This document shows positions 1 to 64,000 of a stretch of 64,000 bases of DNA, piece by piece. This DNA comes from Candidatus Hydrogenedens sp. (GTDB lineage Bacteria; Hydrogenedentota; Hydrogenedentia; Hydrogenedentales; Hydrogenedentaceae), in assembly GCA_035378955.1 (NCBI GenBank), contig DAOSUS010000004.1, positions 20,158 to 84,157 on the forward strand, in the 5' to 3' direction. How positions within the stretch are numbered: position 1 is the stretch's first letter; every line of letters begins with the position of its first letter. Both the position numbers and the translations under genes were made by a program. The notes below the pieces were generated by a model that saw only the letters and a program-made list of their open reading frames with translations, made no database searches and was not told the origin of the DNA.

Positions 1-140
1 ACACAGATGGAAATGCTCTGCCATTCTTCTAACTTTTTCTTACATTCGGGACAGTGTTGTAGATGTTCCTGTTGTTTCTGGTTAAGAACACAGAAACCGT
101 CCAGAAGCTCTGAAATTTGTTCATCTGTTAAATGTGTCAT
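1..140 (-). CDS. Zinc-binding anti-sigma factor (zf-HC2/ZAS), N-terminal part, runs off the window edge; not in the ORF track
   Basis: Manual translation from ATG at 140 gives MTHLTDEQISELLDGFCVLNQKQQEHLQHCPECKKKLEEW, with the HxxxCxxC motif. It overlaps the ECF sigma stop codon as ATGA. Confidence 0.85.
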   Translation of the reverse strand, partial: MTHLTDEQISELLDGFCVLNQKQQEHLQHCPECKKKLEEWQSISIC

Positions 141-715
141 TTTACTGTTATTCCTTTCTCAATTACTATCTTTCTGAGTTGTGCTCTTGCTCTTGCCAAA
201 CGACTGCGAACCGTTCCTACACGGCAACCCAAAATTTTGGCAATACTTTCATAATCAAGTCCTTGTGTTTCTCTTAATAATAATATCTCCCGATGTTCCT
301 CTGATAGCTCTAACATACATTGTTGAATAATAGAGGTAAACTCTTGCTTTTCATCAGGAACCCACACATTGGGTTTAGGATTTATTTGTTCTTTATAGTC
401 GGAATTTATTTTATTGAATAGTCGTGATAAAAAATTATTTTTCCTTTGTTCGTTACGAATGTGGTTAAGAGCAAGATTTCTCGCAATAGCAAAAATAAAT
501 GTTTTAAATTGTGCCTTAGGTTCTATCTGGTTCAAATTTCTATATAAACGGATAAATGTTTCTTGCACAATGTCTTCTGCGTTCTGGACATTTCTTGTTA
601 AATAAAGGCTAAAGGTATAAATAGGGGATTTGTATCGTTCTACAAGGTTGTGGAACGCTTCATGGTTTCCTTGTTTTGCTAATGCAATCAATTCCCAATC
701 CTCTAAGGAACGCAT
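137..715 (-). CDS. ECF-family sigma-70 factor (RpoE/SigW-like)
   Basis: 192 aa with region 2 (AEDIVQETFIRLY..FKTFIFAIARN) and region 4 (LRETQGLDYESIAKILGCRVGTVRSRLARAR). Confidence 0.95.
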   Translation of the reverse strand: MRSLEDWELIALAKQGNHEAFHNLVERYKSPIYTFSLYLTRNVQNAEDIVQETFIRLYRNLNQIEPKAQFKTFIFAIARNLALNHIRNEQRKNNFLSRLFNKINSDYKEQINPKPNVWVPDEKQEFTSIIQQCMLELSEEHREILLLRETQGLDYESIAKILGCRVGTVRSRLARARAQLRKIVIEKGITVK

Positions 716-739
716 TCTTTTTATTTACCTTTTATAATA

Positions 740-768
740 TTAAACACCTTTAATACGGTCAAAGTTCC
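740..768 (-). promoter_or_regulatory. Putative ECF-type autoregulatory promoter
   Basis: Minus strand reads GGAACTT-N16-GTTTAA, ending 24 nt before the sigma ATG. It resembles the RpoE/AlgU consensus GAACTT-N16/17-TCTAA. Confidence 0.65.
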
Positions 769-797
769 ATTTTAAGGTATGGAAACCTATACTGTAT

Positions 798-2195
798 TTA
801 TTTTCGTTTTACGCGTGGACCTTGAGGGGTATCTTCAATAATCCAACCTTGTTCAAGTAATTGATTGCGAATGGTATCAGCCAGAGCAAAATTTTTATCT
901 CTCCGTGCCTGTTGTCTTTGCATAACTTTTTCTAATACTTCCGCAGGAACATCATCTTCCCTATCAGGGTTAAATAAACCTGTTATCTGATTTAATTTGT
1001 TTAAGAGATTAATAGCGTTTTGAGCCCCCTTCTCCCCCACTTCCCCGCTATCAATTTTTTTATTAACATCCCGTATAAAATCAAATACAATACCGAGAGC
1101 TGAGGAAATATTTAAATCATCATCTAAAGAATCTACAAACGATTTTTCACATTGTAAGCATTCCTCTACCAGTTCATCTCCATTTCCTTTAATTTCTTTG
1201 AGACGCAAACGGAAATCGCGTATTCGCCGAATACTACTGGAAGCGGATTCTACTGTTTCAAAAGTAAAGTTATTAGGTTGCCGATAATGAGTTGCGAGGA
1301 GGACCCAACGAATAGCCAGAGGTTCTAACTCTCTATCTAAAAGGTCTCTTAGTGTATAAAAATTTCCCAATGACTTTGACATTTTTTTACCATCAACAAC
1401 CAGATGGGCACAATGGAGCCAATATTTGACAAAGGGTTTTCCTGTGGCACATTCGGATTGGGCTATTTCATTTTCATGATGGGGGAACATATTATCAATA
1501 CCCCCACAATGAATATCAAAACTTTCTCCAAGATATTTCATGCTCATAGCCGAACATTCAATATGCCAGCCGGGTCTTCCCTTTCCGAGTTCGGTTTCCC
1601 AATAGACATTGCCATCTTCTTCATCCCATGCTTTCCAGAGGGCAAAATCACGGGCGTCTTCCATCGTATATTCATCGGTATCTACCCTACCGCTGGCACC
1701 GACTTTCAATTCTTCAATATTCATGTGGCTTAATTTACCGTATTCTGGGAATGTATTTAAACGGAAATAAATACTTCCTTCATGTTCGTATGTATGCCCT
1801 TTTTCTTTTAATTTTTTAATAATCTCCACCATTTCAGGGATATGCTCGGTAGCACGGGGATAAACATCCGCTCTTTCGATTTGGAGGGTATCCAGATCTT
1901 TAAAAAAGGCTTCTATATAAAAATCGGTAATTTCTTTGAGTGATTTTCCTGTTTCACGGCAGGTGCGTATTAATTTATCTTCTACATCTGTAATATTCAT
2001 TACATGAAATACATCATAACCACGGAATTTAAGATATCGTTTCAGTAAATCCTCAAAAATATATGCACGGAAATTTCCAATATGGGCGAAATTGTAAACT
2101 GTGGGCCCACAAGTATAAAGTTTTACTTTTGGTGGTTCTAAAGGGATAAACGGTTCTAATTTTCGGGTCATAGTGTTAAAAAAACATACGGCCAT
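798..2195 (-). CDS. cysS: Cysteine--tRNA ligase
   Basis: CGPTVY, HIGN and KMSKS motifs. The real start is probably the ATG at 2195 (MAVCFFNT), because the longer track ORF runs through tRNA-Leu. Confidence 0.97.
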   Translation of the reverse strand: MAVCFFNTMTRKLEPFIPLEPPKVKLYTCGPTVYNFAHIGNFRAYIFEDLLKRYLKFRGYDVFHVMNITDVEDKLIRTCRETGKSLKEITDFYIEAFFKDLDTLQIERADVYPRATEHIPEMVEIIKKLKEKGHTYEHEGSIYFRLNTFPEYGKLSHMNIEELKVGASGRVDTDEYTMEDARDFALWKAWDEEDGNVYWETELGKGRPGWHIECSAMSMKYLGESFDIHCGGIDNMFPHHENEIAQSECATGKPFVKYWLHCAHLVVDGKKMSKSLGNFYTLRDLLDRELEPLAIRWVLLATHYRQPNNFTFETVESASSSIRRIRDFRLRLKEIKGNGDELVEECLQCEKSFVDSLDDDLNISSALGIVFDFIRDVNKKIDSGEVGEKGAQNAINLLNKLNQITGLFNPDREDDVPAEVLEKVMQRQQARRDKNFALADTIRNQLLEQGWIIEDTPQGPRVKRK

Positions 2196-2226
2196 TTCAG
2201 TATATCCTCTTGGATGTAAGTTTTTA

Positions 2227-2254
2227 ATATTAGGCTGGGAAAACACTCTGTCAA
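2227..2254 (-). promoter_or_regulatory. Putative sigma70 promoter of cysS
   Basis: TTGACA-N16-TAATAT between tRNA-Leu and the cysS start. Confidence 0.45.
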
Positions 2255-2288
2255 TGATTATATAAAAAGAGAGGTAAAAATAAAAAAG

Positions 2289-2372
2289 TGGGCGAGGCGG
2301 GAATCGAACCCGCATGGCCTTACGGCCAACGGATTTTAAGTCCATCGTGTATTCCTATTCCACCACTCGCCC
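2289..2372 (-). tRNA. tRNA-Leu(TAA)
   Basis: Acceptor stem GGGCGAG/CTCGCCC, anticodon loop CT-TAA-AA, long variable arm, T-loop TTCGATT, discriminator A; CCA not encoded. Confidence 0.95.
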
Positions 2373-2385
2373 ACGACGATAGATA

Positions 2386-2460
2386 TGGAGGCGGCACCCG
2401 GATTCGAACCGGGGAATGGAAGCTTTGCAGGCTTCTGCCTTACCACTTGGCCATGCCGCC
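2386..2460 (-). tRNA. tRNA-Cys(GCA)
   Basis: GGCGGCATGGCCAAGTGGTAAGGCAGAAGCCTGCAAAGCTTCC...GGTTCGAATCCGGGTGCCGCCTCCA; U73 discriminator and encoded CCA. Confidence 0.97.
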
Positions 2461-2666
2461 ATGCCGCCACCGTTATCATGGTAGTTTAATTTTACAAAGA
2501 AAAGGTGTCATAATTCAAATATAAAAAATGCTCTGATAGATTACACAAAACAATTTATAAATAAATATGGATTACTAACACAGATACGAGTTCCTTCTTT
2601 AACCCATACAATATGTGAAGATTGCTATAAGCAATTAGAATCTTTAATCCTTCGTAGAAAAGATTA

Positions 2667-3062
2667 TTAGGTAGGAATTACTTCTATATAAAATTTCCTT
2701 GTTCGAGGTCCATCAAATTCACAAAAGAAAACCGATTGCCATGTCCCTAAGACTAATTTCCCGTTTTGAATGATTATTTGAACAGAGGAGCCCATAAGAG
2801 ATGCTTTTACATGGGCAGGGGAATTCCCTTCGGCATGTTTGTAATTTCCATTCCAGGGAATAAGTGTATCCAGTGTTTTGTCAATATCATGCAAGACATC
2901 GGGGTCTGCATTTTCATTAATAGTAATTCCTGCTGTTGTATGAGGAACATAAACACAAACTATCCCATTTTTTATCCCTGTTTCCTGAATAAATTGTTCG
3001 ATATATGAATCTAAAGGTATAAAATGGGTTCGCTTTGAAGTGGTAATGTTAACTATTTTCAT
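2667..3062 (-). CDS. yjbQ: YjbQ/UPF0047 family protein
   Basis: PHTTAGITINENADPDV, HAEGNSPAHVKASLMG and LGTWQSVFFCEFDGPR motifs. Confidence 0.9.
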   Translation of the reverse strand: MKIVNITTSKRTHFIPLDSYIEQFIQETGIKNGIVCVYVPHTTAGITINENADPDVLHDIDKTLDTLIPWNGNYKHAEGNSPAHVKASLMGSSVQIIIQNGKLVLGTWQSVFFCEFDGPRTRKFYIEVIPT

Positions 3063-3065
3063 TTT

Positions 3066-4760
3066 TTAATACTCCAGTGATTTTAAGTTTTTTAAACCTA
3101 AAGACATAGGCAAGGCAACTGCTATACCTGTTAATGTTACTATCAAAGTGATTACAAATGCCAAGGCAAACCAGAAATAACCCGGGCGTGTGAATTGTTC
3201 AAGCACCCGCCATTGAAGAATTATCGTTTGGGCTGTAACTACTATGGTGATATAGAAAATGCTTAACAATAGGTTCAAAGTTCCACCCAAACCTGAAACA
3301 ATTCTTGCCGGATTATCTTCCTCAAAACTGGGATAAAGGGCACCTAATCCAACGGCAAGACCTGAAAGCCCGAAATTCATAAGGACAATGCTGAATATTG
3401 TCATGAAATAATAAAGAGGAGCCAGTTGAAGCATATAACCTGATAAAATAGCAAGAGTAACGGTAAAAGGTGCGGAGGTCATCACGCTGAGCCAAAATTT
3501 CTGCCATAATATCTGCCGAAGTGTGATGGGTGCCAAACCAATAATCCAGAAACGGTGTCCTTCTAAACTAATTAGTGGGAAAATGAAACGGCTGGTTAGG
3601 GTAGCAAGGATAAGACTTAATGAGGCTATGTTCATACAGGCAACAAAACTGCGCCACATCTCTTGTTCAAAGTATTTGGTAGTATTACGCAGATTGGCAA
3701 TATAAATCGCCATAATACCAAAAAATATAATAAATTGAGACCATTGGGTTGCATCTCGCCAGAACATTCGAACATCTTTTATGACCAAAGGTTTGTATGG
3801 GTAAGGAATAAAACTTAATAAGGTATCCAGACGACCTAAAATCCCTTTATTAGGAAGTTTTATCCTTCTCTGTCCACTACCCTGTAAACCTGAAAAGCCC
3901 GGATAAAATATCCACTTAGATATAATCGACCCTAAAAAGGTAAAGAATAAAGCATTGGACATAAGAAGCATAAACCAGAACAGAACCTCGGAAAACTGAC
4001 TGTCTTTAGATTTTAATACCCCTTGAGAAAACCAATAGGGTGGGAATAAAGGAGATTGAACACGAGAGGTAGCACTCAGGAATACAGGTAGAATGGTATC
4101 CTCACTGATTCGCGTTCCCTTTAACATGGTGGTTAAATACCAGAATAGGAATATAACCGCCAGGATACCGAATAAAATCATTGTTCTTAACTTTATTTTC
4201 GGGAATATAAGTACTAAAAATTGAGTAATAATATTTCCCCAACTTGCCGGTATTATGATAAATGGTATGAAAAAGATAATTGACATAATGTAAAAGAATA
4301 TAGGGGTTTTTAGGCTTAATCCATAAGCAAGTATAAGAGGGACACCGAGAAAGGCAACTGACCATGAACTAAAAGCAACACATTCAACAAAACGGACAAG
4401 GAATAGGCGTTGATAAGGAATTGGCGTTTGAACAAGGAAAAAAATCTCTTCTGCTTTATAAAGGGTAAAAAAGGCTATGAGAACATTTGAAAATATAAGG
4501 AACAGAAAAACCGCACTCATTAGTATCATAAACATCCGTGCCATTAACAGTTCCCCAAAATTTACTTCTATCCCTGCCCTGGAACCGAATGTTAATAACC
4601 AGTTGAAACCTTCATAAAGGCCGAAAAAAATCCCTAACCAGATAGCAATAGCTGAAATTGTAATTACGGTAACTTTTAGTTTTGATTCTTTTCGAATACT
4701 TAATATCTGATGTTTCAGGATATTTCGTTTTGCTTCTAAAATAGCGGAAATCTGATTCAT
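3066..4760 (-). CDS. Putative ABC-2 type exporter permease
   Basis: Highly hydrophobic multi-TM protein directly downstream of an ABC ATPase. The ATG at 4760 avoids overlap with that gene's stop. Confidence 0.8.
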   Translation of the reverse strand: MNQISAILEAKRNILKHQILSIRKESKLKVTVITISAIAIWLGIFFGLYEGFNWLLTFGSRAGIEVNFGELLMARMFMILMSAVFLFLIFSNVLIAFFTLYKAEEIFFLVQTPIPYQRLFLVRFVECVAFSSWSVAFLGVPLILAYGLSLKTPIFFYIMSIIFFIPFIIIPASWGNIITQFLVLIFPKIKLRTMILFGILAVIFLFWYLTTMLKGTRISEDTILPVFLSATSRVQSPLFPPYWFSQGVLKSKDSQFSEVLFWFMLLMSNALFFTFLGSIISKWIFYPGFSGLQGSGQRRIKLPNKGILGRLDTLLSFIPYPYKPLVIKDVRMFWRDATQWSQFIIFFGIMAIYIANLRNTTKYFEQEMWRSFVACMNIASLSLILATLTSRFIFPLISLEGHRFWIIGLAPITLRQILWQKFWLSVMTSAPFTVTLAILSGYMLQLAPLYYFMTIFSIVLMNFGLSGLAVGLGALYPSFEEDNPARIVSGLGGTLNLLLSIFYITIVVTAQTIILQWRVLEQFTRPGYFWFALAFVITLIVTLTGIAVALPMSLGLKNLKSLEY

Positions 4761-4764
4761 ACTT

Positions 4765-5499
4765 TTACACTTCATCTGTTTCTTTTGTTAACTCTAAAAA
4801 TACATCTTCCAGATTCCCGGGAGTATCGGAAAGGGACTTAATATCATTTACAGAACCAAACGCACATAACTTTCCTTGATGGATAATGCCAATAACATCT
4901 GCAATTTCTTCTGCAATACTTAATGTATGAGTAGACATAAAAACGGTCACACCTTCCTTCCGTGTTTTTTCTTTAAGATAGTCTTTTACAAATCTTATGT
5001 TTTTGGGGTCAAGTCCTACCCAGGGTTCATCTACAATAACAATTTCGGGTTTATGCAGAAAACAAGCCGTGAATGATAATTTCTGTCGCATACCATGGCT
5101 ATAATCTTCAATAAGTTGGTCAATGACAGAATTTAAACCAAATAAACCGACCAGTTCTTCTGTTCGTTCTTTAAATTCTTTTTCTGAGATTTGATATAGT
5201 CCTGCAATAAATTTTAAAAACTCTCTTCCTGTTAACTTGTCATAAAGGAATGGATGGTCAGGCACAAATCCAATGTATCTCTTAGCTTTGACGGGGTCCT
5301 GTTGAATATCAATTCCAGATATAAATGCTTTTCCTTCTGTGGGACGCATTAGACCTGTTAGCATTTTAATTGTCGTTGTTTTACCGGCACCGTTAGGTCC
5401 TAAAAAGCAAAAAAAGGTGCCGCGTGGAACTTCAATATTAAGTTTATTAACGGCGATTTTTTCGCCAAATTTTTTGGTCAGATTTTCTGTTTTTATCAT
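4765..5499 (-). CDS. ABC transporter ATP-binding protein
   Basis: Walker A GPNGAGKTT, signature YSHGM, Walker B IVDEP. Confidence 0.95.
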   Translation of the reverse strand: MIKTENLTKKFGEKIAVNKLNIEVPRGTFFCFLGPNGAGKTTTIKMLTGLMRPTEGKAFISGIDIQQDPVKAKRYIGFVPDHPFLYDKLTGREFLKFIAGLYQISEKEFKERTEELVGLFGLNSVIDQLIEDYSHGMRQKLSFTACFLHKPEIVIVDEPWVGLDPKNIRFVKDYLKEKTRKEGVTVFMSTHTLSIAEEIADVIGIIHQGKLCAFGSVNDIKSLSDTPGNLEDVFLELTKETDEV

Positions 5500-5511
5500 G
5501 GTAGCTCCGAT

Positions 5512-6747
5512 TTATGCTTTTGCAAATCTTTTTCCTGAAAATTGTTTAACCCAACCTTTCATTTCCATTAAGGTTAATGTTGAAAGTGCTTGAGAAATAG
5601 GTATCTGGCAGGATATGGCAACTTCATCTACATAAGAACCTTCAGGACTTAAAATAGATAGGATTTTCTTTTCCAGTGGACTTTGAGAAGCAAAAGAGTT
5701 AGAATTGGTTTGTTGGATATTTTTTTCAGTTTTTTCTGGTTTTGAAGGGACTGTCTCTGAAGAAGGTTTTATCGCCATAGACAAGGTGTATTGGATTTTT
5801 TGTTTTGTATATTCTTGTGCGGGTTGAGTTGTTTTTTTGCCAATATCCGAGATGTCGTCAGCAAAATTTTCACGAGCATATAAAGGAATTTCTTCGATAA
5901 TATCCGAAATTTTTTCTGCCAACTTTGCTCCTTGTCGGATTAAGCCATGGGGTCCTTCACTATTTAACGAACCGATAGGACCGGGGACAGCAAAAACTGT
6001 TTTTCCCTGCTCTACGGCATGTTGTGCGGTAATTAAGGCTCCACTATTTTTTGTTGCTTCTGTAACAATTGTCCCCAATGAAAATCCACTAATAAAACGA
6101 TTGCGTATTGGGAAATTATTGCCTAAGGGCTTCGTTTGCATGGGAAAGGTAGATATTACCGCTCCTTGATTTTGTATTCTCTCATATAAATTTTTATTTT
6201 CTCTGGGATATATAACATCAATTCCACAGCCTAAAAAGGCAATAGTCCTACCCCCACTATCCAGAGCCACCTGATGGGCTATGGTATCAATACCCCAAGC
6301 AAGACCACTCACAATGGTAAAACCTGCATTTACCAGACCCTGAGCAAAGAAATGTGTTACTTTACTACCGTAAGGGCTATATTTTCGTGTGCCAACAATA
6401 GAAATAGAATATTGGTCTCTTTTTAGTAAATTTCCTTTGCAATACAAAACCAGAGGTGGGTCATAGATTTCTGCTAACGAGACGGGGTATTCCGGGTCAT
6501 CTAAGGTAATAATTTTTACCTTATGATTTTCAATCAACCTTAGTTCAGTATCTACATCTACAACTTCACGGTAATGGGCTATTCTATGGGCTAAAGTTTT
6601 TCCAACTACTTCGGACAGGGCTTTTTCCGATGCGGAAAGCACTTCGTAAGGGGAACCAAAACGGGCTATAAGTTTTATAAAAGTAGTGGAACCAATACCC
6701 GGAATTAAAAATAGAGTTAGCCAATATTTTTGTTGTTCGGAGTACAT
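5512..6747 (-). CDS. dprA: DNA processing protein DprA
   Basis: IVGTR, IVSGLAWGIDTIAH, FPIRNRFISG, GALITA, VFAVPG and a C-terminal winged helix. Confidence 0.95.
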   Translation of the reverse strand: MYSEQQKYWLTLFLIPGIGSTTFIKLIARFGSPYEVLSASEKALSEVVGKTLAHRIAHYREVVDVDTELRLIENHKVKIITLDDPEYPVSLAEIYDPPLVLYCKGNLLKRDQYSISIVGTRKYSPYGSKVTHFFAQGLVNAGFTIVSGLAWGIDTIAHQVALDSGGRTIAFLGCGIDVIYPRENKNLYERIQNQGAVISTFPMQTKPLGNNFPIRNRFISGFSLGTIVTEATKNSGALITAQHAVEQGKTVFAVPGPIGSLNSEGPHGLIRQGAKLAEKISDIIEEIPLYARENFADDISDIGKKTTQPAQEYTKQKIQYTLSMAIKPSSETVPSKPEKTEKNIQQTNSNSFASQSPLEKKILSILSPEGSYVDEVAISCQIPISQALSTLTLMEMKGWVKQFSGKRFAKA

Positions 6748-6761
6748 GTCTACTTCCTGTA

Positions 6762-7484
6762 TTAATTACCTGCAAGATTTTTATAATAAGCGTTTCGATA
6801 CCACACTTCTCCCCCGTGGTCCTGAAGCTGGAAATATCCTCTACGGGGTAGTTGTGCTAATGGTGTATCAAATTTTCCAATGGGCATTGTCATAAGAGAA
6901 ATATCCACATCAATAACCTTCCAACCATTCATTACAACTACGAGATGACTATCTTTACATGTAATATCATAAGAATTCCATTCACCGGGCGGTAAGCACA
7001 TATTAAACATAGGAGTGGCTACATCATACAAAGAGCCGCAACCATTTTTGTTAGGAGACTGTCCATAATCCTCTAAAACCTGTATTTCAAATCCTTTTTG
7101 AACAGGGTCTTTCAGGTCGGAACGGAAGAATACACCACTATTCGCTTTTGGGGTCAATTTAAATTCGATATGTAATTCAAAATCAGTTATTTCTTCGCCC
7201 ATATATGCTATATATCCCCCGGATTTAGAACCGAAAATATGGAAAACATTGTCAGGCATAAATTCAAATCCTGCTTTTTTATTGTTCGATGTTACATTTT
7301 CCCATTTCGATTGATTTTCTGAAGAAAACAAATTTACCCAGCCATCTCCTTGTGGAGGAGTTGTGCATTTTCCGACAGGAATTCGTTTTTGAGTTTCTTC
7401 TTTGCCATTTGTGGAGCAAGTAAAGAAAGTCACTAACACAAATAGAGCCACTACAGACATTAAAATAATTTTTCGAATTTTCAT
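6762..7484 (-). CDS. DUF1080 (3-keto-disaccharide hydrolase-like) exported protein
   Basis: Signal peptide, NSGVFFR, GFEIQVLE, GSLYD, GEWNSY and LQDHGGEVWYRN motifs. Confidence 0.88.
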   Translation of the reverse strand: MKIRKIILMSVVALFVLVTFFTCSTNGKEETQKRIPVGKCTTPPQGDGWVNLFSSENQSKWENVTSNNKKAGFEFMPDNVFHIFGSKSGGYIAYMGEEITDFELHIEFKLTPKANSGVFFRSDLKDPVQKGFEIQVLEDYGQSPNKNGCGSLYDVATPMFNMCLPPGEWNSYDITCKDSHLVVVMNGWKVIDVDISLMTMPIGKFDTPLAQLPRRGYFQLQDHGGEVWYRNAYYKNLAGN

Positions 7485-7619
7485 TTTTTATTCTCCTATT
7501 GATTTTTATTATGTTAAACTCATATAAATAATATCATCAGTTTTAAAAGTAGATAAAAGATTGTATAATGATAAGACAAATATAATACAATTTGTAAATT
7601 AGAGATAAGGAGAAATTAG

Positions 7620-8348
7620 ATGAAAGGTGTCGTTTTGGCTGGAGGTTTAGGAACACGATTATTACCCTTAACTCGTGTTACTAATAAACATTTATTGCCC
7701 GTCTATAATAAACCTATGATTTTTTATCCCATTCAAACTCTTGTAGACGCTGGTATTAAAGATATTATGATAGTAACAGGGGGAAATAACGCAGGGGATT
7801 TTCTCCGATTATTGGGGAATGGAGAAGATTTCGGCTTGCATCAACTTCATTATACTTATCAAAAAACAGAAGGAGGCATAGCTCATGCTCTCGCACTTAC
7901 AGAGCCATTTGTTGGTAAAGATAAAGTTGTAGTCATCCTTGGAGATAATTTTACTCAGAGCAGTATTAAAAAAGCCGTAGATGATTTTGAAAAGCAAGAT
8001 TCCGGTGCAAAGATTTTTTTGAAAGAGGTATCTAATCCTCAAGAATTTGGTGTTGCGGTAGTAGAAAATGGGAAAGTGAAGGAGATTATAGAGAAGCCTA
8101 AAGTTCCACCCACAAATTATGCAGTAATTGGAATATATATGTATGATTCGGATGTATTTAATATTTGTAAGACACTGAAACCCAGTGCGCGAGGTGAATT
8201 AGAGATAACCGATGTAAACAATGAATATATTCGACGAGGGACAATGACTTATGAATTTTTAGAAGGTTGGTGGGCAGACTGCGGAAGTTTTGAGGCATTG
8301 TTACGCTCAAATATACTTGTAGCGAAAGAACACGGTATACAAATTTAA
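7620..8348 (+). CDS. Sugar-phosphate nucleotidyltransferase (glucose-1-phosphate thymidylyltransferase-like, short form)
   Basis: LAGGLGTRL..TNKHLLPVYNKPMI, LGDN, EKP, SARGELEITD. Confidence 0.9.
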   Translation: MKGVVLAGGLGTRLLPLTRVTNKHLLPVYNKPMIFYPIQTLVDAGIKDIMIVTGGNNAGDFLRLLGNGEDFGLHQLHYTYQKTEGGIAHALALTEPFVGKDKVVVILGDNFTQSSIKKAVDDFEKQDSGAKIFLKEVSNPQEFGVAVVENGKVKEIIEKPKVPPTNYAVIGIYMYDSDVFNICKTLKPSARGELEITDVNNEYIRRGTMTYEFLEGWWADCGSFEALLRSNILVAKEHGIQI

Positions 8349-8361
8349 GGAGGATAATTTT

Positions 8362-8616
8362 ATGGGCACTGTTTATTTTTGCAAGTATTGTGGTAAACAA
8401 AGCACAAATGTCCAATCTTTAACCTCATCTCTATGTGTAAGGCATCCTAATGGACCTGGAAAAGGGAAACATGTCCCCTATGAAGGTGAAACAAAAAATG
8501 AATATATATGCAAATTCTGTGGAAGAAAATTTTCATCCATTCAAACGATGAGTGCTAATTTTTGCCTTCGCCACCCAAACGGTTCGGGAAAAGGTCGCCA
8601 TGAACCCATGCTATAA
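8362..8616 (+). CDS. Small Cys/His-rich protein with two 43-aa repeats, probably metal-binding
   Basis: Strong RBS (AAGGAGG) and two copies of C-x2-C-x14-C-x2-H-x8-H. Confidence 0.75.
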   Translation: MGTVYFCKYCGKQSTNVQSLTSSLCVRHPNGPGKGKHVPYEGETKNEYICKFCGRKFSSIQTMSANFCLRHPNGSGKGRHEPML

Positions 8617-8761
8617 TTCGTTTGATTTTTTACATCTCGTCATTAGAAAGTTTTATCTTTCATTTTCATAAATATCGAAAGGAAATTCTTCAAAACTTCG
8701 CACTGATTTTAAATTTTTCTATCATTTGTTATAGAATTTAAACACTTTTTTAAAGGTATTC

Positions 8762-8848
8762 GCCCGGGTGGCGGAAATGGCAGACGCGCCAGACTAAGGA
8801 TCTGGTCCCAGAAATGGGGTAGGAGTTCAATTCTCCTCCCGGGCACCA
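8762..8848 (+). tRNA. tRNA-Leu with anticodon AAG (A34)
   Basis: Acceptor GCCCGGG/CCCGGGC-A-CCA, anticodon stem CCAGA/TCTGG, loop CT-AAG-GA (AAG at 8796-8798), long variable arm, A73. Confidence 0.92.
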
Positions 8849-8971
8849 CTAAACATCCCTTATAATTCTCTCACTAAATTTATCTTGCACCTCTTATAAA
8901 TTGTTTTTCCAAATAATTAATCTCGTCAGGAAAATTTTATATATTCTTTGTAAAAATGTAGCCTTTATCTA

Positions 8972-10093
8972 TTAACCGTTTTGCTCTGTTTCTGAAGGAG
9001 AAAAATCTGAAGGAATAGTCTGATCACCAACATCCTGAGAACTTTGTGGAATATCTGCATGAGATTCTTCTGACATTAATTGCGAGGTGTCCATAACTAC
9101 TTTTTGTTCTTGAACTTCTTTTTGTTCTTGAACTTCTTCTGAATTTGGGGTGCTATCAGAAGCACCTTCCTCTAACATCGTTTGCGGGGAATACGCATCT
9201 ATATCGTGTTCTTTGACTTCCTCCGAAGACTGATTATTTTCCCCCTTCAATTTATCCTTGTGCTGGGCATAATATGCTTTTCCATATTCGGTAATAGCCC
9301 AGATACCCCTTTCGGTGTTCTTTTCGAGAATACCTCTATTCACAAGATCTATTTTTATCCATTTCAATGTATCCTTCCAGCGAGGGATATATTTATTATG
9401 AGTAACCGGGGATAAGTCATAACTATTAAAAATATGCTTCATCTTTTCATAAACCTGTTTTGTAATTACGGAATAAGGGGCAGAGCCATTGAATTCCATC
9501 AATGTATCTAAAAGAGGGTAAATATAAGCAGATTGTGGGGTCTTCAAACCTTTTTCCAATTTTCCTGTGAATGGAAGTCTTTTTCCCGAAGAGGATTTTT
9601 TCTCTGTTTTTTCTTTTGAGTTTTCAACCACAGGGGTTTCTTGATTTTCTACCACTTCCTGATGAAGAACAACTACTTCTTCCTCTTTATCCTTTTTTAG
9701 CGGTTCTTCACTTACAAGGGGTTTTTCTTCCTCAGTCCATTCACTATCAAAAACTGCTTTTTTCTTGCCCGAAACTTTTTTCTCTAAAGAAACGGTGGTA
9801 TGTCCTTGCTTACCTACCTTTTTTTCAAGCTTTTTAGCCGTTTTTTTTTCCGCAATCATTGATTTCTTTGCCAGAATTTGGGAAGAAACTTTTTTCTTTG
9901 CTTTAACTTCTTTTACTTTTTTAGTTCCTGCTTTGGTAGGTTTCTCTGATTCAGATATTTCGGTTTTCTTCTTCATCTGAATCATCATTTCTAATGCGGA
10001 TAGTAAATACTTAACCCGTTCACTGTCCTCCTCATCAACAGCCTTTACTATCTCATTCTTAATAAACTGTTTAAAATCATCATACTCTTTCAT
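8972..10093 (-). CDS. Mrr N-terminal (winged-helix) domain protein with charged low-complexity flanks and no visible nuclease domain
   Basis: TPQSAYIYPLL..PRWKDTLKW..LVNRGIL..ERGIWAITEYGK resembles Mrr_N. RBS AGGAG lies 8 nt before the ATG at 10093. Confidence 0.7.
   Translation of the reverse strand: MKEYDDFKQFIKNEIVKAVDEEDSERVKYLLSALEMMIQMKKKTEISESEKPTKAGTKKVKEVKAKKKVSSQILAKKSMIAEKKTAKKLEKKVGKQGHTTVSLEKKVSGKKKAVFDSEWTEEEKPLVSEEPLKKDKEEEVVVLHQEVVENQETPVVENSKEKTEKKSSSGKRLPFTGKLEKGLKTPQSAYIYPLLDTLMEFNGSAPYSVITKQVYEKMKHIFNSYDLSPVTHNKYIPRWKDTLKWIKIDLVNRGILEKNTERGIWAITEYGKAYYAQHKDKLKGENNQSSEEVKEHDIDAYSPQTMLEEGASDSTPNSEEVQEQKEVQEQKVVMDTSQLMSEESHADIPQSSQDVGDQTIPSDFSPSETEQNG
9101..9136. repeat. Perfect 18-bp tandem duplication, in frame (EVQEQK x2)
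   Basis: tttttgttcttgaacttc occurs twice in tandem. Confidence 0.9.
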
Positions 10094-10276
10094 TCCATAA
10101 TCTCCTATCAATTTACCGCTTTTGTTTTTCAGACCACTTTTTTGAACAATATATTAATTATTAACAGAATATTACAAGTAACGATTAACTATCTGATTAT
10201 ATTTTAATAATATCAAGTTGTTATAGTAAAATAAAATATTGCATACTGAAAATAAAAAAGGAATAAATGTAATTAT

Positions 10277-10735
10277 ATGAAATTACAAACAACACGATTT
10301 GGTGAAATAGAAATTGATGAAAATCAAATTCTTTTATTTGTAAAACCTATTTTAGGATTTCAGAATTACCAGAAATTTATTTTATTACCGGGACCTAAAG
10401 ATAGCCCGCTATGGTGGCTGCAATCCGTAGAGGATGGTTCATTGGCTTTTCTATTGTTAGAACCTTTGCAGGTTTTACAGGGCTATCAGGTTCCGTTCAC
10501 TCCTCAGGACTTACATGAATTACAAGCTATTTCTCCTCAGGAGATTTCTATATATACATTACTTGTGGTTCCGGAAGACCCAACAAAAATCCGAACGAAT
10601 TTAAGAGCCCCCATTGTAATAAATACAAAAACAAGGTTAGCAAAGCAAATGGTATTGGACAGAACGGATTACCCTGTCCAATGGTTCCTTGCGCAACCCC
10701 AAAATGAACAACCAACCGATAGACAGGAGGTCTAA
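10277..10735 (+). CDS. fliW: Flagellar assembly factor FliW
   Basis: [27 protein letters not shown]; directly upstream of csrA. Confidence 0.95.
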
Positions 10736-10736
10736 T

Positions 10737-10988
10737 ATGCTTGTGCTCACGCGTAAGGAAGATGAAAGCATAATGATTGGCGATAATATCGAAATCAAAG
10801 TGCTTGAATTACGGGAAAATCAGGTCAAGATAGGGATAGAGGCACCTCGTTCTATCCCTGTTCATCGAAAAGAGGTCTATCTATCAATCAAAGCGGAAAA
10901 TGAAGAGGCGGCACGGGTAGAACCCCCGAAAGAAATTCCTGTTCTTCAACCCAACAAAGGAGACCCCCAAGATGGAAATACTCATTGA
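10737..10988 (+). CDS. csrA: Carbon storage regulator CsrA
   Basis: [41 protein letters not shown]; RBS AGGAGG before the ATG at 10737. Confidence 0.97.
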
Positions 10989-11607
10989 TGGTATAAAAGG
11001 ATTTCAGTTTTCGAATTCGCCGAACACCCTTCAATCTGCTTTGAATGAAATCATGAATTTTCTTAGCACCCAACAATTGGCAATGGTGAAGTTAAGAGTT
11101 AATGAACAGGAAGTATATCCGGGAAAGTCATTAGAATCTATTCAGGATATGGATGTATCTAACATACGGACATTAGAAATCAGTACCTACCCCATACCTC
11201 AGCTGGTGGAAGAAGGTATTGCAGACCTTAAATTGTATTCACCCGAATTAAGTGGGTTATGTCGTGAAATTGCTCAAGTATTTCAGAGTGAAAATCCAGA
11301 TGAAGGGTTTGACCCGTTCCAGAAGCTTTCCGCAATATGGAGCGAAATAAAAAAAAGAGAGGCACTTATAATTAATTTGTTAAGTTCCCATGTAACGGAA
11401 GAAAACCCTACTATAAAAATGATAAAAGAGCATCATGAAGATTTAAATCGGGTCCTTGAAGATGCTTATAAGTCCCTCGAAAATAACGACTGTATCGGTC
11501 TTGGGGACTTACTAGAATATGAATTAGCACCCCTTGCAGAAAAAGAACCCGAAATTGTTAGTCAATTAAAGCAATTGGTATTACAATATATTTCCAAATC
11601 AACCTAA
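10972..11607 (+). CDS. Hypothetical helical protein coupled to csrA
   Basis: 211 aa, overlapping the csrA end by 17 nt; C-terminal [11 protein letters not shown] segment. Confidence 0.7.
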
Positions 11608-11648
11608 TATGTTTTATTCCAATGTGATAAAATAAATAGAAAGGAAAC

Positions 11649-14600
11649 ATGGGACAAATTAAAATCTTGACTTTTAATTTTCACGAGCCTTACATGTGTT
11701 TAATGGCAAAAACGGGGTTTGAAATGGATTTAGGATTGTATAGTGAGGGGTTGCTTGCTCGAAAATGGAAAGCGGAATTCCGACCTAAACCTGAAAATTT
11801 ACATGAAGTTCCCCAAAATGAGTGGAGAGAACGACTTTTCAAAGGGTATTACGATATTGTAATTGCCCATAACGAAACGAATGCCTGGGATATTCGTGAA
11901 GCACCCTGCCCTAAAATTCTCGTATGTCATAATAGAAAAACCTACCTAAAAACAACACTGCCGAAAAATGACATTTCTGCTATTGAAAACTTTGAGAAGG
12001 TTTTAGGTGTTTTATCTGAATTGTTTACTTTTGTATTTATTTCTCCCTCGAAAAGAGATGATTATGGTTATCCGGGGTATGTGGTGTTGCCTGGTATTGA
12101 TATAGAAGAGTATGGGGGTTATCAGGGAAGCGAGGAAGTGATTTTACGGGTAGGTAATTATATGCAGGTGCGAAACTGGATGTTTGATTTTCCATTACAG
12201 GAAACTCTCTGCCAGGGATTACCTAATATTATTGTTGGAGAAAATCCGGGTGTTGAAAACTCAAAACCTTCCGCAAACTTTGAAGAATTGCTATCTGCAT
12301 ATCGTTTCAATCGCTGTTTGCTTCATATAACCCGTCAGGAATTTGAAGATGGATACAATCTTTCTACATTAGAAGCGATGGCTTGTGGTATGCCGGTGGT
12401 TGCATTAAGCAATCGCACTTCGCCAATTACAAATGAGGTAGATGGTTTTACATCGTTTGACCCTGCCCAATTGCGAAAATACCTTGAACTTCTTTTAGAA
12501 AATCCAGATTTGGCGAAAAAAATAGGAGCCCAAGGGAGAGAGACTATTAAAAAGAAATTTCCTATATCTCAATTTGTTGAGAATTGGCAAAAGATAATTT
12601 TAAAACAAAGTGGGAAAGAAACGACCTCTGTTTCAATCACAAAGCCATCAACAGAAACAAAACATTATCACATTTTATTAGATTATGTTACTTCCCCACA
12701 TACAACGGCTCGATATTTCGAATTCGCATTTGAAAAAGACCATGATGTTGTAACATCGGGTTTTCGATGCCCTGAAGAATTGCTTTATAAGTGGGGATTT
12801 CAAAATCCTCCTCCATATCCTCCTCAGAGAATCTCAACCTCGTTTGATGAAAAACGCATAGAGAATCTCCTCTCGGGCATTCCATCAGGATATATCTTCG
12901 ATTTCTATATCTATGTTGATTCGGGACTTAAAACAATTGACCCATTAATAGATTTGCTCAATATCCCTCGAGTGGCGTATTTTATTGATACCCACCTCGA
13001 CATACAAACACGGTTAGAAATGGCAAAACATTTTGATATTGTGTTTCTGGCTCAACAAAGTCATGTAAAAATATTCAAGGAACAGGGTATCCGTCATGTT
13101 TTTTGGTTACCTCTTGCTTGCTGTCCCGAATTATATCCTCAAAAGGAACTACCCCGTTATATTGATGTCTCTTTTGTAGGTAGTTTATCACCTGATGAAG
13201 GGGATAAAAGAAGAAGGTTGTTAATGAAAGTGGCTGAAAAATTCCCAAATCATTACATTGGTAAAAAATGGCCTCTTGAAATGGGAGAAGTCTATTCAAG
13301 AAGTAAAATTGTTGTAAATTCTGCCATTAATTATGACTTAAATATGCGGGTATTTGAAGGTATGGCAGGTGGGGCTTTACTCATTACAGATTCTGCGGAT
13401 AGTATTCTGGAATTGTTTGAAGATGGGAAAGACCTTGTTATTTACAAAAATGAAAAGGATTTAATTGAAAAAATTCATTATTATCTGGAACATGAAGAGG
13501 AAAGATACGAAATTGCTATGCAGGGGCAACAAAAGGTTTTAGGGAAACACACTTATCACCATAGATGCCAACAAATTCTTAACAAAGTTGAGGAAATTTT
13601 TAAAATTGATACAACAAAAGCAAACCGATTAGAAGTAAAACCTATAAACTATTACTCTTCTGAAAGAAGGGAGGTATTAAATTATATTCCCCAAGGAACA
13701 AAAAAGGTTCTTGATGTAGGTTGTGCTACGGGGAATTTCGGTTTAGCAATGAAACGGGAATTGGGTGTTGAAGAAGTGGTTGGGATAGAAATTGTCCCCG
13801 AAATTGCTGAAATTGCAAAGAAGGTTTTGGATACCGTATTTGTTGGAAATATCCAAACAGATAGTTTTCCTTTTGATGATAACTATTTTGATGTAATCAC
13901 CTGTTGCGATGTATTAGAACATACAGAACACCCTGAAAAGGTATTGCGAAATCTAATCCGATACCTGAAACCTTATGGCTATGTTATCATCAGCATTCCC
14001 AATGTTCAATATTGGGGTGTCATTTTTGGTCTATCTATTGGAAGATGGGATTATCGTGATTCGGGTATTCAGGATATAACTCATTTAAAATTCTATACGA
14101 AGAATACATTACAAGAATTAATTCGTAAAGCAGGGCTTCTGATTAATACTATGGAACCTCTTTCTATATCCCCTGAAAATATGATACCCCGTAAAGAAAA
14201 TGGAAACCTGCAAATAGGTAAGATTTGTATTGATAAAGTTTCTGATGAAGAGTATAGGTTATTACGCACTTTTCAGTATATTGTAATTGCACAGAAAATC
14301 CCTTCGGATATAAACGAGGTTAATGAACAAGTTCGCAAATTATTAGAATCAGGGGAAATCGGTTTATTATTTGAACTTGCGAGAACAGAAAGCGATTTAC
14401 CACTATGGAAACGATACAGTATCGAAGGGAAAGCGTATGCACACACCGGCAATCTTGTAAAAGCCCAGGAGTGTTATTTAAAAGCCATAGAAATGGACAA
14501 AAATAATGAATTATATATTGAATACGGGCTACTTATGCTGGCAATGAACCAAGTTCAAACAGCATTAGAGATATTCAATAAGGTGTTTCAGGAAGAACCG

Positions 14601-14954
14601 AAAAACATTCGTCTGCATCTTGCCATGGGGCAGGGATATTTACAAATGGGGAATATTCAAAAATCTTATGAACATCTAAAATATGCTTTCTCAAATAGTT
14701 ATGATTATCCGAGCGTTCTTGATTTGTACATTTATGTATGCGAGCAATTAGGACATATAGAGAATGTGGAAGAAACAATTAAAGCATTCATAGATTTTTA
14801 TCCCGGAGATGTTTCGCTGATATTGAAATATTCAACATTCCTGTCCAGACATGGTAGAGCACGAGAAGCAATTAATGTATTAAAGGAATATATAGAAATC
14901 TTTGGGACCAGTGATGAGTTGGAAAAGGAAGTAAAACGATTGGAATCGATATAA
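11649..14954 (+). CDS. Multidomain glycosyltransferase: GT-B (GT4-like) + CgeB-like GT + class I SAM methyltransferase + TPR
   Basis: EDGYNLSTLEAMACGMPVV; NMRVFEGMAGGALLITD..HTYHHR; VLDVGCATG..DVLEH..VIISIPN; C-terminal TPR-like helices. Confidence 0.85.
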   Translation: MGQIKILTFNFHEPYMCLMAKTGFEMDLGLYSEGLLARKWKAEFRPKPENLHEVPQNEWRERLFKGYYDIVIAHNETNAWDIREAPCPKILVCHNRKTYLKTTLPKNDISAIENFEKVLGVLSELFTFVFISPSKRDDYGYPGYVVLPGIDIEEYGGYQGSEEVILRVGNYMQVRNWMFDFPLQETLCQGLPNIIVGENPGVENSKPSANFEELLSAYRFNRCLLHITRQEFEDGYNLSTLEAMACGMPVVALSNRTSPITNEVDGFTSFDPAQLRKYLELLLENPDLAKKIGAQGRETIKKKFPISQFVENWQKIILKQSGKETTSVSITKPSTETKHYHILLDYVTSPHTTARYFEFAFEKDHDVVTSGFRCPEELLYKWGFQNPPPYPPQRISTSFDEKRIENLLSGIPSGYIFDFYIYVDSGLKTIDPLIDLLNIPRVAYFIDTHLDIQTRLEMAKHFDIVFLAQQSHVKIFKEQGIRHVFWLPLACCPELYPQKELPRYIDVSFVGSLSPDEGDKRRRLLMKVAEKFPNHYIGKKWPLEMGEVYSRSKIVVNSAINYDLNMRVFEGMAGGALLITDSADSILELFEDGKDLVIYKNEKDLIEKIHYYLEHEEERYEIAMQGQQKVLGKHTYHHRCQQILNKVEEIFKIDTTKANRLEVKPINYYSSERREVLNYIPQGTKKVLDVGCATGNFGLAMKRELGVEEVVGIEIVPEIAEIAKKVLDTVFVGNIQTDSFPFDDNYFDVITCCDVLEHTEHPEKVLRNLIRYLKPYGYVIISIPNVQYWGVIFGLSIGRWDYRDSGIQDITHLKFYTKNTLQELIRKAGLLINTMEPLSISPENMIPRKENGNLQIGKICIDKVSDEEYRLLRTFQYIVIAQKIPSDINEVNEQVRKLLESGEIGLLFELARTESDLPLWKRYSIEGKAYAHTGNLVKAQECYLKAIEMDKNNELYIEYGLLMLAMNQVQTALEIFNKVFQEEPKNIRLHLAMGQGYLQMGNIQKSYEHLKYAFSNSYDYPSVLDLYIYVCEQLGHIENVEETIKAFIDFYPGDVSLILKYSTFLSRHGRAREAINVLKEYIEIFGTSDELEKEVKRLESI

Positions 14955-14979
14955 AAGACCGAAGTAAGAGGCATGTCTT

Positions 14980-16764
14980 ATGAGTATATTTAAATCTATT
15001 GCGGAATGGCGAAAAGAAATTCCTGAAAATTACAGAAGTGAACGGGTTGAACTTATCGAGAAACGCAAGGGTATAAAAACGATTCGAGTTGGAGGGCTTC
15101 TTTATCACAGTCAATATAACCCCACAGAAGAAGCAAAAAAATTAATAGAAGCATCCTCTCTGGACAAAAAACGACCCGTCGTTGCTATCGGTTTGGGATT
15201 GGGGTATCATATACAGGAACTTATACAAAAAGAATACAAAGTTATTGTTATTGAACCTGATAAAGATATTGCATTTACCGCCATTCAAAATAACCTATTG
15301 CCTGATGATTTATTACTCGCTATTCCTGATACATTGGATTATCTTTTTAATGATTCTTTTTTTAAGGACTATCTCGATAAAATACCGCAACCTTTTTTTC
15401 ATCCTGTTGTCAGCCGTATCTATTCTGAATTTTGCGAGACATTAATCAAACGAATATCTCGGGAATGCTTCGACCGACAGCATTTCAATATTGCGATTGT
15501 AGGTCCTATGTATGGAGGCTCCCTTCCTATCACACGATATTTAAATCGGGCTTTTCGAAAATTAGGACATCAAACACTTCTTGTAGATACAGAAATAGCG
15601 TGGAATGTCTTTAATTCTATAGGCAAGACTTTGAAAACTCCCAAAATGGCTCACTCACTCGAAGATTTTTACACCAAGTTTCTTTCGGAATGGTGTCTGG
15701 CTCAGGTAATAGAATTCCAGCCAGAGATTTGTATTGTTATGGCACAGGCTCCAGTTACAAATTTATTCGTTTCGAGGTTAAATGAGCGAGGAATTGTAAC
15801 TGCATTCTGGTTTGTAGAAAATTGGCGACATCTTAGTTATTGGAAGGAAATAGCTCCCTTTTATAATTTATTTTTTCATATTCAACCTGGTGAGTTTGAT
15901 AACAAACTGGATGCTATCGGTTGCCATTGTCATTTTCCCATATTTACAGCCTGCGACCCGGAACTCCATGCCCCTGTTTCTTTAAGCCCTGATGAGGAGA
16001 AGATATATAAGTGCGACTTATCTTTCGCAGGGGCAGGATATTATAACCGTATCAAAATGTTGAAGGGACTTACGGATTACAATTTAAAAATCTGGGGTGT
16101 AAACTGGAATGAATTGGAACTACTTCCTCATGTAGTAGAAGGAAATAAAGGATTTGATACAGAAGAATATATGAAAATTGTAGCCGGTTCAAAAATTAAT
16201 CTAAATCTTCATTCCAGTGTTATTCATGAAGGAGTTGACCCCGATGCTGATGCTATTAATCCACGAGTATTCGAAATCGCCTCTGCAGGCGGATTTCAAC
16301 TTTGTGACCCCTGTAAAGGATTAGAGGATTTGTTTGATACCCAAAATGAAATCCCTACCTACACCGACCTGAAAACACTTCGGGATAAAATAGATTACTT
16401 TTTGAAACATGAGGAAGAAAGACAACAGATAGCCCAAAATGCTCAAAAATGAGCCTTGAAGGAACATACTTACGAACACCGTGCTAATCAAATGTTGGAT
16501 TATATTAAAGAATTTTTTGGTGGGAAAATCATGAGGAAGGGAATGCGTATACAGAGGACTGTCGGAGAAATTATTGAACGATATGGGAAAAATAGCCCTC
16601 TGGGGCAATGGCTTGCAACATTACCTCAAGATATACCCTTTTTACAGGAAGAAATTAATAAACATTTACCTATATTGGATGATAATACTCCATTTCCTGT
16701 TCAAGTATTTTGGTATCTGAATGAAGTTCGTGTTTTTGGTGAAAATTTATTGAGGGAGAAATAA
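14980..16764 (+). pseudogene. Maf-like N-terminus + CgeB-type glycosyltransferase interrupted by one in-frame TGA (16450-16452)
   Basis: LYHSQYNPTEEA..GLGLGYH N-terminus and NPRVFEIASAGGFQL. The frame reads AQK*ALKEHTYEHR straight into the 16456..16764 ORF. Confidence 0.8.
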
Positions 16765-16766
16765 CG

Positions 16767-18467
16767 GTGAAAATACTCATTTTGCAGACGGCAAGAATTG
16801 GAGATACGATACAGACCACTCCTCTATTTCGTCAAATTCGAACAAAATATCCGCATGCCCATATTACTGTGATGATACGAGCGATGAGTGAAGAGGTTAT
16901 TAAAGCCAATCCTGATGTAAACGATTATATTATTTACCATGAAGACCCTATTTTTTCAGATATGATTGCTCGAGATTCTGACCGATATATGAATGCCTAT
17001 AAAGAAGTGGAAAAATTAATCCTTGATTTGCGGCAACGAAACTTTGACATTGCTTACAACATAACACATAGCACCTCATCTGCTTTGCTTTTAAAATTGG
17101 CTCAAATTCCTAAGGTTATCGGGGCTCATTTGTCTGAAGATTGGCAATTTACATTAAGGGGACCCTGGACTGTTTATTTTTTCACCAGTGTTCTTTCACG
17201 GGATTACAATGATTTAAACCTATGCGATATATTTAAACTCTATGAATCTATCCCGGAACCTGTAAAAGAACTTGTTTTTGAGGTGAATTCCAATGCTATG
17301 GAATTTACAGACCATCTTTTTGCAGAATATCACATCGAACCGGAAGATTTTGTTGTATGTATGCAATTGGGTGCCAGTGAAGCCAACAAACGCTGGCCTG
17401 CAGAATATTTTGCTCAATTAGGGAAAAAATTGCATGAAAAATACAAGGCACGGATATTTCTCGTAGGGGTGCCATCAGAGGCAGAATTGGGTCAGAAATT
17501 TCAAAGGGAAGTTCCGGGTCTTGCAATTCCACTTTTTGGGAAAACGACCATACCTCAGTTGGCAGGGCTATTAAAACGCTCCCATTTATTAGTAACTAAT
17601 GATACAGGGACAATGCACCTTGCATCCGCTGTGAAATGTCCTGTAATGCTTGTATCCGTTGGTTATGTGCACTTTCGTGAAACAGGTCCTTATGGCAGGG
17701 GAAATTGTGCTATCGAATTAAGGGAACGCTCTTTTAAAATGGATATTTCTTCAAAATCTTCAGAGGTTCATCCTTTAGATAGGATACAACCCGAACAGGT
17801 CCTTAAAGCAATCGAATGGCTGTTTTCCATGCGTGAGAAAAAACAATTAGTCCAACATGAACTTACACCGGATATGGATAATGTCAATGTTCACATCTCG
17901 GAATTTGCCCCTGATGGTTGTTTACAATTCTATCCTGTTATTCGGCGGGAAATTGATGAAAAAGATTTTCTGCGTTTTGCCTATCGGTTAATGTGGCTGG
18001 AACATCTTAATGTAACCCCACATAAACAAACCGAAATTGAAAATCTCCACAAATTGTTTCAGTATTATATTGCTCCAGATACAAAAACTCTTACTATGTG
18101 GAATAAGGAATTTCGGGGTTCTTTCGAGGAATTGGCAGGAAAGTATAAGCAGGGAATTCATATTACAGAACAGTTAAAAAGCACTATAACCGATGGCAAA
18201 ATTATGAGAGCACGCGAACAAGTCAAATTATTATCAGAAATTGATGAACAAATACGAATATATGGAGAACTCAATTCCTACTTAAAACCTATTACCCTTG
18301 TTACTAAATTCGAACGCGATAATCTGGAAGGGAGTAATCCTCTGGAACTGGCAAAACAGACATTGAACATCTATCGAGGAGGCTATGAGCGTTCAACATT
18401 GATGGCAAAGAAAGTCAAAAAATGTTGTGATTACCTTCAAAACAACGAAAATAGCCTTTTAGAATAA
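16767..18467 (+). CDS. Glycosyltransferase family 9 (heptosyltransferase-like) with a long C-terminal helical extension
   Basis: QTARIGDTIQTTP, QLGASEANKRWP, LVTNDTGTMHLASAV; GTG start. Confidence 0.88.
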   Translation: MKILILQTARIGDTIQTTPLFRQIRTKYPHAHITVMIRAMSEEVIKANPDVNDYIIYHEDPIFSDMIARDSDRYMNAYKEVEKLILDLRQRNFDIAYNITHSTSSALLLKLAQIPKVIGAHLSEDWQFTLRGPWTVYFFTSVLSRDYNDLNLCDIFKLYESIPEPVKELVFEVNSNAMEFTDHLFAEYHIEPEDFVVCMQLGASEANKRWPAEYFAQLGKKLHEKYKARIFLVGVPSEAELGQKFQREVPGLAIPLFGKTTIPQLAGLLKRSHLLVTNDTGTMHLASAVKCPVMLVSVGYVHFRETGPYGRGNCAIELRERSFKMDISSKSSEVHPLDRIQPEQVLKAIEWLFSMREKKQLVQHELTPDMDNVNVHISEFAPDGCLQFYPVIRREIDEKDFLRFAYRLMWLEHLNVTPHKQTEIENLHKLFQYYIAPDTKTLTMWNKEFRGSFEELAGKYKQGIHITEQLKSTITDGKIMRAREQVKLLSEIDEQIRIYGELNSYLKPITLVTKFERDNLEGSNPLELAKQTLNIYRGGYERSTLMAKKVKKCCDYLQNNENSLLE

Positions 18468-18543
18468 AACCTTTTTTTATTTTGTTATAAATCCGAACCT
18501 TAAAGATGAGAAAATTGTAACTATACAAAAAGGAGTATAAGTT

Positions 18544-19146
18544 ATGGATGTTTTTGAAGCCGTTGAACAACGAAGAGCCGTAAAGCATTTTGACTCCAAT
18601 CACAAAATGACAGAGGAAGAGATCAAAAAGTTAATGTCTGCGGTACTTTTATCTCCGACATCGTTTAATATACAAAATTGGCGTTTTGTGATAGTGCAGG
18701 ACCGCGAATTACGGCAAAAAATTCGTGAAGTAGCATGGAATCAATCGCAGGTAACCGATGCTTCTTTACTTGTTGTTCTATGTGCAGATGTAAAATCATG
18801 GGAAAAACAACCTGAACGATACTGGAGAAATGCACCGGAAGAGATACAGAATTTCGTTGTCCCCGCCATTGCCCAATATTATCAGGGACGAGAAGAGGTT
18901 CAGCGAGATGAGGCTATGCGTTCTTGTGGTATTGCAGGACAAACCTTAATGTTATGTGCAAAAGCAATGGGATATGACTCCTGTCCTATGGTTGGTTTTG
19001 ATTTTGATGCTGTAGGTAAATTAATAAATCTTCCACCTGACCATGTAATTTCTATGATGATTGCGGTAGGTAAAGCCATTAAACCTGCCTGGCCTCGGGC
19101 GGGACAACTTCCCTACGAAGAAGTTATCATTAAAGATAAGTTTTAA
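18544..19146 (+). CDS. Nitroreductase family protein
   Basis: RRAVKHFD, SPTSFNIQNWRFV, GYDSCPMVGFD. Confidence 0.93.
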   Translation: MDVFEAVEQRRAVKHFDSNHKMTEEEIKKLMSAVLLSPTSFNIQNWRFVIVQDRELRQKIREVAWNQSQVTDASLLVVLCADVKSWEKQPERYWRNAPEEIQNFVVPAIAQYYQGREEVQRDEAMRSCGIAGQTLMLCAKAMGYDSCPMVGFDFDAVGKLINLPPDHVISMMIAVGKAIKPAWPRAGQLPYEEVIIKDKF

Positions 19147-19149
19147 CGA

Positions 19150-20709
19150 TTAAAACTCAATCGTCGTGGAGATGTAGAAGTAGTCAGCGTCGTCATCGTT
19201 AAAAGTAGAAATATAAGAAGTAGCATAATTGTCTAAAAAGTTCCCCTCGACCAAACCATCACCGATAAAGAAATGAGACCAGCCGGTTTCAAAGCTCAGG
19301 TCTTCACTGTATTGATATGTCAGGGAAAGTAATGTTTGCCAGCCAAGGTCTTTACTGTTCGTCTGTGTTAAGAATGGGAACGGACTGAAAGGATAAAATT
19401 CTATATCACCCATTGTAAACGAATAAGGTTTATCAAAAGCAGATACGGCTTGTAGATAAGCAACTTCAAAACCAACTTCCACTTTTTCTACTGGTTTGAC
19501 AGATACACCCGAATACAATTGCCAGAAGTTTGTCATGCCGGACAAATCAATAAAATTATCTTCACGGGTTGCTGTGAATAAACGATTAAATGAGGGACTG
19601 GCTTCCCCAACTCCTATTCCAACTAACCAATCCGTAAATGAAAGAGAACGATTATCCGCGGCACCGTAATAACATCCTCCCAAATAAATACGGGGTGTCC
19701 ATTTTACTTCCTTCATCGTGTATCCTACTTCAAAATGTCCTGCAGGTAATGCCCAATCTGCATTACTATCACCGTAAATACCATCAACAGGAATGAATAG
19801 ATTTCCAAAAGCCGAACTTTCTCCCCATTGATAAGCAAATTCTACTTCGTAATCAAATTTGTTATATTCTCCAAAAAACCTCGCACCTATGGTGTGAATA
19901 TAAGTTGTAGAAGAATTATCTCTGTCAAAAATTCGCTCAAAGGTTTCTAAAAAAATGTCTCCATCAGTTACTTCGTTCTTACGATTATCTCGAAGCAAAA
20001 AATAATAAATATCCAAGCCACTTCCTTCAACGATTTCCTTCCAGGTGAAATAGATACCCGCAAAATCAACATCGTTGTGATTGAATGAACTTAAATTTTC
20101 AAAAAGTTTTGCATAAAAGACATCCAGCATATAAACTTCTTGTTCATACTGTAGTCTGATTGCATCAAAACTTAATCCAACGAAGGGATTGGGACCCGGG
20201 TCCGAACCTACAAGCCATCCCGAACCTAAATCGATTGCCTGTCTTCCTACAGTAAGAGTTAATCCTTCCGTCCCTATGTCCTTACATTGTATATAGGCTT
20301 GAAATAATTCAATATCATCAATAGTATTACCTCTTGTGTCTCTCCCTGTTAAATAATCCTGAGAACGGAAATCTTCTCCCCATGTATCAATCGAATCCAC
20401 TTCGATAAAAGCAGAAACATTATCGGTCATTACAGCGTTTGTGTGTAATCGGGTTCTTTGTTCTACATACGCACTCCCTGTTGATCCTTTTCCCGTCCTG
20501 TAAGCGGAGTATGTTCCATCAGGTCCTATGCTTCTACCCGACAAAGCCCATGATGGAATTCTATCTTGGTCTGACGGCTCTACAAAACCCCGATAATAGA
20601 GACCATAAATCTCAAGTTTACCTCCTACTTCAACAGATACTAATTCTCCATAGGACAAAACACATAATAAAGAAATTGTAAGAAACATAAGAAAAGATTT
20701 TTTTAACAT
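19150..20709 (-). CDS. Alginate-export-family outer-membrane beta-barrel protein
   Basis: Signal peptide, ELFQAYI..LTVGRQ..LGSGWLVG..FDAIR, C-terminal Phe. Confidence 0.75.
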   Translation of the reverse strand: MLKKSFLMFLTISLLCVLSYGELVSVEVGGKLEIYGLYYRGFVEPSDQDRIPSWALSGRSIGPDGTYSAYRTGKGSTGSAYVEQRTRLHTNAVMTDNVSAFIEVDSIDTWGEDFRSQDYLTGRDTRGNTIDDIELFQAYIQCKDIGTEGLTLTVGRQAIDLGSGWLVGSDPGPNPFVGLSFDAIRLQYEQEVYMLDVFYAKLFENLSSFNHNDVDFAGIYFTWKEIVEGSGLDIYYFLLRDNRKNEVTDGDIFLETFERIFDRDNSSTTYIHTIGARFFGEYNKFDYEVEFAYQWGESSAFGNLFIPVDGIYGDSNADWALPAGHFEVGYTMKEVKWTPRIYLGGCYYGAADNRSLSFTDWLVGIGVGEASPSFNRLFTATREDNFIDLSGMTNFWQLYSGVSVKPVEKVEVGFEVAYLQAVSAFDKPYSFTMGDIEFYPFSPFPFLTQTNSKDLGWQTLLSLTYQYSEDLSFETGWSHFFIGDGLVEGNFLDNYATSYISTFNDDDADYFYISTTIEF

Positions 20710-20763
20710 TTTATTTTTCCTTTTCTTTTGTTTTTTATCTTAATTAAAACCTGAAAGTCCATT

Positions 20764-20779
20764 AACAAAAACTGTGCCA
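20764..20779 (-). promoter_or_regulatory. Possible sigma54-like promoter with a deviant -12 element
   Basis: TGGCAC-AGTTT-TTGTT gives GG-N10-GT rather than GG-N10-GC, about 55 nt before the porin start. Confidence 0.35.
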
Positions 20780-20877
20780 ACATCTAATATGTAATAAAAA
20801 AGTAATATTCGCTGATTATTATATACATTTTAGTAGTCCCACGAAATGTAAAAAAACATTTTTGTAGTATTCGATAA

Positions 20878-21285
20878 TTATTCTGGATGTTTTGAATATC
20901 TAATAAATATCCAATAACCACACTCTATAAGGATTGAAATTAGAGGGAATGTAATAACAGGATACAGATTGACATTAAAATACCCTGCTGACCAATGATG
21001 AAATAGCCAATCCCAGTTAGGGGTCCATTTACCATCATTCCCAATCCATACCTGAATGAATTCTTCTAACATGCTTAATCCGAAAGCCCACCATACCCAT
21101 GGAAAACATACAATCACCATGATTACTGCAATAGCAAAATTTCCCAGTCCCGCTTTTGTTGCTCCCGGTGCTGTTGGAGTAGTCCATGCTGCTTCTAATA
21201 GACCTAAATGGATGGCTACAATAACTGCTATCAAAAATTTTATAAATCTTTTATGTCTATAAAATAATTCGTTGAGTTTAAGCAT
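20878..21285 (-). CDS. Hypothetical membrane protein
   Basis: 135 aa with about three hydrophobic segments; last gene of a same-strand run. Confidence 0.6.
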   Translation of the reverse strand: MLKLNELFYRHKRFIKFLIAVIVAIHLGLLEAAWTTPTAPGATKAGLGNFAIAVIMVIVCFPWVWWAFGLSMLEEFIQVWIGNDGKWTPNWDWLFHHWSAGYFNVNLYPVITFPLISILIECGYWIFIRYSKHPE

Positions 21286-21293
21286 TATTGTGA

Positions 21294-22454
21294 TTATTTT
21301 TGTATATTTTTTATAGGTCCGAAATTACGGAACAGAAAAACACCTTCTTTTCCGGGGGCGACAATATCTTTCCAGCCATTTTTGTCTATGTCTTCAACCC
21401 AGAAATAAATTCCAACGCCACTTGCCTTCCCTGCGGGTCCATAATCAATTGTATAACGATGAAATTCACCGTTTATAATTTTAAAGTAATATACTCCCAA
21501 GGGGTCTTTTGAACCGGGGTCATGAAATGCATGAGCACGATAGCGTTTCCCTGTAACCAATTCTAACTCGCCATCATTATCAATATCATGTAGTTGAATA
21601 TCATGATATTGAGACCGATACTCATCAATAATATGTTTTTCCCATGTTCTTTTCCCATCTACAGAAATCTTTTGCTCATACCAGAATAAGCCATAATCAT
21701 GTGCAGAGCCCACCAAAATATCGTTTTTTCCATCTTTGTTAACATCAAGGGTCAAAATCGGAACACTTGCTGAACCCAAATTCCACTCTGGAAACCATTG
21801 CCATCCTTCTACATCAAAGGGATTTGCAGGGGATTTTAACCAGCCACCTGCAAACAACAGGTCTATATTTCCATCTCCGTCCACATCCCCGTAACCTGCT
21901 CCATGTCCTCCTGCTCCATCTGTTTTTATTTCATACTTAATAAATTCACCGGCGGGCTTTCCATTATCAGAAATTTTTAATTTAAAAATATAAACAGGCT
22001 TTGTAACGGGAATGACTTCTACAATACCGTCCTTATCCAAATCACAAAAAATAGCTCGTTCAATATTGCCGACTTCTGCTATATCGTGTGTAGTCCACAG
22101 TTCCTCTTTCCCCTGAGGATTTTCTCGCCAGCGTAAGGTCTTCCCCCACCAACCACCGGAAATAACATCCATATAGCCATCGCCATTTACATCCATAGGA
22201 TAATTGGAGAAATCATCGTAGTAATCGTCTATAGGTTGTAGAACACATACACGATGTGCTTTTTTGAAATCAGGACCTTCATACCAGAACTCACCTGAAT
22301 AAATATCATAAATACCATCATTATTTACATCAAAAATAGATGCGGCTTCGTAAATTCCTTCTCCAATTCGTTCTCGTTGGAAGGATAAAAAATTATCTGC
22401 ATCAACAACGGATATAATTCCACTGTATATGAGGGAAATTGCTATAAATAACAT
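21294..22454 (-). CDS. FG-GAP/VCBS repeat beta-propeller protein
   Basis: Repeated DxNxDGxxD motifs (DVNNDGIYD, DVNGDGYMD, DLDKDG, DVDGDGNID, DIDNDGELE). Confidence 0.88.
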   Translation of the reverse strand: MLFIAISLIYSGIISVVDADNFLSFQRERIGEGIYEAASIFDVNNDGIYDIYSGEFWYEGPDFKKAHRVCVLQPIDDYYDDFSNYPMDVNGDGYMDVISGGWWGKTLRWRENPQGKEELWTTHDIAEVGNIERAIFCDLDKDGIVEVIPVTKPVYIFKLKISDNGKPAGEFIKYEIKTDGAGGHGAGYGDVDGDGNIDLLFAGGWLKSPANPFDVEGWQWFPEWNLGSASVPILTLDVNKDGKNDILVGSAHDYGLFWYEQKISVDGKRTWEKHIIDEYRSQYHDIQLHDIDNDGELELVTGKRYRAHAFHDPGSKDPLGVYYFKIINGEFHRYTIDYGPAGKASGVGIYFWVEDIDKNGWKDIVAPGKEGVFLFRNFGPIKNIQK

Positions 22455-22464
22455 TTCTTTTCTC

Positions 22465-24582
22465 CTATAAAGGTTTTATGTTAAATATAAGTGGTTTTCC
22501 AGAAGTATCGGTTAGTCGGAAACAAAAATTCCAACCTCCTTTTATCTGGGTTATCTGGAGCAGAATTTCGTTCTCTCCTTTCTTTAGATGAACCCCTACT
22601 TTATCCTCATCTACTCTCATACCCCTATCTACATGTTTATTAGTTATTTCTTCCTGATTTATCCATAAACGGAACCCATCATCAGAACCTATACATGCAA
22701 AAGCCGAAGTATCTTCGGAAACTTCAATCTTTGTATACGCAAAGGCACATACATTCTCACAATCCGTTGAAGATTGTGAGCATAATCCCATTAATCCTAC
22801 ATATCCCCAACCTTCCGTGGAAACATCTTTTTTCCAGACATAATCTTTGTCATTATACTTGTAAGGGCTATCTAACGAAACAGGCTGAGGAAATCCATAA
22901 TTTTCATCAAAGGGTGTCTGAGTATTCCATGGGAAAGGTCCCAGTAAATTCCATTTATTTACAAAACCGGCTAATGAACAAAATTGAGGAAGGTTTTTTG
23001 AATTACTTATGCTACCTAAAATCTTTTCTAAAGATATGGTTGCTAATTGTTCTCTCAATATCTCATATATCTGATTTCGCTTTTCTTTATTGTCATCGTT
23101 TAGCGTGTTATATAACTCAAAGAGTAAGGGGAAAGGCAGGTTTTTAGGGTCCTCCTTGCCCAATTCAGGAAGCAATACATCCACAGTTTCAGGGACAGGG
23201 AACTTTTTTATTTCTTCCAGAACCATCTCTCGTTCTTCGGGTGGACATAGTTTAAATAGGTATAAATTGGCTCTTCCCATTAGTTGTTTATCGGATTCCT
23301 CTACTTCATGACAAGAAGCGATAACCCGCCAGAGACATTCTACTAATTTTTGTTTTTCGGGTTCCTCCAGAGTTTCTATTATTGACGGAATATAATCTAC
23401 ATACAATAACGATGGAGTTTCGTAAAATGCATTTAAAAACATCCTTTTACCATTAGTTCCTGTTTCCTTTAATAGATTTTGAACTATTGTCTTGCCTTCT
23501 TCATTATTTCTCTGAATTAAGAAAGGTAACAAATAAATTTGTTTTTCTTTGGGAAGTTTAGAACATAGTTTCAATATAGGCTGGGTTGCAGATGGAATGT
23601 TCAACATTTTTATTGCATGAAATACAGCCCGATGAAACATTTCTTTTTCTGAATTTAAAAGAATTGCTTCTAAATCAGGTATAACTGTTTCGTCTCCATA
23701 CCGTCCCAGTCCGATAATAGCCGATTCCACAAGTTCCGGTATTTTACAGTTTTCAATAATATTTCGATACATAAACATTGTGTAATCCCAATTTCCTCCT
23801 TTCAAAGCAGACTTTTCTGCCAGACGAACATAGGCGTCCCATAATTCCTGACATAGGGGTTCGGTTTCTGGAGTAGATTTACACATATCCAATAACTTAG
23901 AAGCATAAAGGACGGACCCTGTGTTTGCAATCACTCGTGCAGAAGCGACTTTTACAGGCATCATGGGATTATCTAACAACATGGCTATTTCTTCGATACA
24001 TGGAACTTTTTCCATCTGATATAAGCCTAAAAGGATGGCAACTTTTTCTTCATCTGAAAGAAGACTTAAACTATCACATAAAATTTTTGCGGATAACATA
24101 GTCCCATTCTCGACAAGTGCGGTTCGCACCTTTTCTCTCCATAAAGGTTCCAATAAAATTTTTTGAAGAATCTCAGGGGGTGTTTCTTCATCTACGATAA
24201 AAGATAAGGCTTTTAAGATATATTCTCGCGATAAATCGATCAAAGAAGTATCTGCAAAATAAGTCAATAACGCATTGATGTATTGTTCCTTTTCTGACTT
24301 TTCGGCTTTAGTCATACGATTGGTTATATCAAATAGAATATTTTTTGCAACACCCCTTATATCGGGATTATCAGAACCTAAGGCAGGGATAATTTTGGGC
24401 AAAACTTCCATAGGGGGCTTTAATGGTAATAATTGTCGGGCAATTGCATGTTCTTGGGGATTATCTGAATTTAGTTTTCCCACCAATTGCTCAATGGATA
24501 ATGCTCTGTCATAATCGGCAGGTGATTGAATTACAGAGATTATAAGAATAAGTGTTAATAAGGGAGTTAGCATAACTATCAT
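22465..24582 (-). CDS. HEAT-repeat protein with a C-terminal beta-sandwich (PA14/carbohydrate-binding-like) domain
   Basis: Helical repeats followed by WNLLGPF..AFAYT..IGSDDGFRLWIN..LKKGENEILL..GGWNF. Confidence 0.7.
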   Translation of the reverse strand: MIVMLTPLLTLILIISVIQSPADYDRALSIEQLVGKLNSDNPQEHAIARQLLPLKPPMEVLPKIIPALGSDNPDIRGVAKNILFDITNRMTKAEKSEKEQYINALLTYFADTSLIDLSREYILKALSFIVDEETPPEILQKILLEPLWREKVRTALVENGTMLSAKILCDSLSLLSDEEKVAILLGLYQMEKVPCIEEIAMLLDNPMMPVKVASARVIANTGSVLYASKLLDMCKSTPETEPLCQELWDAYVRLAEKSALKGGNWDYTMFMYRNIIENCKIPELVESAIIGLGRYGDETVIPDLEAILLNSEKEMFHRAVFHAIKMLNIPSATQPILKLCSKLPKEKQIYLLPFLIQRNNEEGKTIVQNLLKETGTNGKRMFLNAFYETPSLLYVDYIPSIIETLEEPEKQKLVECLWRVIASCHEVEESDKQLMGRANLYLFKLCPPEEREMVLEEIKKFPVPETVDVLLPELGKEDPKNLPFPLLFELYNTLNDDNKEKRNQIYEILREQLATISLEKILGSISNSKNLPQFCSLAGFVNKWNLLGPFPWNTQTPFDENYGFPQPVSLDSPYKYNDKDYVWKKDVSTEGWGYVGLMGLCSQSSTDCENVCAFAYTKIEVSEDTSAFACIGSDDGFRLWINQEEITNKHVDRGMRVDEDKVGVHLKKGENEILLQITQIKGGWNFCFRLTDTSGKPLIFNIKPL

Positions 24583-24597
24583 TCCTTTCTTATATAC

Positions 24598-25899
24598 TTA
24601 TAAATGCCATGGAGGGCGATAAGTTCGAATAAGGTAGCGATTTGCATTGTCATCGTTTATGAATTTTTCTTCTTCAGCATTCCATATCAATTTTCTACCG
24701 CAACGCAAGGATATACCGGCAAGAAGAACCGTTGTAGTAGAACGAAAGCCCTGTTCTATATCTGCATGAGGCTTACAGCGAGAACGGACACAATCAAAGA
24801 AATTATTATGATGGTCTGTATTTGCCCAACTGCGTTCAGGCTCTCCGATAAATTCAGGGGCACGAGACCCATCTTTATATCGAATAATAAAAGAATTTCT
24901 GTCTACAAATAAGGCACCTTCCGTCCCATAAAAAGCAATTCCATATCCTTTGTTCTCGTGGAAATTGGCATGTCTTTGTTCCCATGTTACAAGACAGCCG
25001 GGAAATTCCATTACAGACTCGATTGTTTCGTAATTATCGGCACCGGCATTTTCTCGATAACTTCCTCCACTGGATTGAATGGTTAATGGCGCAGACTGCT
25101 GAATTCCCCATTGAACAATATCCATCAAGTGTATGCCCCAATTGGTTAGTTGTCCTCCTCTTGCATAATCAAAAAAGCCCATAAATCCACCAAAACGCTC
25201 CCGTGAAAACGGAACATAGGGTGCCGGACCTAACCACAAATCCCAGTCTAACCCTCGCGGAATAGGTTCAATTTTCTCTCCCGGTTTCCATTCATTCACT
25301 CCAACCCAAGCACGAGCAGAGGTTATCGTGCCTAATCGCCCTGAATGGATAATATGCATCGCTCTTTGAAAAACGGGCATAGAACGCTGTTGTGTCCCTG
25401 CTTGAACAATGCGTCCATACCTACGGGCTGTATCTACCATAGCACGGCCCTCTTGAACAGTCGTGCAAACAGGCTTTTCTACATATACATCCTTGCCGGC
25501 ACGGCAAAACATAATGGTTAATAAAGCATGCCAGTGGTCTGGTGTAGCCACAAATACCGCATCAATATCATCTCTATCTAACAAATAACGAAAATCTTGA
25601 AAACCTTCCGGTTTCTTACCACTTAATTTTTCCACTGTTTCAATAGCCGTGTAGTATCGGCTTTTGGCAACATCGCACAGGGCCATTATTTGGCAATTGG
25701 GATTTACAGAAAGGGCTTCTATATGCCTTGAACCCATACCTCCGTTTCCAATAACTGCAATACGAACCAAATCGGATAAACCGACATTTCCTGCAAATGC
25801 CTTTGAAAAGTATGTGGAACTTCCTAATAAGGCAAGCCTGGATATTTTTTTGAGGAATTTTCTCCTATTAAATCCCTCGCTTTTTAAATCTTTTGACAT
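24598..25899 (-). CDS. Gfo/Idh/MocA oxidoreductase with a twin-arginine-like signal
   Basis: NRRKFLK, IGNGGMG, ATPDHWHA, DVYVEKP, LDWDLWLGPAP. Confidence 0.92.
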   Translation of the reverse strand: MSKDLKSEGFNRRKFLKKISRLALLGSSTYFSKAFAGNVGLSDLVRIAVIGNGGMGSRHIEALSVNPNCQIMALCDVAKSRYYTAIETVEKLSGKKPEGFQDFRYLLDRDDIDAVFVATPDHWHALLTIMFCRAGKDVYVEKPVCTTVQEGRAMVDTARRYGRIVQAGTQQRSMPVFQRAMHIIHSGRLGTITSARAWVGVNEWKPGEKIEPIPRGLDWDLWLGPAPYVPFSRERFGGFMGFFDYARGGQLTNWGIHLMDIVQWGIQQSAPLTIQSSGGSYRENAGADNYETIESVMEFPGCLVTWEQRHANFHENKGYGIAFYGTEGALFVDRNSFIIRYKDGSRAPEFIGEPERSWANTDHHNNFFDCVRSRCKPHADIEQGFRSTTTVLLAGISLRCGRKLIWNAEEEKFINDDNANRYLIRTYRPPWHL

Positions 25900-25923
25900 A
25901 TTTTATAACTCCTGTTTGATTTA

Positions 25924-27360
25924 TTAAGATGTAGTCTTGCTTGCTTTGTCTGCCAATTCTCCAAAACGATGAACCACAGCAAGGGCAGGGTCTAAAGGCA
26001 CTTTTGCTCTTTGCACATCCTTAGGAATAGATATTATCGGGGTTGGTTTTAGAGATTTTCCGGCAAACTGAGGAAGCCATGATTGTTCGGCTTCTAACAT
26101 TTCCGCAACCAGGTCACGCACTTCTTTCAAAGATAAACAAGCAGAGGTTAATGGGTCTAAAGCACAGGCAGAAACAACCAGTTCGGGGTCTCCCTGAATT
26201 GCGGCTTCGACAGCCAACCCCTGAACATTAATATTTGATAAATTCAGACCTGCACATTGCGGAGGTAATGCACCTATATGCGTTGGATGTAGTCCTATTT
26301 TATCAGCAAAAACTGGGATTTCGACGCAACAGCCATCTGGCAAATTAGTAATATAATGGTCATTTCGGACATTTCCTTGAAACTTAAATGTTTTTCCTGT
26401 CTGTAAGGCTTCTAATATATAGGAACAATATTCAACACTTCGATGAGTAATTTTTGTTGGCTCATTCTCTAACAAATCTTCATTTTCCAGTTTATCCGCT
26501 ATTAGTCTACACCATTTGTAATATGCACCAGACTCTCCGCCAAAGGAAGGTTCATCGCAATAGGTTTGTAGTGTCCTTTCATGACTACGAAACCACGGAA
26601 TATATTCAGATAAATGTCCTGTACTCTCTGTCATAAAATAGCCAAAGTGCCTCATAACCTCTATACGAACTTTTTCATTCACATAATATTCCGGCTGTTC
26701 ACAACGAAGTTTAAATAGAGGATATAAATCCTTTCCTTTGTGCTCAATGCGTAGGAACCAAGCCATGTGATTAATTCCTGCTACCAGATAATCAATCTCA
26801 TTTTTGGGAACTTCTACATAACCCGAAATCAAATCCAGTGTTGTCTGGACCCCGTGACATAAACCTACAAACTTTAATCCCGAAATTTTTCCCAAAGCCC
26901 AACATACCATCGCCATAGGATTGACATAATTCAGCAAATAAGCATTAGGACAAAGTTCCTGCATATCTCGGGCAAGGTCCATCATCACAGGTATTGTTCT
27001 CAATGCTCTAAAAATTCCACCTGGACCCATTGTATCGCCGATACATTGGTCAACACCATACTTCAAAGGTATTTCATAATCATACTTAAAGGCATTTACA
27101 CCTCCTATTTGAAGCATTGCAATCACATAATCCGCTTGATTAAGTGCTTCCCTGCGGTCCTGCGTAATATAGTTTTTTACCTTCAATCCATTATCTTTTA
27201 CCACGCGGTCTGCAAAAGACTTCATACGCTCTATTTTTTTTCGAGTAGGACTCATGAACCAAAATTCTGCATCTTGAAAAGCAGGCACAGAAACGAGGTC
27301 CATAAACAAAGTTTTACAAAAAACGATACTTCCTGCCCCTATCATTGCAATTTTAGCCAT
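25924..27360 (-). CDS. melA: Glycoside hydrolase family 4, alpha-galactosidase-like
   Basis: IGAGS, DYEIPLKYGVDQCIGDTMGPGG, NYVNP, LCHG, GINHMAW. Confidence 0.88.
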   Translation of the reverse strand: MAKIAMIGAGSIVFCKTLFMDLVSVPAFQDAEFWFMSPTRKKIERMKSFADRVVKDNGLKVKNYITQDRREALNQADYVIAMLQIGGVNAFKYDYEIPLKYGVDQCIGDTMGPGGIFRALRTIPVMMDLARDMQELCPNAYLLNYVNPMAMVCWALGKISGLKFVGLCHGVQTTLDLISGYVEVPKNEIDYLVAGINHMAWFLRIEHKGKDLYPLFKLRCEQPEYYVNEKVRIEVMRHFGYFMTESTGHLSEYIPWFRSHERTLQTYCDEPSFGGESGAYYKWCRLIADKLENEDLLENEPTKITHRSVEYCSYILEALQTGKTFKFQGNVRNDHYITNLPDGCCVEIPVFADKIGLHPTHIGALPPQCAGLNLSNINVQGLAVEAAIQGDPELVVSACALDPLTSACLSLKEVRDLVAEMLEAEQSWLPQFAGKSLKPTPIISIPKDVQRAKVPLDPALAVVHRFGELADKASKTTS

Positions 27361-27536
27361 AAGAATTCTCCTTTATTGTTAATTGTGACTGGAAAAATAT
27401 GTAAAAGTTATTATACATAAACACTTTTACAAAAAAATATTTTTTGAATTATAAATATCCGGAGGGTATGATATTTTGAACAGAAAGATATATAATAGTC
27501 GCCTAAAATAAAAACAGAAACAATTATTAATGAGTA

Positions 27537-28775
27537 ATGCTTCAAAAACAGATAAAAAACATAAAAAATCTTTTCAATCTCTGGATAACGGAATCTGTTC
27601 CAGAAGACATATCTAATGAACCGAATATACAGATTATTTCATCCATCGAAAGTTTATCTCTATTTCTCAGATATTTAACTTTGATTGTTGTTATTGTTGG
27701 CTATTCAATAGAATCATTTTCACAACAATATTTTGTTTCTATATTTTTGGGTTGTATCATTTTTCATATCCTTTTTACACATATCGTTTTTTATTTAAAA
27801 CAATACTATTTATTTACTAATCCTTTAAATTTTTTTCTTCATCTACTTACAATAACTACATCCGTTGTAGTAACAGAAAAAGAGTACAGTCCCTTAATAC
27901 TTTTCTATCCACTGCTCACCTTTGGAAATCTGATTTACGCGAGGAAAAGACCTCGCCCACTAATGGTAACTCTTATTTCCATTATTACATTAAATTTCAC
28001 CATTATAGGGATATGGTTATGGGAAAACCTTGCATTTGCTACCTACTATTTGTTCTGGAAAAATTTTATGATTTTACTATCAGGTATTTTCTGTTACTTT
28101 TTACTAAACTATATTCAACAGATACGGAGGGAATCGTATCATATACAACAAGAACTTCTATACACTCAAGGAATCATAAAATCTATTTTGGATAGTATCC
28201 AGAGCCCTATTTTAATATTTGATGAGAGTGAAATCATAACAGATACTAATTCTTATACATCTCAATTTTTTCAGATGGATTCTTCGGAACTTATAGGACA
28301 GCGTATTCGAAGTTTATTTTTTGATGATACACTTATAGGAGAACATCTTTTAGCCTTACGTTCAAGAAGTAATGTTGTTATCAATGCAATTGCTCTTTCC
28401 TCTTCAGGGGAAGAAATACCAGTTGATTTTATTGTTCAGGTCTTTTATCGAAATCAGAGGAAGTATTTCTTCGGAATTATGATAGATAAAAGAGAACACA
28501 AAAGATTGGAAGAAATTTCTCAATTACTTCACAAACGAGAGGAAGAAATCAATAACAAAATATCCCTATTGAAAGACCTGCAGTCTGATTTATCTCTTCA
28601 ACATACTGCACAAATTTTTACTTATATTACAACCTTAAAGAATATTCTACATTTGTTATCGCATGAGCAATTAGGAGTAATTACAGAACGGCAAAAAAAT
28701 GCATTAGAAATAGGCATTCATGCGTTAGAACAATTAGAAAATGAACTACAAAAAGAAGCCAAAATCGTTTCATAA
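27537..28775 (+). CDS. Membrane PAS-domain protein ending in a degenerate HisKA-like helix, without an ATPase domain
   Basis: About 5-6 TM segments, PAS (SIQSPILIFD..ELIGQRI..GEEIPV), and C-terminal TYITTLK..LGVITERQKNAL. Confidence 0.7.
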   Translation: MLQKQIKNIKNLFNLWITESVPEDISNEPNIQIISSIESLSLFLRYLTLIVVIVGYSIESFSQQYFVSIFLGCIIFHILFTHIVFYLKQYYLFTNPLNFFLHLLTITTSVVVTEKEYSPLILFYPLLTFGNLIYARKRPRPLMVTLISIITLNFTIIGIWLWENLAFATYYLFWKNFMILLSGIFCYFLLNYIQQIRRESYHIQQELLYTQGIIKSILDSIQSPILIFDESEIITDTNSYTSQFFQMDSSELIGQRIRSLFFDDTLIGEHLLALRSRSNVVINAIALSSSGEEIPVDFIVQVFYRNQRKYFFGIMIDKREHKRLEEISQLLHKREEEINNKISLLKDLQSDLSLQHTAQIFTYITTLKNILHLLSHEQLGVITERQKNALEIGIHALEQLENELQKEAKIVS

Positions 28776-28920
28776 TAACACGGCTCCGATTATTCTAAAC
28801 ATTCTGGGAGATATATTCTACGGGCCTCTTTGTATTTTTAGCCCCAATCATGGCATAATATAGTCCTATTCCGCAGTAATTAAAGATAATTAAATAAAAC
28901 ATAAACATAGGAGAAGTTCT

Positions 28921-30147
28921 ATGTCAACATTAAAGGGTAATTTACTTGTAGCCCAAGGTGGTGGTCCCACTGCGGTTATTAATCAAAGTTTAGTTGGAGT
29001 TATCACAGAAGCAAGAAAATATGCACAAATTACTCATATTTTCGGTGCAAAACATGGTGTCCAGGGGATTGTTGATGAAAATTTATTAGACCTGACTGAA
29101 TTACCCTCGCACCAGTTAGAAGCAGTGGCACAGACTCCATCTTCTGCCTTATTATCAACCCGTAAAAAGCCCGATGCCGAATTCTGTAAAAAAATCTTCA
29201 ATGTATTTAAAAAATACAATATACGCTATTTTTGCTATATTGGCGGAAATGATAGTTCTGAAACATGCAGAATCATCGGAGAATCTGCAAAAAGTGAAAA
29301 TTATGATTTGAGACTTATTCATGTTCCTAAAACGATTGATAATGACTTAGTTCTCAATGACCATTGTCCTGGCTTCCCTTCTGCGGCAAAATATGTAGCA
29401 CAAGCATTTGCCGGGATTAACTTAGATAATAAAGCATTGCCGGGCATTCATATTGTTGTAGTTATGGGACGACACTCAGGATTTTTAACCGCTGCATCTG
29501 CTTATGCGAAGAAATACAATGATGATGGTCCTCATTTAGTCTATTTGCCAGAAAGACCTTTAAAACTTGAACAGTTCTTCACAGATGTAAAAGAAGTATA
29601 TGACCGTTTAGGGCGTTGTTTGATTGCCGTTTCCGAAGGTGTTCATGATGAAAGTGGAACAACCATTGCGGAGCGGTTCACAAAAGGGGAAGTGGATTCC
29701 TTCGGACATGTTCAATTATCAGGCACGGGAGCATTAGGAGATGATTTGGTTGTATATTTAAAAGAAAGATTTAAGGAACTTAAAATAGAGAAAATCAGAG
29801 CGCGTGCGGATACATTAGGATATCCACAGAGAAGTTTCTTAGGCTGTGTAAGTGAAGTTGACCAGAGAGAAGCCCGAGAAGTGGGTGAAAAAGCAGTGCA
29901 ATTCTCCGCAGGACAAAATCAAACTGGTTCTGTATCCATCCAACGAATAGCAGATTATGTTGTTCGCTACGAGTTAAAACCATTGGAAGAAATTGCAAAT
30001 AAGACAAAATATATGAGCGATGCGTTTATTAATGAAGCCGGTAATGGAGTAACAGCGGAATATATAAATTATCTTCGTCCCTTAATCGGACCATTACCCG
30101 TTTACGAGCAATTGGATGCACCTGCAGTTGATATAAACAAGATATAA
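28921..30147 (+). CDS. 6-phosphofructokinase, probably PPi-dependent
   Basis: QGGGPT, GGNDS (Asp at the GGDD/GGDG specificity site), PKTIDND (Lys), MGRHSG. Confidence 0.9.
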   Translation: MSTLKGNLLVAQGGGPTAVINQSLVGVITEARKYAQITHIFGAKHGVQGIVDENLLDLTELPSHQLEAVAQTPSSALLSTRKKPDAEFCKKIFNVFKKYNIRYFCYIGGNDSSETCRIIGESAKSENYDLRLIHVPKTIDNDLVLNDHCPGFPSAAKYVAQAFAGINLDNKALPGIHIVVVMGRHSGFLTAASAYAKKYNDDGPHLVYLPERPLKLEQFFTDVKEVYDRLGRCLIAVSEGVHDESGTTIAERFTKGEVDSFGHVQLSGTGALGDDLVVYLKERFKELKIEKIRARADTLGYPQRSFLGCVSEVDQREAREVGEKAVQFSAGQNQTGSVSIQRIADYVVRYELKPLEEIANKTKYMSDAFINEAGNGVTAEYINYLRPLIGPLPVYEQLDAPAVDINKI

Positions 30148-30152
30148 AATAT

Positions 30153-30181
30153 TTGACAAATGTGTAAAAAAAGATTATAAT
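30153..30181 (+). promoter_or_regulatory. Perfect-consensus sigma70 promoter
   Basis: TTGACA-N17-TATAAT, 45 nt upstream of the 30227 CDS. Confidence 0.85.
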
Positions 30182-30226
30182 AACATCTCATCATAAAATT
30201 TAAATATTAAACATGGGGTATGAGAT

Positions 30227-30685
30227 GTGGATAATTTAAGTGAACAATTTTTTAAGGCTCTTGACCAATATCAGGTTGAAGGGCTTAGTTTAAAATGGCC
30301 CTCGCACTCTTTTTCAGAACTGAAAATGAGTGTAGCTGGCGTTCAAGTAGGAAAAAGTATTTCTTTTATTCTACCGTGTAATCCTCTTTATCAAGATTGC
30401 ATGGGTTTTCTACACCCGGGATATTTATCCTTTGCGTTTAATGAAGCCTTCTATTGCTTCGCTTTTTCAATCGCAAATCGCCCATGTATTCCTATTCAAA
30501 CGAATTTTTCTTTGATCAATCCCATCCCAATCACTTCGTCTGCCCTTACTATTGAAATCTCTATATCTGCAAAAAGTCGGAAATTATTATTACTCACTGG
30601 AAAAGCCAAGAACTATCGTGAGAAAGTGCATGCCCTTGCAAATGCAATTGTAACTCCTTATTCTGTTTCAAACTCATCCGAATAA
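30227..30685 (+). CDS. Hotdog-fold (PaaI-like thioesterase) protein
   Basis: NPLYQDCMGFLHPG resembles the NPxGxxHGG motif; typical size. Confidence 0.6.
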   Translation: MDNLSEQFFKALDQYQVEGLSLKWPSHSFSELKMSVAGVQVGKSISFILPCNPLYQDCMGFLHPGYLSFAFNEAFYCFAFSIANRPCIPIQTNFSLINPIPITSSALTIEISISAKSRKLLLLTGKAKNYREKVHALANAIVTPYSVSNSSE

Positions 30686-30692
30686 ATACACA

Positions 30693-31517
30693 ATGTTAAA
30701 GAGTATTATGCAAAAAAAATTATCCATCTACATTTTTATTATTCTTGCTTCTGCTATAACATTAATAATTTATGCAGAAAAGAATGTTATCCCTTTGAAA
30801 CGGGCACATTCTCATAATGATTATCTTCGTCCGCAACCTCTTCTTGATGCATTGAATAACGGTTTTTGTAGTATTGAGGCGGATATACATATCGTTAATG
30901 GTGATTTGTTGGTTGCTCATGATTTGGATAAATGCAAACCTGAAAAGAACCTTGTCAATATGTATTTAAAACCCATTTTTGAGCGTGTTCAGAAAAATAA
31001 TGGGCATGTTTATGCAGTCCCTTCTGAATTCTGGCTATTGATAGATATAAAAAGCGAACCAGAAAGCACCTACACACTTCTGAAAGAACAATTATTACCC
31101 TATAAAAAGTTTCTTACTCGTATAGAAAATGGGAAAAAAATTGATGGAGCCGTAACTATTGTTATTTCTGGGGCTGTTCCTCGAGAAACGATAGAAAAAG
31201 AGAAAGACCGTTATGTTTTCATTGATGGTAGATTAGGAGATTTAGATACAAATCCTTCACCTGACCTTGTTCCATGGATTAGTAATTCATGGTTCTCCAT
31301 TTTTACCTGGATAGGAAAAGGAGATATGCCTCCACAGGAATTGAATAAACTAAAAGAAATCGTTTCCAAATCACACGAACAAGGCAGAAAAGTCCGTTTT
31401 TGGGGTGCCCCACAAACCTTAGAATGCTGGGAAGTTTTGTATAATGAAGGAGTAGATTTTTTAAATACGGATTTTCCGAAACGGCTATCTGAATTTTTAA
31501 AAAATAAAATGAAATAA
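30693..31517 (+). CDS. PI-PLC/GDPD-like phosphodiesterase (AIM6-like), exported
   Basis: AHSHNDY, SIEADI, LLIDIK, RKVRFW, GVDFLNTD. Confidence 0.8.
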   Translation: MLKSIMQKKLSIYIFIILASAITLIIYAEKNVIPLKRAHSHNDYLRPQPLLDALNNGFCSIEADIHIVNGDLLVAHDLDKCKPEKNLVNMYLKPIFERVQKNNGHVYAVPSEFWLLIDIKSEPESTYTLLKEQLLPYKKFLTRIENGKKIDGAVTIVISGAVPRETIEKEKDRYVFIDGRLGDLDTNPSPDLVPWISNSWFSIFTWIGKGDMPPQELNKLKEIVSKSHEQGRKVRFWGAPQTLECWEVLYNEGVDFLNTDFPKRLSEFLKNKMK

Positions 31518-31535
31518 ATATCGAGAATTCAATAC

Positions 31536-32564
31536 ATGATGAAATTTAAAGTTGCTTTTGTAGGGTTGGGAAATATATGCAGGGAACGACATATTCCCGG
31601 ATTAATGAAACTACCCAATGTTCAAATTATTGGCGTTATAAATAGGACAGAACAATCGAGTAAAAAAGTAGCTCAGGAATATAAAATTCCCCGTGTATAT
31701 TCCTCATGGGTAGAATTGGTCAATGACCCGGAAGTAGATATTGTCTGGATCGGCACCTGGCCTTATCTCCATGCTCCTGTAAGTATTTCCGCACTAAAAG
31801 CGGGAAAACATGTATTTTGTCAGGCTCGTATGGCAATGAATCTTTTAGAAGCACAACAAATGTATGAAACTGCTTGTCGAACAGGTAAGGTTGCTGGATT
31901 GTGCCCGGTGCCTTTCGGTATGACTTATGATAAAACGATTGCTCGAATAAGACGGGAAGGAATTCTTGGAGAAATATATTTTGTAAAAGTGAACAGTTTT
32001 AATGATTTTAACCTTGACCCTAATAAACCTTTGCATTGGCGTAAAGACCATCGGCTCTCCGGACAAAATGTGTTAACTTTAGGGATGTATATTGAATTGA
32101 TACATCGTTGGTTTGGATGGACAAAAAGCGTTTGTGGAAATTATCAGATTTTTACACCCACACGAAAGACACCCGAAGGAGAAATTGTAGAAATACAGGT
32201 TCCAGACCAGGTACAGGCTCAATTAGAACTTGTTTGTGGAACCATAGCCCAACTGACCATATCCGGTATGTCAATCTATCCTCAGGAAAGTGTAGAAATT
32301 CATGCTCAATATAAAACGCTCTATTATGATGTACTCGAAGATAAACTCTATGAACTGGCTAAAAATGGAGAAAGAAAAATTATTGTTCCACAAGAAGAAG
32401 ACTTTTACGATGTAAAAAATTGGTCTGTGGAAAAAGATTTTATTGAAGCCGTGTCTATGGGTAAAGAGTATCATCCTAATTTTGAAGATGGATTAAAATA
32501 TATGGAAGTATTAGACGCTATTTATAAATCCGCACACTCCAACCAAAAAGTTTTTATTCGTTAA
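31536..32564 (+). CDS. Gfo/Idh/MocA oxidoreductase
   Basis: VGLGNI, DPEVDIVWIGTWPYLH, GKHVFCQARMA. Confidence 0.9.
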   Translation: MMKFKVAFVGLGNICRERHIPGLMKLPNVQIIGVINRTEQSSKKVAQEYKIPRVYSSWVELVNDPEVDIVWIGTWPYLHAPVSISALKAGKHVFCQARMAMNLLEAQQMYETACRTGKVAGLCPVPFGMTYDKTIARIRREGILGEIYFVKVNSFNDFNLDPNKPLHWRKDHRLSGQNVLTLGMYIELIHRWFGWTKSVCGNYQIFTPTRKTPEGEIVEIQVPDQVQAQLELVCGTIAQLTISGMSIYPQESVEIHAQYKTLYYDVLEDKLYELAKNGERKIIVPQEEDFYDVKNWSVEKDFIEAVSMGKEYHPNFEDGLKYMEVLDAIYKSAHSNQKVFIR

Positions 32565-33540
32565 TCAGTTCTGTAAGCAATTTTTCCAATTGTATACTTC
32601 CTTCCTCCCATGTAGAAAAAAGTGTTTTATTGTTATGTGAAAATGTGGGTTTTTGTTTTAACAAAGTATATATACGGTTTGGTATATCCATCGGGGTGTC
32701 ATAAAAAAATAAATTTTCATTATCTCCCTCAAAAGGCAAATCTAATGCAGGGACAAAAACTTTTGCTCCTTTTGATATGAATTCCATTCCTATGTGATAT
32801 AAATTTTTACTTAATACAGCGATGATTTCCCTTCCATCAATAATCTTTTGTATCCAGTCATGAAATTCTTCCGCAGGGATGGTATTTAAATCCTTATTGC
32901 CTATATAGAGAATATCGTAATGAGGTTTTTCTTTTTCTATTTGTTCAGCAAGTGATTTTAAGTGTCGTTGTCGATCTTTATCTAAAATAAGTATTCTCTT
33001 TTGAATTTGCTTTTCTGTGTTTGTTATTTCATTTACATTAGAACATACACCCATGGGGATGTAATTTAAATATTTTTCTGGCACACCTTTGTAAATTAAA
33101 TCCTTTAATGTTTCTTTTTGGGGAATGATAACAGGACCTGGAAAATCATTTGAAGCAATCCATTTATTTCTCAGTGAAAAAATAATGGGTATATTTACAA
33201 AGGCTTCATCTATATCTAATTCAAATGGGTTCCCATCAATAATTTCAATCAGCGTAAATGGCTTAATATCCTTGCTTACCCGTTTTAATCGTGATAAGAA
33301 AAAAGGCATTAACCAGCGATAGGTCAAGGAATTCCCTATATTAATAACAAAGAAATTTCTCCAGTGTGAAAGGGAGGGGAACAGACTGAAGTTGTAAAGG
33401 TTCTTTCCCGGTTGAAGCCAATTAACGATATAACCTTTTCGGAATAACGCCGAAAAAAGTTCTACACAGTAATATACTTTCCAATTCCATGGATATTCTG
33501 CCAACCGAAATGGGCTAATGATATATAATCTCTTTTTCAA
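32554..33540 (-). CDS. Hypothetical protein, weakly GT-B-like
   Basis: 328 aa with a TTG start after AAGGGA. IPMGV, DILYIG and TWEE segments recall GT4 architecture, but the catalytic ExxxxxxxE motif is absent. Confidence 0.5.
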   Translation of the reverse strand: MKKRLYIISPFRLAEYPWNWKVYYCVELFSALFRKGYIVNWLQPGKNLYNFSLFPSLSHWRNFFVINIGNSLTYRWLMPFFLSRLKRVSKDIKPFTLIEIIDGNPFELDIDEAFVNIPIIFSLRNKWIASNDFPGPVIIPQKETLKDLIYKGVPEKYLNYIPMGVCSNVNEITNTEKQIQKRILILDKDRQRHLKSLAEQIEKEKPHYDILYIGNKDLNTIPAEEFHDWIQKIIDGREIIAVLSKNLYHIGMEFISKGAKVFVPALDLPFEGDNENLFFYDTPMDIPNRIYTLLKQKPTFSHNNKTLFSTWEEGSIQLEKLLTELINE

Positions 33541-33707
33541 CTAATATTTCCCTTATAAAGTATTTCTTTGTTTACAATTTTAAATAAACGGGCAGAATAA
33601 ATAATAATTTCACCTTTGTAAAAATTGTATAATTAGTATCCGTAGTTTTATAAGAATACATTTTGCAATATAAATACAACAGAACTTTTAGAGAAGTAGA
33701 GTAAATT

Positions 33708-35060
33708 ATGTCAGATACTTTAACATCAACAATGATAAAGAATAAATTACCCGGACATTTTTTTAACTCTGAGAATATTGGTTTTTGTCGAGTTCCAGGG
33801 AGAGTTAATTTAATTGGAGAGCATACAGATTACAATGGTTTCTCTGTGCTTCCCGTAACTATCAAGAAGGAGGTTCATTGTGCCTTTTCTCGATGAAATG
33901 ATAATGAAATACATCTTTTCAATGAAGACCCTCGATTTCAACCGTTGTCTTTTTTAAATCAACCTGAAATTTTACCTTCTCCTACAGGGTCATGGGACAA
34001 CTATATTAAAGCAGGTGTGATTGCGTTAAACAAAAAATTTAAAGTTCGAACCTTTCCGGGGTTCAATTTATTCATAAAAAGCACCTTACCCATTGCAACA
34101 GGATTAAGTTCCTCATCGGCTCTTGTCATAACTGCTTCACTGGCATACTTAAAGATATTAGGCAAGGAATTAGGTAGGGATATATCACGATTGGAACTGG
34201 CAGAACTTATGGCGGAAGGAGAACATTTTGTAGGGACTAAAGGCGGTGGAATGGACCAAACGGTTATATTGAATGGTGAGGAAGGACATGCCTGTAAAAT
34301 TGATTTTTTCCCTATTCGAACAGCCCTTATTCCCTTGTTTGAAGACTATGTTTTTATCGTTTGCGATTCAACTATACGTGCTCAAAAAACGGGGGCTTGT
34401 TTGCATCGGTATAATGCAGGACCGCGCATGTGTTTTCTTGCATGTGCCCTTTTAGAAAAACATTTGCGGAATGAATTTGACAATGATTTGCACATTAAAC
34501 GATTGGGGGATTTATGGTCGGGTGACCTGTGCCTTACCTTTAATGAAATTCTTGATTTTACCGAACAGGCTATTCCCAAAGAATATCTATCATTGAAAGA
34601 AATTGCTTATCTTCTGGATATAACCCCACAGGATGTTCGTAAATTATGGTTAGGCGAGATTGAAGAACCTGAGAAGGGCTTTCCTTTAAGAGCTCGTATA
34701 CAACATGTAATAACAGAACATAAACGCGTAGAACTATCTCGAGACGCATTATTAGCAAACGATGCATATACTTTTGGCAGGTTGATGAACGAATCTCATT
34801 CCAGTTGTGCTGATAATTATGAAATAAGTATTCCCGAACTGGATATACTTACTCAAATTGCCCGCAAATACGGAGCCATTGGCTCGCGTCTTACGGGTGC
34901 CGGCTTTGGAGGATGTACCGTTAGCCTTGTTCCTCGTGAGAAAGTAGATTATTTTATGGAAAATGTTGAAAAACAATACTATCAGAAATATTTAGGACTT
35001 CCTTCGGCTCAGGGAATGTTTATTGCAGAGACATGTCCTTCCGCTTCATATATAAATTAA
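33708..35060 (+). pseudogene. galK: Galactokinase interrupted by one in-frame TGA (33894-33896)
   Basis: [14 protein letters not shown] before the stop; GLSSSS, GGMDQ and GSRLTGAGFGGC after it, in the same frame (FSR*NDNEI). Confidence 0.85.
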
Positions 35061-35081
35061 CTCTTTAACAGGACCTTTTTT

Positions 35082-36122
35082 ATGACTATCCTTTTCCGTG
35101 AATTATATGAAGCAAAAGAAAAAGAATGGTTATCACCGTTAGCATGCCTTGCCATAAATTCCAAAGGGAGGCAAATCCCGGAAAAGGAAGACCCTTACCG
35201 CACCTGTTTTCAGCGAGACCGTGACCGTATAATTCATTCCAAAGCATTCCGCCGATTAAAACGGAAGACGCAGGTATTTCTTGCCCCCTTAGGAGATCAT
35301 TACCGAACACGGCTTACACATACATTAGAAGTGGTGCAAATTGCACGAACTATATCTCGCGTTCTGAGGTTAAACGAAGATTTAACCGAAGCCATTGCTT
35401 TAGGGCATGATTTAGGTCATACGCCATTTGGACATGCGGGTGAACGAGCACTAAATGAACTATTCTCATTCGGTTTTAACCATGCGGAACAGAGTTTGCG
35501 CGTTGTGGATATTCTCGAACAAAGACGAAAAGGCAAAAAAGGATTAAATCTCACTTATGAGGTTCGGGAAGGAATTCGAAATCATTCTCGGGGAAAATGC
35601 ATTCTTTTCGGACAACCCTGTCCGGAAAACATAAGTTATGAAGCACTTATTGTTAGTTTAAGTGATGTAATAGCATATATCACTCATGACATTGACGATG
35701 CAGTCCGTGCAAAAATTTTGAAAATTGACCAATTACCTTCAAAAGCCATTTCTATTCTTGGAAAAACGGCATCCGAACAGATTGATACTATGGTTCACGG
35801 GGTTATCGAAGGTTCTACACAGGGCAATATCCAGATTGTCCCGGATGTATTAAATGCTATTGTTGAATTAAGGACTTATTTGTTTGAAAAACTTTATCCA
35901 TCCGAACCGATAGCAAGGGAAATTAACAAAGCCCAGAGGATTATCCGTGAATTGTTCCATTACTTTATGAAAAATCCTCCCGAAGATATATTACAAAATG
36001 ACCCTGAATTTACACAAAATTCTATAGAAAGAAATATTATTGATTTTCTTGCAGGTATGACAGATGAATATGCTTTAAATAAATATCAAGAATTGTTTTT
36101 ACCTTCCCCATGGCACACATAA
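35082..36122 (+). CDS. dgt: Deoxyguanosinetriphosphate triphosphohydrolase-like protein
   Basis: RDRDRIIHSKAFRRL..KTQV, RTRLTHT, GHDLGHTPFGHAGE, DFLAGMTD. Confidence 0.93.
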   Translation: MTILFRELYEAKEKEWLSPLACLAINSKGRQIPEKEDPYRTCFQRDRDRIIHSKAFRRLKRKTQVFLAPLGDHYRTRLTHTLEVVQIARTISRVLRLNEDLTEAIALGHDLGHTPFGHAGERALNELFSFGFNHAEQSLRVVDILEQRRKGKKGLNLTYEVREGIRNHSRGKCILFGQPCPENISYEALIVSLSDVIAYITHDIDDAVRAKILKIDQLPSKAISILGKTASEQIDTMVHGVIEGSTQGNIQIVPDVLNAIVELRTYLFEKLYPSEPIAREINKAQRIIRELFHYFMKNPPEDILQNDPEFTQNSIERNIIDFLAGMTDEYALNKYQELFLPSPWHT

Positions 36123-36811
36123 AATTAGCAATCATAACAGGCTCGGGTTTGAATTTTACAAACATTTTAGATGTTTACTGTCAGGAAAAATCTTTATTCG
36201 ATGTATTTCCCGAAATCACAACACAAATAGCAGGGCATAAATATCAAATCATTGATGGCTTTATTGGTTCGATACCCACAATAATTTGCAGTGGCAGGAT
36301 ACATGCTTATGAGGGGTATGAATTTGAAAAATTTAAATCTTTTTTAAATTATTTTAGAGAACAAGGAATAACACATCTAATCTCTATAAATGCAGTAGGT
36401 GGATTAAATAAAGACATGTCTGTTGGAGATTTTGTATCCGTTGAAAAACTTGTTTCGGTTCAATATAAACCTTTTCCTATTCCTCCAATAATGTATCCAT
36501 CATGGGTATTTCATCACTATCATCCGAAAGGCACTTATATCTGGGTAACGGGACCATGTTATGAAACGCAATCCGAATTACGACTATTTTTATCTATGGG
36601 AGGCGATGTTATCGGTATGAGCGGAGGACCGGAGTTATATTGGGCTATGGAAATGGGAATTAAAACAGCCATGTTTTCTTGTGTTACCAATTATTGTTTT
36701 GATCATTCCATCTTAACTCATGAACAGGTTGTCGCTAATGCACAGAAAGCATGTGCTCGTTTTGAACAGATGTTCCGCAATATGGTTATAAAAGAACTTA
36801 CTGACATTTAA
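36110..36811 (+). CDS. Purine nucleoside phosphorylase (trimeric PNP/MTAP family)
   Basis: ITGSGL, GRIHAYEG, GPCYET, VIGMS, VTN. Confidence 0.85.
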   Translation: MAHIKLAIITGSGLNFTNILDVYCQEKSLFDVFPEITTQIAGHKYQIIDGFIGSIPTIICSGRIHAYEGYEFEKFKSFLNYFREQGITHLISINAVGGLNKDMSVGDFVSVEKLVSVQYKPFPIPPIMYPSWVFHHYHPKGTYIWVTGPCYETQSELRLFLSMGGDVIGMSGGPELYWAMEMGIKTAMFSCVTNYCFDHSILTHEQVVANAQKACARFEQMFRNMVIKELTDI

Positions 36812-36866
36812 TTCTATATACATAACGATTATGTAAAAAAACTTTAAAGGATTTTATATAAATTTA

Positions 36867-37886
36867 CTAATTGTTCGGTGCTTCGGATAAAACAGGACGG
36901 TAATAATTAATAGCAGTAAATCCTATTGAGGTATCTTTTATATTTAATTTTCTACCGGATTGCTCATAACCTAAAAAGGTTCCCTGAACATCCTTGGGTA
37001 AAAGGGCAACAAATAGATACATTGCATTCTTCCCACACACAGGGTTTTTTGTCCTTTCAAAATAATCCTGCAAACCTAACAGGTCTTTCTTCATGAGAAG
37101 GTCAATCAATTCTTTATCCAATTTTTCTTGCATTTCAAGCATTTGTTCCGCAGGTGCCGGTGTATAGTTAAATGAGGCACCCCACGATGTTAAATCCGTA
37201 CTTAAAATTAACAGCGTTTTATCGGTAATAAATCTTCGTAATGTTTCTACGATATTTCTAAATACATTAGAACTCTCTTTTCCATAATTATCAACAAATT
37301 CACCAACGAGGACAGGAATAATTTTTGTTGATTTCATTTTATACTGCAACATAGGTAAAATTACTTCTATAGAATATTCATTCTCATGGATGGCAGTTCT
37401 TCCCTGTCGCAATGATTTTTGTAATGATTGCATTACGATATAAGGAGACAAAGCTATTTGTTCTAATTTTTCATAATCAACACGCACAACACCTAAAGGT
37501 GTGGCAAAACCTTGAACAGAAGGCAAGGAACAACCAGCAAATTTAGCAATATGGCAAGGAGCTAAAATAATTACATTATCGAATTCTCCTTCTTTTATTT
37601 CCGCAAAAGCACGAGATATTAAATTTCCACATAAACCCCATCCTGAATGAGGGACAATACAGGCAACCAGTTTTTGATTTGTATTCGGGCTTGGTGGAAC
37701 CTGTTCAAAAAATTTTTGAATGGTTTCTTTTAATACTGGTAAATCACCGGGATACAATGTTCCTGCAGAGATAGGACGGCGTATTTTCTCAGCAGAAAAT
37801 CCCAATGGATTAAAGAATAAAAGCAAAATAATTAATAAACAAGTTATTGGTTTTATACTTCTTCCCATAAAGAAAGGTAAATACAT
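36867..37886 (-). CDS. MEMO1 family (AmmeMemoRadiSam protein B), with N-terminal signal/anchor
   Basis: IRRPISAGTLYPG, IVPHSGW, ENEYSIEVILP, STDL, VCG. Confidence 0.8.
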   Translation of the reverse strand: MYLPFFMGRSIKPITCLLIILLLFFNPLGFSAEKIRRPISAGTLYPGDLPVLKETIQKFFEQVPPSPNTNQKLVACIVPHSGWGLCGNLISRAFAEIKEGEFDNVIILAPCHIAKFAGCSLPSVQGFATPLGVVRVDYEKLEQIALSPYIVMQSLQKSLRQGRTAIHENEYSIEVILPMLQYKMKSTKIIPVLVGEFVDNYGKESSNVFRNIVETLRRFITDKTLLILSTDLTSWGASFNYTPAPAEQMLEMQEKLDKELIDLLMKKDLLGLQDYFERTKNPVCGKNAMYLFVALLPKDVQGTFLGYEQSGRKLNIKDTSIGFTAINYYRPVLSEAPNN

Positions 37887-37924
37887 ATTTTTTTATTCCT
37901 TATTTATTGCAAATTTTTAGTTGC

Positions 37925-37953
37925 TTGTGAATTTGAGGATTATTATATATAAT
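37925..37953 (+). promoter_or_regulatory. Putative sigma70 promoter of the EF-G-like gene
   Basis: TTGTGA-N17-TATAAT. Confidence 0.5.
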
Positions 37954-38061
37954 CAGTATAATACATACTCTATGATTTTAAATGAAAATGGATAATCGTG
38001 CAGTAATTTCTTTTTAAATTCAATTTTAATCCTATAACCCTAATAAGAATGGAGTTATCCG

Positions 38062-40101
38062 ATGGCACAATTTGACCCGAGAAAAGTTCGTAATGTTGGT
38101 TTTGCAGGACATGGTGGTGTTGGGAAAACAATGTTAATTGAACGAATATTGTATTCCGCAGGACTAACCAGTCGTTTAGGAAGTATTGAAGATGGAAACA
38201 CTGTTTGTGATTATCTGGAAGATGAAAAAGACCGCAAGTGTTCCATCGCTATGAAATTAGTTCATTTAGATTGGAAGGGTACACGGATACATATTGTTGA
38301 CCATCCGGGTTATACAGACTTCATCGGAGAATTATGCGCATCCTCTGCCGTGCTTGATGCGTTAGTTATTCTGGTGGACGCAACTACTGGTGTTCAGGTA
38401 GGAACGGATATAGCATGGAAATATGCGGAAAAGAGACAAATTCCCCGTGCTATTTTTGTTAATAAATTAGACCGCGAACATACTAACTTCAACGAAGTAG
38501 TTGAAAAAATTCAGAATGCCTATGGCAAACACTGTGTCCCAATAGTAATGCCCATAGGTCAATCCGCAAATTTGAAAGGTGTTGTTAATATTGTCACGGG
38601 AGATGCCTCTGTTTTAGGTGCAGAAGCAGAAAAGGCAAAGGAAGCCATCGTAGAGGTAGTCGCAGAAACAGATGAAGCACTTATGGAAAAATATCTGGAA
38701 ACATTTGAACTATCTCAGGAAGAATTTGATAAAGGGCTCCAGAAAGGAATTAGCACAGGGAAAATTATACCTATTATCGCAGGTAGTGTTACCCAAGGAA
38801 TTGGTCATGAAGAATTGCTTGACATTATAGCCAATTCATTCCCCAACCCGTTAGAACGGACTGTTGTGGCAAAGAATTCTGCGGGCGAAGATGTCGTTAT
38901 AACACCTGACCCTGATGGTCCCTTTGTGGCTCAGGTATTCCGTTCTATGGTTGACCCATTTGTAGGACATCTTACTTATTTCCGTGTGTTTTCCGGCACT
39001 TTACGGTCGGATTCTGATTTTTACAATAGTTCCACACAAACCAAAGAGCGTTCTGGTAAAATTGTAATGCTGATAGGAAAGGAACAAAAACAGGTAGCGG
39101 AAGTAGGTCCTGGCGATATTGCAGCAATGACAAAGTTAAAGAATACCCATTTTGGAGATACTTTGACTGTCCTGGGAAATGAGATTAAGCTTCCTACAAT
39201 TGAATTACCACGCTCTATGGTTAAATTAGCCATTTCTCCAAAATCAAGAAACGATGAAGACCGTATCGGTGAAGCTCTAAATCGCATGGCAGAAGAAGAC
39301 CCTACTTTCAGCCATTACAGAGATAATGAAACAGGAGAACATGTTATACGCGGGATGGGTGATTTACAGATTGAAATTCTGTTAAATCGAATGAAAAGGA
39401 AATATAATGTAGAAGCAGAAACCCGTCTTCCCAAAGTCGCCTACAAGGAAACCATTCGTGGTAAAGCAGAAGTTCAGGGGAAATATAAGAAACAGACCGG
39501 AGGTCATGGTCAATACGGTGATGTGCACCTTCGACTTTCTCCCAATGAACGCGGAGGAGGATATAAATTTGTAGATAGTATTGTAGGCGGTGTTGTCCCC
39601 AAACAATACATTCCTGCTGTTGATAAAGGAGCACAGGAAGCACTGGCAAAAGGTGTTATTTCAGGACACCCTGTTGTTGACATCGTTGTTGATTTATTCT
39701 TTGGTTCCTATCACACAGTGGACTCATCCGAACTCGCTTTCAAAATTGCCGCTTCGCTTGCTATACAAAAGGGCGTTCGTGAAGCAAATCCATGTATTTT
39801 AGAACCCATTATGGAAATTACAGTAACCGTCCCGGAAGATTTCATGGGTGATATTACTGGGGATTTAAATAGTCGCCGCGGAAGAATCTTAGGGATGGAA
39901 CCTGTCGGTGGTGGTTTACAACAAATACGGGCATTGGTTCCTGAATCAGAAATCCTCCGATATGCAACTGATTTAAGAAGTATGACAGGTGGTAGAGGAA
40001 CCTTCGATTTGAAATTTAGCCATTATGACGAAGTGCCCGAATTTATTGCAAAAGACATTATTGCTGCTTATGAAAAATCCCGTGAAGCAGGAAATGAATA
40101 A
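38062..40101 (+). CDS. Elongation factor G-like protein (EF-G2 type)
   Basis: GHGGVGKT, DHPGY, NKLD, YKKQTGGHGQYG, VDSSELAFK, LEPIM..DLNSRRG. Confidence 0.92.
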   Translation: MAQFDPRKVRNVGFAGHGGVGKTMLIERILYSAGLTSRLGSIEDGNTVCDYLEDEKDRKCSIAMKLVHLDWKGTRIHIVDHPGYTDFIGELCASSAVLDALVILVDATTGVQVGTDIAWKYAEKRQIPRAIFVNKLDREHTNFNEVVEKIQNAYGKHCVPIVMPIGQSANLKGVVNIVTGDASVLGAEAEKAKEAIVEVVAETDEALMEKYLETFELSQEEFDKGLQKGISTGKIIPIIAGSVTQGIGHEELLDIIANSFPNPLERTVVAKNSAGEDVVITPDPDGPFVAQVFRSMVDPFVGHLTYFRVFSGTLRSDSDFYNSSTQTKERSGKIVMLIGKEQKQVAEVGPGDIAAMTKLKNTHFGDTLTVLGNEIKLPTIELPRSMVKLAISPKSRNDEDRIGEALNRMAEEDPTFSHYRDNETGEHVIRGMGDLQIEILLNRMKRKYNVEAETRLPKVAYKETIRGKAEVQGKYKKQTGGHGQYGDVHLRLSPNERGGGYKFVDSIVGGVVPKQYIPAVDKGAQEALAKGVISGHPVVDIVVDLFFGSYHTVDSSELAFKIAASLAIQKGVREANPCILEPIMEITVTVPEDFMGDITGDLNSRRGRILGMEPVGGGLQQIRALVPESEILRYATDLRSMTGGRGTFDLKFSHYDEVPEFIAKDIIAAYEKSREAGNE

Positions 40102-40127
40102 TTTAAGATTGCTTTTCGGATAAAATT

Positions 40128-40577
40128 TTACAGATTTGTAAAAATTTTGACTATATGCTCTAAAACTGATTTGTCTTCTCCTTGTGCAACTAAAAGGAAC
40201 ATCTTTCGGCGTGCTACGCGCTCTGGCTTATTTTTTGAAGGAGCCGCACCTAATGATTGAGCAAGTCCCCATGCTTCAACAATTGCTGTGCCCGGGTCTT
40301 TTTTATACATCTCCGCATATCTTGCAATAGTTCCTTCATTATCATACTGATATATATTTACTAACGCATCCCCCACTTTAAAACTTATTTGAGCGATAGA
40401 TTCATTCGTTGGAGGATTGACTACTTGTATTTCAACTACTCCTAAATCCGATTTTTTAAATCCTTCTACAATTCTTTCCATATTCAGAGGAGCAGGAAGA
40501 AACTGCATTAAAATGGGGACACCGATGATAAGAATCCCTAATCCTATAAATATCTTGATTATTTTTGCCAAATCCAT
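40128..40577 (-). CDS. Hypothetical membrane-anchored protein at the end of the mot/fli operon
   Basis: 149 aa with one N-terminal TM segment, 12 nt after the fliP stop. Confidence 0.7.
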   Translation of the reverse strand: MDLAKIIKIFIGLGILIIGVPILMQFLPAPLNMERIVEGFKKSDLGVVEIQVVNPPTNESIAQISFKVGDALVNIYQYDNEGTIARYAEMYKKDPGTAIVEAWGLAQSLGAAPSKNKPERVARRKMFLLVAQGEDKSVLEHIVKIFTNL

Positions 40578-40589
40578 AAAAGAGCCCTC

Positions 40590-41387
40590 TTATTGAAAAC
40601 TTCTTACTAAATTACCTACAACTAATGTCCATCCATCTACAAGAACGAAAAGAATTATCTTAAAAGGTAACGATACGAAAATAGGGGGTAGCATCATCAT
40701 ACCCATTGACATTAATGTGCTTGCCACTACCATATCAATAATTAAAAAAGGGATATATAACAGAAAACCTATCATGAATGCAGTCTTAAGTTCACTCAAT
40801 ACAAAAGCAGGGATAAGCACATGTGTAGGGACATCATCCGGGGTATTGGGTCTACCTCTTCCCGAAATCTGCAACATGGTTTTTAGTTCCTGTGGTTTTG
40901 TTTGTTTGAACATAAATTCCCGAATAGGAATTAAAGCACGGTTAAATGCTTCCGACTGACTAATTTGCTGTTGAATATATGGTTGTATGGATTCACGATT
41001 AACCCGTTCATAGGTAGGCATCATAATAAACATTGTCAAGAACAAAGATAATCCAATTAAGACTTGATTGGGTGGAGTTTGTTGTGTCGCTAATGCCTGT
41101 CGAAGGAAAGCAAGGACTACAATAATCCTTGTAAAAGATGTAGTTAAAACAAGAATTGCCGGCGCTAATGTAAGTGCGGTAATAAGTATTACTAATGTTA
41201 ATGTGGTAGAAAGATTCTCAGGGGCAATTGCTTGTTGAGCGGTTCCAACAATATTAATCCCTGTAGGATTTGTTACTGAAGTACGGGAAGGTTGAGCCAA
41301 AGAACTGGATACCCAAATAATAAAAAAGAAAAACAAAAACAGTCCGAATTTTTTACTTTTCAAAAGGGTGTTTTTTTTTATCCTCAT
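40590..41387 (-). CDS. fliP: Flagellar export protein FliP
   Basis: LTTSFTRIIVVL..QQTPPNQVLIGLSLFLT, AFVLSELKTAF, MGMMMLPP..LPFK..DGW. Confidence 0.97.
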   Translation of the reverse strand: MRIKKNTLLKSKKFGLFLFFFFIIWVSSSLAQPSRTSVTNPTGINIVGTAQQAIAPENLSTTLTLVILITALTLAPAILVLTTSFTRIIVVLAFLRQALATQQTPPNQVLIGLSLFLTMFIMMPTYERVNRESIQPYIQQQISQSEAFNRALIPIREFMFKQTKPQELKTMLQISGRGRPNTPDDVPTHVLIPAFVLSELKTAFMIGFLLYIPFLIIDMVVASTLMSMGMMMLPPIFVSLPFKIILFVLVDGWTLVVGNLVRSFQ

Positions 41388-41397
41388 ACTAATAATT

Positions 41398-42210
41398 CTA
41401 CTGGTCTGAAGCATTATTTGTTTCTTCTCGTATTGCTTGCTGCAGTCTTTGTATGTTTGCTTTCAAGGAAGCCAATTCATCGTCAATCGTTTCTGATACT
41501 TCGGGCATTTTTGAAGAACTCTGGGATTGAATTCTCGTTTCTACATCATCTAAAACCTTACTAAATGTCTTTTTTGTATAAGCGGAGTCGGTAATATCTT
41601 CATTTGCAATAGAAACAAAAAATTCGTCCTCCGGAAAAACAAATAACAAACTCATACGGTCTCCAGAAATACCTAAAACAAAAACTTTTCCTGCACTTTG
41701 GACATAATAAATCTTTATGCGTGGAGATAAATAAAGAACACCTACAATTTTTCCAATAGATTTTACCCCTCGATATGTTTTGTTTGAAAAATAGCGAAGT
41801 CCTCCTAATAATACCAGTATCAATCCAACGACAAAGATAAGGGCAACAATCGTTCTAAAGAAATAATATATCCATGAATTTCCCGTTGTAGATGTATTAG
41901 AGCTACCTGTAGGGAGACTTTCTCCTTCTGTGTTTCCTGTATTTGTGGGTTCCGAACCCCAAACTGCCTGATGTTGTGAAAACCATGTGTTTGTTTTAGA
42001 GGATGCATTTTCCTTCTCAAGGGGTGTTTCTACATTTTTTACGGGTTTAGCCCCTTCACTATTTTTTTCTATATATTGTTCAGGATTTTTTAATTTATCC
42101 AGAACATTTTCTTTTTCAGTGGGAGCTGTATTTTCAGCAAAAATATATAAGCCAGAAAAAAATAGAAACAGAAATGCAATAATCCAAAAAACATTTTTTT
42201 TATTCTTCAT
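41398..42210 (-). CDS. fliO: FliO/FliZ family protein with a periplasmic N-terminal extension
   Basis: TM segment then LYLSPRIKIYYVQSAGKVFVLGISG; position between fliN and fliP. Confidence 0.75.
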   Translation of the reverse strand: MKNKKNVFWIIAFLFLFFSGLYIFAENTAPTEKENVLDKLKNPEQYIEKNSEGAKPVKNVETPLEKENASSKTNTWFSQHQAVWGSEPTNTGNTEGESLPTGSSNTSTTGNSWIYYFFRTIVALIFVVGLILVLLGGLRYFSNKTYRGVKSIGKIVGVLYLSPRIKIYYVQSAGKVFVLGISGDRMSLLFVFPEDEFFVSIANEDITDSAYTKKTFSKVLDDVETRIQSQSSSKMPEVSETIDDELASLKANIQRLQQAIREETNNASDQ

Positions 42211-42535
42211 CTCTTTTATATCCTTCAATCTCCACTATGCGAATATGTAAGATATCGGCTAAGACTATCATCTCTCCCCTGCCTATAAGAACATTGTTAA
42301 AAAATATGTCTGCCAATTCACCTGCTTGTTTACTTAATGTAACGATAGAGCCTTTGTCCAATTTCAAAATATCCCTTATTTTTATAGAACATCTTCCTAA
42401 TTCCGCATCCACATGAATAGGAATCATGGCTAAATCATTTAAAGTAAGATGAACCGTGGAAGGGGAAGATTCTTTTTCTAAGTTTTCCTCAGGAACAAAA
42501 TCGGAAATATTTTCAGAATTTTGTATAGCCATCAT
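42200..42535 (-). CDS. fliN: FliN-like (SpoA domain) motor switch protein
   Basis: IPIHVDAELGRCSIKIRDILKLDKGSIVTL..GELADI..GRGEMIV. Confidence 0.85.
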   Translation of the reverse strand: MMAIQNSENISDFVPEENLEKESSPSTVHLTLNDLAMIPIHVDAELGRCSIKIRDILKLDKGSIVTLSKQAGELADIFFNNVLIGRGEMIVLADILHIRIVEIEGYKRDEE

Positions 42536-43080
42536 TATAAATCCACAATGGTATATTTAAGATACATTACTTCAAGGATAGAGCCTTTAACTCCAGGAGA
42601 TAACTTATTTAATAATTGATTTGCTTCATTTTTTGTTTGTCTTAATAGTGCTTCCTGGACGCCGGGGTCATTAAGTTCGGTTCGTGTGCGATTTCGATGT
42701 ATTTTGTTTATCAATGCAGTAAAATACTCCTTTTTCCCTTCAATTACAGCAGATACCTCAGGTCCAGAGCAGGACATGGCCACCTGATAAATCAGCAAGG
42801 GTGCTGGAGCATCGGATTTTTGTGTAATTACTGTTGCTTGCGTTTCATCAAACTTTACGATTACTGCTGTTGCTGGTATTATATCTGTCGTATCGGTATT
42901 TACAGAAGAACTCTTTTCCTCTGTATTATCGGTTAATAGCATAGGTCGTAAAACAAATATGAACACAACAATTGCACTAATCGATGGAATTAGCACACTT
43001 GCTCCTCCTATTAGGAGCAATTTCACAAGGCTTGATGATTTTTTTTGTCCCTGTTGTTCTGGTGCTTTTTCATCCGCCAT
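42535..43080 (-). CDS. fliL: Flagellar basal body-associated protein FliL
   Basis: N-terminal TM anchor, typical length, position after motB. Confidence 0.75.
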   Translation of the reverse strand: MADEKAPEQQGQKKSSSLVKLLLIGGASVLIPSISAIVVFIFVLRPMLLTDNTEEKSSSVNTDTTDIIPATAVIVKFDETQATVITQKSDAPAPLLIYQVAMSCSGPEVSAVIEGKKEYFTALINKIHRNRTRTELNDPGVQEALLRQTKNEANQLLNKLSPGVKGSILEVMYLKYTIVDL

Positions 43081-43158
43081 AAGAATTATTCCTTCTATCT
43101 TTATATCTTCATTATATATTCATTGTAATAATAGAAAAATACATTTTAAAAAATAAAA

Positions 43159-43896
43159 TCAAGGCATCCCCTTTTGTATCATTTCCATTTTTTCCTCACT
43201 TATAAAACCTCGCACAAAAATTTCAACTCGTCGGTTTTCTTTTCTTCCTTCTTCTGTTAAATTCGTTGAAATAGGCTGACTTGAACCACAAGCCGTTATT
43301 TCAAACATTTCAGGAGTAAGAGAACTAACAGCAAGCATTTTCCGCATAACCTGGTCTGAGCGATAATAACTTAAATCATAATTATCTCTGTATTTGGGAT
43401 TATTCACTATAGGTGTATTATCTGTATGTCCCTTTATTTCTATAAAAACATCCGTAAGTTCTCCCAATATTTTTGATATAGATTCAATGATAGGAAACGA
43501 TTCGGGTTTCAGGTCTGCACTTCCTTTATCGAATAAAATAGAGTCGGGAAAGGTTATTTTTATCCCTCCTTTTGCATCGTATTCAACTTTAACCTGTTTT
43601 TCCTGTCCCATTACTTGTAACTCTTCGGCTATTTTTTGGGCTGCCTGTTGCATTTTCCTTTCTTGTTCTCTTCGATTCATCATTTGCATATCCAAAACAC
43701 CTGGATTTTTAGGTAGAACACTGAAAGCTCCCTCAAGAGAACCCATCGCTTTTTTAAAGTCTTTTTCACTTATGGTAGAGAAAGAAACTAAAAGAATAAA
43801 AAAGGTCAGGAGCAAACTCATCATATCCCCATAAGTGACCACCCATCCAGGGGCACCTCCTTCTCCTTCAGGCTGTTTTTTTCTTTCTTTTCCCAT
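43159..43896 (-). CDS. motB: Flagellar motor stator protein MotB
   Basis: WVVTYGDMMSLLLTFF with the conserved Asp; OmpA-like GHTD..LS..R..ENRRVEI. Confidence 0.95.
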   Translation of the reverse strand: MGKERKKQPEGEGGAPGWVVTYGDMMSLLLTFFILLVSFSTISEKDFKKAMGSLEGAFSVLPKNPGVLDMQMMNRREQERKMQQAAQKIAEELQVMGQEKQVKVEYDAKGGIKITFPDSILFDKGSADLKPESFPIIESISKILGELTDVFIEIKGHTDNTPIVNNPKYRDNYDLSYYRSDQVMRKMLAVSSLTPEMFEITACGSSQPISTNLTEEGRKENRRVEIFVRGFISEEKMEMIQKGMP

Positions 43897-43902
43897 AATC
43901 TT

Positions 43903-44676
43903 CTACTTCTTCCCTGTGATTATCTTTTTTCGCAATTCCGGTGCTATAAATGCTTTCAATTTTTGTTCCACAACGCGTGGGTTATCTCCAGATTGAATGG
44001 ATAAGATTCCTTCTATAATAACTTCTCTTAAAAGCAATTCCTCTGCGGTTCTCACTTTTAGTTTCCCGGCAAGAGGTAACATAATTAAATTAGAAATTAA
44101 TGCCCCATATAATGTTGTTAAAATAGCAACAGCCATACCAATACCAATTTGAGATGGGTCTTCCATTGTAGCAAGCATTTGCACCAAACCAATTAATGTT
44201 CCTATCATTCCAAAAGCAGGAGCGTATGCAGCCATTGCAGTTAGAACGGATTGTCCTAATGCGTGTCGGTCTTCCATAAAAGCCAATTCTGTTGTAAGGA
44301 TATCTTTGAGCAATTCGGGGGCTGTTCCATCAATTGCCAGTTGTATGCCCCGTTGCAAAAATTCATCATCTAATTCTGCTGCAGGTCCTTCGAGAGCAAG
44401 AATACCCTCCCTTCTTGCAATGGTTGCAAATTCAATAATCTTTTCGATTAAAGTTTCTACAGGTGTAAGTTTCTGAATAAATGAATTTTTTACAGTATTA
44501 AACACCTTTAAAACATCACTCAATGGATAATTGATTAGCGTAGATGCGATGGTCCCTCCTACTACAAGGATAACAGAAGGTATATTAATAAAGATTACAA
44601 TTGACCCCCCCATTAAGATTGAAATGAGTGTTAAAGATATTCCAGCAATCAGCCCTATTACAGTTGCTAAATCCAT
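43903..44676 (-). CDS. motA: Flagellar motor stator protein MotA/PomA
   Basis: ARREGILALE, APAFGMIGTLIGLV, ALLTT-like AILTTLYG, EGILSIQSGDNP. Confidence 0.95.
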   Translation of the reverse strand: MDLATVIGLIAGISLTLISILMGGSIVIFINIPSVILVVGGTIASTLINYPLSDVLKVFNTVKNSFIQKLTPVETLIEKIIEFATIARREGILALEGPAAELDDEFLQRGIQLAIDGTAPELLKDILTTELAFMEDRHALGQSVLTAMAAYAPAFGMIGTLIGLVQMLATMEDPSQIGIGMAVAILTTLYGALISNLIMLPLAGKLKVRTAEELLLREVIIEGILSIQSGDNPRVVEQKLKAFIAPELRKKIITGKK

Positions 44677-44796
44677 AGAACTCCTTTTTCTATGACGTTA
44701 TACATGTATATTTCTGATAACTTGTATTAGTATAACACACCTCTTCGTATTTGATTTTAACATGATTGAATCATTTTTTGCTATTACAATTCTACT

Positions 44797-44830
44797 AAAA
44801 AAAAATAGGCTGAGGTTTAAAACCTCAGCC
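44797..44830 (-). terminator. Rho-independent terminator after flgE
   Basis: Hairpin GGCTGAGGTT-TAA-AACCTCAGCC followed on the minus strand by a T9 run. Confidence 0.85.
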
Positions 44831-44877
44831 CAATGGAAAATCAGTTAGATTGGTTGCTAATAAAATCATGTATTAGA

Positions 44878-46137
44878 TTATCTTCCTAAATTGACGGTTT
44901 CCTGTAGAAGTGTATCTGCTGCGGTTATGGTTCGGGCATTCGCCTGAAATCCGCGTTGAGTTACAATTAATGAGCTAAATTCTGTACCTAAGTCAACATT
45001 GGAACTTTCTAAAACGCCACCAGAGACAGTGCCCCTGCTCCCTGAACGTGGAGGACCCACTTGAGCGACACCAGAAGCCGGAGTTTCAAGGAACATATTA
45101 TTTCCATCGCGAACCAATCCACCTACATTGGAAAATGTTGCTAAGGCTACCTGAGCAAAAACGCGGGTAAGTCCATTGCTAAAAACACCCACAATTTCTC
45201 CATTGGACCCTATATTAAAACTTTCAAGGACACCTCTTGGAAAACCATCCTGCGAACGAACTGTAACATCACTACCCGTAGTGCTATCTGTAGCCAATTG
45301 AGTAATCTCCGTAAAATCTAAATTAAATGTCAAATCATTAGGTTGTGAACCTGTGGTATTCATTAATGCTGCGGGAATGGTCACTGTTCCTGTTGTTCCT
45401 GATGGTAATGTGCCGGAAGTGCTGAATGTTAGTGTTCCAGTACCCACGCTATTCCCATCGTATAAGGCTTCCCATGTCCACTGATTCGCAGGGGTTGCCT
45501 GTTTTGTAAATGTTAAAGTAACTTCGCGAGCCGTACCTAAAGAATCATACACTTCTACTGTTCTCGTTACTGTTGTCGGGGTAGGAGATGTAGGAGCATT
45601 GGCATTCAAATTTCCAATTAAGTATACATTAGTAGTAGAACGAACAATCCCTGCACTTCCAATGGGTATAGAAATATCCTGCGGTGGCTGGTTCGTATTC
45701 ACGACTCCTGTATCGTCAGCAATATAGCCTTGCACACGCATACCGGTAGCGGGGTCAATAAGCAATCCGTTTGAGTTTAAATCAAAAGAGCCATCGCGCG
45801 TAAATGCTGTTTTCTGTCCATCGCTCAATACAAAGAATCCATTTCCCTGTATTGCCAAATCCGAAGAAACACCTGTAGACAAAAGGGAACCCTGCTGATG
45901 ATTGACATCAATACTTGCAATACGTACACCTAACCCTACTTGTTGAGGGTTAGAACCTCCGAAATTGCCTACCGGGGCAGAACCTCCCCTTAACAATTGA
46001 GAAAATAAATCCTGAAAAAGGACACGAGAAGAACGGTATCCAACCGTGTTTACATTTGCAATATTGTTTGCAATTACATCCAACCTGCGTTGATGTGATT
46101 GTAAACCTGTCACTGCTGTTAACATTGCCATACCCAT
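44878..46137 (-). CDS. flgE: Flagellar hook protein FlgE
   Basis: AVTGLQ..LDVIANNIANVNTVGY, DLAIQGNGFF, LESSNVDL..QRGFQANAR. Confidence 0.96.
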   Translation of the reverse strand: MGMAMLTAVTGLQSHQRRLDVIANNIANVNTVGYRSSRVLFQDLFSQLLRGGSAPVGNFGGSNPQQVGLGVRIASIDVNHQQGSLLSTGVSSDLAIQGNGFFVLSDGQKTAFTRDGSFDLNSNGLLIDPATGMRVQGYIADDTGVVNTNQPPQDISIPIGSAGIVRSTTNVYLIGNLNANAPTSPTPTTVTRTVEVYDSLGTAREVTLTFTKQATPANQWTWEALYDGNSVGTGTLTFSTSGTLPSGTTGTVTIPAALMNTTGSQPNDLTFNLDFTEITQLATDSTTGSDVTVRSQDGFPRGVLESFNIGSNGEIVGVFSNGLTRVFAQVALATFSNVGGLVRDGNNMFLETPASGVAQVGPPRSGSRGTVSGGVLESSNVDLGTEFSSLIVTQRGFQANARTITAADTLLQETVNLGR

Positions 46138-46206
46138 AGTTATATCTCCTTATGGTTTATTTTTTTATATTAATAACTATTCTTTTCATTTCAAATGAAT
46201 ATCCTT

Positions 46207-46833
46207 TTACTTTGTATTAGTTGGTTCTATGCGGACGCTTTGAACCTGGTTAATAGGAACTTTATTTGAACCTACATTGAAAAGGACAACTCCATTCTCA
46301 ATAGATACTCCATCCACTTTTCCTTTAATAGAGGTGCCCTCTGTTGAAGAACCTTCGATATATCTACCAATCATTTGTTGACTGGCACTCATAGACATTA
46401 ATTGCACATTTTGAGATAAAGTCTGAATTTCTTGTTGCAATGACGCAATATTTGTATTTGTCTTGACAGATTGTTCCAATGCCGAAAATTGAGCCAACTG
46501 GGCAAGCATTTCTGTATTCTGAACCGGTTCTAAGGGGTCTTGATATTGCATTTGCATAACCAGTAATTTTAGAAATGTATCGGAACTTATCTCTCTTGAT
46601 GGTGTCCGGGTTGTTCCTGTGTTATTACTGGTAGATTGTGCTTCGGCAGATTTCGCAATAGATAAACTCTTCGCACCCGTAGACTCCATAACTTTCTTTA
46701 AGTAATCTTGAAGGAGTCCTTTTCTTCTCGCCTGATACAAGGACTGCATTTCCTTTAAAACCTCTGTTCTTTGAGTAGGTGTCGGGGCATTTAATCCCGA
46801 AATATTTGATTTAAATTGAACCATTGCATTCAT
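46207..46833 (-). CDS. flgD: Hook capping protein FlgD
   Basis: FLKLLVMQMQYQDPLEP..LAQLAQFSALEQ. Confidence 0.93.
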   Translation of the reverse strand: MNAMVQFKSNISGLNAPTPTQRTEVLKEMQSLYQARRKGLLQDYLKKVMESTGAKSLSIAKSAEAQSTSNNTGTTRTPSREISSDTFLKLLVMQMQYQDPLEPVQNTEMLAQLAQFSALEQSVKTNTNIASLQQEIQTLSQNVQLMSMSASQQMIGRYIEGSSTEGTSIKGKVDGVSIENGVVLFNVGSNKVPINQVQSVRIEPTNTK

Positions 46834-46845
46834 ATTGTTTCTCCT

Positions 46846-48408
46846 TTATACCCATAAACTTAATGTACCATTATGGTAATCTGAAATGGGTTTTGTTTCT
46901 TCTACTGTTTGTTGTGAATCTCTATTTATGTGATATGAGGTAGGTTCTATTTGAACCTCCCTCGAAAAAGAATGTGAATTAAAATCCTGATTTAACATAA
47001 GGCTTGCTGTCCCTGTTGAAATCACCTGCACATCCTTAACAAAGATACCTTCTTGTTTCAGAACTTCTCTTAATTGAGGTAATCCTTGTGTTAATATTTT
47101 ATGAACATCATTGTTAGAAGTAGTCAGTTGAATCCCGATCTTTCCTGAATTTTCCTGAACCTTAACCTCCATTAATCCTAATGATTCGGGTTCCAATCTT
47201 ATTGTAATTGTCTTTGTTTCTGAGCGAACCGCAAACTTTATCTGTTCTGCCAGAACGGACCTCAGTGAAGATAGGTTAGCAACAACTTCTTTAGGTTCTG
47301 TCGTGATAACAGATAATGTTTTGTCTTGAACTCCTTCATTTCCTATCTTCATGGATTTTTCTGAGAGAATTCCTATTTGAGGGTTCGTATTCGGCAAATC
47401 AGATTTATGTTGTGAACTTGAATTGCTTTGTTCACCTGAATCGGAAATTAACCTTGTTTCTAATACTTTGGAAAGGAGATTGTCTTGATGATTCCCATTT
47501 GCATTATCCGATAAATAGCGCTTTATATATGCCAATATATCCATATATTTCTGTTGTGTGTTTATTTGTGTTTCTACTGCACCACTTTGGATATTTTTAT
47601 CGTTGGATATTTGTCCCAATTTTAACAGCCCCAGTTTTTGCTGTTCTTCAGGATTTACAAGGGTAGATATTTCCATGTTCTTGATGTGTAGTTTATCCTG
47701 AATTTGAGATAAACTCGCTGTCATTACTTCACTTATTTGAGCCAAATCTGCAGGAATAATTATTTTTTGACTATCAGCGGATAGATTTTCTTTTTGCGAA
47801 GAATTTAATTGAGCCGAATTTTTTATTATCACATCTGTCGGCTCTATTGAAGTTAGTTCCAATGGCACTTCTGTAATTTTCTGTCCTAAATCTGTCCCTA
47901 TTTGCAATAATAAATTTTCTTGTATCTCAGGTTTTGAGTAAACATCTAATTTTGCTTCCTTCCCTATTTGCAATAACAAATCATCTTGTGTTTCGGGGGT
48001 GGCAGTAATATCTTGTTTTACCTCTGGCTTTACAAGGGTTAAATCTTTTACTTGCTCATTCTTTTGTTCAACAGTAGAATTGCATTCAATATCTGAAGCA
48101 GGTAATTGTATTATTTCTTCTGCAATACCACCCGTTACATTAGAGGGTAACTCTGTATCAATCGGATTTGCCATAATAGGAGAAATATTTTCTGGCTGTG
48201 CCTCTGAATGGACTTCGGCTTCCATTACAGAATTATTGCTATCCTGCTGAAAAGGTATTGCTGTTAAACCCATTTGTGCCATTAACAAACTCAAAACCTG
48301 TCCAAAATCACTCCCATTAGAGTTTGGATTTTCCCGAGTAGATGTTTCCGTTATCGAGGTTTCCCCGGACACAACAGGGAAAAGGGTATTCATTACACTA
48401 TCAATCAT
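46846..48408 (-). CDS. fliK: Hook-length control protein FliK
   Basis: Long low-complexity N-terminus and C-terminal IRLEPESLG..V.V..L..GLPQLREVL. Confidence 0.88.
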   Translation of the reverse strand: MIDSVMNTLFPVVSGETSITETSTRENPNSNGSDFGQVLSLLMAQMGLTAIPFQQDSNNSVMEAEVHSEAQPENISPIMANPIDTELPSNVTGGIAEEIIQLPASDIECNSTVEQKNEQVKDLTLVKPEVKQDITATPETQDDLLLQIGKEAKLDVYSKPEIQENLLLQIGTDLGQKITEVPLELTSIEPTDVIIKNSAQLNSSQKENLSADSQKIIIPADLAQISEVMTASLSQIQDKLHIKNMEISTLVNPEEQQKLGLLKLGQISNDKNIQSGAVETQINTQQKYMDILAYIKRYLSDNANGNHQDNLLSKVLETRLISDSGEQSNSSSQHKSDLPNTNPQIGILSEKSMKIGNEGVQDKTLSVITTEPKEVVANLSSLRSVLAEQIKFAVRSETKTITIRLEPESLGLMEVKVQENSGKIGIQLTTSNNDVHKILTQGLPQLREVLKQEGIFVKDVQVISTGTASLMLNQDFNSHSFSREVQIEPTSYHINRDSQQTVEETKPISDYHNGTLSLWV

Positions 48409-48497
48409 AAGTTCTCTCCTATAAAAAAAGAAGTTAATATTTCAATAGAAATCAGGAATAGGTTTTGAAATAGATTGTTTTTATTGAGGGATAATTT

Positions 48498-49073
48498 TTA
48501 TGAGGAGGGAGTAGAAGGAGGTTGCACTTTTTGTAGGGCTTGAAGCACCTGTGCTGCTAATTGAGCATCTAAGGCTTCTACAATTTTTCCTCTTTCCTTA
48601 GGTTTGACATAAGAAAGAATTTCTGCAATTTCATCTGGGTTCATTGTTTTCAACCGTTCCGCGGCTTTATCTGGTTTCATACCGCTAAGTGTAACGGCAA
48701 TGGCTTGCATTTGCACGGCCTTTTCTTTTTTATCCTCTCCTAATTTTGAACTAAGTTCTTTTTGAATGGACTCTATTTTCGACTGCATCTGTTGTAATTC
48801 TTGAGATTTTGCTTTTATTTCTTCCTCTTTTTTCTGTATTTCCTCTTCTTTCTGTTTTAATGAGGCTTCTTTTTTCTGTATTTGCTCAATTAATGTGGCA
48901 ATGGTATCTTCTTGAACATTGGATTGAGGTATTGTTACTTTTTGAGTGGCAGGTGAAGGGGACACTAACTTCTGAAGTGATTCTTTGGACAAATTGCCGG
49001 TAACAGCTAATATTCCTACCAGTGTCCCTACAAAAGATATTACTGCTAATATAATAATCAAGAGAAATCGCAT
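48498..49073 (-). CDS. MotE/YlxF-like flagellar protein (TM + coiled coil + MgtE_N-like domain)
   Basis: GMKPDKAAERL..EIAEIL..RGKIVEALD; sits between fliJ and fliK. Confidence 0.75.
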   Translation of the reverse strand: MRFLLIIILAVISFVGTLVGILAVTGNLSKESLQKLVSPSPATQKVTIPQSNVQEDTIATLIEQIQKKEASLKQKEEEIQKKEEEIKAKSQELQQMQSKIESIQKELSSKLGEDKKEKAVQMQAIAVTLSGMKPDKAAERLKTMNPDEIAEILSYVKPKERGKIVEALDAQLAAQVLQALQKVQPPSTPSS

Positions 49074-49110
49074 ATTTTTATTTCCTATATTTCGACACCA
49101 TGCTTTTATA

Positions 49111-49569
49111 TCATAGGGCTTCTTTAATCTTCATTAAAAATCGTGTTCCACTTAAATCATCTGTATTCTTTTGAATTTCCTTTTGAACCCAGTTACGAAA
49201 AACTTTTTCTCTATTCTCTCTCAATTTTTGGAGCATTTTTTCTTCTATCATAATTTGCTCCAATTCTTTTCTTTGCGTATTGGCTATATCTTCTAATTCG
49301 CTTTTCTTCTTCTCTAACAACTCTTTTTGCTTACCTAAAAATACAATATATTCAAAGGAATCTGAAATTTCTTTTACTTTCTGTGATTTTTTTTGCATGG
49401 TTTGAATTTGCGACATGTTGTCTTTTTGTAATTGTTCTGTGTTTTCTATTTCCTTTTCAATATTCTGTATTTTCATCAATGTTTCCGCTAATTTTTGGGC
49501 ACATAATTGTTCTTGTGTTTTACGAATTCTTATTAAGGGGTCATAACGCTGAAAGTCTCTTCGGTTCAT
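49111..49569 (-). CDS. fliJ: Flagellar export chaperone FliJ
   Basis: 152-aa coiled coil directly after fliI; EEKMLQKLRE. Confidence 0.78.
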   Translation of the reverse strand: MNRRDFQRYDPLIRIRKTQEQLCAQKLAETLMKIQNIEKEIENTEQLQKDNMSQIQTMQKKSQKVKEISDSFEYIVFLGKQKELLEKKKSELEDIANTQRKELEQIMIEEKMLQKLRENREKVFRNWVQKEIQKNTDDLSGTRFLMKIKEAL

Positions 49570-49574
49570 AACAA

Positions 49575-50885
49575 CTAACTGAGTGCCTCCTTCATTAGTG
49601 GTAGTATTTGGTCCCAGTGAACCTTTTCATACAAATCCTGGGTTAAAAATTTTCTTATTTTCGGCATGAGCCGTAGTGCTTCATCAATCTCTTTATTTGA
49701 CCCGGTAACATAAGCCCCGATATTTACCAAATCTTCTGCATCACGATAAGTAGCCAGAATATTTCGTATCTTATTCGAAAGGAGCCGATGTTCGGGTGAT
49801 GTAACTTCTATCATGGAACGACTAATACTTTCTAAAACATCTACCGCGGGATAATGTCCACGCGAAGCCAGATTCCGTGATAGAGAAATATGTCCATCGG
49901 TAATACTTCGAACAGCATCTCCTATAGGGTCATTCAAATCATCTGCTTCCACAAGGACTGTATAAAAACCTGTTATAGTTCCTTTTTCGGATGTTCCTAC
50001 CCGTTCTAAAATACGGGGCAAAAGACTGAACACGGAAGGGGTATATCCTTTCGTAGTTGGAGGTTCTCCGATAGATAAGCCTACCTCTCGTTGTGCCATG
50101 GCAAACCTTGTTATAGAATCCATCATCAACAATACATCGGCACCCTGGTCGCGAAAATATTCGGCAATGGTTGTCGCCACAAAACCTGCACTAATTCGCC
50201 TTAATGCAGATTCATGAGATGTCGCAACGACAACCACCGACCTTTTTATTCCTTCTTCACCTAAATCTAAATCAATAAATTCGCGAACTTCTTTCCCTCG
50301 TTCTCCCACAAGGGCGATAACATTTATATCTGCACTGGTATTTCGTGCAATCATACCAATCAATTTGCTTTTCCCAACTCCACTCCCTGAAAGAATCGCT
50401 ACACGCTGTCCTTTACCACAGGTAGCACACCCATCGATAGATTTTATACCTGTTGCTAATGGTTCTGTGATACGAGGACGGAATACGGCAGATGGAGGAT
50501 TTGTATATAGAGACCTTTTTTCATTGACTTTAGGGAAAGGTTTCCCATCTATAGGATTACCGAGAGCATCAATAACCCTTCCCAGAAAGGCATCTCCAAC
50601 AGGAACTTTTCTCGATTGAAAAGTTGGAATTAAAATATAGTCAGGTCCTAAACCTTGAACTTCGTCCAGAGGCATTACAAGGTAATGGTCATTCCGAAAA
50701 CCTACCACTTCCACAGGTATTAAATTTTTCCTATCCCTTGATGATATATAACATAGGTCCCCAATTCTCATTTCCGGACCACTAACTTCAATCGTTAGCC
50801 CCGTAATATTCTTCACCTTGCCACAAATATGAAACGGCTCTGTTTTTTGAACAATATCTATATAGGGCTTAAATGTCAACACCAT
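49575..50885 (-). CDS. fliI: Flagellar export ATPase FliI
   Basis: GSGVGKS, ALVGERGKEV, LLMMDSITRFA, GEPPTTKGY; probable ATG at 50885 after GAGGG. Confidence 0.96.
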   Translation of the reverse strand: MVLTFKPYIDIVQKTEPFHICGKVKNITGLTIEVSGPEMRIGDLCYISSRDRKNLIPVEVVGFRNDHYLVMPLDEVQGLGPDYILIPTFQSRKVPVGDAFLGRVIDALGNPIDGKPFPKVNEKRSLYTNPPSAVFRPRITEPLATGIKSIDGCATCGKGQRVAILSGSGVGKSKLIGMIARNTSADINVIALVGERGKEVREFIDLDLGEEGIKRSVVVVATSHESALRRISAGFVATTIAEYFRDQGADVLLMMDSITRFAMAQREVGLSIGEPPTTKGYTPSVFSLLPRILERVGTSEKGTITGFYTVLVEADDLNDPIGDAVRSITDGHISLSRNLASRGHYPAVDVLESISRSMIEVTSPEHRLLSNKIRNILATYRDAEDLVNIGAYVTGSNKEIDEALRLMPKIRKFLTQDLYEKVHWDQILPLMKEALS

Positions 50886-51567
50886 TTTCCCTCGCAAGGC
50901 TAACAATTTTTTCAACAATTAATTCTAATCGTGAAGATATTTGATTATCTAGGAACTGTGTTTTTGTTTCTGCTATACATCCTCCCCTTTCTATCCTTTC
51001 ATCGGGAACCCAAATAACCTTTTGCATTATATTTTCATCCCCTATTCGGGACTTAATTTCATCCTCAATAATTGAATAATCATCTGGATGAATGTGTAAA
51101 GAAATCTCCTGACTATCAATAAATTGCTCTAATGTTTCTTTTACAATTGTTTTAACAATATCCGAATTTGTTTGAACTTGAGCAGAGATTACTTTTTCAG
51201 AAATTTGAAAAACCAATTTGAGGATTTGAGGGGTTATTTGTTCCAAAAAATTAGTTCTTGCTTGAGTAATTTTTTCTATACTTTCTTGAAGAATTTTATT
51301 CGTTTCCTCAAGGAACTGTTGGAATTCCTGTTCTGCTAATAATTTTCCCTCATTATATCCTTCTTCATAGGCTTTTTGTTTAATTTTCTCTGCTTCCTGT
51401 TGAGCTTGCTCTAAAATCATAGTACGCAATTCTTCCGGAGAATATATACTTAAAGGGTCATCGGATATCTCTCTTTCTTTAGGGAACTCTTTCAAATCAT
51501 CCCGAGATAAAAACTTTACCTCGGCATTTTCCGCAATAACTTTTTGTGTTTTTTTAAATTGAGACAT
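50869..51567 (-). CDS. fliH: Flagellar assembly protein FliH
   Basis: AYEEGYNEG AxxxG repeats, HPDD, DERIERGGC. Confidence 0.9.
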   Translation of the reverse strand: MSQFKKTQKVIAENAEVKFLSRDDLKEFPKEREISDDPLSIYSPEELRTMILEQAQQEAEKIKQKAYEEGYNEGKLLAEQEFQQFLEETNKILQESIEKITQARTNFLEQITPQILKLVFQISEKVISAQVQTNSDIVKTIVKETLEQFIDSQEISLHIHPDDYSIIEDEIKSRIGDENIMQKVIWVPDERIERGGCIAETKTQFLDNQISSRLELIVEKIVSLARENGVDI

Positions 51568-51587
51568 AGGTATATTTATCCTGATTG

Positions 51588-52625
51588 CTAAACAAGAATT
51601 TCTTCTCCTCCACCTTCTCCTCTTCCCGTAATAATAAGGTCACCTGATTCTTCTAATCGACGTATAACCGCCACAATTCTTTGCTGTGCCTCTTCCACAT
51701 TTTTCAGTCGAACAGGACCCATAAACTCAATTTCTTCTTTTAACATCTCACGAGCACGCTCGGACATATTTTTGAATATTTTTTCTTTTACTTCATCAGT
51801 GGACGACTTCAATGCTAACGCTAAATCTTTAGAATCAATTTCCCGTAATGCCTTTTGAATACCTGCATCATCCACATAAACTAAATCATCAAAAGTGAAC
51901 ATCAACTTATTAATTTCATTTGCTAAATCTGCGTCTCTTTCTTGTAATTTTTCCATAATATTCTTTTCCGCAGAGCGTTCAACAAGATTAAGTATTTCTG
52001 CTACCTCTTTCACACCTCCAGCAAAAGTAAATCCTTGGGTAAATACAGCTGCCATCTTTCGTTCCAGCACATGTTCTACTTCATGAATAATTTCGGGAGC
52101 AGTTCGGTCCATAGTTGCAATTCGATAAATCACATCGGTTTGGGTTTCAGGAGGCAATGAAGAAAGAGCCAGGGCAGAAACTTTGGGTTCAAGATGGGCT
52201 AATATCAAAGCGATGGTTTGAGGATGCTCTTCTTGAATAAAACTACTAATCTGGGCAGGGTCCGCTTTCTTCAAAAATTGGAAGGGGACTTCTTGCAAAG
52301 AGCTTTACAAACGACCTAATATCTCTACGGCTTTTTGTGCACCAAAAGATTTCTCTAATAATTCCTTTGCTAATTCTATACCTCCCTCAGCCACAAATCG
52401 TTTTGCTTCTGCCATCTGAAAAAACTCGTCAAATACTTTTGCTTTTATTTCTGGGTCAATCGTTCCCATAGAGGCAATATCCAGTGTCAGGCGGTCAATC
52501 TCTGCTTCTCTTAAATGTGCAAGAATATTACTGGCATGTTCGGGTCCCAAACATGCCAGCAGTATTGCCGCTTTTTTACGACCTGTTAATTTTTCGGGTT
52601 CTTTTGTATCTTTTTTCGGTGCCGT
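51588..52625 (-). pseudogene. fliG: Motor switch protein FliG with an ACG start and an in-frame TAA at codon 107
   Basis: One 346-codon frame: (ACG)APKKDTKEPEKLTGRKKAAILL...ILGRL*SSLQEVPF..EEHPQTIALIL..MFTFDDL..MGPVRL..VEEAQ. Confidence 0.88.
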
Positions 52626-52626
52626 A

Positions 52627-54183
52627 TTACTCTTCTCCTTCTGTTAGCCATGAACGGATTAAAGCGGCTGCAGTTTCGGGTTCTTCAATAGAGACCCGAG
52701 CCACTTCCCGAGCCACTTCTTGTCTTCTTAAATCTTCTTTTGACACACCCGGTAATTCAATCGGTTCCATTTCTTCTTCTACTTCTTTTTTCTCTACCAC
52801 GGTACTTCTCAAAAATGACCTTAATAACAGAAAGACGGCAAAAATAACTAATAATTGAATAATGATTGTAATAGGCGTTATCCATGTTCTCCATTGGAAT
52901 GGTATTTCTTCGGTTTTAGGAATTCCTGTCTCTAATTCGGAAATACCAAAGGGCTGGTCATAAACCAATACTTCTGTAGGAACTTCTCCTTCTCCCACTG
53001 CAGACATTACAAAATCTTTAAACATCTTTTTCCGCTCTTCAGAAAGACCTATATAGTTTCTCTTTTTATTACCCTGCTCATCCTGTGTTTCTTGATAATC
53101 TCCCTCGACAATAACAGTTACAAGGAATTTTTCAACATCTCCTCCTTCCTTTTTCTTTTTCCTTGTTAAACGAGATGGTTCATAGTTGGAAATTTCCTCT
53201 GTTGTCGTTTCCTTAGAAGAGGTAGCCCCAGGAACTGTGGCTTCAGGAACATTGGCAACTACGCCAGGAGCACCTTCAGGAGGTTTTTCCGTTGTTTCAC
53301 TGGTAGTTTCTGTTGTAGATGTGCTTATTTCTGTTCCTTCACTTACTTTTTCTTCGACTTCTTCAGAACTATCAAAATTTATCTTTGCACTGACAGAAAC
53401 GGTTCCCCGAACTCCTAATTCCCGTAATTTATTCATTACTTTCATCTCTCGCTGTTTCTCCCATTCGGTCAATAACTCCAATTTGGAACTTGCAAGAGAA
53501 GCAAAACCTGCCTGTGGAGGTAAATATAACACATCTCCTTTGGTGCTAACTACTGTAATATTTCCAGGGTGAAGATTGGCTCCACCGGCATGGTCTACAA
53601 TACTAACTATAGCCTTCACTTCCTGTTTTGTAAGAGGTCTATTAATATCAAGCGTAACCGCTGCTTCTGAGGGTTTTTGTTCGGAAACAAATAATTCTTC
53701 CTTCGCTTCTCGAATAAGAACATAACTATTGTTCACAAAATCAAAAGCATTTAATTGTTTTTGTATTTCTCCTTGAAGAGCCCTCATAAATTTTACATTC
53801 TGCAACCACTGATTGGTCATCAGTTCCGTTGTGGAAAATAATTCCCATCCCGGAGGAACAGGTCTACCCACAGGCAAATCACTTTCTGCCAGCAATAACT
53901 GTGCTTTACTTCGTTGATTTATTGGGACCAAAACACTTGTATTGTTATCCCCTAACTGATATTGAATTCCCTGACGGGATAATATATCTGTTATTTTGGA
54001 TACTTCTTGCGGAGAAAGTCCTGCAGACAAAATTGTATATTGAGGTTGGGTTCCAATAAATATAATTAATAACAAACCTAAAAAAACTATAAAAAAAGAA
54101 ACCCCAATAATAACTTTAGCACTAAGCGTTAACTTAGCCCAGAATTCTCTTATTCCATTTATGAATTGTAAAATTGTTTCCAT
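52627..54183 (-). CDS. fliF: Flagellar MS-ring protein FliF
   Basis: Two TM segments, RALQGEI, SEAAVTL, C-terminal PETAAALIRSWL. Confidence 0.93.
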   Translation of the reverse strand: METILQFINGIREFWAKLTLSAKVIIGVSFFIVFLGLLLIIFIGTQPQYTILSAGLSPQEVSKITDILSRQGIQYQLGDNNTSVLVPINQRSKAQLLLAESDLPVGRPVPPGWELFSTTELMTNQWLQNVKFMRALQGEIQKQLNAFDFVNNSYVLIREAKEELFVSEQKPSEAAVTLDINRPLTKQEVKAIVSIVDHAGGANLHPGNITVVSTKGDVLYLPPQAGFASLASSKLELLTEWEKQREMKVMNKLRELGVRGTVSVSAKINFDSSEEVEEKVSEGTEISTSTTETTSETTEKPPEGAPGVVANVPEATVPGATSSKETTTEEISNYEPSRLTRKKKKEGGDVEKFLVTVIVEGDYQETQDEQGNKKRNYIGLSEERKKMFKDFVMSAVGEGEVPTEVLVYDQPFGISELETGIPKTEEIPFQWRTWITPITIIIQLLVIFAVFLLLRSFLRSTVVEKKEVEEEMEPIELPGVSKEDLRRQEVAREVARVSIEEPETAAALIRSWLTEGEE

Positions 54184-54283
54184 AAATACACTATATATTT
54201 TCTTTTATTTTTCATCATCATATTGTATATATTTTAATTAAACACAACAGACAAAACCAAACTAATAGACTATTTCTATTTAT

Positions 54284-54312
54284 ATAATACAATATATAGT
54301 GTATTATGTCAA
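54284..54312 (-). promoter_or_regulatory. Internal sigma70 promoter upstream of fliF, overlapped by an inverted repeat
   Basis: TTGACA-N17-TATTAT; ATAATACA-N8-TGTATTAT at 54284-54307. Confidence 0.65.
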
Positions 54313-54414
54313 GATTTTTCGACAAAATTTTAGGAAAAATTATTCAATTTTTACCTCCGCCATTTCCTGGATTTGATGGTTCAAATCACAGGGTATTTGA
54401 CTTTATGTCAAATA

Positions 54415-54732
54415 CTAAATTTGCATTCGCATTATCTCTTCATACGCCGTTATTACTTTATTTCGAACTGCCATCAGGGTTTGAAAGGCAGTATCTGCCC
54501 GTTGAACCGCCACCATTACTTCACTCACATCTTTTATCTCACCCGAAACTAATTTTTTTATTGTTGTATCTGCTTCATCTTGTAATTTCTGAACCTCAGA
54601 CACAGCATCAACCAATATATCCTTAAAGGAGGTTTTGCTTTCAACCGGTGTAGTCTTAACAGGACTTACCGAGGGTATATCTACTTTAGGTTTTATTGGC
54701 CCTATATTGTGAATTGAATCAATGTTATCCAC
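54415..54732 (-). CDS. fliE: Hook-basal body protein FliE
   Basis: GTG start after GAGGTG; VMVAVQRA..F..LMAVRNKVITAYEEIMRMQI. Confidence 0.95.
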   Translation of the reverse strand: MDNIDSIHNIGPIKPKVDIPSVSPVKTTPVESKTSFKDILVDAVSEVQKLQDEADTTIKKLVSGEIKDVSEVMVAVQRADTAFQTLMAVRNKVITAYEEIMRMQI

Positions 54733-54816
54733 GGGGTATCACCTCTTTATTATTTCCTTAAACTTTTTCTTATATGTATCATATCATTATTTTATCATAA
54801 AAAAATCTTTTAATAC

Positions 54817-55242
54817 TCATCTTTGCAAAATTTCCAATGCTCTTTGTCGTATTTGCCGATTTGCTACGAAAACCGCAATATTGGCTTCATAGGCTCGTTG
54901 AGCAGAAACAAGGTCTGCCATTTCATTTGCAAGTTGCACATTAGGATATTTTACAATGCCTTGCTCATTGGCATCCGGATGTTCAGGTTCATATACTTCT
55001 TTGAATGGTGACATATCATAAATTACGGATTTAACTTTTACCCCTGCTTGTTTTGATGACACATTCTTGCCCAATTCATATCCTTTTAAAAGAACCATTT
55101 GACGGCGGAAGGGACCTCCTCCTTTTTCTGTTCGGGTGGTCTCCGCATTAGCAATATTATTTGCGATAATATTCATTCTCAGCCGTTGAGCCCGTATCCC
55201 ACTAAGGGCTATATCCCATGCTGAAATTCCTTCTACTTGCAT
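54817..55242 (-). CDS. flgC: Basal body rod protein FlgC
   Basis: SGIRAQRLRMNIIANNIANAETT, YEPEHPDAN..YPNV..EMADL..RAYEAN. Confidence 0.97.
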   Translation of the reverse strand: MQVEGISAWDIALSGIRAQRLRMNIIANNIANAETTRTEKGGGPFRRQMVLLKGYELGKNVSSKQAGVKVKSVIYDMSPFKEVYEPEHPDANEQGIVKYPNVQLANEMADLVSAQRAYEANIAVFVANRQIRQRALEILQR

Positions 55243-55246
55243 AATG

Positions 55247-55648
55247 CTATCTCTTCAAATCATTAATAATGGTTGTTAATTGACTGAATTTCTTGGCTAA
55301 TAATGCCGCATAAACGGTGGCTTTTCCTGTATTTTCTGTCAGTTTTGCAATCTGTTCATCAATATCCACCGAATTAAAATCGTTTTTTAATACATTCCTT
55401 CTTTTTTCTACGACTACTCCTTCTTTCTCTATCTGGATATGGCGAGGGTGGTTCGTGCGGAGAACGATACCCCCTCGCCCTTGCAATACGGCGTTGAGAG
55501 ATTTCTGAAAATCCAATTCCCTTTGTGTGTATCCAGGCGTATCCGCATTGGCTATATTATTAGCAATATACCGATGATTAATTTCTGCTACTTTCATTGC
55601 AGAAATTAACATCGTTTCAGCACTTATTTTTCCTATTCCATTGACCAT
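55247..55648 (-). CDS. flgB: Basal body rod protein FlgB
   Basis: IANNIANADTPGY, RHI, NSVDID. Confidence 0.93.
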   Translation of the reverse strand: MVNGIGKISAETMLISAMKVAEINHRYIANNIANADTPGYTQRELDFQKSLNAVLQGRGGIVLRTNHPRHIQIEKEGVVVEKRRNVLKNDFNSVDIDEQIAKLTENTGKATVYAALLAKKFSQLTTIINDLKR

Positions 55649-55684
55649 TTATCGTAACCATTTTTAGATTTTGGTTCTTTATTT

Positions 55685-55700
55685 AGCAAATGATATGCCA
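55685..55700 (-). promoter_or_regulatory. Sigma54 (-24/-12) promoter of flgB
   Basis: TGGCATATCATTTGCT is an exact GG-N10-GC match, ending 36 nt before the flgB start. Confidence 0.8.
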
Positions 55701-55845
55701 CATGAATAAACTTTTGTATCTATCAAGAAAACAAGCACTTAACCCATTTTGCTTTTTTTGTATGCTTGAAAACAAAGATATTTTTTCCCCTTTCAAAGGA
55801 AATTTTTTCTTTTTAAGAGCCCAATAAAATATAAAGAGATATTTT

Positions 55846-56454
55846 TTATAAAGGTTTATAAATTAGGGAACAAGTTGGAGGACCCCCAGGGAGGGAATAT
55901 TTTTTATTAAGAAGTGTGAACCCATTTTTTTCATAAAAGATAATATTTTTTTCCTTATGCGTAATCACATAAGCAGGAACTTTGTCCCGATTAGCACAGG
56001 AAATTAAATGTTGAACTAAAGCACTTCCAATTCCTTTTCCCTGTGCGGAAGGGTGTACTCCCAGAATATCCAAAATCCATGTAGGCTCTTTTACCTCACT
56101 TCGGGTTCTACTTTGATTATCCCAATAAGCACGCAAAGGTCGCCAAAAATTTCGGAATATTAATTTAGGCACAGCCCGAAAAAATCCTGCTTTTATAATA
56201 TAGTGGAAAGGGATATGTGGATAGAGAGACGGGGGGATACAACCCGCAACACCTTGAACATCTTCATCAACAAAAACGGAATTAAATGTCATTAAAAGTC
56301 GAAGCCAACGCTCGTATGTCCATGTTATAAATTCCTTACGGAATTTTTCCTCAGGGAACATATAACAAACCAACCCATCATCATAAAAAGCATGGACTAA
56401 AGATTCTACTGCTTTCTCTATATCCGCTTCACGAATTTCTCGGATATGCACCAC
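55846..56454 (-). CDS. GNAT family N-acetyltransferase
   Basis: WILDILGVHPSAQGKGIGSALV, NIIFYEKNGF. Confidence 0.9.
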   Translation of the reverse strand: MVHIREIREADIEKAVESLVHAFYDDGLVCYMFPEEKFRKEFITWTYERWLRLLMTFNSVFVDEDVQGVAGCIPPSLYPHIPFHYIIKAGFFRAVPKLIFRNFWRPLRAYWDNQSRTRSEVKEPTWILDILGVHPSAQGKGIGSALVQHLISCANRDKVPAYVITHKEKNIIFYEKNGFTLLNKKYSLPGGPPTCSLIYKPL

Positions 56455-56501
56455 AGAAACTTTTTTATCCTTACATTATTTATCTATAAAAGTTTAATTT
56501 T

Positions 56502-57434
56502 TTATCGGTCTGTATGTCGGCGGTCAATAAAATAGATACTCTTCCCGTTGACAGGTTGGGCTTTTTGTCGGACCTGTGCCAGCACCTCAAACATTTTCTT
56601 TGCATTTCGGAAAGGACGGAACTGATTATGCACAACACCTAAAGACAGTGCCATCAATGGGCATTTTATCTCCGTTCCGTTCCTATCTACGGCAAGAATA
56701 TATCCATGCTCATATTCTTGGGAAGTGTATAATTCCTTTTTTTTCTGGTCAAATGATGTAATTAAGGCTTCACAAAATTTTTCGACATCTGAAGCATTTA
56801 ATAAAATGACAAAGTGTTCGCCTCCCATGTGAGCCATAAAACATTCATAAATACCCAAACTCTTTTTTACTTCTACCATAAGGTCTGCAAGAAAAGTTAA
56901 GGCTCGTTTCTGTCCTTCCGGACCCCGTGAAACACAATACGGTTTAAAACCTGTCATGTTTACATATACAACCGCTATTTGTTCGCCCCTTGCCAATTTA
57001 TGGTTAATTTCTCTTTTGATTGCATCCGTACCGGGAAAATTAGTTATCTGATTTCGACTATTTACAGAGGCTATTAACACTCCTAAAGATGAAATCTTGT
57101 CCATTAACCGTTCTAATTTAAAGGGTTTAACCAGATAATCATCTGCCCCTTGTTCCAAACCATGCAGAACCTCAGGTTCTTCTCCTAATGCTGTTAAGAT
57201 AAGTATAGCTGTTTTATAAATTTCAGGGTCTCTTCTGATTTTACGACATATCTGATAACCAGTAACCCCGGGAAGCATAATATCCAGAAGCACAACATCC
57301 GGTTTATAACTTTTTGCCTTTTCAAAAGCACCTTCCCCGGTGTTTATAACATCAACCTGATGTCCCTCGCTTTGTAATTTAACCTTTATAAGTTCTGCTA
57401 AATCTAAGTCATCATCAACAATTAGAATCCTCAT
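56502..57434 (-). CDS. Response regulator with a degenerate GGDEF-like output domain
   Basis: REC domain (VDDD, DIMLP, T, KPF); the output domain has MGGEHF at the GGDEF position. Confidence 0.85.
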   Translation of the reverse strand: MRILIVDDDLDLAELIKVKLQSEGHQVDVINTGEGAFEKAKSYKPDVVLLDIMLPGVTGYQICRKIRRDPEIYKTAILILTALGEEPEVLHGLEQGADDYLVKPFKLERLMDKISSLGVLIASVNSRNQITNFPGTDAIKREINHKLARGEQIAVVYVNMTGFKPYCVSRGPEGQKRALTFLADLMVEVKKSLGIYECFMAHMGGEHFVILLNASDVEKFCEALITSFDQKKKELYTSQEYEHGYILAVDRNGTEIKCPLMALSLGVVHNQFRPFRNAKKMFEVLAQVRQKAQPVNGKSIYFIDRRHTDR

Positions 57435-57528
57435 TTATTCCCTTTCTTTAATAAACTTAAAAAAATTAATTAAAACTTAAACATATACGATTTTACAAAA
57501 TTATACACAATAAAATCATTTTCATTTA

Positions 57529-57550
57529 TTTCATTTGTTTTCAAATGAAA
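57529..57550. repeat. Perfect 9-bp inverted repeat in a divergent intergenic region
   Basis: TTTCATTTG-TTTT-CAAATGAAA. Confidence 0.6.
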
Positions 57551-57649
57551 CTTTCTAACGGTGAAATTCAATTTATATTTTGTGATACACCATTTTTCTA
57601 TGATAACATTAAATAGAAGCATAAACATCAAATAGAGGATGGATAAAAT

Positions 57650-58390
57650 ATGAAAAAAAGTAATTTGTTTTTAAGACGATTTGCTTATGTATTTATATTT
57701 ATTGCACTTGGAATTATTTCTATTTCTAATATCAATTGTTCCAAACCACCTCCCCCCCCTCCTCCCCAACAAGAACCCCCTCCGCCAAGTCCGGAACAGA
57801 TACAGTCTGAAATGCGTTCTGCAATCCAGCCATGGGTAGATGCTGTAGTAAATAATACCCGTCTGCCGCAAGATCAACAAGATACTATTGTAAATAATTT
57901 TCGAGGAATTAAAGCGAAATACTCCGCAATTGAGAACGGCAAAATCGCTATAAGCCGAATTGCTCCGGAGATAGAAGAAAATATAAGAAAAGCAAGAGAT
58001 AACCAGAGGTGGGCTCTTGTTATCGCAGGAATAAATATTTATGATGTTTTGCGTCCCGGAGCCTCGGCTCCTGATGGGAAATATGCCCGATTAAAGGAAA
58101 GGGCAGAACTTATGCTCTCTCGCCCTCGTGTTGAAGTTACAGGCTTTCTACAAGCAGAAAATGATTTGTATGTATTCCTTAATGTAACGGATACCAAAAC
58201 AAATAAAACAGAAAATTTTAAAGTTCGCGAAGGTGAAGAATTTTACGAGCCTGAAAACCCACAGACAAAACAAAAAGAACCAGCCAAACTTCGCATAGTT
58301 CGGGTTATTGGAGACCAACAATCCGTTGAGATACTCTACATTCCTGCAAACGATACATGGATAGTCCCCGGACCTAAAAATAAAGGTTAG
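57650..58390 (+). CDS. Hypothetical exported protein or lipoprotein with a polyproline linker
   Basis: Hydrophobic leader, Cys, then KPPPPPPPQQEPPPPSP. Confidence 0.75.
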   Translation: MKKSNLFLRRFAYVFIFIALGIISISNINCSKPPPPPPPQQEPPPPSPEQIQSEMRSAIQPWVDAVVNNTRLPQDQQDTIVNNFRGIKAKYSAIENGKIAISRIAPEIEENIRKARDNQRWALVIAGINIYDVLRPGASAPDGKYARLKERAELMLSRPRVEVTGFLQAENDLYVFLNVTDTKTNKTENFKVREGEEFYEPENPQTKQKEPAKLRIVRVIGDQQSVEILYIPANDTWIVPGPKNKG

Positions 58391-58419
58391 TAAAACCGAC
58401 TAAAAAATTGATTTCAAAA

Positions 58420-60240
58420 ATGACCGATAATTTGTCAAAAGAGACATGGGAACATTCTAATGAAATTAAAGAAGGTATTGTTCTTTCCTTATCGGAAAAG
58501 TTCTTCTACTCTTTCCTTTTACTTTGTATAACATTCCTCGCTTATGCCAATACATTAAATAATGACTGGGTTTGGGATGATGCTTCGTCAGTCCTTATGC
58601 ACAAACATGTTCAAGACCCTAAAAAGATTTTTCAACTTTTTCTCGAAGACCAGCACGCTTTTGGAAGGGGGCAGGGAAATTTCTATCGTCCTCTGGTTTC
58701 TGTTTCCTTTATGCTTGATTACCTTCTGTCCTATAAACAGGAAAAGGAAAATTCTTTATTTCCTGTAATTTCTCCCTTAGTTTTTCATATAACCAACAGC
58801 CTTTGGCATGCATGTGTCGTTATCCTTGTATTTTTATTACTAAACCGACTAAAAGCCCCTTTTTTTGTTTCTTTCTGGACAGGTGTAATTTATGCTGTTC
58901 ATCCTATTCCTACAGAAGCCGTTACCTACATTAGTGGTCGTGCAGATATGATGTCTGCTGTTTTCCTATTAGCAGGGGTTATTTCTTGTATCCAGTATTT
59001 ACAGGGAGAAAAGGGACTGCGAAAAAAACTATATCTAATCGCCTGTCCATTATTTTTTACTTTGGGACTACTCAGTAAAGAATCCAGCAATATTTTTCCT
59101 CTTTTAATTTTACTCATAATACCTTTTACACCCAATATTCAAAATTTTCAAAAAGCACCAGGTTTCCAGCAAATAAAAAAATGGCTTCCTCTTTTACTCT
59201 CTGTAATAGTTTCTGCAATCTATATTGTTTTACGAATGACCCTACTAAACTTTTCAGAAAAGTCGGTTTCTATCATTAAAACATGGGGCGATAAAATTGT
59301 AGAAATCGGGCAATCTTTCGCTTTTTATATTCGAATTCTTTTTTTTCCTTTTGGTTTACATATGGAACAAACCCTTGAGAACACCCCCTATTGGACAGCA
59401 TTACTTGGATACGCTTTTTTAATCATCATCAGTCTAATTGCTTATTGGTCATGGAAAAACAAACTGTATAGAGTTTTTATAAGTATTTTATGGTTTTTAA
59501 TTACATGGTTCCCTATCTCAGGTTTTTTTACATTGAATGCACCCCAAGCAGAACATTGGATGTATACACCTATGATAGGTTTCTGGTGGTGTGTTTTGGA
59601 GATAATTTGCTACTATATAAAACCTCTGACTTCGCAAAACTCTTATAAAAAATATATACTCCCTGCAATAAATATCTTACTTATCATTATAACCCTTTTT
59701 TATTTTTATTTAACTTACCTTCGAAATCAAGAGTGGAAAGATAACGAGACTATATTCTGCAGCACATTGTACTATAATCCCAATACAATACGAGTTCGAT
59801 ATAATCTTGCAGTAACTTATGAAGAAATAATGAAAAACTACCCTGGTGCAAAAAGAGAATATCAAGAATTGATGAAAATATATGATAGGATTAAAAGAAA
59901 ATCTGGAGTTTTAGAAAAACAAATTTCCTTCATGAATGAAGAAGAAATTGAAACATGGCTTTCTTTTGGAAAAACATTGTTTAATATGGGAAAATTTAAC
60001 GAATCTATAGAACATCTAACACCCGTAAGTTTTTTAGTAAAACAAAAGAATTTTGTCCCTTATGGAATTGAAGCATTGTGGTATATTGCTCAATCTTCTC
60101 TTGCTTTGGGAGATATAAAAACATATCAAATGATTTCTTCTCGAATACAAACCGCGGATGAAAAATTATTAAAAGAAATACAGAAAATTTCTACAGGCGG
60201 AAAATTGGCAGTGCCTTCCTATATGCCTGTTGAAAACTAA
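58420..60240 (+). CDS. TMTC-like GT-C membrane glycosyltransferase with a C-terminal TPR region
   Basis: YANTLNNDWVWDDA..V, FYRPLV, YAVHPIPTEAVTYISGRAD, LLSKES, EHWMYTP, RNQEWKD..YNLA. Confidence 0.8.
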   Translation: MTDNLSKETWEHSNEIKEGIVLSLSEKFFYSFLLLCITFLAYANTLNNDWVWDDASSVLMHKHVQDPKKIFQLFLEDQHAFGRGQGNFYRPLVSVSFMLDYLLSYKQEKENSLFPVISPLVFHITNSLWHACVVILVFLLLNRLKAPFFVSFWTGVIYAVHPIPTEAVTYISGRADMMSAVFLLAGVISCIQYLQGEKGLRKKLYLIACPLFFTLGLLSKESSNIFPLLILLIIPFTPNIQNFQKAPGFQQIKKWLPLLLSVIVSAIYIVLRMTLLNFSEKSVSIIKTWGDKIVEIGQSFAFYIRILFFPFGLHMEQTLENTPYWTALLGYAFLIIISLIAYWSWKNKLYRVFISILWFLITWFPISGFFTLNAPQAEHWMYTPMIGFWWCVLEIICYYIKPLTSQNSYKKYILPAINILLIIITLFYFYLTYLRNQEWKDNETIFCSTLYYNPNTIRVRYNLAVTYEEIMKNYPGAKREYQELMKIYDRIKRKSGVLEKQISFMNEEEIETWLSFGKTLFNMGKFNESIEHLTPVSFLVKQKNFVPYGIEALWYIAQSSLALGDIKTYQMISSRIQTADEKLLKEIQKISTGGKLAVPSYMPVEN

Positions 60241-60258
60241 AATCATAAGATAAAGGGA

Positions 60259-60681
60259 ATGGATATGCTTAAACACAGACTTTTACATCCTGAAATTCTT
60301 TATGCTATTGCAGGTGCCGGTCACGGTTCAAAAATTTTAATTACAGATGGGAATTACCCTGCCAGCACAAAAGAAGGGGTATCTGCAGAGACTGTTTATC
60401 TTAATCTTGCTCCGGGAATTGTAAAAGTAACTGAAGTCCTCGATACACTGCTTACTGCAGTAGAGATTGAAGAAGCGTATGTAATGATGCCTAACACAGG
60501 AGAAGAACCGGAAATTTATAAAGAATTTCGTCAATCCCTGCCCCATTTATCATTGATTAAGTTAGACCGATTTGATTTTTACGATTGTGCATCCTCTTCA
60601 GATACCTGCTTACAAATTGTTACCGGTGACCAGCGTCTTTATGCTAATATATTGTTGACTATTGGGGTAGTAAAACCCTAA
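60259..60681 (+). CDS. RbsD/FucU family pyranase/mutarotase
   Basis: LLHPEIL..GHGSKILITDGNYP, FYD, TGDQRLYANILL..GV. Confidence 0.88.
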   Translation: MDMLKHRLLHPEILYAIAGAGHGSKILITDGNYPASTKEGVSAETVYLNLAPGIVKVTEVLDTLLTAVEIEEAYVMMPNTGEEPEIYKEFRQSLPHLSLIKLDRFDFYDCASSSDTCLQIVTGDQRLYANILLTIGVVKP

Positions 60682-60745
60682 ACATGATTATTCGTTTGCA
60701 AATTGCAATTTTTGTTAAAATAAGATAATAATATATTATAAATTG

Positions 60746-60786
60746 TTGACAATTTTCTTGACAAAAGATATAAAAAATGATAGAAT
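60746..60786 (+). promoter_or_regulatory. Two overlapping sigma70 promoters offset by 12 bp
   Basis: TTGACA(60746)-N17-TATAAA and TTGACA(60758)-N17-TAGAAT. Confidence 0.65.
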
Positions 60787-60841
60787 TAAAAATAAACTAA
60801 AATTGAAGATTACAAACGAATTATAATTATGGAGATGAAAC

Positions 60842-62725
60842 ATGTCTGAATTTGAAAACCTTTCTCCCGAAGAAGAAAAAAAGAAAAAGGAAGAAATTCC
60901 CAGTGCGGATTCAGGATTGGGAAATCTTCCACCTTTAAGTGATTTTGATACAGGTGAAGTTTCTGACCTAAGCAGTCAACTTCCTCCATTATCTTCTTTC
61001 GATTCCGACGCTTTCAAAAAAGCAAAAGGAAGTGATGACTTTGAAGGAGGATTACCTCCTATCAGCGATATAGATATTGTGGTGCCGGAACCGACAGGTG
61101 GTAATATCAAAACAACTCCAACAGAATTTGATAAATTAGGTGGCTCGGCATTAGGTTCTCTTTCGACACCCTCACAGCCTGGAACGAAAAAACCTTCCTT
61201 CCAGGACCTTGCTGCTGACAGTGATTTCTCCCCGGAAACTCCTGAAATAGGACCGGGTCCTATTAGTCTTGAATCAGGTTTAGAAACTCCATTAGGTGAT
61301 AGTGCTTTTGGCGGTGGTAGTAAAGGAGGCGTATTCGACCTGAAATCTGCACCTCCTTCCGAAACTGTCGCCACGGCACCAACACAAATTATAGAAACTC
61401 CTATTTTTGGAAGTGCTCAGACACCGTCGCCTGATTTTGGTTCACCCGCTGTGGGATTTGGTGGAGTGCAAAGTGGTGGTTCATCTGCTCCTGCAGGCAT
61501 AGAAGGATTAGGAACGGATATTTTTGGAGCACCCATTGGTCCCGGTTTAGAAACACCTATTCCGGAATTCACAGCAGGGTCCGGTGTGGCTGTAACACCC
61601 CCAATTGCACCTACAACTTCTACACAACCTCCTACAGATACAGGTGCACCTGCTGCACCGGCTAAGAAAAAGAAATTTAAAATTCCGATGGCACCCATTG
61701 CCGCAATTATTGCATTGATTATTGGTATAATTGCGGGTCCATTCTTATCAAATTATCTACCTATTCCAAATCCCGCAAAACAGGAAATCGCCGCGTTAGA
61801 AAACCAATTGAAACAGCGAGATGAAATTATACACAGATATTCTGACATCCATGAGAATGCTCCCGGTTCCAAATTAAATCCGGAGGAAGTCCAGAAATTG
61901 CAAAATGAATTATTAGATATCTCAAATAAAATTAAGTCTGCCCAACAAGAGTTGGATGGCGTAAACGCAAAAATAACCGAACGGCAGTCGGCATTACAAG
62001 CAGTAGAAGCAGATATTGCCGCGAAAAACGAACAATATGTTTCTGCTCAAGAAGCATATGATAATCTGGTTAATGAAACTGAAATTATTAAAGCCCGTCA
62101 AACAGGACTTTTAGCAGAAATAGAAAGACTTACCAATCAGGTAGGACAACTGGAAGAAGCCAATGCAAGAAGCCTTGCTATAAAAGAATCCTTTTTACTT
62201 GATATTGATAAGCTCATTATCCAGATTAAGGAATCTTTGCCCTTAACACCTGAAAAGTATTCCGTTCATGAACGATTAGCACGCGCAGAATCTTTACGAC
62301 AAAAAGCCGAAACTTCAAATTGGATAACACCAGAACTTCAACAGGAATTTACCAAACTTTATCAAGATGAAATTGAAATAGGAAAACGACAGGAGTATTT
62401 CTATGCAAAAATCAATGTGAAAGACTCCTTAGGAACTCCTGTAAACAAATGGGCAGAATGTCTCATGAAAGGTTCTTGGGGCGTTTATTACAGAACACTT
62501 GATGGTAAAAATATTGGCGTATTCCAGAATATAAAACCTGAAGCCGTCACACCCGTATGGGGATTTCAGGAAGGACTTCCACCTAATGTTGTAGCCCAAA
62601 TTGAACAGGAAATTACTTCTGCAAGACCTGCAGATTTTGAACAAGTTGTTGTTAAATTAGCAGAAAAACAACTGTCCTCCGAGCCCAAATCAACAGTACA
62701 AAAACTATACAGTTCTCTTCAATAA
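60842..62725 (+). CDS. Hypothetical single-pass membrane protein: acidic Pro/Gly-rich N-terminus, TM, long coiled coil, C-terminal domain
   Basis: 627 aa; composition and a hydrophobic segment after KKKKFK; RBS GGAG. Confidence 0.85.
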   Translation: MSEFENLSPEEEKKKKEEIPSADSGLGNLPPLSDFDTGEVSDLSSQLPPLSSFDSDAFKKAKGSDDFEGGLPPISDIDIVVPEPTGGNIKTTPTEFDKLGGSALGSLSTPSQPGTKKPSFQDLAADSDFSPETPEIGPGPISLESGLETPLGDSAFGGGSKGGVFDLKSAPPSETVATAPTQIIETPIFGSAQTPSPDFGSPAVGFGGVQSGGSSAPAGIEGLGTDIFGAPIGPGLETPIPEFTAGSGVAVTPPIAPTTSTQPPTDTGAPAAPAKKKKFKIPMAPIAAIIALIIGIIAGPFLSNYLPIPNPAKQEIAALENQLKQRDEIIHRYSDIHENAPGSKLNPEEVQKLQNELLDISNKIKSAQQELDGVNAKITERQSALQAVEADIAAKNEQYVSAQEAYDNLVNETEIIKARQTGLLAEIERLTNQVGQLEEANARSLAIKESFLLDIDKLIIQIKESLPLTPEKYSVHERLARAESLRQKAETSNWITPELQQEFTKLYQDEIEIGKRQEYFYAKINVKDSLGTPVNKWAECLMKGSWGVYYRTLDGKNIGVFQNIKPEAVTPVWGFQEGLPPNVVAQIEQEITSARPADFEQVVVKLAEKQLSSEPKSTVQKLYSSLQ

Positions 62726-62751
62726 AGATCTCTTTCTCCTTCAAAAATTCT

Positions 62752-62790
62752 AAAAAACCTCTTTCTCTCTTTGAGAGAAAGGGGTTTTTT
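62752..62790. terminator. Bidirectional Rho-independent terminator between convergent genes
   Basis: AAAAAACCTCTTTCTCTC-TTT-GAGAGAAAGGGGTTTTTT, with A/T tails on both sides. Confidence 0.85.
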
Positions 62791-63598
62791 ATATTAAATA
62801 AAAGATTATAAAGATTATAATCCCCAAACAAATCCGATAGATACCAAAAATCTTAAAATCATGTGTTTTGATATATTTTAAGAAAAAAGCAATAACAAAA
62901 TAAGCCACAACAAAAGAAATTATCGAGCCAGATATTAATACAATCCATTCATTAAAACTAAAATGAAATCCATGCTTTAATAGTTTTAATCCGCCAGCAC
63001 CTAATAAGGTCGGAATAGCCAGATAGAAAGAAAATTCGACCGCAACACTTCGCGTAGCACCTATTATCATGGCACCTATAATTGTTGCCGCAGACCTCGA
63101 CACACCCGGTATCATTGCAATGCACTGGAATAAACCTACTCCAAGACAAAATAAGACTGTTAATTCTGTTACTTGATTATAACCTTTGCCTCCGATTTGT
63201 AATTTTTCAATCCCTATTAAAATAATCCCCCCTATAATAAGGGATATAAGCACTGTTGTTGTATTGAAAAGATAATAATCAATAATATCATCTAATAAAA
63301 AGCCAAGAATTCCCGCAGGTATGAATGCAATCCCTATTTTAACCCAGAGAAAAAACCAATTTTTCATCTCATCTGTGTTATTAAGTGGAGGCAGCAATGT
63401 TTTATAAAAATAGAGTAATACCGCTAATATAGCGGGAAATTGAATAACGACAAGAAAGGTATCCTGAAAAGTTTTATCTCCTTGCAAAGGGAACCAGTTC
63501 TCTGCGAGTATCAAATGTCCTGTACTACTGATGGGCAAAAATTCGGTTATCCCTTCAATAATTGCAAGAAATGAGGCATTGATAACATCCTGTATCAT
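62789..63598 (-). CDS. uppP: Undecaprenyl-diphosphate phosphatase
   Basis: IIEGITEFLPISSTGHLIL, IPGVSRSAATI, FSFYLAIPT, FGIYRI. Confidence 0.96.
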   Translation of the reverse strand: MIQDVINASFLAIIEGITEFLPISSTGHLILAENWFPLQGDKTFQDTFLVVIQFPAILAVLLYFYKTLLPPLNNTDEMKNWFFLWVKIGIAFIPAGILGFLLDDIIDYYLFNTTTVLISLIIGGIILIGIEKLQIGGKGYNQVTELTVLFCLGVGLFQCIAMIPGVSRSAATIIGAMIIGATRSVAVEFSFYLAIPTLLGAGGLKLLKHGFHFSFNEWIVLISGSIISFVVAYFVIAFFLKYIKTHDFKIFGIYRICLGIIIFIIFYLI

Positions 63599-63620
63599 AA
63601 TAGTTTTTCATCCTCTTATC

Positions 63621-64000
63621 TTATTTACTTCCTGCTAAAATTATTTCTACTTCCTTAGGTGCTTTAAATTGCGTTTTTATCTTCCCTTCTTTATCTTTTT
63701 CATGTCGAAGCGAAACAAGTCCAAAAGGTGTGGGCATGGCTCCCTCTGCATAATCCAAAGTATCCCCCAGATAAGGCACTATCCGTATTTTTTTACATGA
63801 CGGAGCGATAGGTTGAATTCCAAGAATATATTGAATTAACCACGCTGTCGGTCCAGAAGCCCATCCATGACAAAGACTGTGTCTTAATCCTATATAGCAA
63901 TGTTCCCCAAAATCTTTATGTATGCTCTTTTTACCCTGTGGGACAACCTCATGTATTGGCACGACATCTCCTTCTAACCAGCGAACATCAAAATGTTCCC
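63621..64000 (-). CDS. Alpha-L-rhamnosidase (GH78) C-terminal part, begins outside the window
   Basis: Frame stays open to the edge; RHSLCHGWASGPT..ILGIQP..PTPFG. Confidence 0.85.
   Translation of the reverse strand, partial: EHFDVRWLEGDVVPIHEVVPQGKKSIHKDFGEHCYIGLRHSLCHGWASGPTAWLIQYILGIQPIAPSCKKIRIVPYLGDTLDYAEGAMPTPFGLVSLRHEKDKEGKIKTQFKAPKEVEIILAGSK

Follow-up and report, generated by a model that had tools for sequence, protein, structure and literature searches.

A conserved tRNA-Leu with anticodon AAG in Candidatus Hydrogenedentota, a probable case of inosine-34 decoding

In nearly all bacteria tRNA-Arg(ICG) works through inosine at the first anticodon position (I34), and the deaminase TadA acts on an encoded A34 in the context of U33 and G36. 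To our knowledge, experimental proof of bacterial I34 outside tRNA-Arg exists only in Oenococcus and Streptococcus. A 2021 paper described I34 on tRNA-Leu as rare in bacteria, and a survey of GtRNAdb (PNAS Nexus 2026) placed almost all bacterial tRNA-Leu(AAG) genes in the Bacilli (PMC13249217). All bacterial tRNA-Leu(AAG) species examined experimentally, those of O. oeni, S. pyogenes and S. mutans, are fully I34 (PMC13249217, PMC11472039, PMC8072771). [quoted passage not shown] Two other A34 tRNAs of O. oeni, for threonine and serine, stay unmodified (PMC8072771); an encoded A34 therefore does not guarantee inosine. When AAG is placed unmodified on an orthogonal tRNA, CUU is read far better than CUC (PMC11066159). 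Among the top-ranked matches of a full-text literature search, none linked Hydrogenedentes with inosine, TadA or anticodons.

Here we describe a tRNA-Leu(AAG) gene in a stretch of 64,000 nucleotides, the whole of which is called the window below. The window has a G+C content of 35–38%. Its EF-G gene (38062-40101) finds its closest match, at 88% identity, on a 1.43-Mb NCBI contig; the named matches, at 67–71% identity, are MAGs of Candidatus Hydrogenedentes or Hydrogenedentota bacterium, with one exception (a Nitrospiraceae MAG). Homologues of a nucleotidyltransferase and of FliW encoded near the tRNA likewise point to Hydrogenedentota, and a FliW match of 94% identity is labelled Candidatus Hydrogenedens sp., a genus that belongs to the phylum Candidatus Hydrogenedentota of the FCB group. 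Judged by these best named matches, the host is an uncultured relative of Candidatus Hydrogenedens within the Hydrogenedentota and not a Firmicute, which bears out the initial annotation in placing this A34 tRNA-Leu outside the usual Firmicutes distribution.

The gene and its surroundings

The features of the window that matter here are the following.
2288..2372, minus strand: tRNA-Leu(UAA), the sole other leucine isoacceptor in the window (ARAGORN, Rfam)
2386-2460, minus strand: tRNA-Cys(GCA) (ARAGORN)
7620..8348, plus strand: RmlA-like sugar-phosphate nucleotidyltransferase, the upstream neighbour and synteny anchor (NCBIfam/Pfam; homologue series)
8362..8616, plus strand: 84-aa zinc-ribbon-like protein between the transferase and the tRNA (open reading frame; weak TIGR02605 match)
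8708..8740, plus strand: promoter-like element (consensus scan; alignment of 10 low-GC lineages)
8762..8848, plus strand: tRNA-Leu(AAG), class II, with long variable arm, A73 and encoded CCA (ARAGORN; RF00005; orthologues)
8789..8805, plus strand: anticodon stem-loop CCAGA-CUAAGGA-UCUGG (direct reading; 7-nt loop invariant in 14/14 Hydrogenedentota copies)
8796..8798, plus strand: anticodon AAG (ARAGORN, tRNA position 35; A34 is 8796 and G37 is 8799)
8972..10111, minus strand: Mrr_N-like K/E-rich protein between the tRNA and fliW (weak domain match)
10277-10735, plus strand: fliW (Pfam PF02623)
10737-10988, plus strand: csrA (Pfam PF02599)

The window contains three tRNA genes according to ARAGORN: Leu(UAA) and Cys(GCA) on the minus strand, and Leu(AAG) on the plus strand. 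Read directly, the last of these is GCCCGGG-UG-GCGG-AAAUGGCAGA-CGC-G-CCAGA-CUAAGGA-UCUGG-U-CCCA-GAAA-UGGG-GU-AGGAG-UUCAAUU-CUCCU-CCCGGGC-A-CCA. All its stems are perfect: the 7-bp acceptor stem (GCCCGGG/CCCGGGC), the 3-bp D stem, the anticodon stem (CCAGA/UCUGG), the 4-bp stem of the variable arm (CCCA/UGGG) and the T stem (AGGAG/CUCCU). The variable-arm stem, the 3-bp D stem, G18G19 and the discriminator A73 (not G73, as in tRNA-Ser) are marks of a class II tRNA-Leu, and the encoded CCA occupies 8846-8848. The minimum free energy fold is the cloverleaf, except that the anticodon arm slips in register. On 300 bp containing the gene, the Rfam tRNA model RF00005 scored 52.6 bits (gathering score 29, E=9e-11). 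The gene was not reported when the whole window was scanned at the gathering threshold with default filters; given the score of the local scan, this miss is a filter loss. The speed filters of Rfam can drop genuine tRNAs in AT-rich windows. The initial annotation, which had described a complete class II tRNA-Leu with A73, CCA, perfect stems and the loop CUAAGGA, was accurate in every detail.

The nucleotidyltransferase is found as exactly the same protein on 17 public contigs; among those fetched, four reach the tRNA gene and have it with AAG. Over the gene and 200 bp of its surroundings, these four independent assemblies (ENA ERZ27247220, ERZ27247235 and ERZ27247228, and JGI 3300009503) are the same, except for one T in a T-run. 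Position 8796, the base at which the initial annotation had advised inspection, is A in all four; because they agree, A34 is not a read or assembly error, and sequencing error is excluded.

A consensus scan upstream of the gene places a −35 element TTTAAA at 8708-8713 and, after an 18-nt spacer, a −10 element TAGAAT at 8732-8737. When ten low-GC lineages are aligned, the −10 falls within a block GTTATA(A/G)AATT that is invariant in all ten (window-row columns 89-99), between flanks that have almost completely diverged. The block lies about 25 nt upstream of the tRNA, with a −35-like motif 18 nt further upstream; its −35 counterpart in the group of L129, L130 and L134 (loci compared with the window are cited by L numbers) is TTGATT. 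Just after the tRNA, a G+C-rich hairpin followed by a T run, resembling an intrinsic terminator, is present in L127, L150 and L142; no terminator-like hairpin was found after the gene in the window. The window gene looks expressed, with a putative promoter of its own.

The surroundings offer several further observations. The 84-aa open reading frame contains a duplicated unit of about 35 residues, CK(Y/F)CG...C(V/L)RHPNG(P/S)GKG(K/R)H, with a weak match to FmdB-type zinc ribbons; it is called also in L130, not in L127 or L129. The Mrr_N-like gene is variable in length (301–379 aa) and found only in the Hydrogenedens-genus clade; it is absent between tRNA and fliW in L129, L130, L167, L168 and L170. 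It looks like an insertion beside a tRNA gene, the deeper lineages having the tRNA abutting fliW. The csrA gene starts at 10737 with ATG CTT GTG CTC, just as the initial annotation had given it when pointing to CTT and CTC codons in use. Away from this site, the tRNA-Cys(GCA)/tRNA-Leu(UAA) cluster lies directly upstream of cysS (window 798-2460, minus strand; NCBIfam) and is kept in relatives.

Conservation and ancestry

The block consisting of dprA, the nucleotidyltransferase, the tRNA, fliW-csrA-DUF8042 and glycosyltransferase genes is syntenic in L127 (an ENA contig of 216 kb), L129 (NCBI GCA_017880035.1) and L130 (GCA_026415215.1). Protein identity to the window within the block is 77–95% for L127 and about 50–90%, mostly 60–80%, for L129 and L130. 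A tRNA-Leu(AAG) gene occupies the syntenic site in L127/L128, L129 and L130. In L131-L133, with nucleotidyltransferases at most 83% identical, synteny is lost and no tRNA lies within ±10 kb. A scan of JGI metagenomes with the window anticodon arm (any base at position 34) plus the T-arm returned 33 loci. Those with the GCCCGGG acceptor stem and 35–38% GC have A34 in 7/7 cases, and the remaining 26 have T34 and different tRNA bodies; no version of the window tRNA body with T, G or C at position 34 was found in the metagenome collection scanned. In L148 the gene has been relocated beside tRNA-Cys and tRNA-Leu(UAA), its anticodon still being AAG. As a detail of that locus, it has joined the tRNA-Cys(GCA)/tRNA-Leu(UAA) cluster (L148, 146-605).

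Deeper lineages were reached with FliW as the anchor in place of the nucleotidyltransferase. In three high-GC Hydrogenedentota with FliW identities of 52–61% to the window, namely L167 (55% GC), L168 (62% GC) and L170 (GCA_024449895.1, 60% GC), tRNA-Leu(AAG) is located directly upstream of fliW. In L171 (GCA_029556545.1, Candidatus Hydrogenedentes, 65% GC, FliW 50% identical) it lies 10 kb from fliW, and in L169 (GCA_029551155.1) no tRNA is present within 10 kb of fliW. The fliW-csrA pair downstream of the tRNA is kept in L127-L130, L167, L168 and L170. The AAG carriers thus comprise about ten low-GC lineages and four deep high-GC lineages (55–65%), mostly beside fliW-csrA. The anticodon is AAG in every relative where the gene was found, that is, in 14 lineages spanning 35–65% GC and about 50–100% FliW identity. 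The initial annotation had asked whether AAG is conserved, to which the answer is yes in all these relatives; the scenario it had named against itself, that relatives all have TAG or GAG, is contradicted by every one of them. An adaptation to low GC had been considered, as the first carriers have 35–38% GC and the non-syntenic relatives about 60%; the carriers with 55–65% GC rule it out.

Selection on the tRNA is evident from the pattern of substitutions. The 14 copies reduce to eight distinct sequences, and the standard cloverleaf was mapped onto their alignment. Of the pair cells, 99.5% are Watson-Crick or G-U, and compensatory double changes occur in 9 of the 24 stem pairs, including one from C-G to U-A in the D stem, three each in the anticodon and T stems and two in the variable stem. 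These pairing values were not reached by any of 500 shuffles, and slid registers fall to 28–54% paired. The seven loop bases CUAAGGA (alignment columns 34–40) are invariant in all eight sequences. Covariation together with an invariant loop implies that the function of the tRNA has long been maintained and that the anticodon loop itself is under selection. The proposal of a genuine A34 tRNA other than tRNA-Arg(ACG) is sustained by the relatives and the covariation: the gene is real and conserved under selection. In much of the phylum Hydrogenedentota, tRNA-Leu(AAG) is thus a trait that is old and under selection.

The same loci differ in other respects. The genes of the window group and of the high-GC lineages include the CCA end; those of L129 (L129:11137-11139), L130, L134 and L147 do not. 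Gain or loss of CCA must therefore have occurred repeatedly, and the presence of a CCA-adding enzyme is required. The operon at 7620-18467 of the window, compared with L167, L168, L170 and L171, is conserved across 35% to 65% GC within one phylum. Its order is nucleotidyltransferase, tRNA, fliW-csrA-DUF8042, a fused glycosyltransferase/methyltransferase/TPR protein (about 1100 aa) and two more glycosyltransferases. Seen over this comparison, the Hydrogenedens-like clade has undergone a large shift toward low GC. An Acido-Lenti-1 small RNA (RF01687; 52.6 bits against a threshold of 37) is located at L170:2779-2824 on the plus strand, upstream of the nucleotidyltransferase of that high-GC Hydrogenedentota MAG.

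As to ancestry, contigs of species genomes were scanned with the pattern GCGCCAGACTNAGGATCTGGT, which gave at least 120 loci in many phyla; the window species is not among the matches listed. The 21-nt arm GCGCCAGACU-N-AGGAUCUGGU is present in over 120 species genomes drawn from many phyla, and among the 120 matches listed N is T in 116 and A in 4, with no G or C. The remark in the initial annotation that the anticodon context resembles UAG isoacceptors therefore holds for the window lineage, 116 of the 120 exact arm matches listed being TAG. In the deeper Hydrogenedentota the anticodon stems of the AAG tRNAs are different (CUAGA, CAUGG and CAAGA), and derivation of AAG from a UAG tRNA by T34A was for that reason withdrawn as a conclusion. 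The ancestor of the gene may have been either a UAG or a GAG tRNA; in all 171 loci ARAGORN found no Leu(GAG) or Leu(CAG) gene whose body could be compared.

The four A-bearing matches are themselves tRNA-Leu(AAG) genes with the window anticodon arm outside the Firmicutes (L063:4947-5034, L106:2159-2243, L109:7282-7366 and L116:644-730). Their hosts, among the 120 genomes listed, are MAGs of an uncultured Micavibrio sp., of Polyangiales, of 'Deltaproteobacteria' and of Planctomycetota. One flanking gene is common to L106 and L109 (59% amino-acid identity), and the two may form another AAG-bearing clade.

Decoding by inosine or by plain adenosine

The dichotomy drawn in the initial annotation, that A34 here means either a TadA with a wider range of substrates or a tRNA that decodes with its A34 unmodified, holds as stated. 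We think it probable that the tRNA-Leu(AAG) of the window is a functional decoder of CUY, possibly also of CUA, with A34 most likely deaminated to I34. The gene would be transcribed from its own promoter. LeuRS does not recognise the anticodon, so the tRNA would insert leucine; charging by LeuRS is suggested by A73 and by the body shared with 116 ordinary tRNA-Leu(UAG) species. A G37 that follows G36 is a substrate of TrmD, and G37 (8799) is accordingly expected to carry m1G37. The TadA of the host would deaminate A34 (8796) to give tRNA-Leu(IAG), which would read CUU and CUC well and CUA weakly. Because E. coli TadA does not edit tRNA-Leu(AAG), a change in specificity must be assumed; the host enzyme would be relaxed at positions 35 and 37. 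The trait would have been acquired independently of the Lactobacillales.

The loop CUAAGGA fits YUAMGRA exactly, a fit that speaks of compatibility only. Codon usage adds a second line of evidence. In the high-GC carriers CUC makes up 27–39% of leucine codons and CUU 7–15%, CUC being two to four times as frequent as CUU. In the window lineage CUU accounts for 21% of leucine codons (50% of the CUN box) and CUC for 5% (12% of the box), so the dominance of U-ending codons, true in the low-GC window, is reversed in the high-GC carriers. As I34 reads C well and CUC is heavily used there, retention of an A34 tRNA in the high-GC carriers is sensible if A34 becomes I34. Taken together, the codon usage of these carriers and the YUAMGRA fit favour I34 over plain A34.

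If A34 stayed unmodified, the tRNA would be essentially a dedicated Watson-Crick reader of CUU, weak on CUC, and GAG, UAG and CAG isoacceptors would read the other CUN codons. We hold this to be unlikely, though likelier than the other rivals. The predominance of CUU over CUC in the low-GC window is compatible with it, as are the poor reading of CUC by unmodified AAG on the orthogonal tRNA, the unmodified A34 tRNAs for threonine and serine in O. oeni, and the rejection of tRNA-Leu(AAG) by TadA of the E. coli type. Decoding of CUC could be explained without I34 by a tRNA-Leu(GAG) in the same genome. However, a CUU-only reader would have little to do in the high-GC carriers, every bacterial tRNA-Leu(AAG) examined experimentally has proved to be I34, and the loop matches the relaxed TadA motif at all seven positions. 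In about 300 kb of fetched Hydrogenedentota DNA, a fraction of the genomes, Leu(GAG), Leu(UAG) and Leu(CAG) were not found, the tRNAs there being Leu(AAG), Leu(UAA) and Cys only. A search for the HAE...PCxxC motif of TadA gave no deaminase reading frame in the window or in these 300 kb. Coming from parts of genomes, both negatives leave the balance between the readings as it was. CGA makes up 24% of arginine codons in the window; I:A decoding is therefore evidently tolerated, and the use of CUA and CGA in the window does not discriminate between the hypotheses.

The other codon box that depends on I34 shows a shift of its own. In the L129/L130 lineage (GC about 37%) AGA and AGG together make up about 75% of arginine codons and CGN is rare; in the window lineage, at the same GC, CGN amounts to about 66%.

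Two further explanations were considered. One is that the sequence is in error, or that a recent T34A or G34A mutation has struck a redundant, unexpressed copy. The window arm is that of an ordinary tRNA-Leu(UAG), as in the 116 TAG matches listed, so a single T-to-A change would yield it. But four independent assemblies have the identical gene, 14 lineages from 35% to 65% GC carry AAG without exception, the stems have undergone compensatory changes around an invariant loop, the promoter-like motif is conserved among low-GC lineages, and the metagenome scan returned the tRNA body with A34 only. This explanation is effectively refuted by the conservation data. The other, that A34 carries a different modification or that the tRNA has a non-decoding role, whether regulatory or as a substrate in peptidoglycan or aminoacyl transfer, appears very improbable to us. 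The conserved position beside fliW-csrA could hint at co-regulation; against this, the architecture is that of a canonical elongator tRNA-Leu with nothing unusual outside position 34, and in L148 and L171 the gene sits elsewhere, so that linkage to fliW is not obligatory.

With I34 as the preferred reading, a more speculative extension can be formulated, which we regard as rather doubtful. The Hydrogenedentota may have rebuilt the leucine CUN box on the arginine model, with a single tRNA-Leu(IAG), which in the Hydrogenedens genus has a UAG-type arm, replacing both the G34 and U34 isoacceptors and tRNA-Leu(CAG) reading CUG. This would be achieved through a TadA that has independently evolved dual or broader specificity, possibly with a broader mRNA editome.

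Comparison with known A34 systems

tRNA-Leu(AAG) as such is known, and rare; what is new here is its depth (much of a candidate phylum), its independence of GC content and, in one clade, its UAG-like arm. The Hydrogenedentota are probably, as far as the genes allow one to judge, the second bacterial lineage, after the lactic-acid bacteria, to convert the first base of this anticodon to inosine. The occurrence of a second, unrelated and much older tRNA-Leu(AAG) amounts to an independent natural replicate. It raises the questions of how TadA widens its substrate range, a first step toward the eukaryotic ADAT, of whether I34 reshapes leucine codon usage, and of whether a relaxed TadA widens mRNA editing. 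For the annotation of MAGs, it follows that A34 leucine tRNAs from uncultured phyla are genuine and ought not to be discarded as errors; the four further cases from Micavibrio, Polyangiales, 'Deltaproteobacteria' and Planctomycetota MAGs among the 120 genomes listed bear on the same point.

The closest known system is the tRNA-Leu(AAG)/(IAG) of the Lactobacillales (Streptococcus, Lactobacillus and Oenococcus oeni), which is served by a relaxed TadA (PMC13249217, PMC11472039). Both have an encoded A34 in a class II tRNA for the CUN box and a loop compatible with YUAMGRA, and both are conserved single-copy traits of a lineage and not sporadic mutants. The hosts differ, being Bacillota there and Hydrogenedentota of the FCB group here, and a host in another phylum argues for an independent origin. 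The gene described here falls outside the Lactobacillales (class Bacilli) lineage of Leu(AAG), and would work like that tRNA in a Hydrogenedentota host. All carriers in the Lactobacillales are AT-rich, whereas those in the Hydrogenedentota range from 35% to 65% GC, so that the trait and AT-richness, confounded in the Lactobacillales, come apart here. In the Lactobacillales AAG replaces GAG; the Hydrogenedens genus has exactly the anticodon arm of UAG-type isoacceptors. I34, the change in TadA and the absence of GAG have been demonstrated for the Lactobacillales, whereas the tRNA-Leu(AAG) of the Hydrogenedentota is known from its genes.

With tRNA-Arg(ACG)/(ICG) the gene shares an A34 that lies in a loop of seven nucleotides, C-U-A-N-G-R-A, closed by a 5-bp stem, and it would share the hydrolytic deamination proposed here and the reading of U, C and A at the third codon position. 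The two differ in amino acid and in the class II body of tRNA-Leu(AAG). They differ also at two positions of the loop, C35 and A37 in tRNA-Arg(ACG) against A35 and G37 in tRNA-Leu(AAG), which E. coli TadA does not tolerate (PMC11472039). The unmodified A34 tRNAs, such as tRNA-Thr(AGU) of Mycoplasma and the tRNA-Thr and tRNA-Ser of O. oeni, also have an encoded A34 outside the arginine box, but they belong to reduced genomes or are recent additions, and lack inosine. The tRNA-Leu(AAG) of the Hydrogenedentota, in contrast, has the G36 and U33 that TadA needs, is ancient, and persists in genomes where C-ending codons abound.

The eukaryotic tRNA-Leu(IAG) made by ADAT2/ADAT3 agrees in anticodon and in the logic of decoding, with I34 in place of G34 for a four-codon box. 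If a CUN box of the arginine type were true of the Hydrogenedentota, bacteria would have a counterpart, deep-branching and independent of GC, to the replacement of G34 by I34 in eukaryotes. The enzymes would nevertheless be different: ADAT2/ADAT3 is a heterodimer that recognises the whole tRNA, whereas in bacteria a homodimeric TadA reading the anticodon loop is expected.

What the first reader, a model, noticed from the sequence alone, without database searches (positions are those of the whole stretch)
14980..52625. Four C/T-repairable lesions in otherwise pristine genes: incipient motility loss, assembly noise or transcript-level repair
Seen: TGA at 16450, TGA at 33894, TAA at 52307 and ACG at 52625, with no frameshift or deletion that I could find. 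Three of the four fall in flagellum-related genes. Known: transitions are the commonest route to nonsense codons, so early pseudogenisation or consensus error is the default explanation. The same set (ACG to AUG, UGA to CGA, UAA to CAA) is also the signature of C/U RNA editing in fern and hornwort organelles, which is not known in bacterial mRNA. Inferred: most likely a lineage caught just after relaxation of selection on motility. Editing or readthrough has a low prior but is cheap to test.
Basis: partly seen in the sequence, partly recalled or inferred. Interest (0 to 1): 0.68.

Follow-up and report, generated by a model that had tools for sequence, protein, structure and literature searches.

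The report
Three fresh nonsense mutations; conserved ACG start
In this Candidatus Hydrogenedens genome three genes, including the flagellar rotor gene fliG, carry very recent real C-to-T stop mutations found in only one sludge lineage, while the odd ACG at the start of fliG is not damage: it is conserved across the phylum and probably serves as a non-standard start codon.

Summary
All four sites are in the sequence as described, but they are two unrelated phenomena.

**Three stop codons.** TGA 16450, TGA 33894 and TAA 52307 are recent C-to-T nonsense mutations of CGA, CGA and CAA.
- The stop alleles are in the window and in an independent assembly of one activated-sludge run (X1).
- Every other near-identical population that covers the fliG site (X2-X8) or the glycosyltransferase site (X2-X6, X8, L163-L165) has the sense codon in its DNA. 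Only a relative 92% identical in DNA covers the galactokinase site.
- So this is neither assembly noise nor a need for U-to-C editing.
- The surrounding substitutions show ordinary purifying selection and no deaminase-like bias.
- Only fliG is clearly a motility gene. One gene is a putative flagellin-glycosylation enzyme and one is a galactokinase.

**The ACG.** ACG 52625 is ancient.
- It is invariant in all 10 Hydrogenedens-genus sequences.
- It stands 1-5 nt (once 12 nt) after the fliF stop in at least 32 of 73 non-redundant Hydrogenedentota junctions, and there no ATG, GTG or TTG lies upstream of the conserved, translated N-terminus.
- A Shine-Dalgarno sequence lies 6-9 nt upstream. Sister lineages carry ATG, GTG or TTG in the same slot.
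- Two metatranscriptome contigs read ACG, not AUG.
- It is most likely a native ACG initiation codon used by termination-reinitiation after fliF. I found no report of this.

The parts
14980..16764 (+). Gene A: 594-codon CgeB-type glycosyltransferase (Glyco_trans_1_2 and DUF3880, with a weak Maf N-terminal domain), interrupted at codon 491.
   Evidence: Pfam. The read-through is 100% identical to the intact 594-aa protein P0121, and more than 100 homologues are about 590 aa long. The neighbourhood is fliW-csrA-DUF8042-GT/MT/TPR-geneA-GT9.
16450..16452 (+). TGA nonsense codon derived from CGA (Arg491) by C-to-T.
   Evidence: X1 has T like the window. X2, X3, X4, X5, X6 and X8 have C, and so do loci L163-L165.
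33708..35060 (+). Galactokinase / GalNAc-kinase-like GHMP kinase, 450 codons, interrupted at codon 63.
   Evidence: Pfam GalKase_gal_bdg, GHMP_kinases_N and GHMP_kinases_C. For the 95%-identical homologue P0001, TIGR00131 galactokinase scores above its cut-off.
33894..33896 (+). TGA nonsense codon at a position that is Arg in relatives (CGA in the closest one).
   Evidence: The X1 contig is identical to the window here. L081 and L082 (92% nt identity) have CGA, and 103 of 120 homologues have R in this column.
51588..52625 (-). fliG (rotor/switch protein), 345 codons from ACG to TAG.
   Evidence: Pfam FliG_N, FliG_M and FliG_C. It is colinear with L001-L003 orthologues at 95-97% aa identity.
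52305..52307 (-). TAA nonsense codon at fliG codon 107, derived from CAA (Gln, invariant in the phylum). It lies at the boundary between the FliG_N and FliG_M domains.
   Evidence: X1 has the same allele as the window. X2-X8 all have G on the + strand, which reads CAA. All 23 Hydrogenedentota loci have CAA or CAG.
52623..52625 (-). ACG, the proposed native initiation codon of fliG.
   Evidence: The only near-cognate codon between the upstream in-frame stop (52646-52644) and the conserved LTGRKKAAILLACLGP. It is invariant in 10 of 10 genus sequences, while the codons downstream vary synonymously. It is conserved across the phylum. It is unchanged in X1-X5 DNA and in X15 and X16 RNA contigs.
52635..52639 (-). 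AGGAG Shine-Dalgarno sequence, lying inside the last fliF codons, 9 nt upstream of the ACG.
   Evidence: Read directly from the sequence. Equivalent GAGGA or AGGAG motifs sit 6-9 nt upstream of the ACG in distant lineages.
52627..54183 (-). fliF (MS-ring protein). Its stop TAA at 52629-52627 ends 1 nt before the ACG.
   Evidence: Pfam YscJ_FliF and YscJ_FliF_C; sequence.
40590..55648 (-). Flagellar operon: flgB, flgC, fliE, fliF, fliG, fliH, fliI, fliJ, an flbB-like gene, fliK, flgD, flgE, motA, motB, a probable fliL, fliN, fliO and fliP. All are intact apart from fliG.
   Evidence: Pfam and NCBIfam. tblastn against L001-L003 shows full-length orthologues from flgB to fliN/fliO without stops; fliP lies beyond those loci.
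52529..52561 (-). Stable RNA hairpin (15-bp stem) within fliG codons about 21-36, of unknown role.
   Evidence: Free energy -25.6 kcal/mol, z-score -5.3. It is kept in 9 genus sequences, with 3 covarying pairs.

Best explanation
The finding combines two independent things.

**(1) Three recent loss-of-function mutations.** In one bioreactor/sludge lineage of Candidatus Hydrogenedens (the window plus run X1), ordinary C-to-T transitions turned CGA into TGA in a CgeB/Maf-like glycosyltransferase, CGA into TGA in a galactokinase, and CAA into TAA in fliG. The mutations are real in DNA and very young. They most likely give null or strongly hypomorphic alleles. The fliG stop separates the FliF-binding N-domain from the M and C domains, so the lineage is probably non-motile although the rest of the operon is still intact. 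That these genes were dispensable in this habitat is an inference.

**(2) A native ACG start codon.** The ACG at the head of fliG is the gene's normal initiation codon in much of the phylum Hydrogenedentota. It sits 1-5 nt after the fliF stop and behind a strong Shine-Dalgarno sequence encoded by the acidic C-terminus of FliF. I infer that ribosomes finishing fliF reinitiate on ACG with initiator tRNA. That would tie FliG synthesis to FliF synthesis, while the weak codon suppresses independent initiation.

What is shown: the conservation of the ACG, the absence of any canonical start, the Shine-Dalgarno spacing, and the exchange with ATG, GTG or TTG in the same slot. What is inferred: the reinitiation mechanism and the identity of the N-terminal residue.
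For: **Stops**
- The window and X1 share all three stop alleles. They still differ at two other sites (one of them 52671), so the assemblies are not identical.
- X2-X8 carry CAA at 52307.
- X2-X6 and X8 carry CGA at 16450, as do L163-L165 at 99.5-99.6% nt identity.
- The closest galactokinase locus has CGA, and 103 of 120 homologues have Arg.
- Gln107 of FliG is invariant, CAA or CAG, in 23 loci.
- The read-throughs are colinear with intact homologues.
- Over 21.8 kb there are 87 substitutions against the sister strains: 50 synonymous, 29 non-synonymous and 8 intergenic. The spectrum is symmetric (34 GC-to-AT versus 28 AT-to-GC transitions), and the window branch is not significantly different from its sister branch.

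**ACG**
- In 32 of 73 non-redundant Hydrogenedentota junctions (plus about 4 more with a canonical codon further downstream), ACG at +1 to +5 nt (once +12) after the fliF stop is the only start candidate.
- 18 junctions have ATG, GTG or TTG in the same slot.
- All 36 scorable non-Hydrogenedentota junctions have canonical starts.
- ACG makes up 0.57% of codons and 10.6% of Thr codons in the window, yet it is 10 of 10 invariant at codon 1. Codons 13-23 vary synonymously, with Arg16 using six codons.
- fliG is the only gene in the window without an early canonical start.
- The offset between the fliF stop and the ACG falls in all three frames (+1, +3, +4, +5), which argues against a fusion made by frameshift or readthrough.
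- RNA contigs X15 and X16 read ACG.
- In E. coli, ACG initiates at roughly 0.1-1% of AUG and yields Met (with some Thr) at the N-terminus. It is not among the annotated bacterial start codons (bioRxiv 10.1101/063800).
Against: **Stops**
- No RNA or protein data cover the three stops.
- Basal UGA readthrough could leave some activity.
- The window may have been assembled from X1's own reads, so 'two datasets' may really be one population sampled once.
- The galactokinase lies in a variable island, and the nearest relative there is only 92% identical in DNA. The recency of that mutation is therefore less certain.
- With only three events, 'dispensable genes' cannot be separated from drift or a bottleneck.

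**ACG**
- There is no N-terminal peptide or ribosome-profiling evidence.
[quoted passage not shown] - The junction counts are not phylogenetically independent.
- One RNA-library contig (X25) shows an unexplained 76-nt skip that removes the ACG and places a TTG directly behind the fliF stop.
Confidence: 0.72

Rival explanations
1. Assembly or consensus noise: the stop codons are errors of the assembly and the organism has the sense codons.
For: The depth in X1 is low, about 7-8. The window may derive from the same data.
Against: An independent Logan assembly of X1 reproduces all three stop alleles over long error-free contigs, with 0-1 differences per 1.5-6 kb. All three errors would have to be C-to-T changes that create stops, and nothing else in 21 kb would be wrong. 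Illumina consensus errors at 8x depth are not expected to behave like this.
Confidence: 0.03
2. Transcript-level repair by pyrimidine RNA editing: U-to-C at the stops and C-to-U at ACG, as in fern and hornwort organelles.
For: All four sites could be repaired by a C/U exchange. A conserved ACG start is the classic picture of an edited start codon in plastids. No RNA covers the three stops.
Against: The stops are lineage-specific derived alleles, and sister populations encode the sense codon in DNA. An editing system would therefore have had to pre-exist for sites that did not need it. RNA contigs from two metatranscriptomes read ACG at the fliG start. No lineage has ATG replacing the ACG codon itself in the way edited sites commonly revert. 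Instead, other canonical codons appear in the slot. From background knowledge, C-to-U or U-to-C mRNA editing is not known in bacteria.
Confidence: 0.03
3. Programmed recoding of the stops, by selenocysteine, a suppressor tRNA or high-level readthrough, so that the genes stay functional.
For: Two of the three stops are UGA, the leakiest stop. One is followed by A (UGA-A).
Against: Relatives have Arg (CGA) and not Cys or Sec at both UGA sites. The third stop is UAA-A, a strong terminator. TAA, TAG and TGA all end ordinary genes in the window, at 44, 9 and 5 genes respectively. The only tRNAs in the window are Leu, Cys and Leu.
Confidence: 0.03
4. The three nonsense mutations reflect genome-wide relaxed selection, from a bottleneck, drift or hitch-hiking in a clonal reactor population, and not loss of selection on motility specifically.
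For: Only one hit is certainly a motility gene, and another is a galactokinase. The window branch has a slightly higher ratio of non-synonymous to synonymous changes (13 including the stop, against 13) than the sister branch (11 against 18). Relative to synonymous changes, nonsense changes survive about as well as missense changes on this branch (a rough estimate).
Against: The difference between the branches is not significant. Overall pN/pS is about 0.2. The other 55 or so genes in the window are intact.
Confidence: 0.3
5. FliG does not start at ACG. Either it is made as a FliF-FliG fusion by stop-codon readthrough or +1 frameshifting, or it starts at the downstream TTG (52550) as an N-terminally truncated protein.
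For: From background knowledge, FliF-FliG fusions are functional in Salmonella. The AGGAG lying 2 nt before the last fliF sense codon, followed by a stop, resembles the prfB frameshift site. The X25 contig joins the fliF stop directly to that TTG.
Against: The offset from the fliF stop to the ACG occupies all three frames in different lineages, while the ACG itself is constant. GAG-to-AGU re-pairing is poor for a +1 slip. Codons 13-25 upstream of the TTG are under clear amino-acid-level selection. The Leu26 codon is not conserved as TTG: it is CTG 23 times, TTG 15, CTT 13 and CTC 10. The lost helix belongs to the FliF-binding FliG_N domain (Pfam residues 12-115).
Confidence: 0.08

Closest known systems
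Young pseudogenes made by nonsense mutation, including loss of motility in laboratory, host or reactor-adapted bacteria
   Same: A single transition creates a premature stop in an otherwise intact gene. The sense allele is present in sister strains. The flagellar regulon is a frequent target.
   Different: Only one essential motor gene is hit. The other two genes are a surface-sugar glycosyltransferase and a galactokinase. No phenotype data are available.
Non-canonical bacterial initiation codons (AUU of infC and pcnB; the CUG, AUA and AUC starts of table 11)
   Same: A conserved near-cognate codon lies behind a good Shine-Dalgarno sequence at the position where homologues have AUG, GUG or UUG. 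Its weakness is plausibly used for regulation.
   Different: The codon is ACG, a mismatch at the second position. ACG is not in translation table 11 and was not among the annotated starts in the survey of 10.1101/063800. It is conserved across much of a phylum in one specific gene.
Translational coupling by termination-reinitiation at overlapping or closely spaced stop and start codons (Huber et al. 2019, PMC6728339; review PMC12548453)
   Same: The stop of the upstream gene and the start of the downstream gene are 1-5 nt apart. The Shine-Dalgarno sequence lies inside the upstream gene. The two products are subunits of one complex in 1:1 ratio (FliF and FliG).
   Different: The described cases use ATGA, TGATG or other canonical starts. 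A search of these two papers for ACG or non-canonical start codons found nothing. Coupling has not been tested here.
ACG-to-AUG start-codon editing in plant organelles (for example ndhD and psbL)
   Same: A genomic ACG is conserved at the start of a conserved protein-coding gene.
   Different: This is a bacterium. The RNA contigs show ACG unedited. No editing factors are known in bacteria. The three stop codons are not conserved sites.

Membership tests
Recent nonsense pseudogene | Sense codon at the same position in close relatives | tested here: met
   16450 is CGA in X2-X6, X8 and L163-L165. 52307 is CAA in X2-X8. 33894 is CGA in L081 and L082, and R in 103 of 120 homologues.
Recent nonsense pseudogene | The stop allele is present in the sequenced DNA and is not a consensus error | tested here: met
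   An independent Logan assembly of X1 carries all three stops at depth of about 7-8. Raw reads were not available.
Recent nonsense pseudogene | Loss of the full-length protein or of function | not testable with these tools
   No proteome or phenotype data exist, and no RNA contig covers the stops.
C/U RNA editing (plant-organelle type) | The transcript differs from the DNA at the site (C in DNA, U in RNA) | tested here: not met
   The X15 and X16 metatranscriptome contigs read ACG at 52623-52625, at depth of about 2. Partial editing is not excluded. The stop sites are not covered.
C/U RNA editing (plant-organelle type) | Edited sites are conserved or replaced by the edited base in relatives' DNA | tested here: not met
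   The stops are derived and specific to one lineage. The ACG is not replaced by ATG at the same codon in any of 73 junctions, although other canonical codons occupy the slot.
Selenocysteine or programmed UGA recoding | Cys or Sec at the UGA position in homologues, together with a SECIS element | tested here: not met
   Homologues have Arg at both UGA positions. No Rfam hit other than tRNAs was found in the window.
Non-canonical initiation codon | No canonical start between the upstream in-frame stop and the conserved, translated N-terminus | tested here: met
   In the window, six non-start codons precede the ACG, and the first canonical codon is TTG at codon 26, inside a conserved helix. Codons 13-23 vary synonymously, so they are translated.
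Non-canonical initiation codon | Shine-Dalgarno sequence at initiation distance | tested here: met
   AGGAG lies 9 nt upstream in the window. GAGGA or AGGAG lies 6-9 nt upstream in distant lineages.
Non-canonical initiation codon | Nucleotide-level conservation of the codon, and replacement by canonical starts in homologous positions | tested here: met
   ACG is invariant in 10 of 10 genus sequences and in at least 32 of 73 phylum junctions. 18 junctions have ATG, GTG or TTG in the slot. In the outgroup control, 36 of 36 are canonical.
Non-canonical initiation codon | The protein N-terminus maps to the codon | not testable with these tools
   This needs N-terminal proteomics or start-site ribosome profiling.
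Termination-reinitiation coupling | Stop and start overlap or are only a few nucleotides apart | tested here: met
   The offsets are +1, +3, +4 and +5 nt, and +12 in one case.
Termination-reinitiation coupling | Downstream translation depends on upstream translation reaching the stop | not testable with these tools
   This needs reporter constructs with premature fliF stops.

The most novel reading that the evidence does not exclude
The fliF-fliG junction may be remodelled at the RNA level. In one sample (S25), the DNA run is continuous at 186x depth. The metatranscriptome-library contig of the same strain lacks exactly the 76 nt from the base after the fliF stop up to fliG codon 26. This removes the ACG and puts a canonical TTG directly behind the stop and the Shine-Dalgarno sequence. 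If this is a real RNA processing and ligation event and not a chimera made during reverse transcription or ligation, or a rare DNA variant, it would be a spliced-like bacterial mRNA that makes an alternative FliG isoform.
Probability: 0.04. Interest if true: 0.95.

Novelty: new member of a known kind. Interest (0 to 1): 0.5.

Why it matters
**The nonsense mutations.** On their own they are ordinary. They give a clean natural snapshot of a motile thermophile lineage at the moment it loses FliG in a reactor habitat. They also warn that MAG 'pseudogenes' can be real alleles.

**The ACG.** This is the more useful result.
- A second-position near-cognate codon, which E. coli uses at about 0.1-1% of AUG, appears to be the selected start of an essential, stoichiometric motor protein across much of a phylum. 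It is always placed within a few nucleotides of the stop of the partner gene.
- It offers a natural test of whether reinitiating ribosomes are more tolerant of start-codon mismatches than de novo 30S initiation.
- It offers a test of whether weak starts are used to enforce 1:1 coupled synthesis of interacting subunits.
- It has a practical consequence. Gene callers limited to table-11 start codons have no full-length start to choose for fliG in these genomes: the ORF listing begins the ORF at the TTG, 25 codons into the gene.

Tried and rejected
- **Exact-protein look-up of FliF** to find the source contig: not on record.
- **RNA at the stop sites**: X11, X15 and X16 contigs do not cover 16450 or 33894, and none covers 52307. 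X26-X28 hold nothing from the locus.
- **Deaminase or hypermutator signature**: rejected. The spectrum against sister strains is symmetric, both overall and on the polarised window branch.
- **Alternative genetic code**: rejected. TAA, TAG and TGA all terminate ordinary genes.
- **Selenocysteine**: rejected, because relatives have Arg.
- **General use of ACG starts in this genome**: no other gene in the window lacks an early canonical start.
- **Conserved TTG start at fliG codon 26**: rejected, because the Leu codon varies freely.
- **Known RNA family at the junction**: none. The only hit is a chance-level sRNA match, E = 0.76. In the whole window, Rfam finds only tRNAs.
- **RNA structure bridging the two ends of the 76-nt skip**: not found. 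A strong hairpin lies downstream instead.
- **Literature**: searches found no report of an ACG start for fliG, or of translation oddities in Hydrogenedentes.
- **Outgroup polarisation**: it used a 77%-identical outgroup and is therefore noisy.

Full report
**Organism and setting.** The window (36% GC) belongs to Candidatus Hydrogenedens, phylum Hydrogenedentota (formerly NKB19).
- The best matches among species-representative genomes are Ca. H. terephthalaticus JGI OTU-1 (L001, FliG 97% aa) and other Hydrogenedens MAGs.
- L001 is only 90% identical in DNA over 21 kb, so the window is from a different species.
- Public runs holding near-identical sequence come from activated or digester sludge, hot springs, microbial mats and sediments.
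- Positions 40.6-55.6 kb (- strand) hold a flagellar operon: flgB, flgC, fliE, fliF, fliG, fliH, fliI, fliJ, an flbB-like gene, fliK, flgD, flgE, motA, motB, a probable fliL, fliN, fliO and fliP.
- Positions 10.3-18.5 kb hold fliW, csrA, a DUF8042 gene, a 1101-aa glycosyltransferase/methyltransferase/TPR protein, gene A and a GT9 glycosyltransferase.

**Observation.**
- TGA 16450 is codon 491 of a 594-codon CgeB-type glycosyltransferase with a weak Maf N-terminal domain hit.
- TGA 33894 is codon 63 of a 450-codon galactokinase.
- TAA 52307-52305 is codon 107 of fliG, at the boundary between the FliG_N and FliG_M domains.
- ACG 52625-52623 lies one base after the fliF stop.
- Each interrupted reading frame is one gene in relatives. 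The gene A read-through with Arg491 is 100% identical to the 594-aa protein P0121, and more than 100 homologues are about 590 aa. Galactokinase homologues are about 450 aa. fliG orthologues are 345 codons. No indels are involved.

**The three stops are recent, real, lineage-specific C-to-T mutations.** I laid Logan contigs of public runs on the window.
- X1 (activated sludge, 2016) carries T at 16450, is identical to the window across 33894, and has the TAA allele at 52307. It still differs from the window at two other places, one of them 52671.
- X2 (sludge), X3, X7 and X8 (hot springs), X4 (an organism-labelled assembly) and X5 and X6 (sediments) all have G on the + strand at 52307, which reads CAA.
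- X2-X6 and X8 have C at 16450, which reads CGA.
- In X6 and X8 the stop site is the only difference from the window in the 230-340 nt laid. The mutations therefore sit on a very short terminal branch.
- Three longer contigs carrying the intact gene A (L163-L165, 99.5-99.6% nt identity over up to 21.8 kb) also have CGA.
- The galactokinase lies in a variable island. X2-X4 do not align there at 90% likeness or more. The closest relative available (L081/L082, 92% nt) has CGA, and 103 of 120 homologues have Arg.
- Gln107 of FliG is invariant, CAA or CAG, in 23 Hydrogenedentota loci.
- Taken together, assembly noise is very unlikely, and the sense alleles exist as DNA in sister populations. Nothing here calls for U-to-C editing.

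**Is this more than background?**
- Against L163-L165 the window shows 87 substitutions in 21.8 kb: 50 synonymous, 29 non-synonymous (one of them the stop) and 8 intergenic. That gives pN/pS of roughly 0.2. The spectrum is symmetric, with 34 GC-to-AT and 28 AT-to-GC transitions.
- I polarised the changes with a distant outgroup (77% nt, so noisy). The window branch has 13 synonymous, 12 missense, 1 nonsense and 3 intergenic changes, with 9 GC-to-AT and 11 AT-to-GC transitions. The sister branch has 18 synonymous and 11 missense changes.
- There is therefore no deaminase or mutator signature and no significant genome-wide relaxation of selection.
- Random point changes in these genes would be nonsense 5.1% of the time, and transitions 2.6%. 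Three nonsense changes among an estimated 85-110 window-branch substitutions in 64 kb means that stops survive about as well as missense changes on this branch. That suggests the three genes were dispensable in this habitat, but three events are too few to separate this from drift.
- All other genes examined in the window are intact.
- The FliG stop cuts off the FliF-binding N-domain from the M and C domains. The UAA-A context is a strong terminator, so loss of motility is the likely phenotype (inference). The two UGA alleles could be leaky hypomorphs (background knowledge).

**The ACG is a different matter.**
- *No variation in close relatives.* None of the DNA runs that cover it (X1-X5) varies at 52623-52625.
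- *Genus level.* In all 10 genus-level sequences the junction reads GGAGAAGAG-TAA-T-ACG-GCA (in L005 the next codon is a second ACG). The only codons between the upstream in-frame stop and the ACG are non-start codons.
- *The region is translated.* The first canonical codon downstream, TTG at codon 26 (52550), lies inside the conserved helix LTGRKKAAILLACLGP, which belongs to the FliG_N domain (Pfam residues 12-115). Codons 13-23 vary almost only synonymously: Arg16 uses six codons and Leu13 four. So the region is translated, while codon 1 is ACG in 10 of 10 sequences. Other Thr codons in the same stretch are ACA, ACC or ACT. In the window, ACG is only 10.6% of Thr codons and 0.57% of all codons.
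- *Phylum level.* Across GTDB representatives and JGI/ENA metagenome contigs there are 73 non-redundant junctions. In 32 of them (plus about 4 with a canonical codon further downstream), ACG at +1, +3, +4 or +5 nt (once +12) after the fliF stop is the only start candidate. In 18 the same slot holds ATG, GTG or TTG. About a dozen have their own spacer with a canonical start. One has ATC. A few junctions in this tally were mis-parsed.
- *Close relatives swap the codon.* For example, L142 (ACG) is a close relative of L132 and L144 (TTG).
- *Ribosome-binding site.* A GAGGA or AGGAG sequence encoded by FliF's acidic C-terminus lies 6-9 nt upstream in all lineages inspected.
- *Control.* All 36 scorable junctions from other phyla have canonical starts.
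- *Specific to fliG.* Within the window, fliG is the only real gene without an early canonical start. This is a property of fliG and not of the whole genome.

**How it probably works.**
- The distance from the fliF stop to the ACG falls in all three relative frames in different lineages while the ACG stays constant. A FliF-FliG fusion made by readthrough or frameshift therefore cannot be the general mechanism.
- The short stop-to-start distances, the internal Shine-Dalgarno sequence and the 1:1 FliF:FliG partnership match translational coupling by termination-reinitiation (PMC6728339, PMC12548453).
- In E. coli, ACG supports initiation at about 0.1-1% of AUG, with Met and some Thr at the N-terminus. 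It is absent from annotated start-codon sets (10.1101/063800).
- I therefore propose, as an inference, that ribosomes terminating on fliF reinitiate on ACG, and that the weak codon keeps independent initiation low so that FliG is made next to, and in step with, FliF.

**RNA editing of ACG to AUG.**
- Contigs from two hot-spring-mat metatranscriptomes span the junction and read ACG: X15 covers 52601-52871 and X16 covers 52569-52761.
- The depth is only about 2 and DNA carry-over cannot be excluded. Complete editing is refuted, but partial editing is not.
- No RNA contig covers any of the three stops.

**Unexplained side observations.**
- *A 76-nt skip.* In sample S25 (an oil-production facility), a library labelled metatranscriptomic (X25) has a 625-nt contig at depth 3.8. 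It carries the same strain SNP as the DNA. It joins the base after the fliF stop directly to fliG codon 26, skipping 76 nt including the ACG and giving TAA-TTG-GGT. The DNA run of the same sample (X35, a 70-kb contig at depth 186) and two other DNA runs are continuous there. The Leu26 codon is not conserved as TTG, the skipped codons are under protein-level selection, and the X15 and X16 RNA contigs are unskipped. I therefore rate a chimera from reverse transcription or ligation, or a rare DNA variant, as most likely.
- *A hairpin.* A very stable hairpin lies inside fliG codons about 21-36 (52561-52529). It has a 15-bp stem, a free energy of -25.6 kcal/mol and a z-score of -5.3. It is retained across the genus with some covariation. 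The right end of the skip falls in its 5' arm.

**Verdict.**
It is partly wrong: the ACG is not a lesion, and there is no evidence for editing.
- The stops are ordinary biology.
- The conserved ACG start of fliG appears to be unreported and is moderately interesting for translation-initiation research.

Noticed in passing
L001:9997-10072 (equivalent to window 52626-52551, - strand): A contig from a metatranscriptome-labelled run (X25) skips exactly 76 nt, from just after the fliF stop to fliG codon 26 (TTG). The DNA run of the same sample (X35, depth 186) is continuous there. It could be a chimera, a rare variant or RNA processing, and remains unresolved.
   Followed up: partly
window 52529-52561 (- strand): A 15-bp perfect hairpin lies inside the fliG coding region. 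Its free energy is -25.6 kcal/mol and its z-score -5.3. It is conserved in 9 genus sequences with 3 covarying pairs. Its function is unknown.
   Followed up: partly
window about 29100-34900: This is a variable island. Sister strains that are 99.5% or more identical elsewhere are about 91% identical at 29.1-30.3 kb and do not align at 90% beyond about 30.2 kb. The closest galactokinase locus is only 92% identical in DNA. This suggests recombination or gene-cassette exchange.
   Followed up: partly
window 48498-49073 (- strand) and 11649-14954 (+): There are weak, sub-threshold NCBIfam hits to spirochaete-type periplasmic flagellar collar proteins: FlbB for the first ORF and the FlcA C-terminal TPR region for the second. 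No fliM, fliQ, fliR, flhA or flhB is in the window.
   Followed up: no
window 52671, 21821 and one site within 15985-19375: The only differences between the window and the same-lineage runs are C:G-to-T:A transitions. X1 has two, both C-to-T, and the X11 RNA contig has one, G-to-A. Three events are too few to interpret.
   Followed up: no
window 52550 (- strand): A caller limited to ATG, GTG or TTG starts fliG at this TTG, as the ORF listing did. That truncates FliG by 25 residues and removes part of the FliF-binding N-domain. FliG annotations in Hydrogenedentota MAGs are therefore probably often N-terminally short.
   Followed up: no
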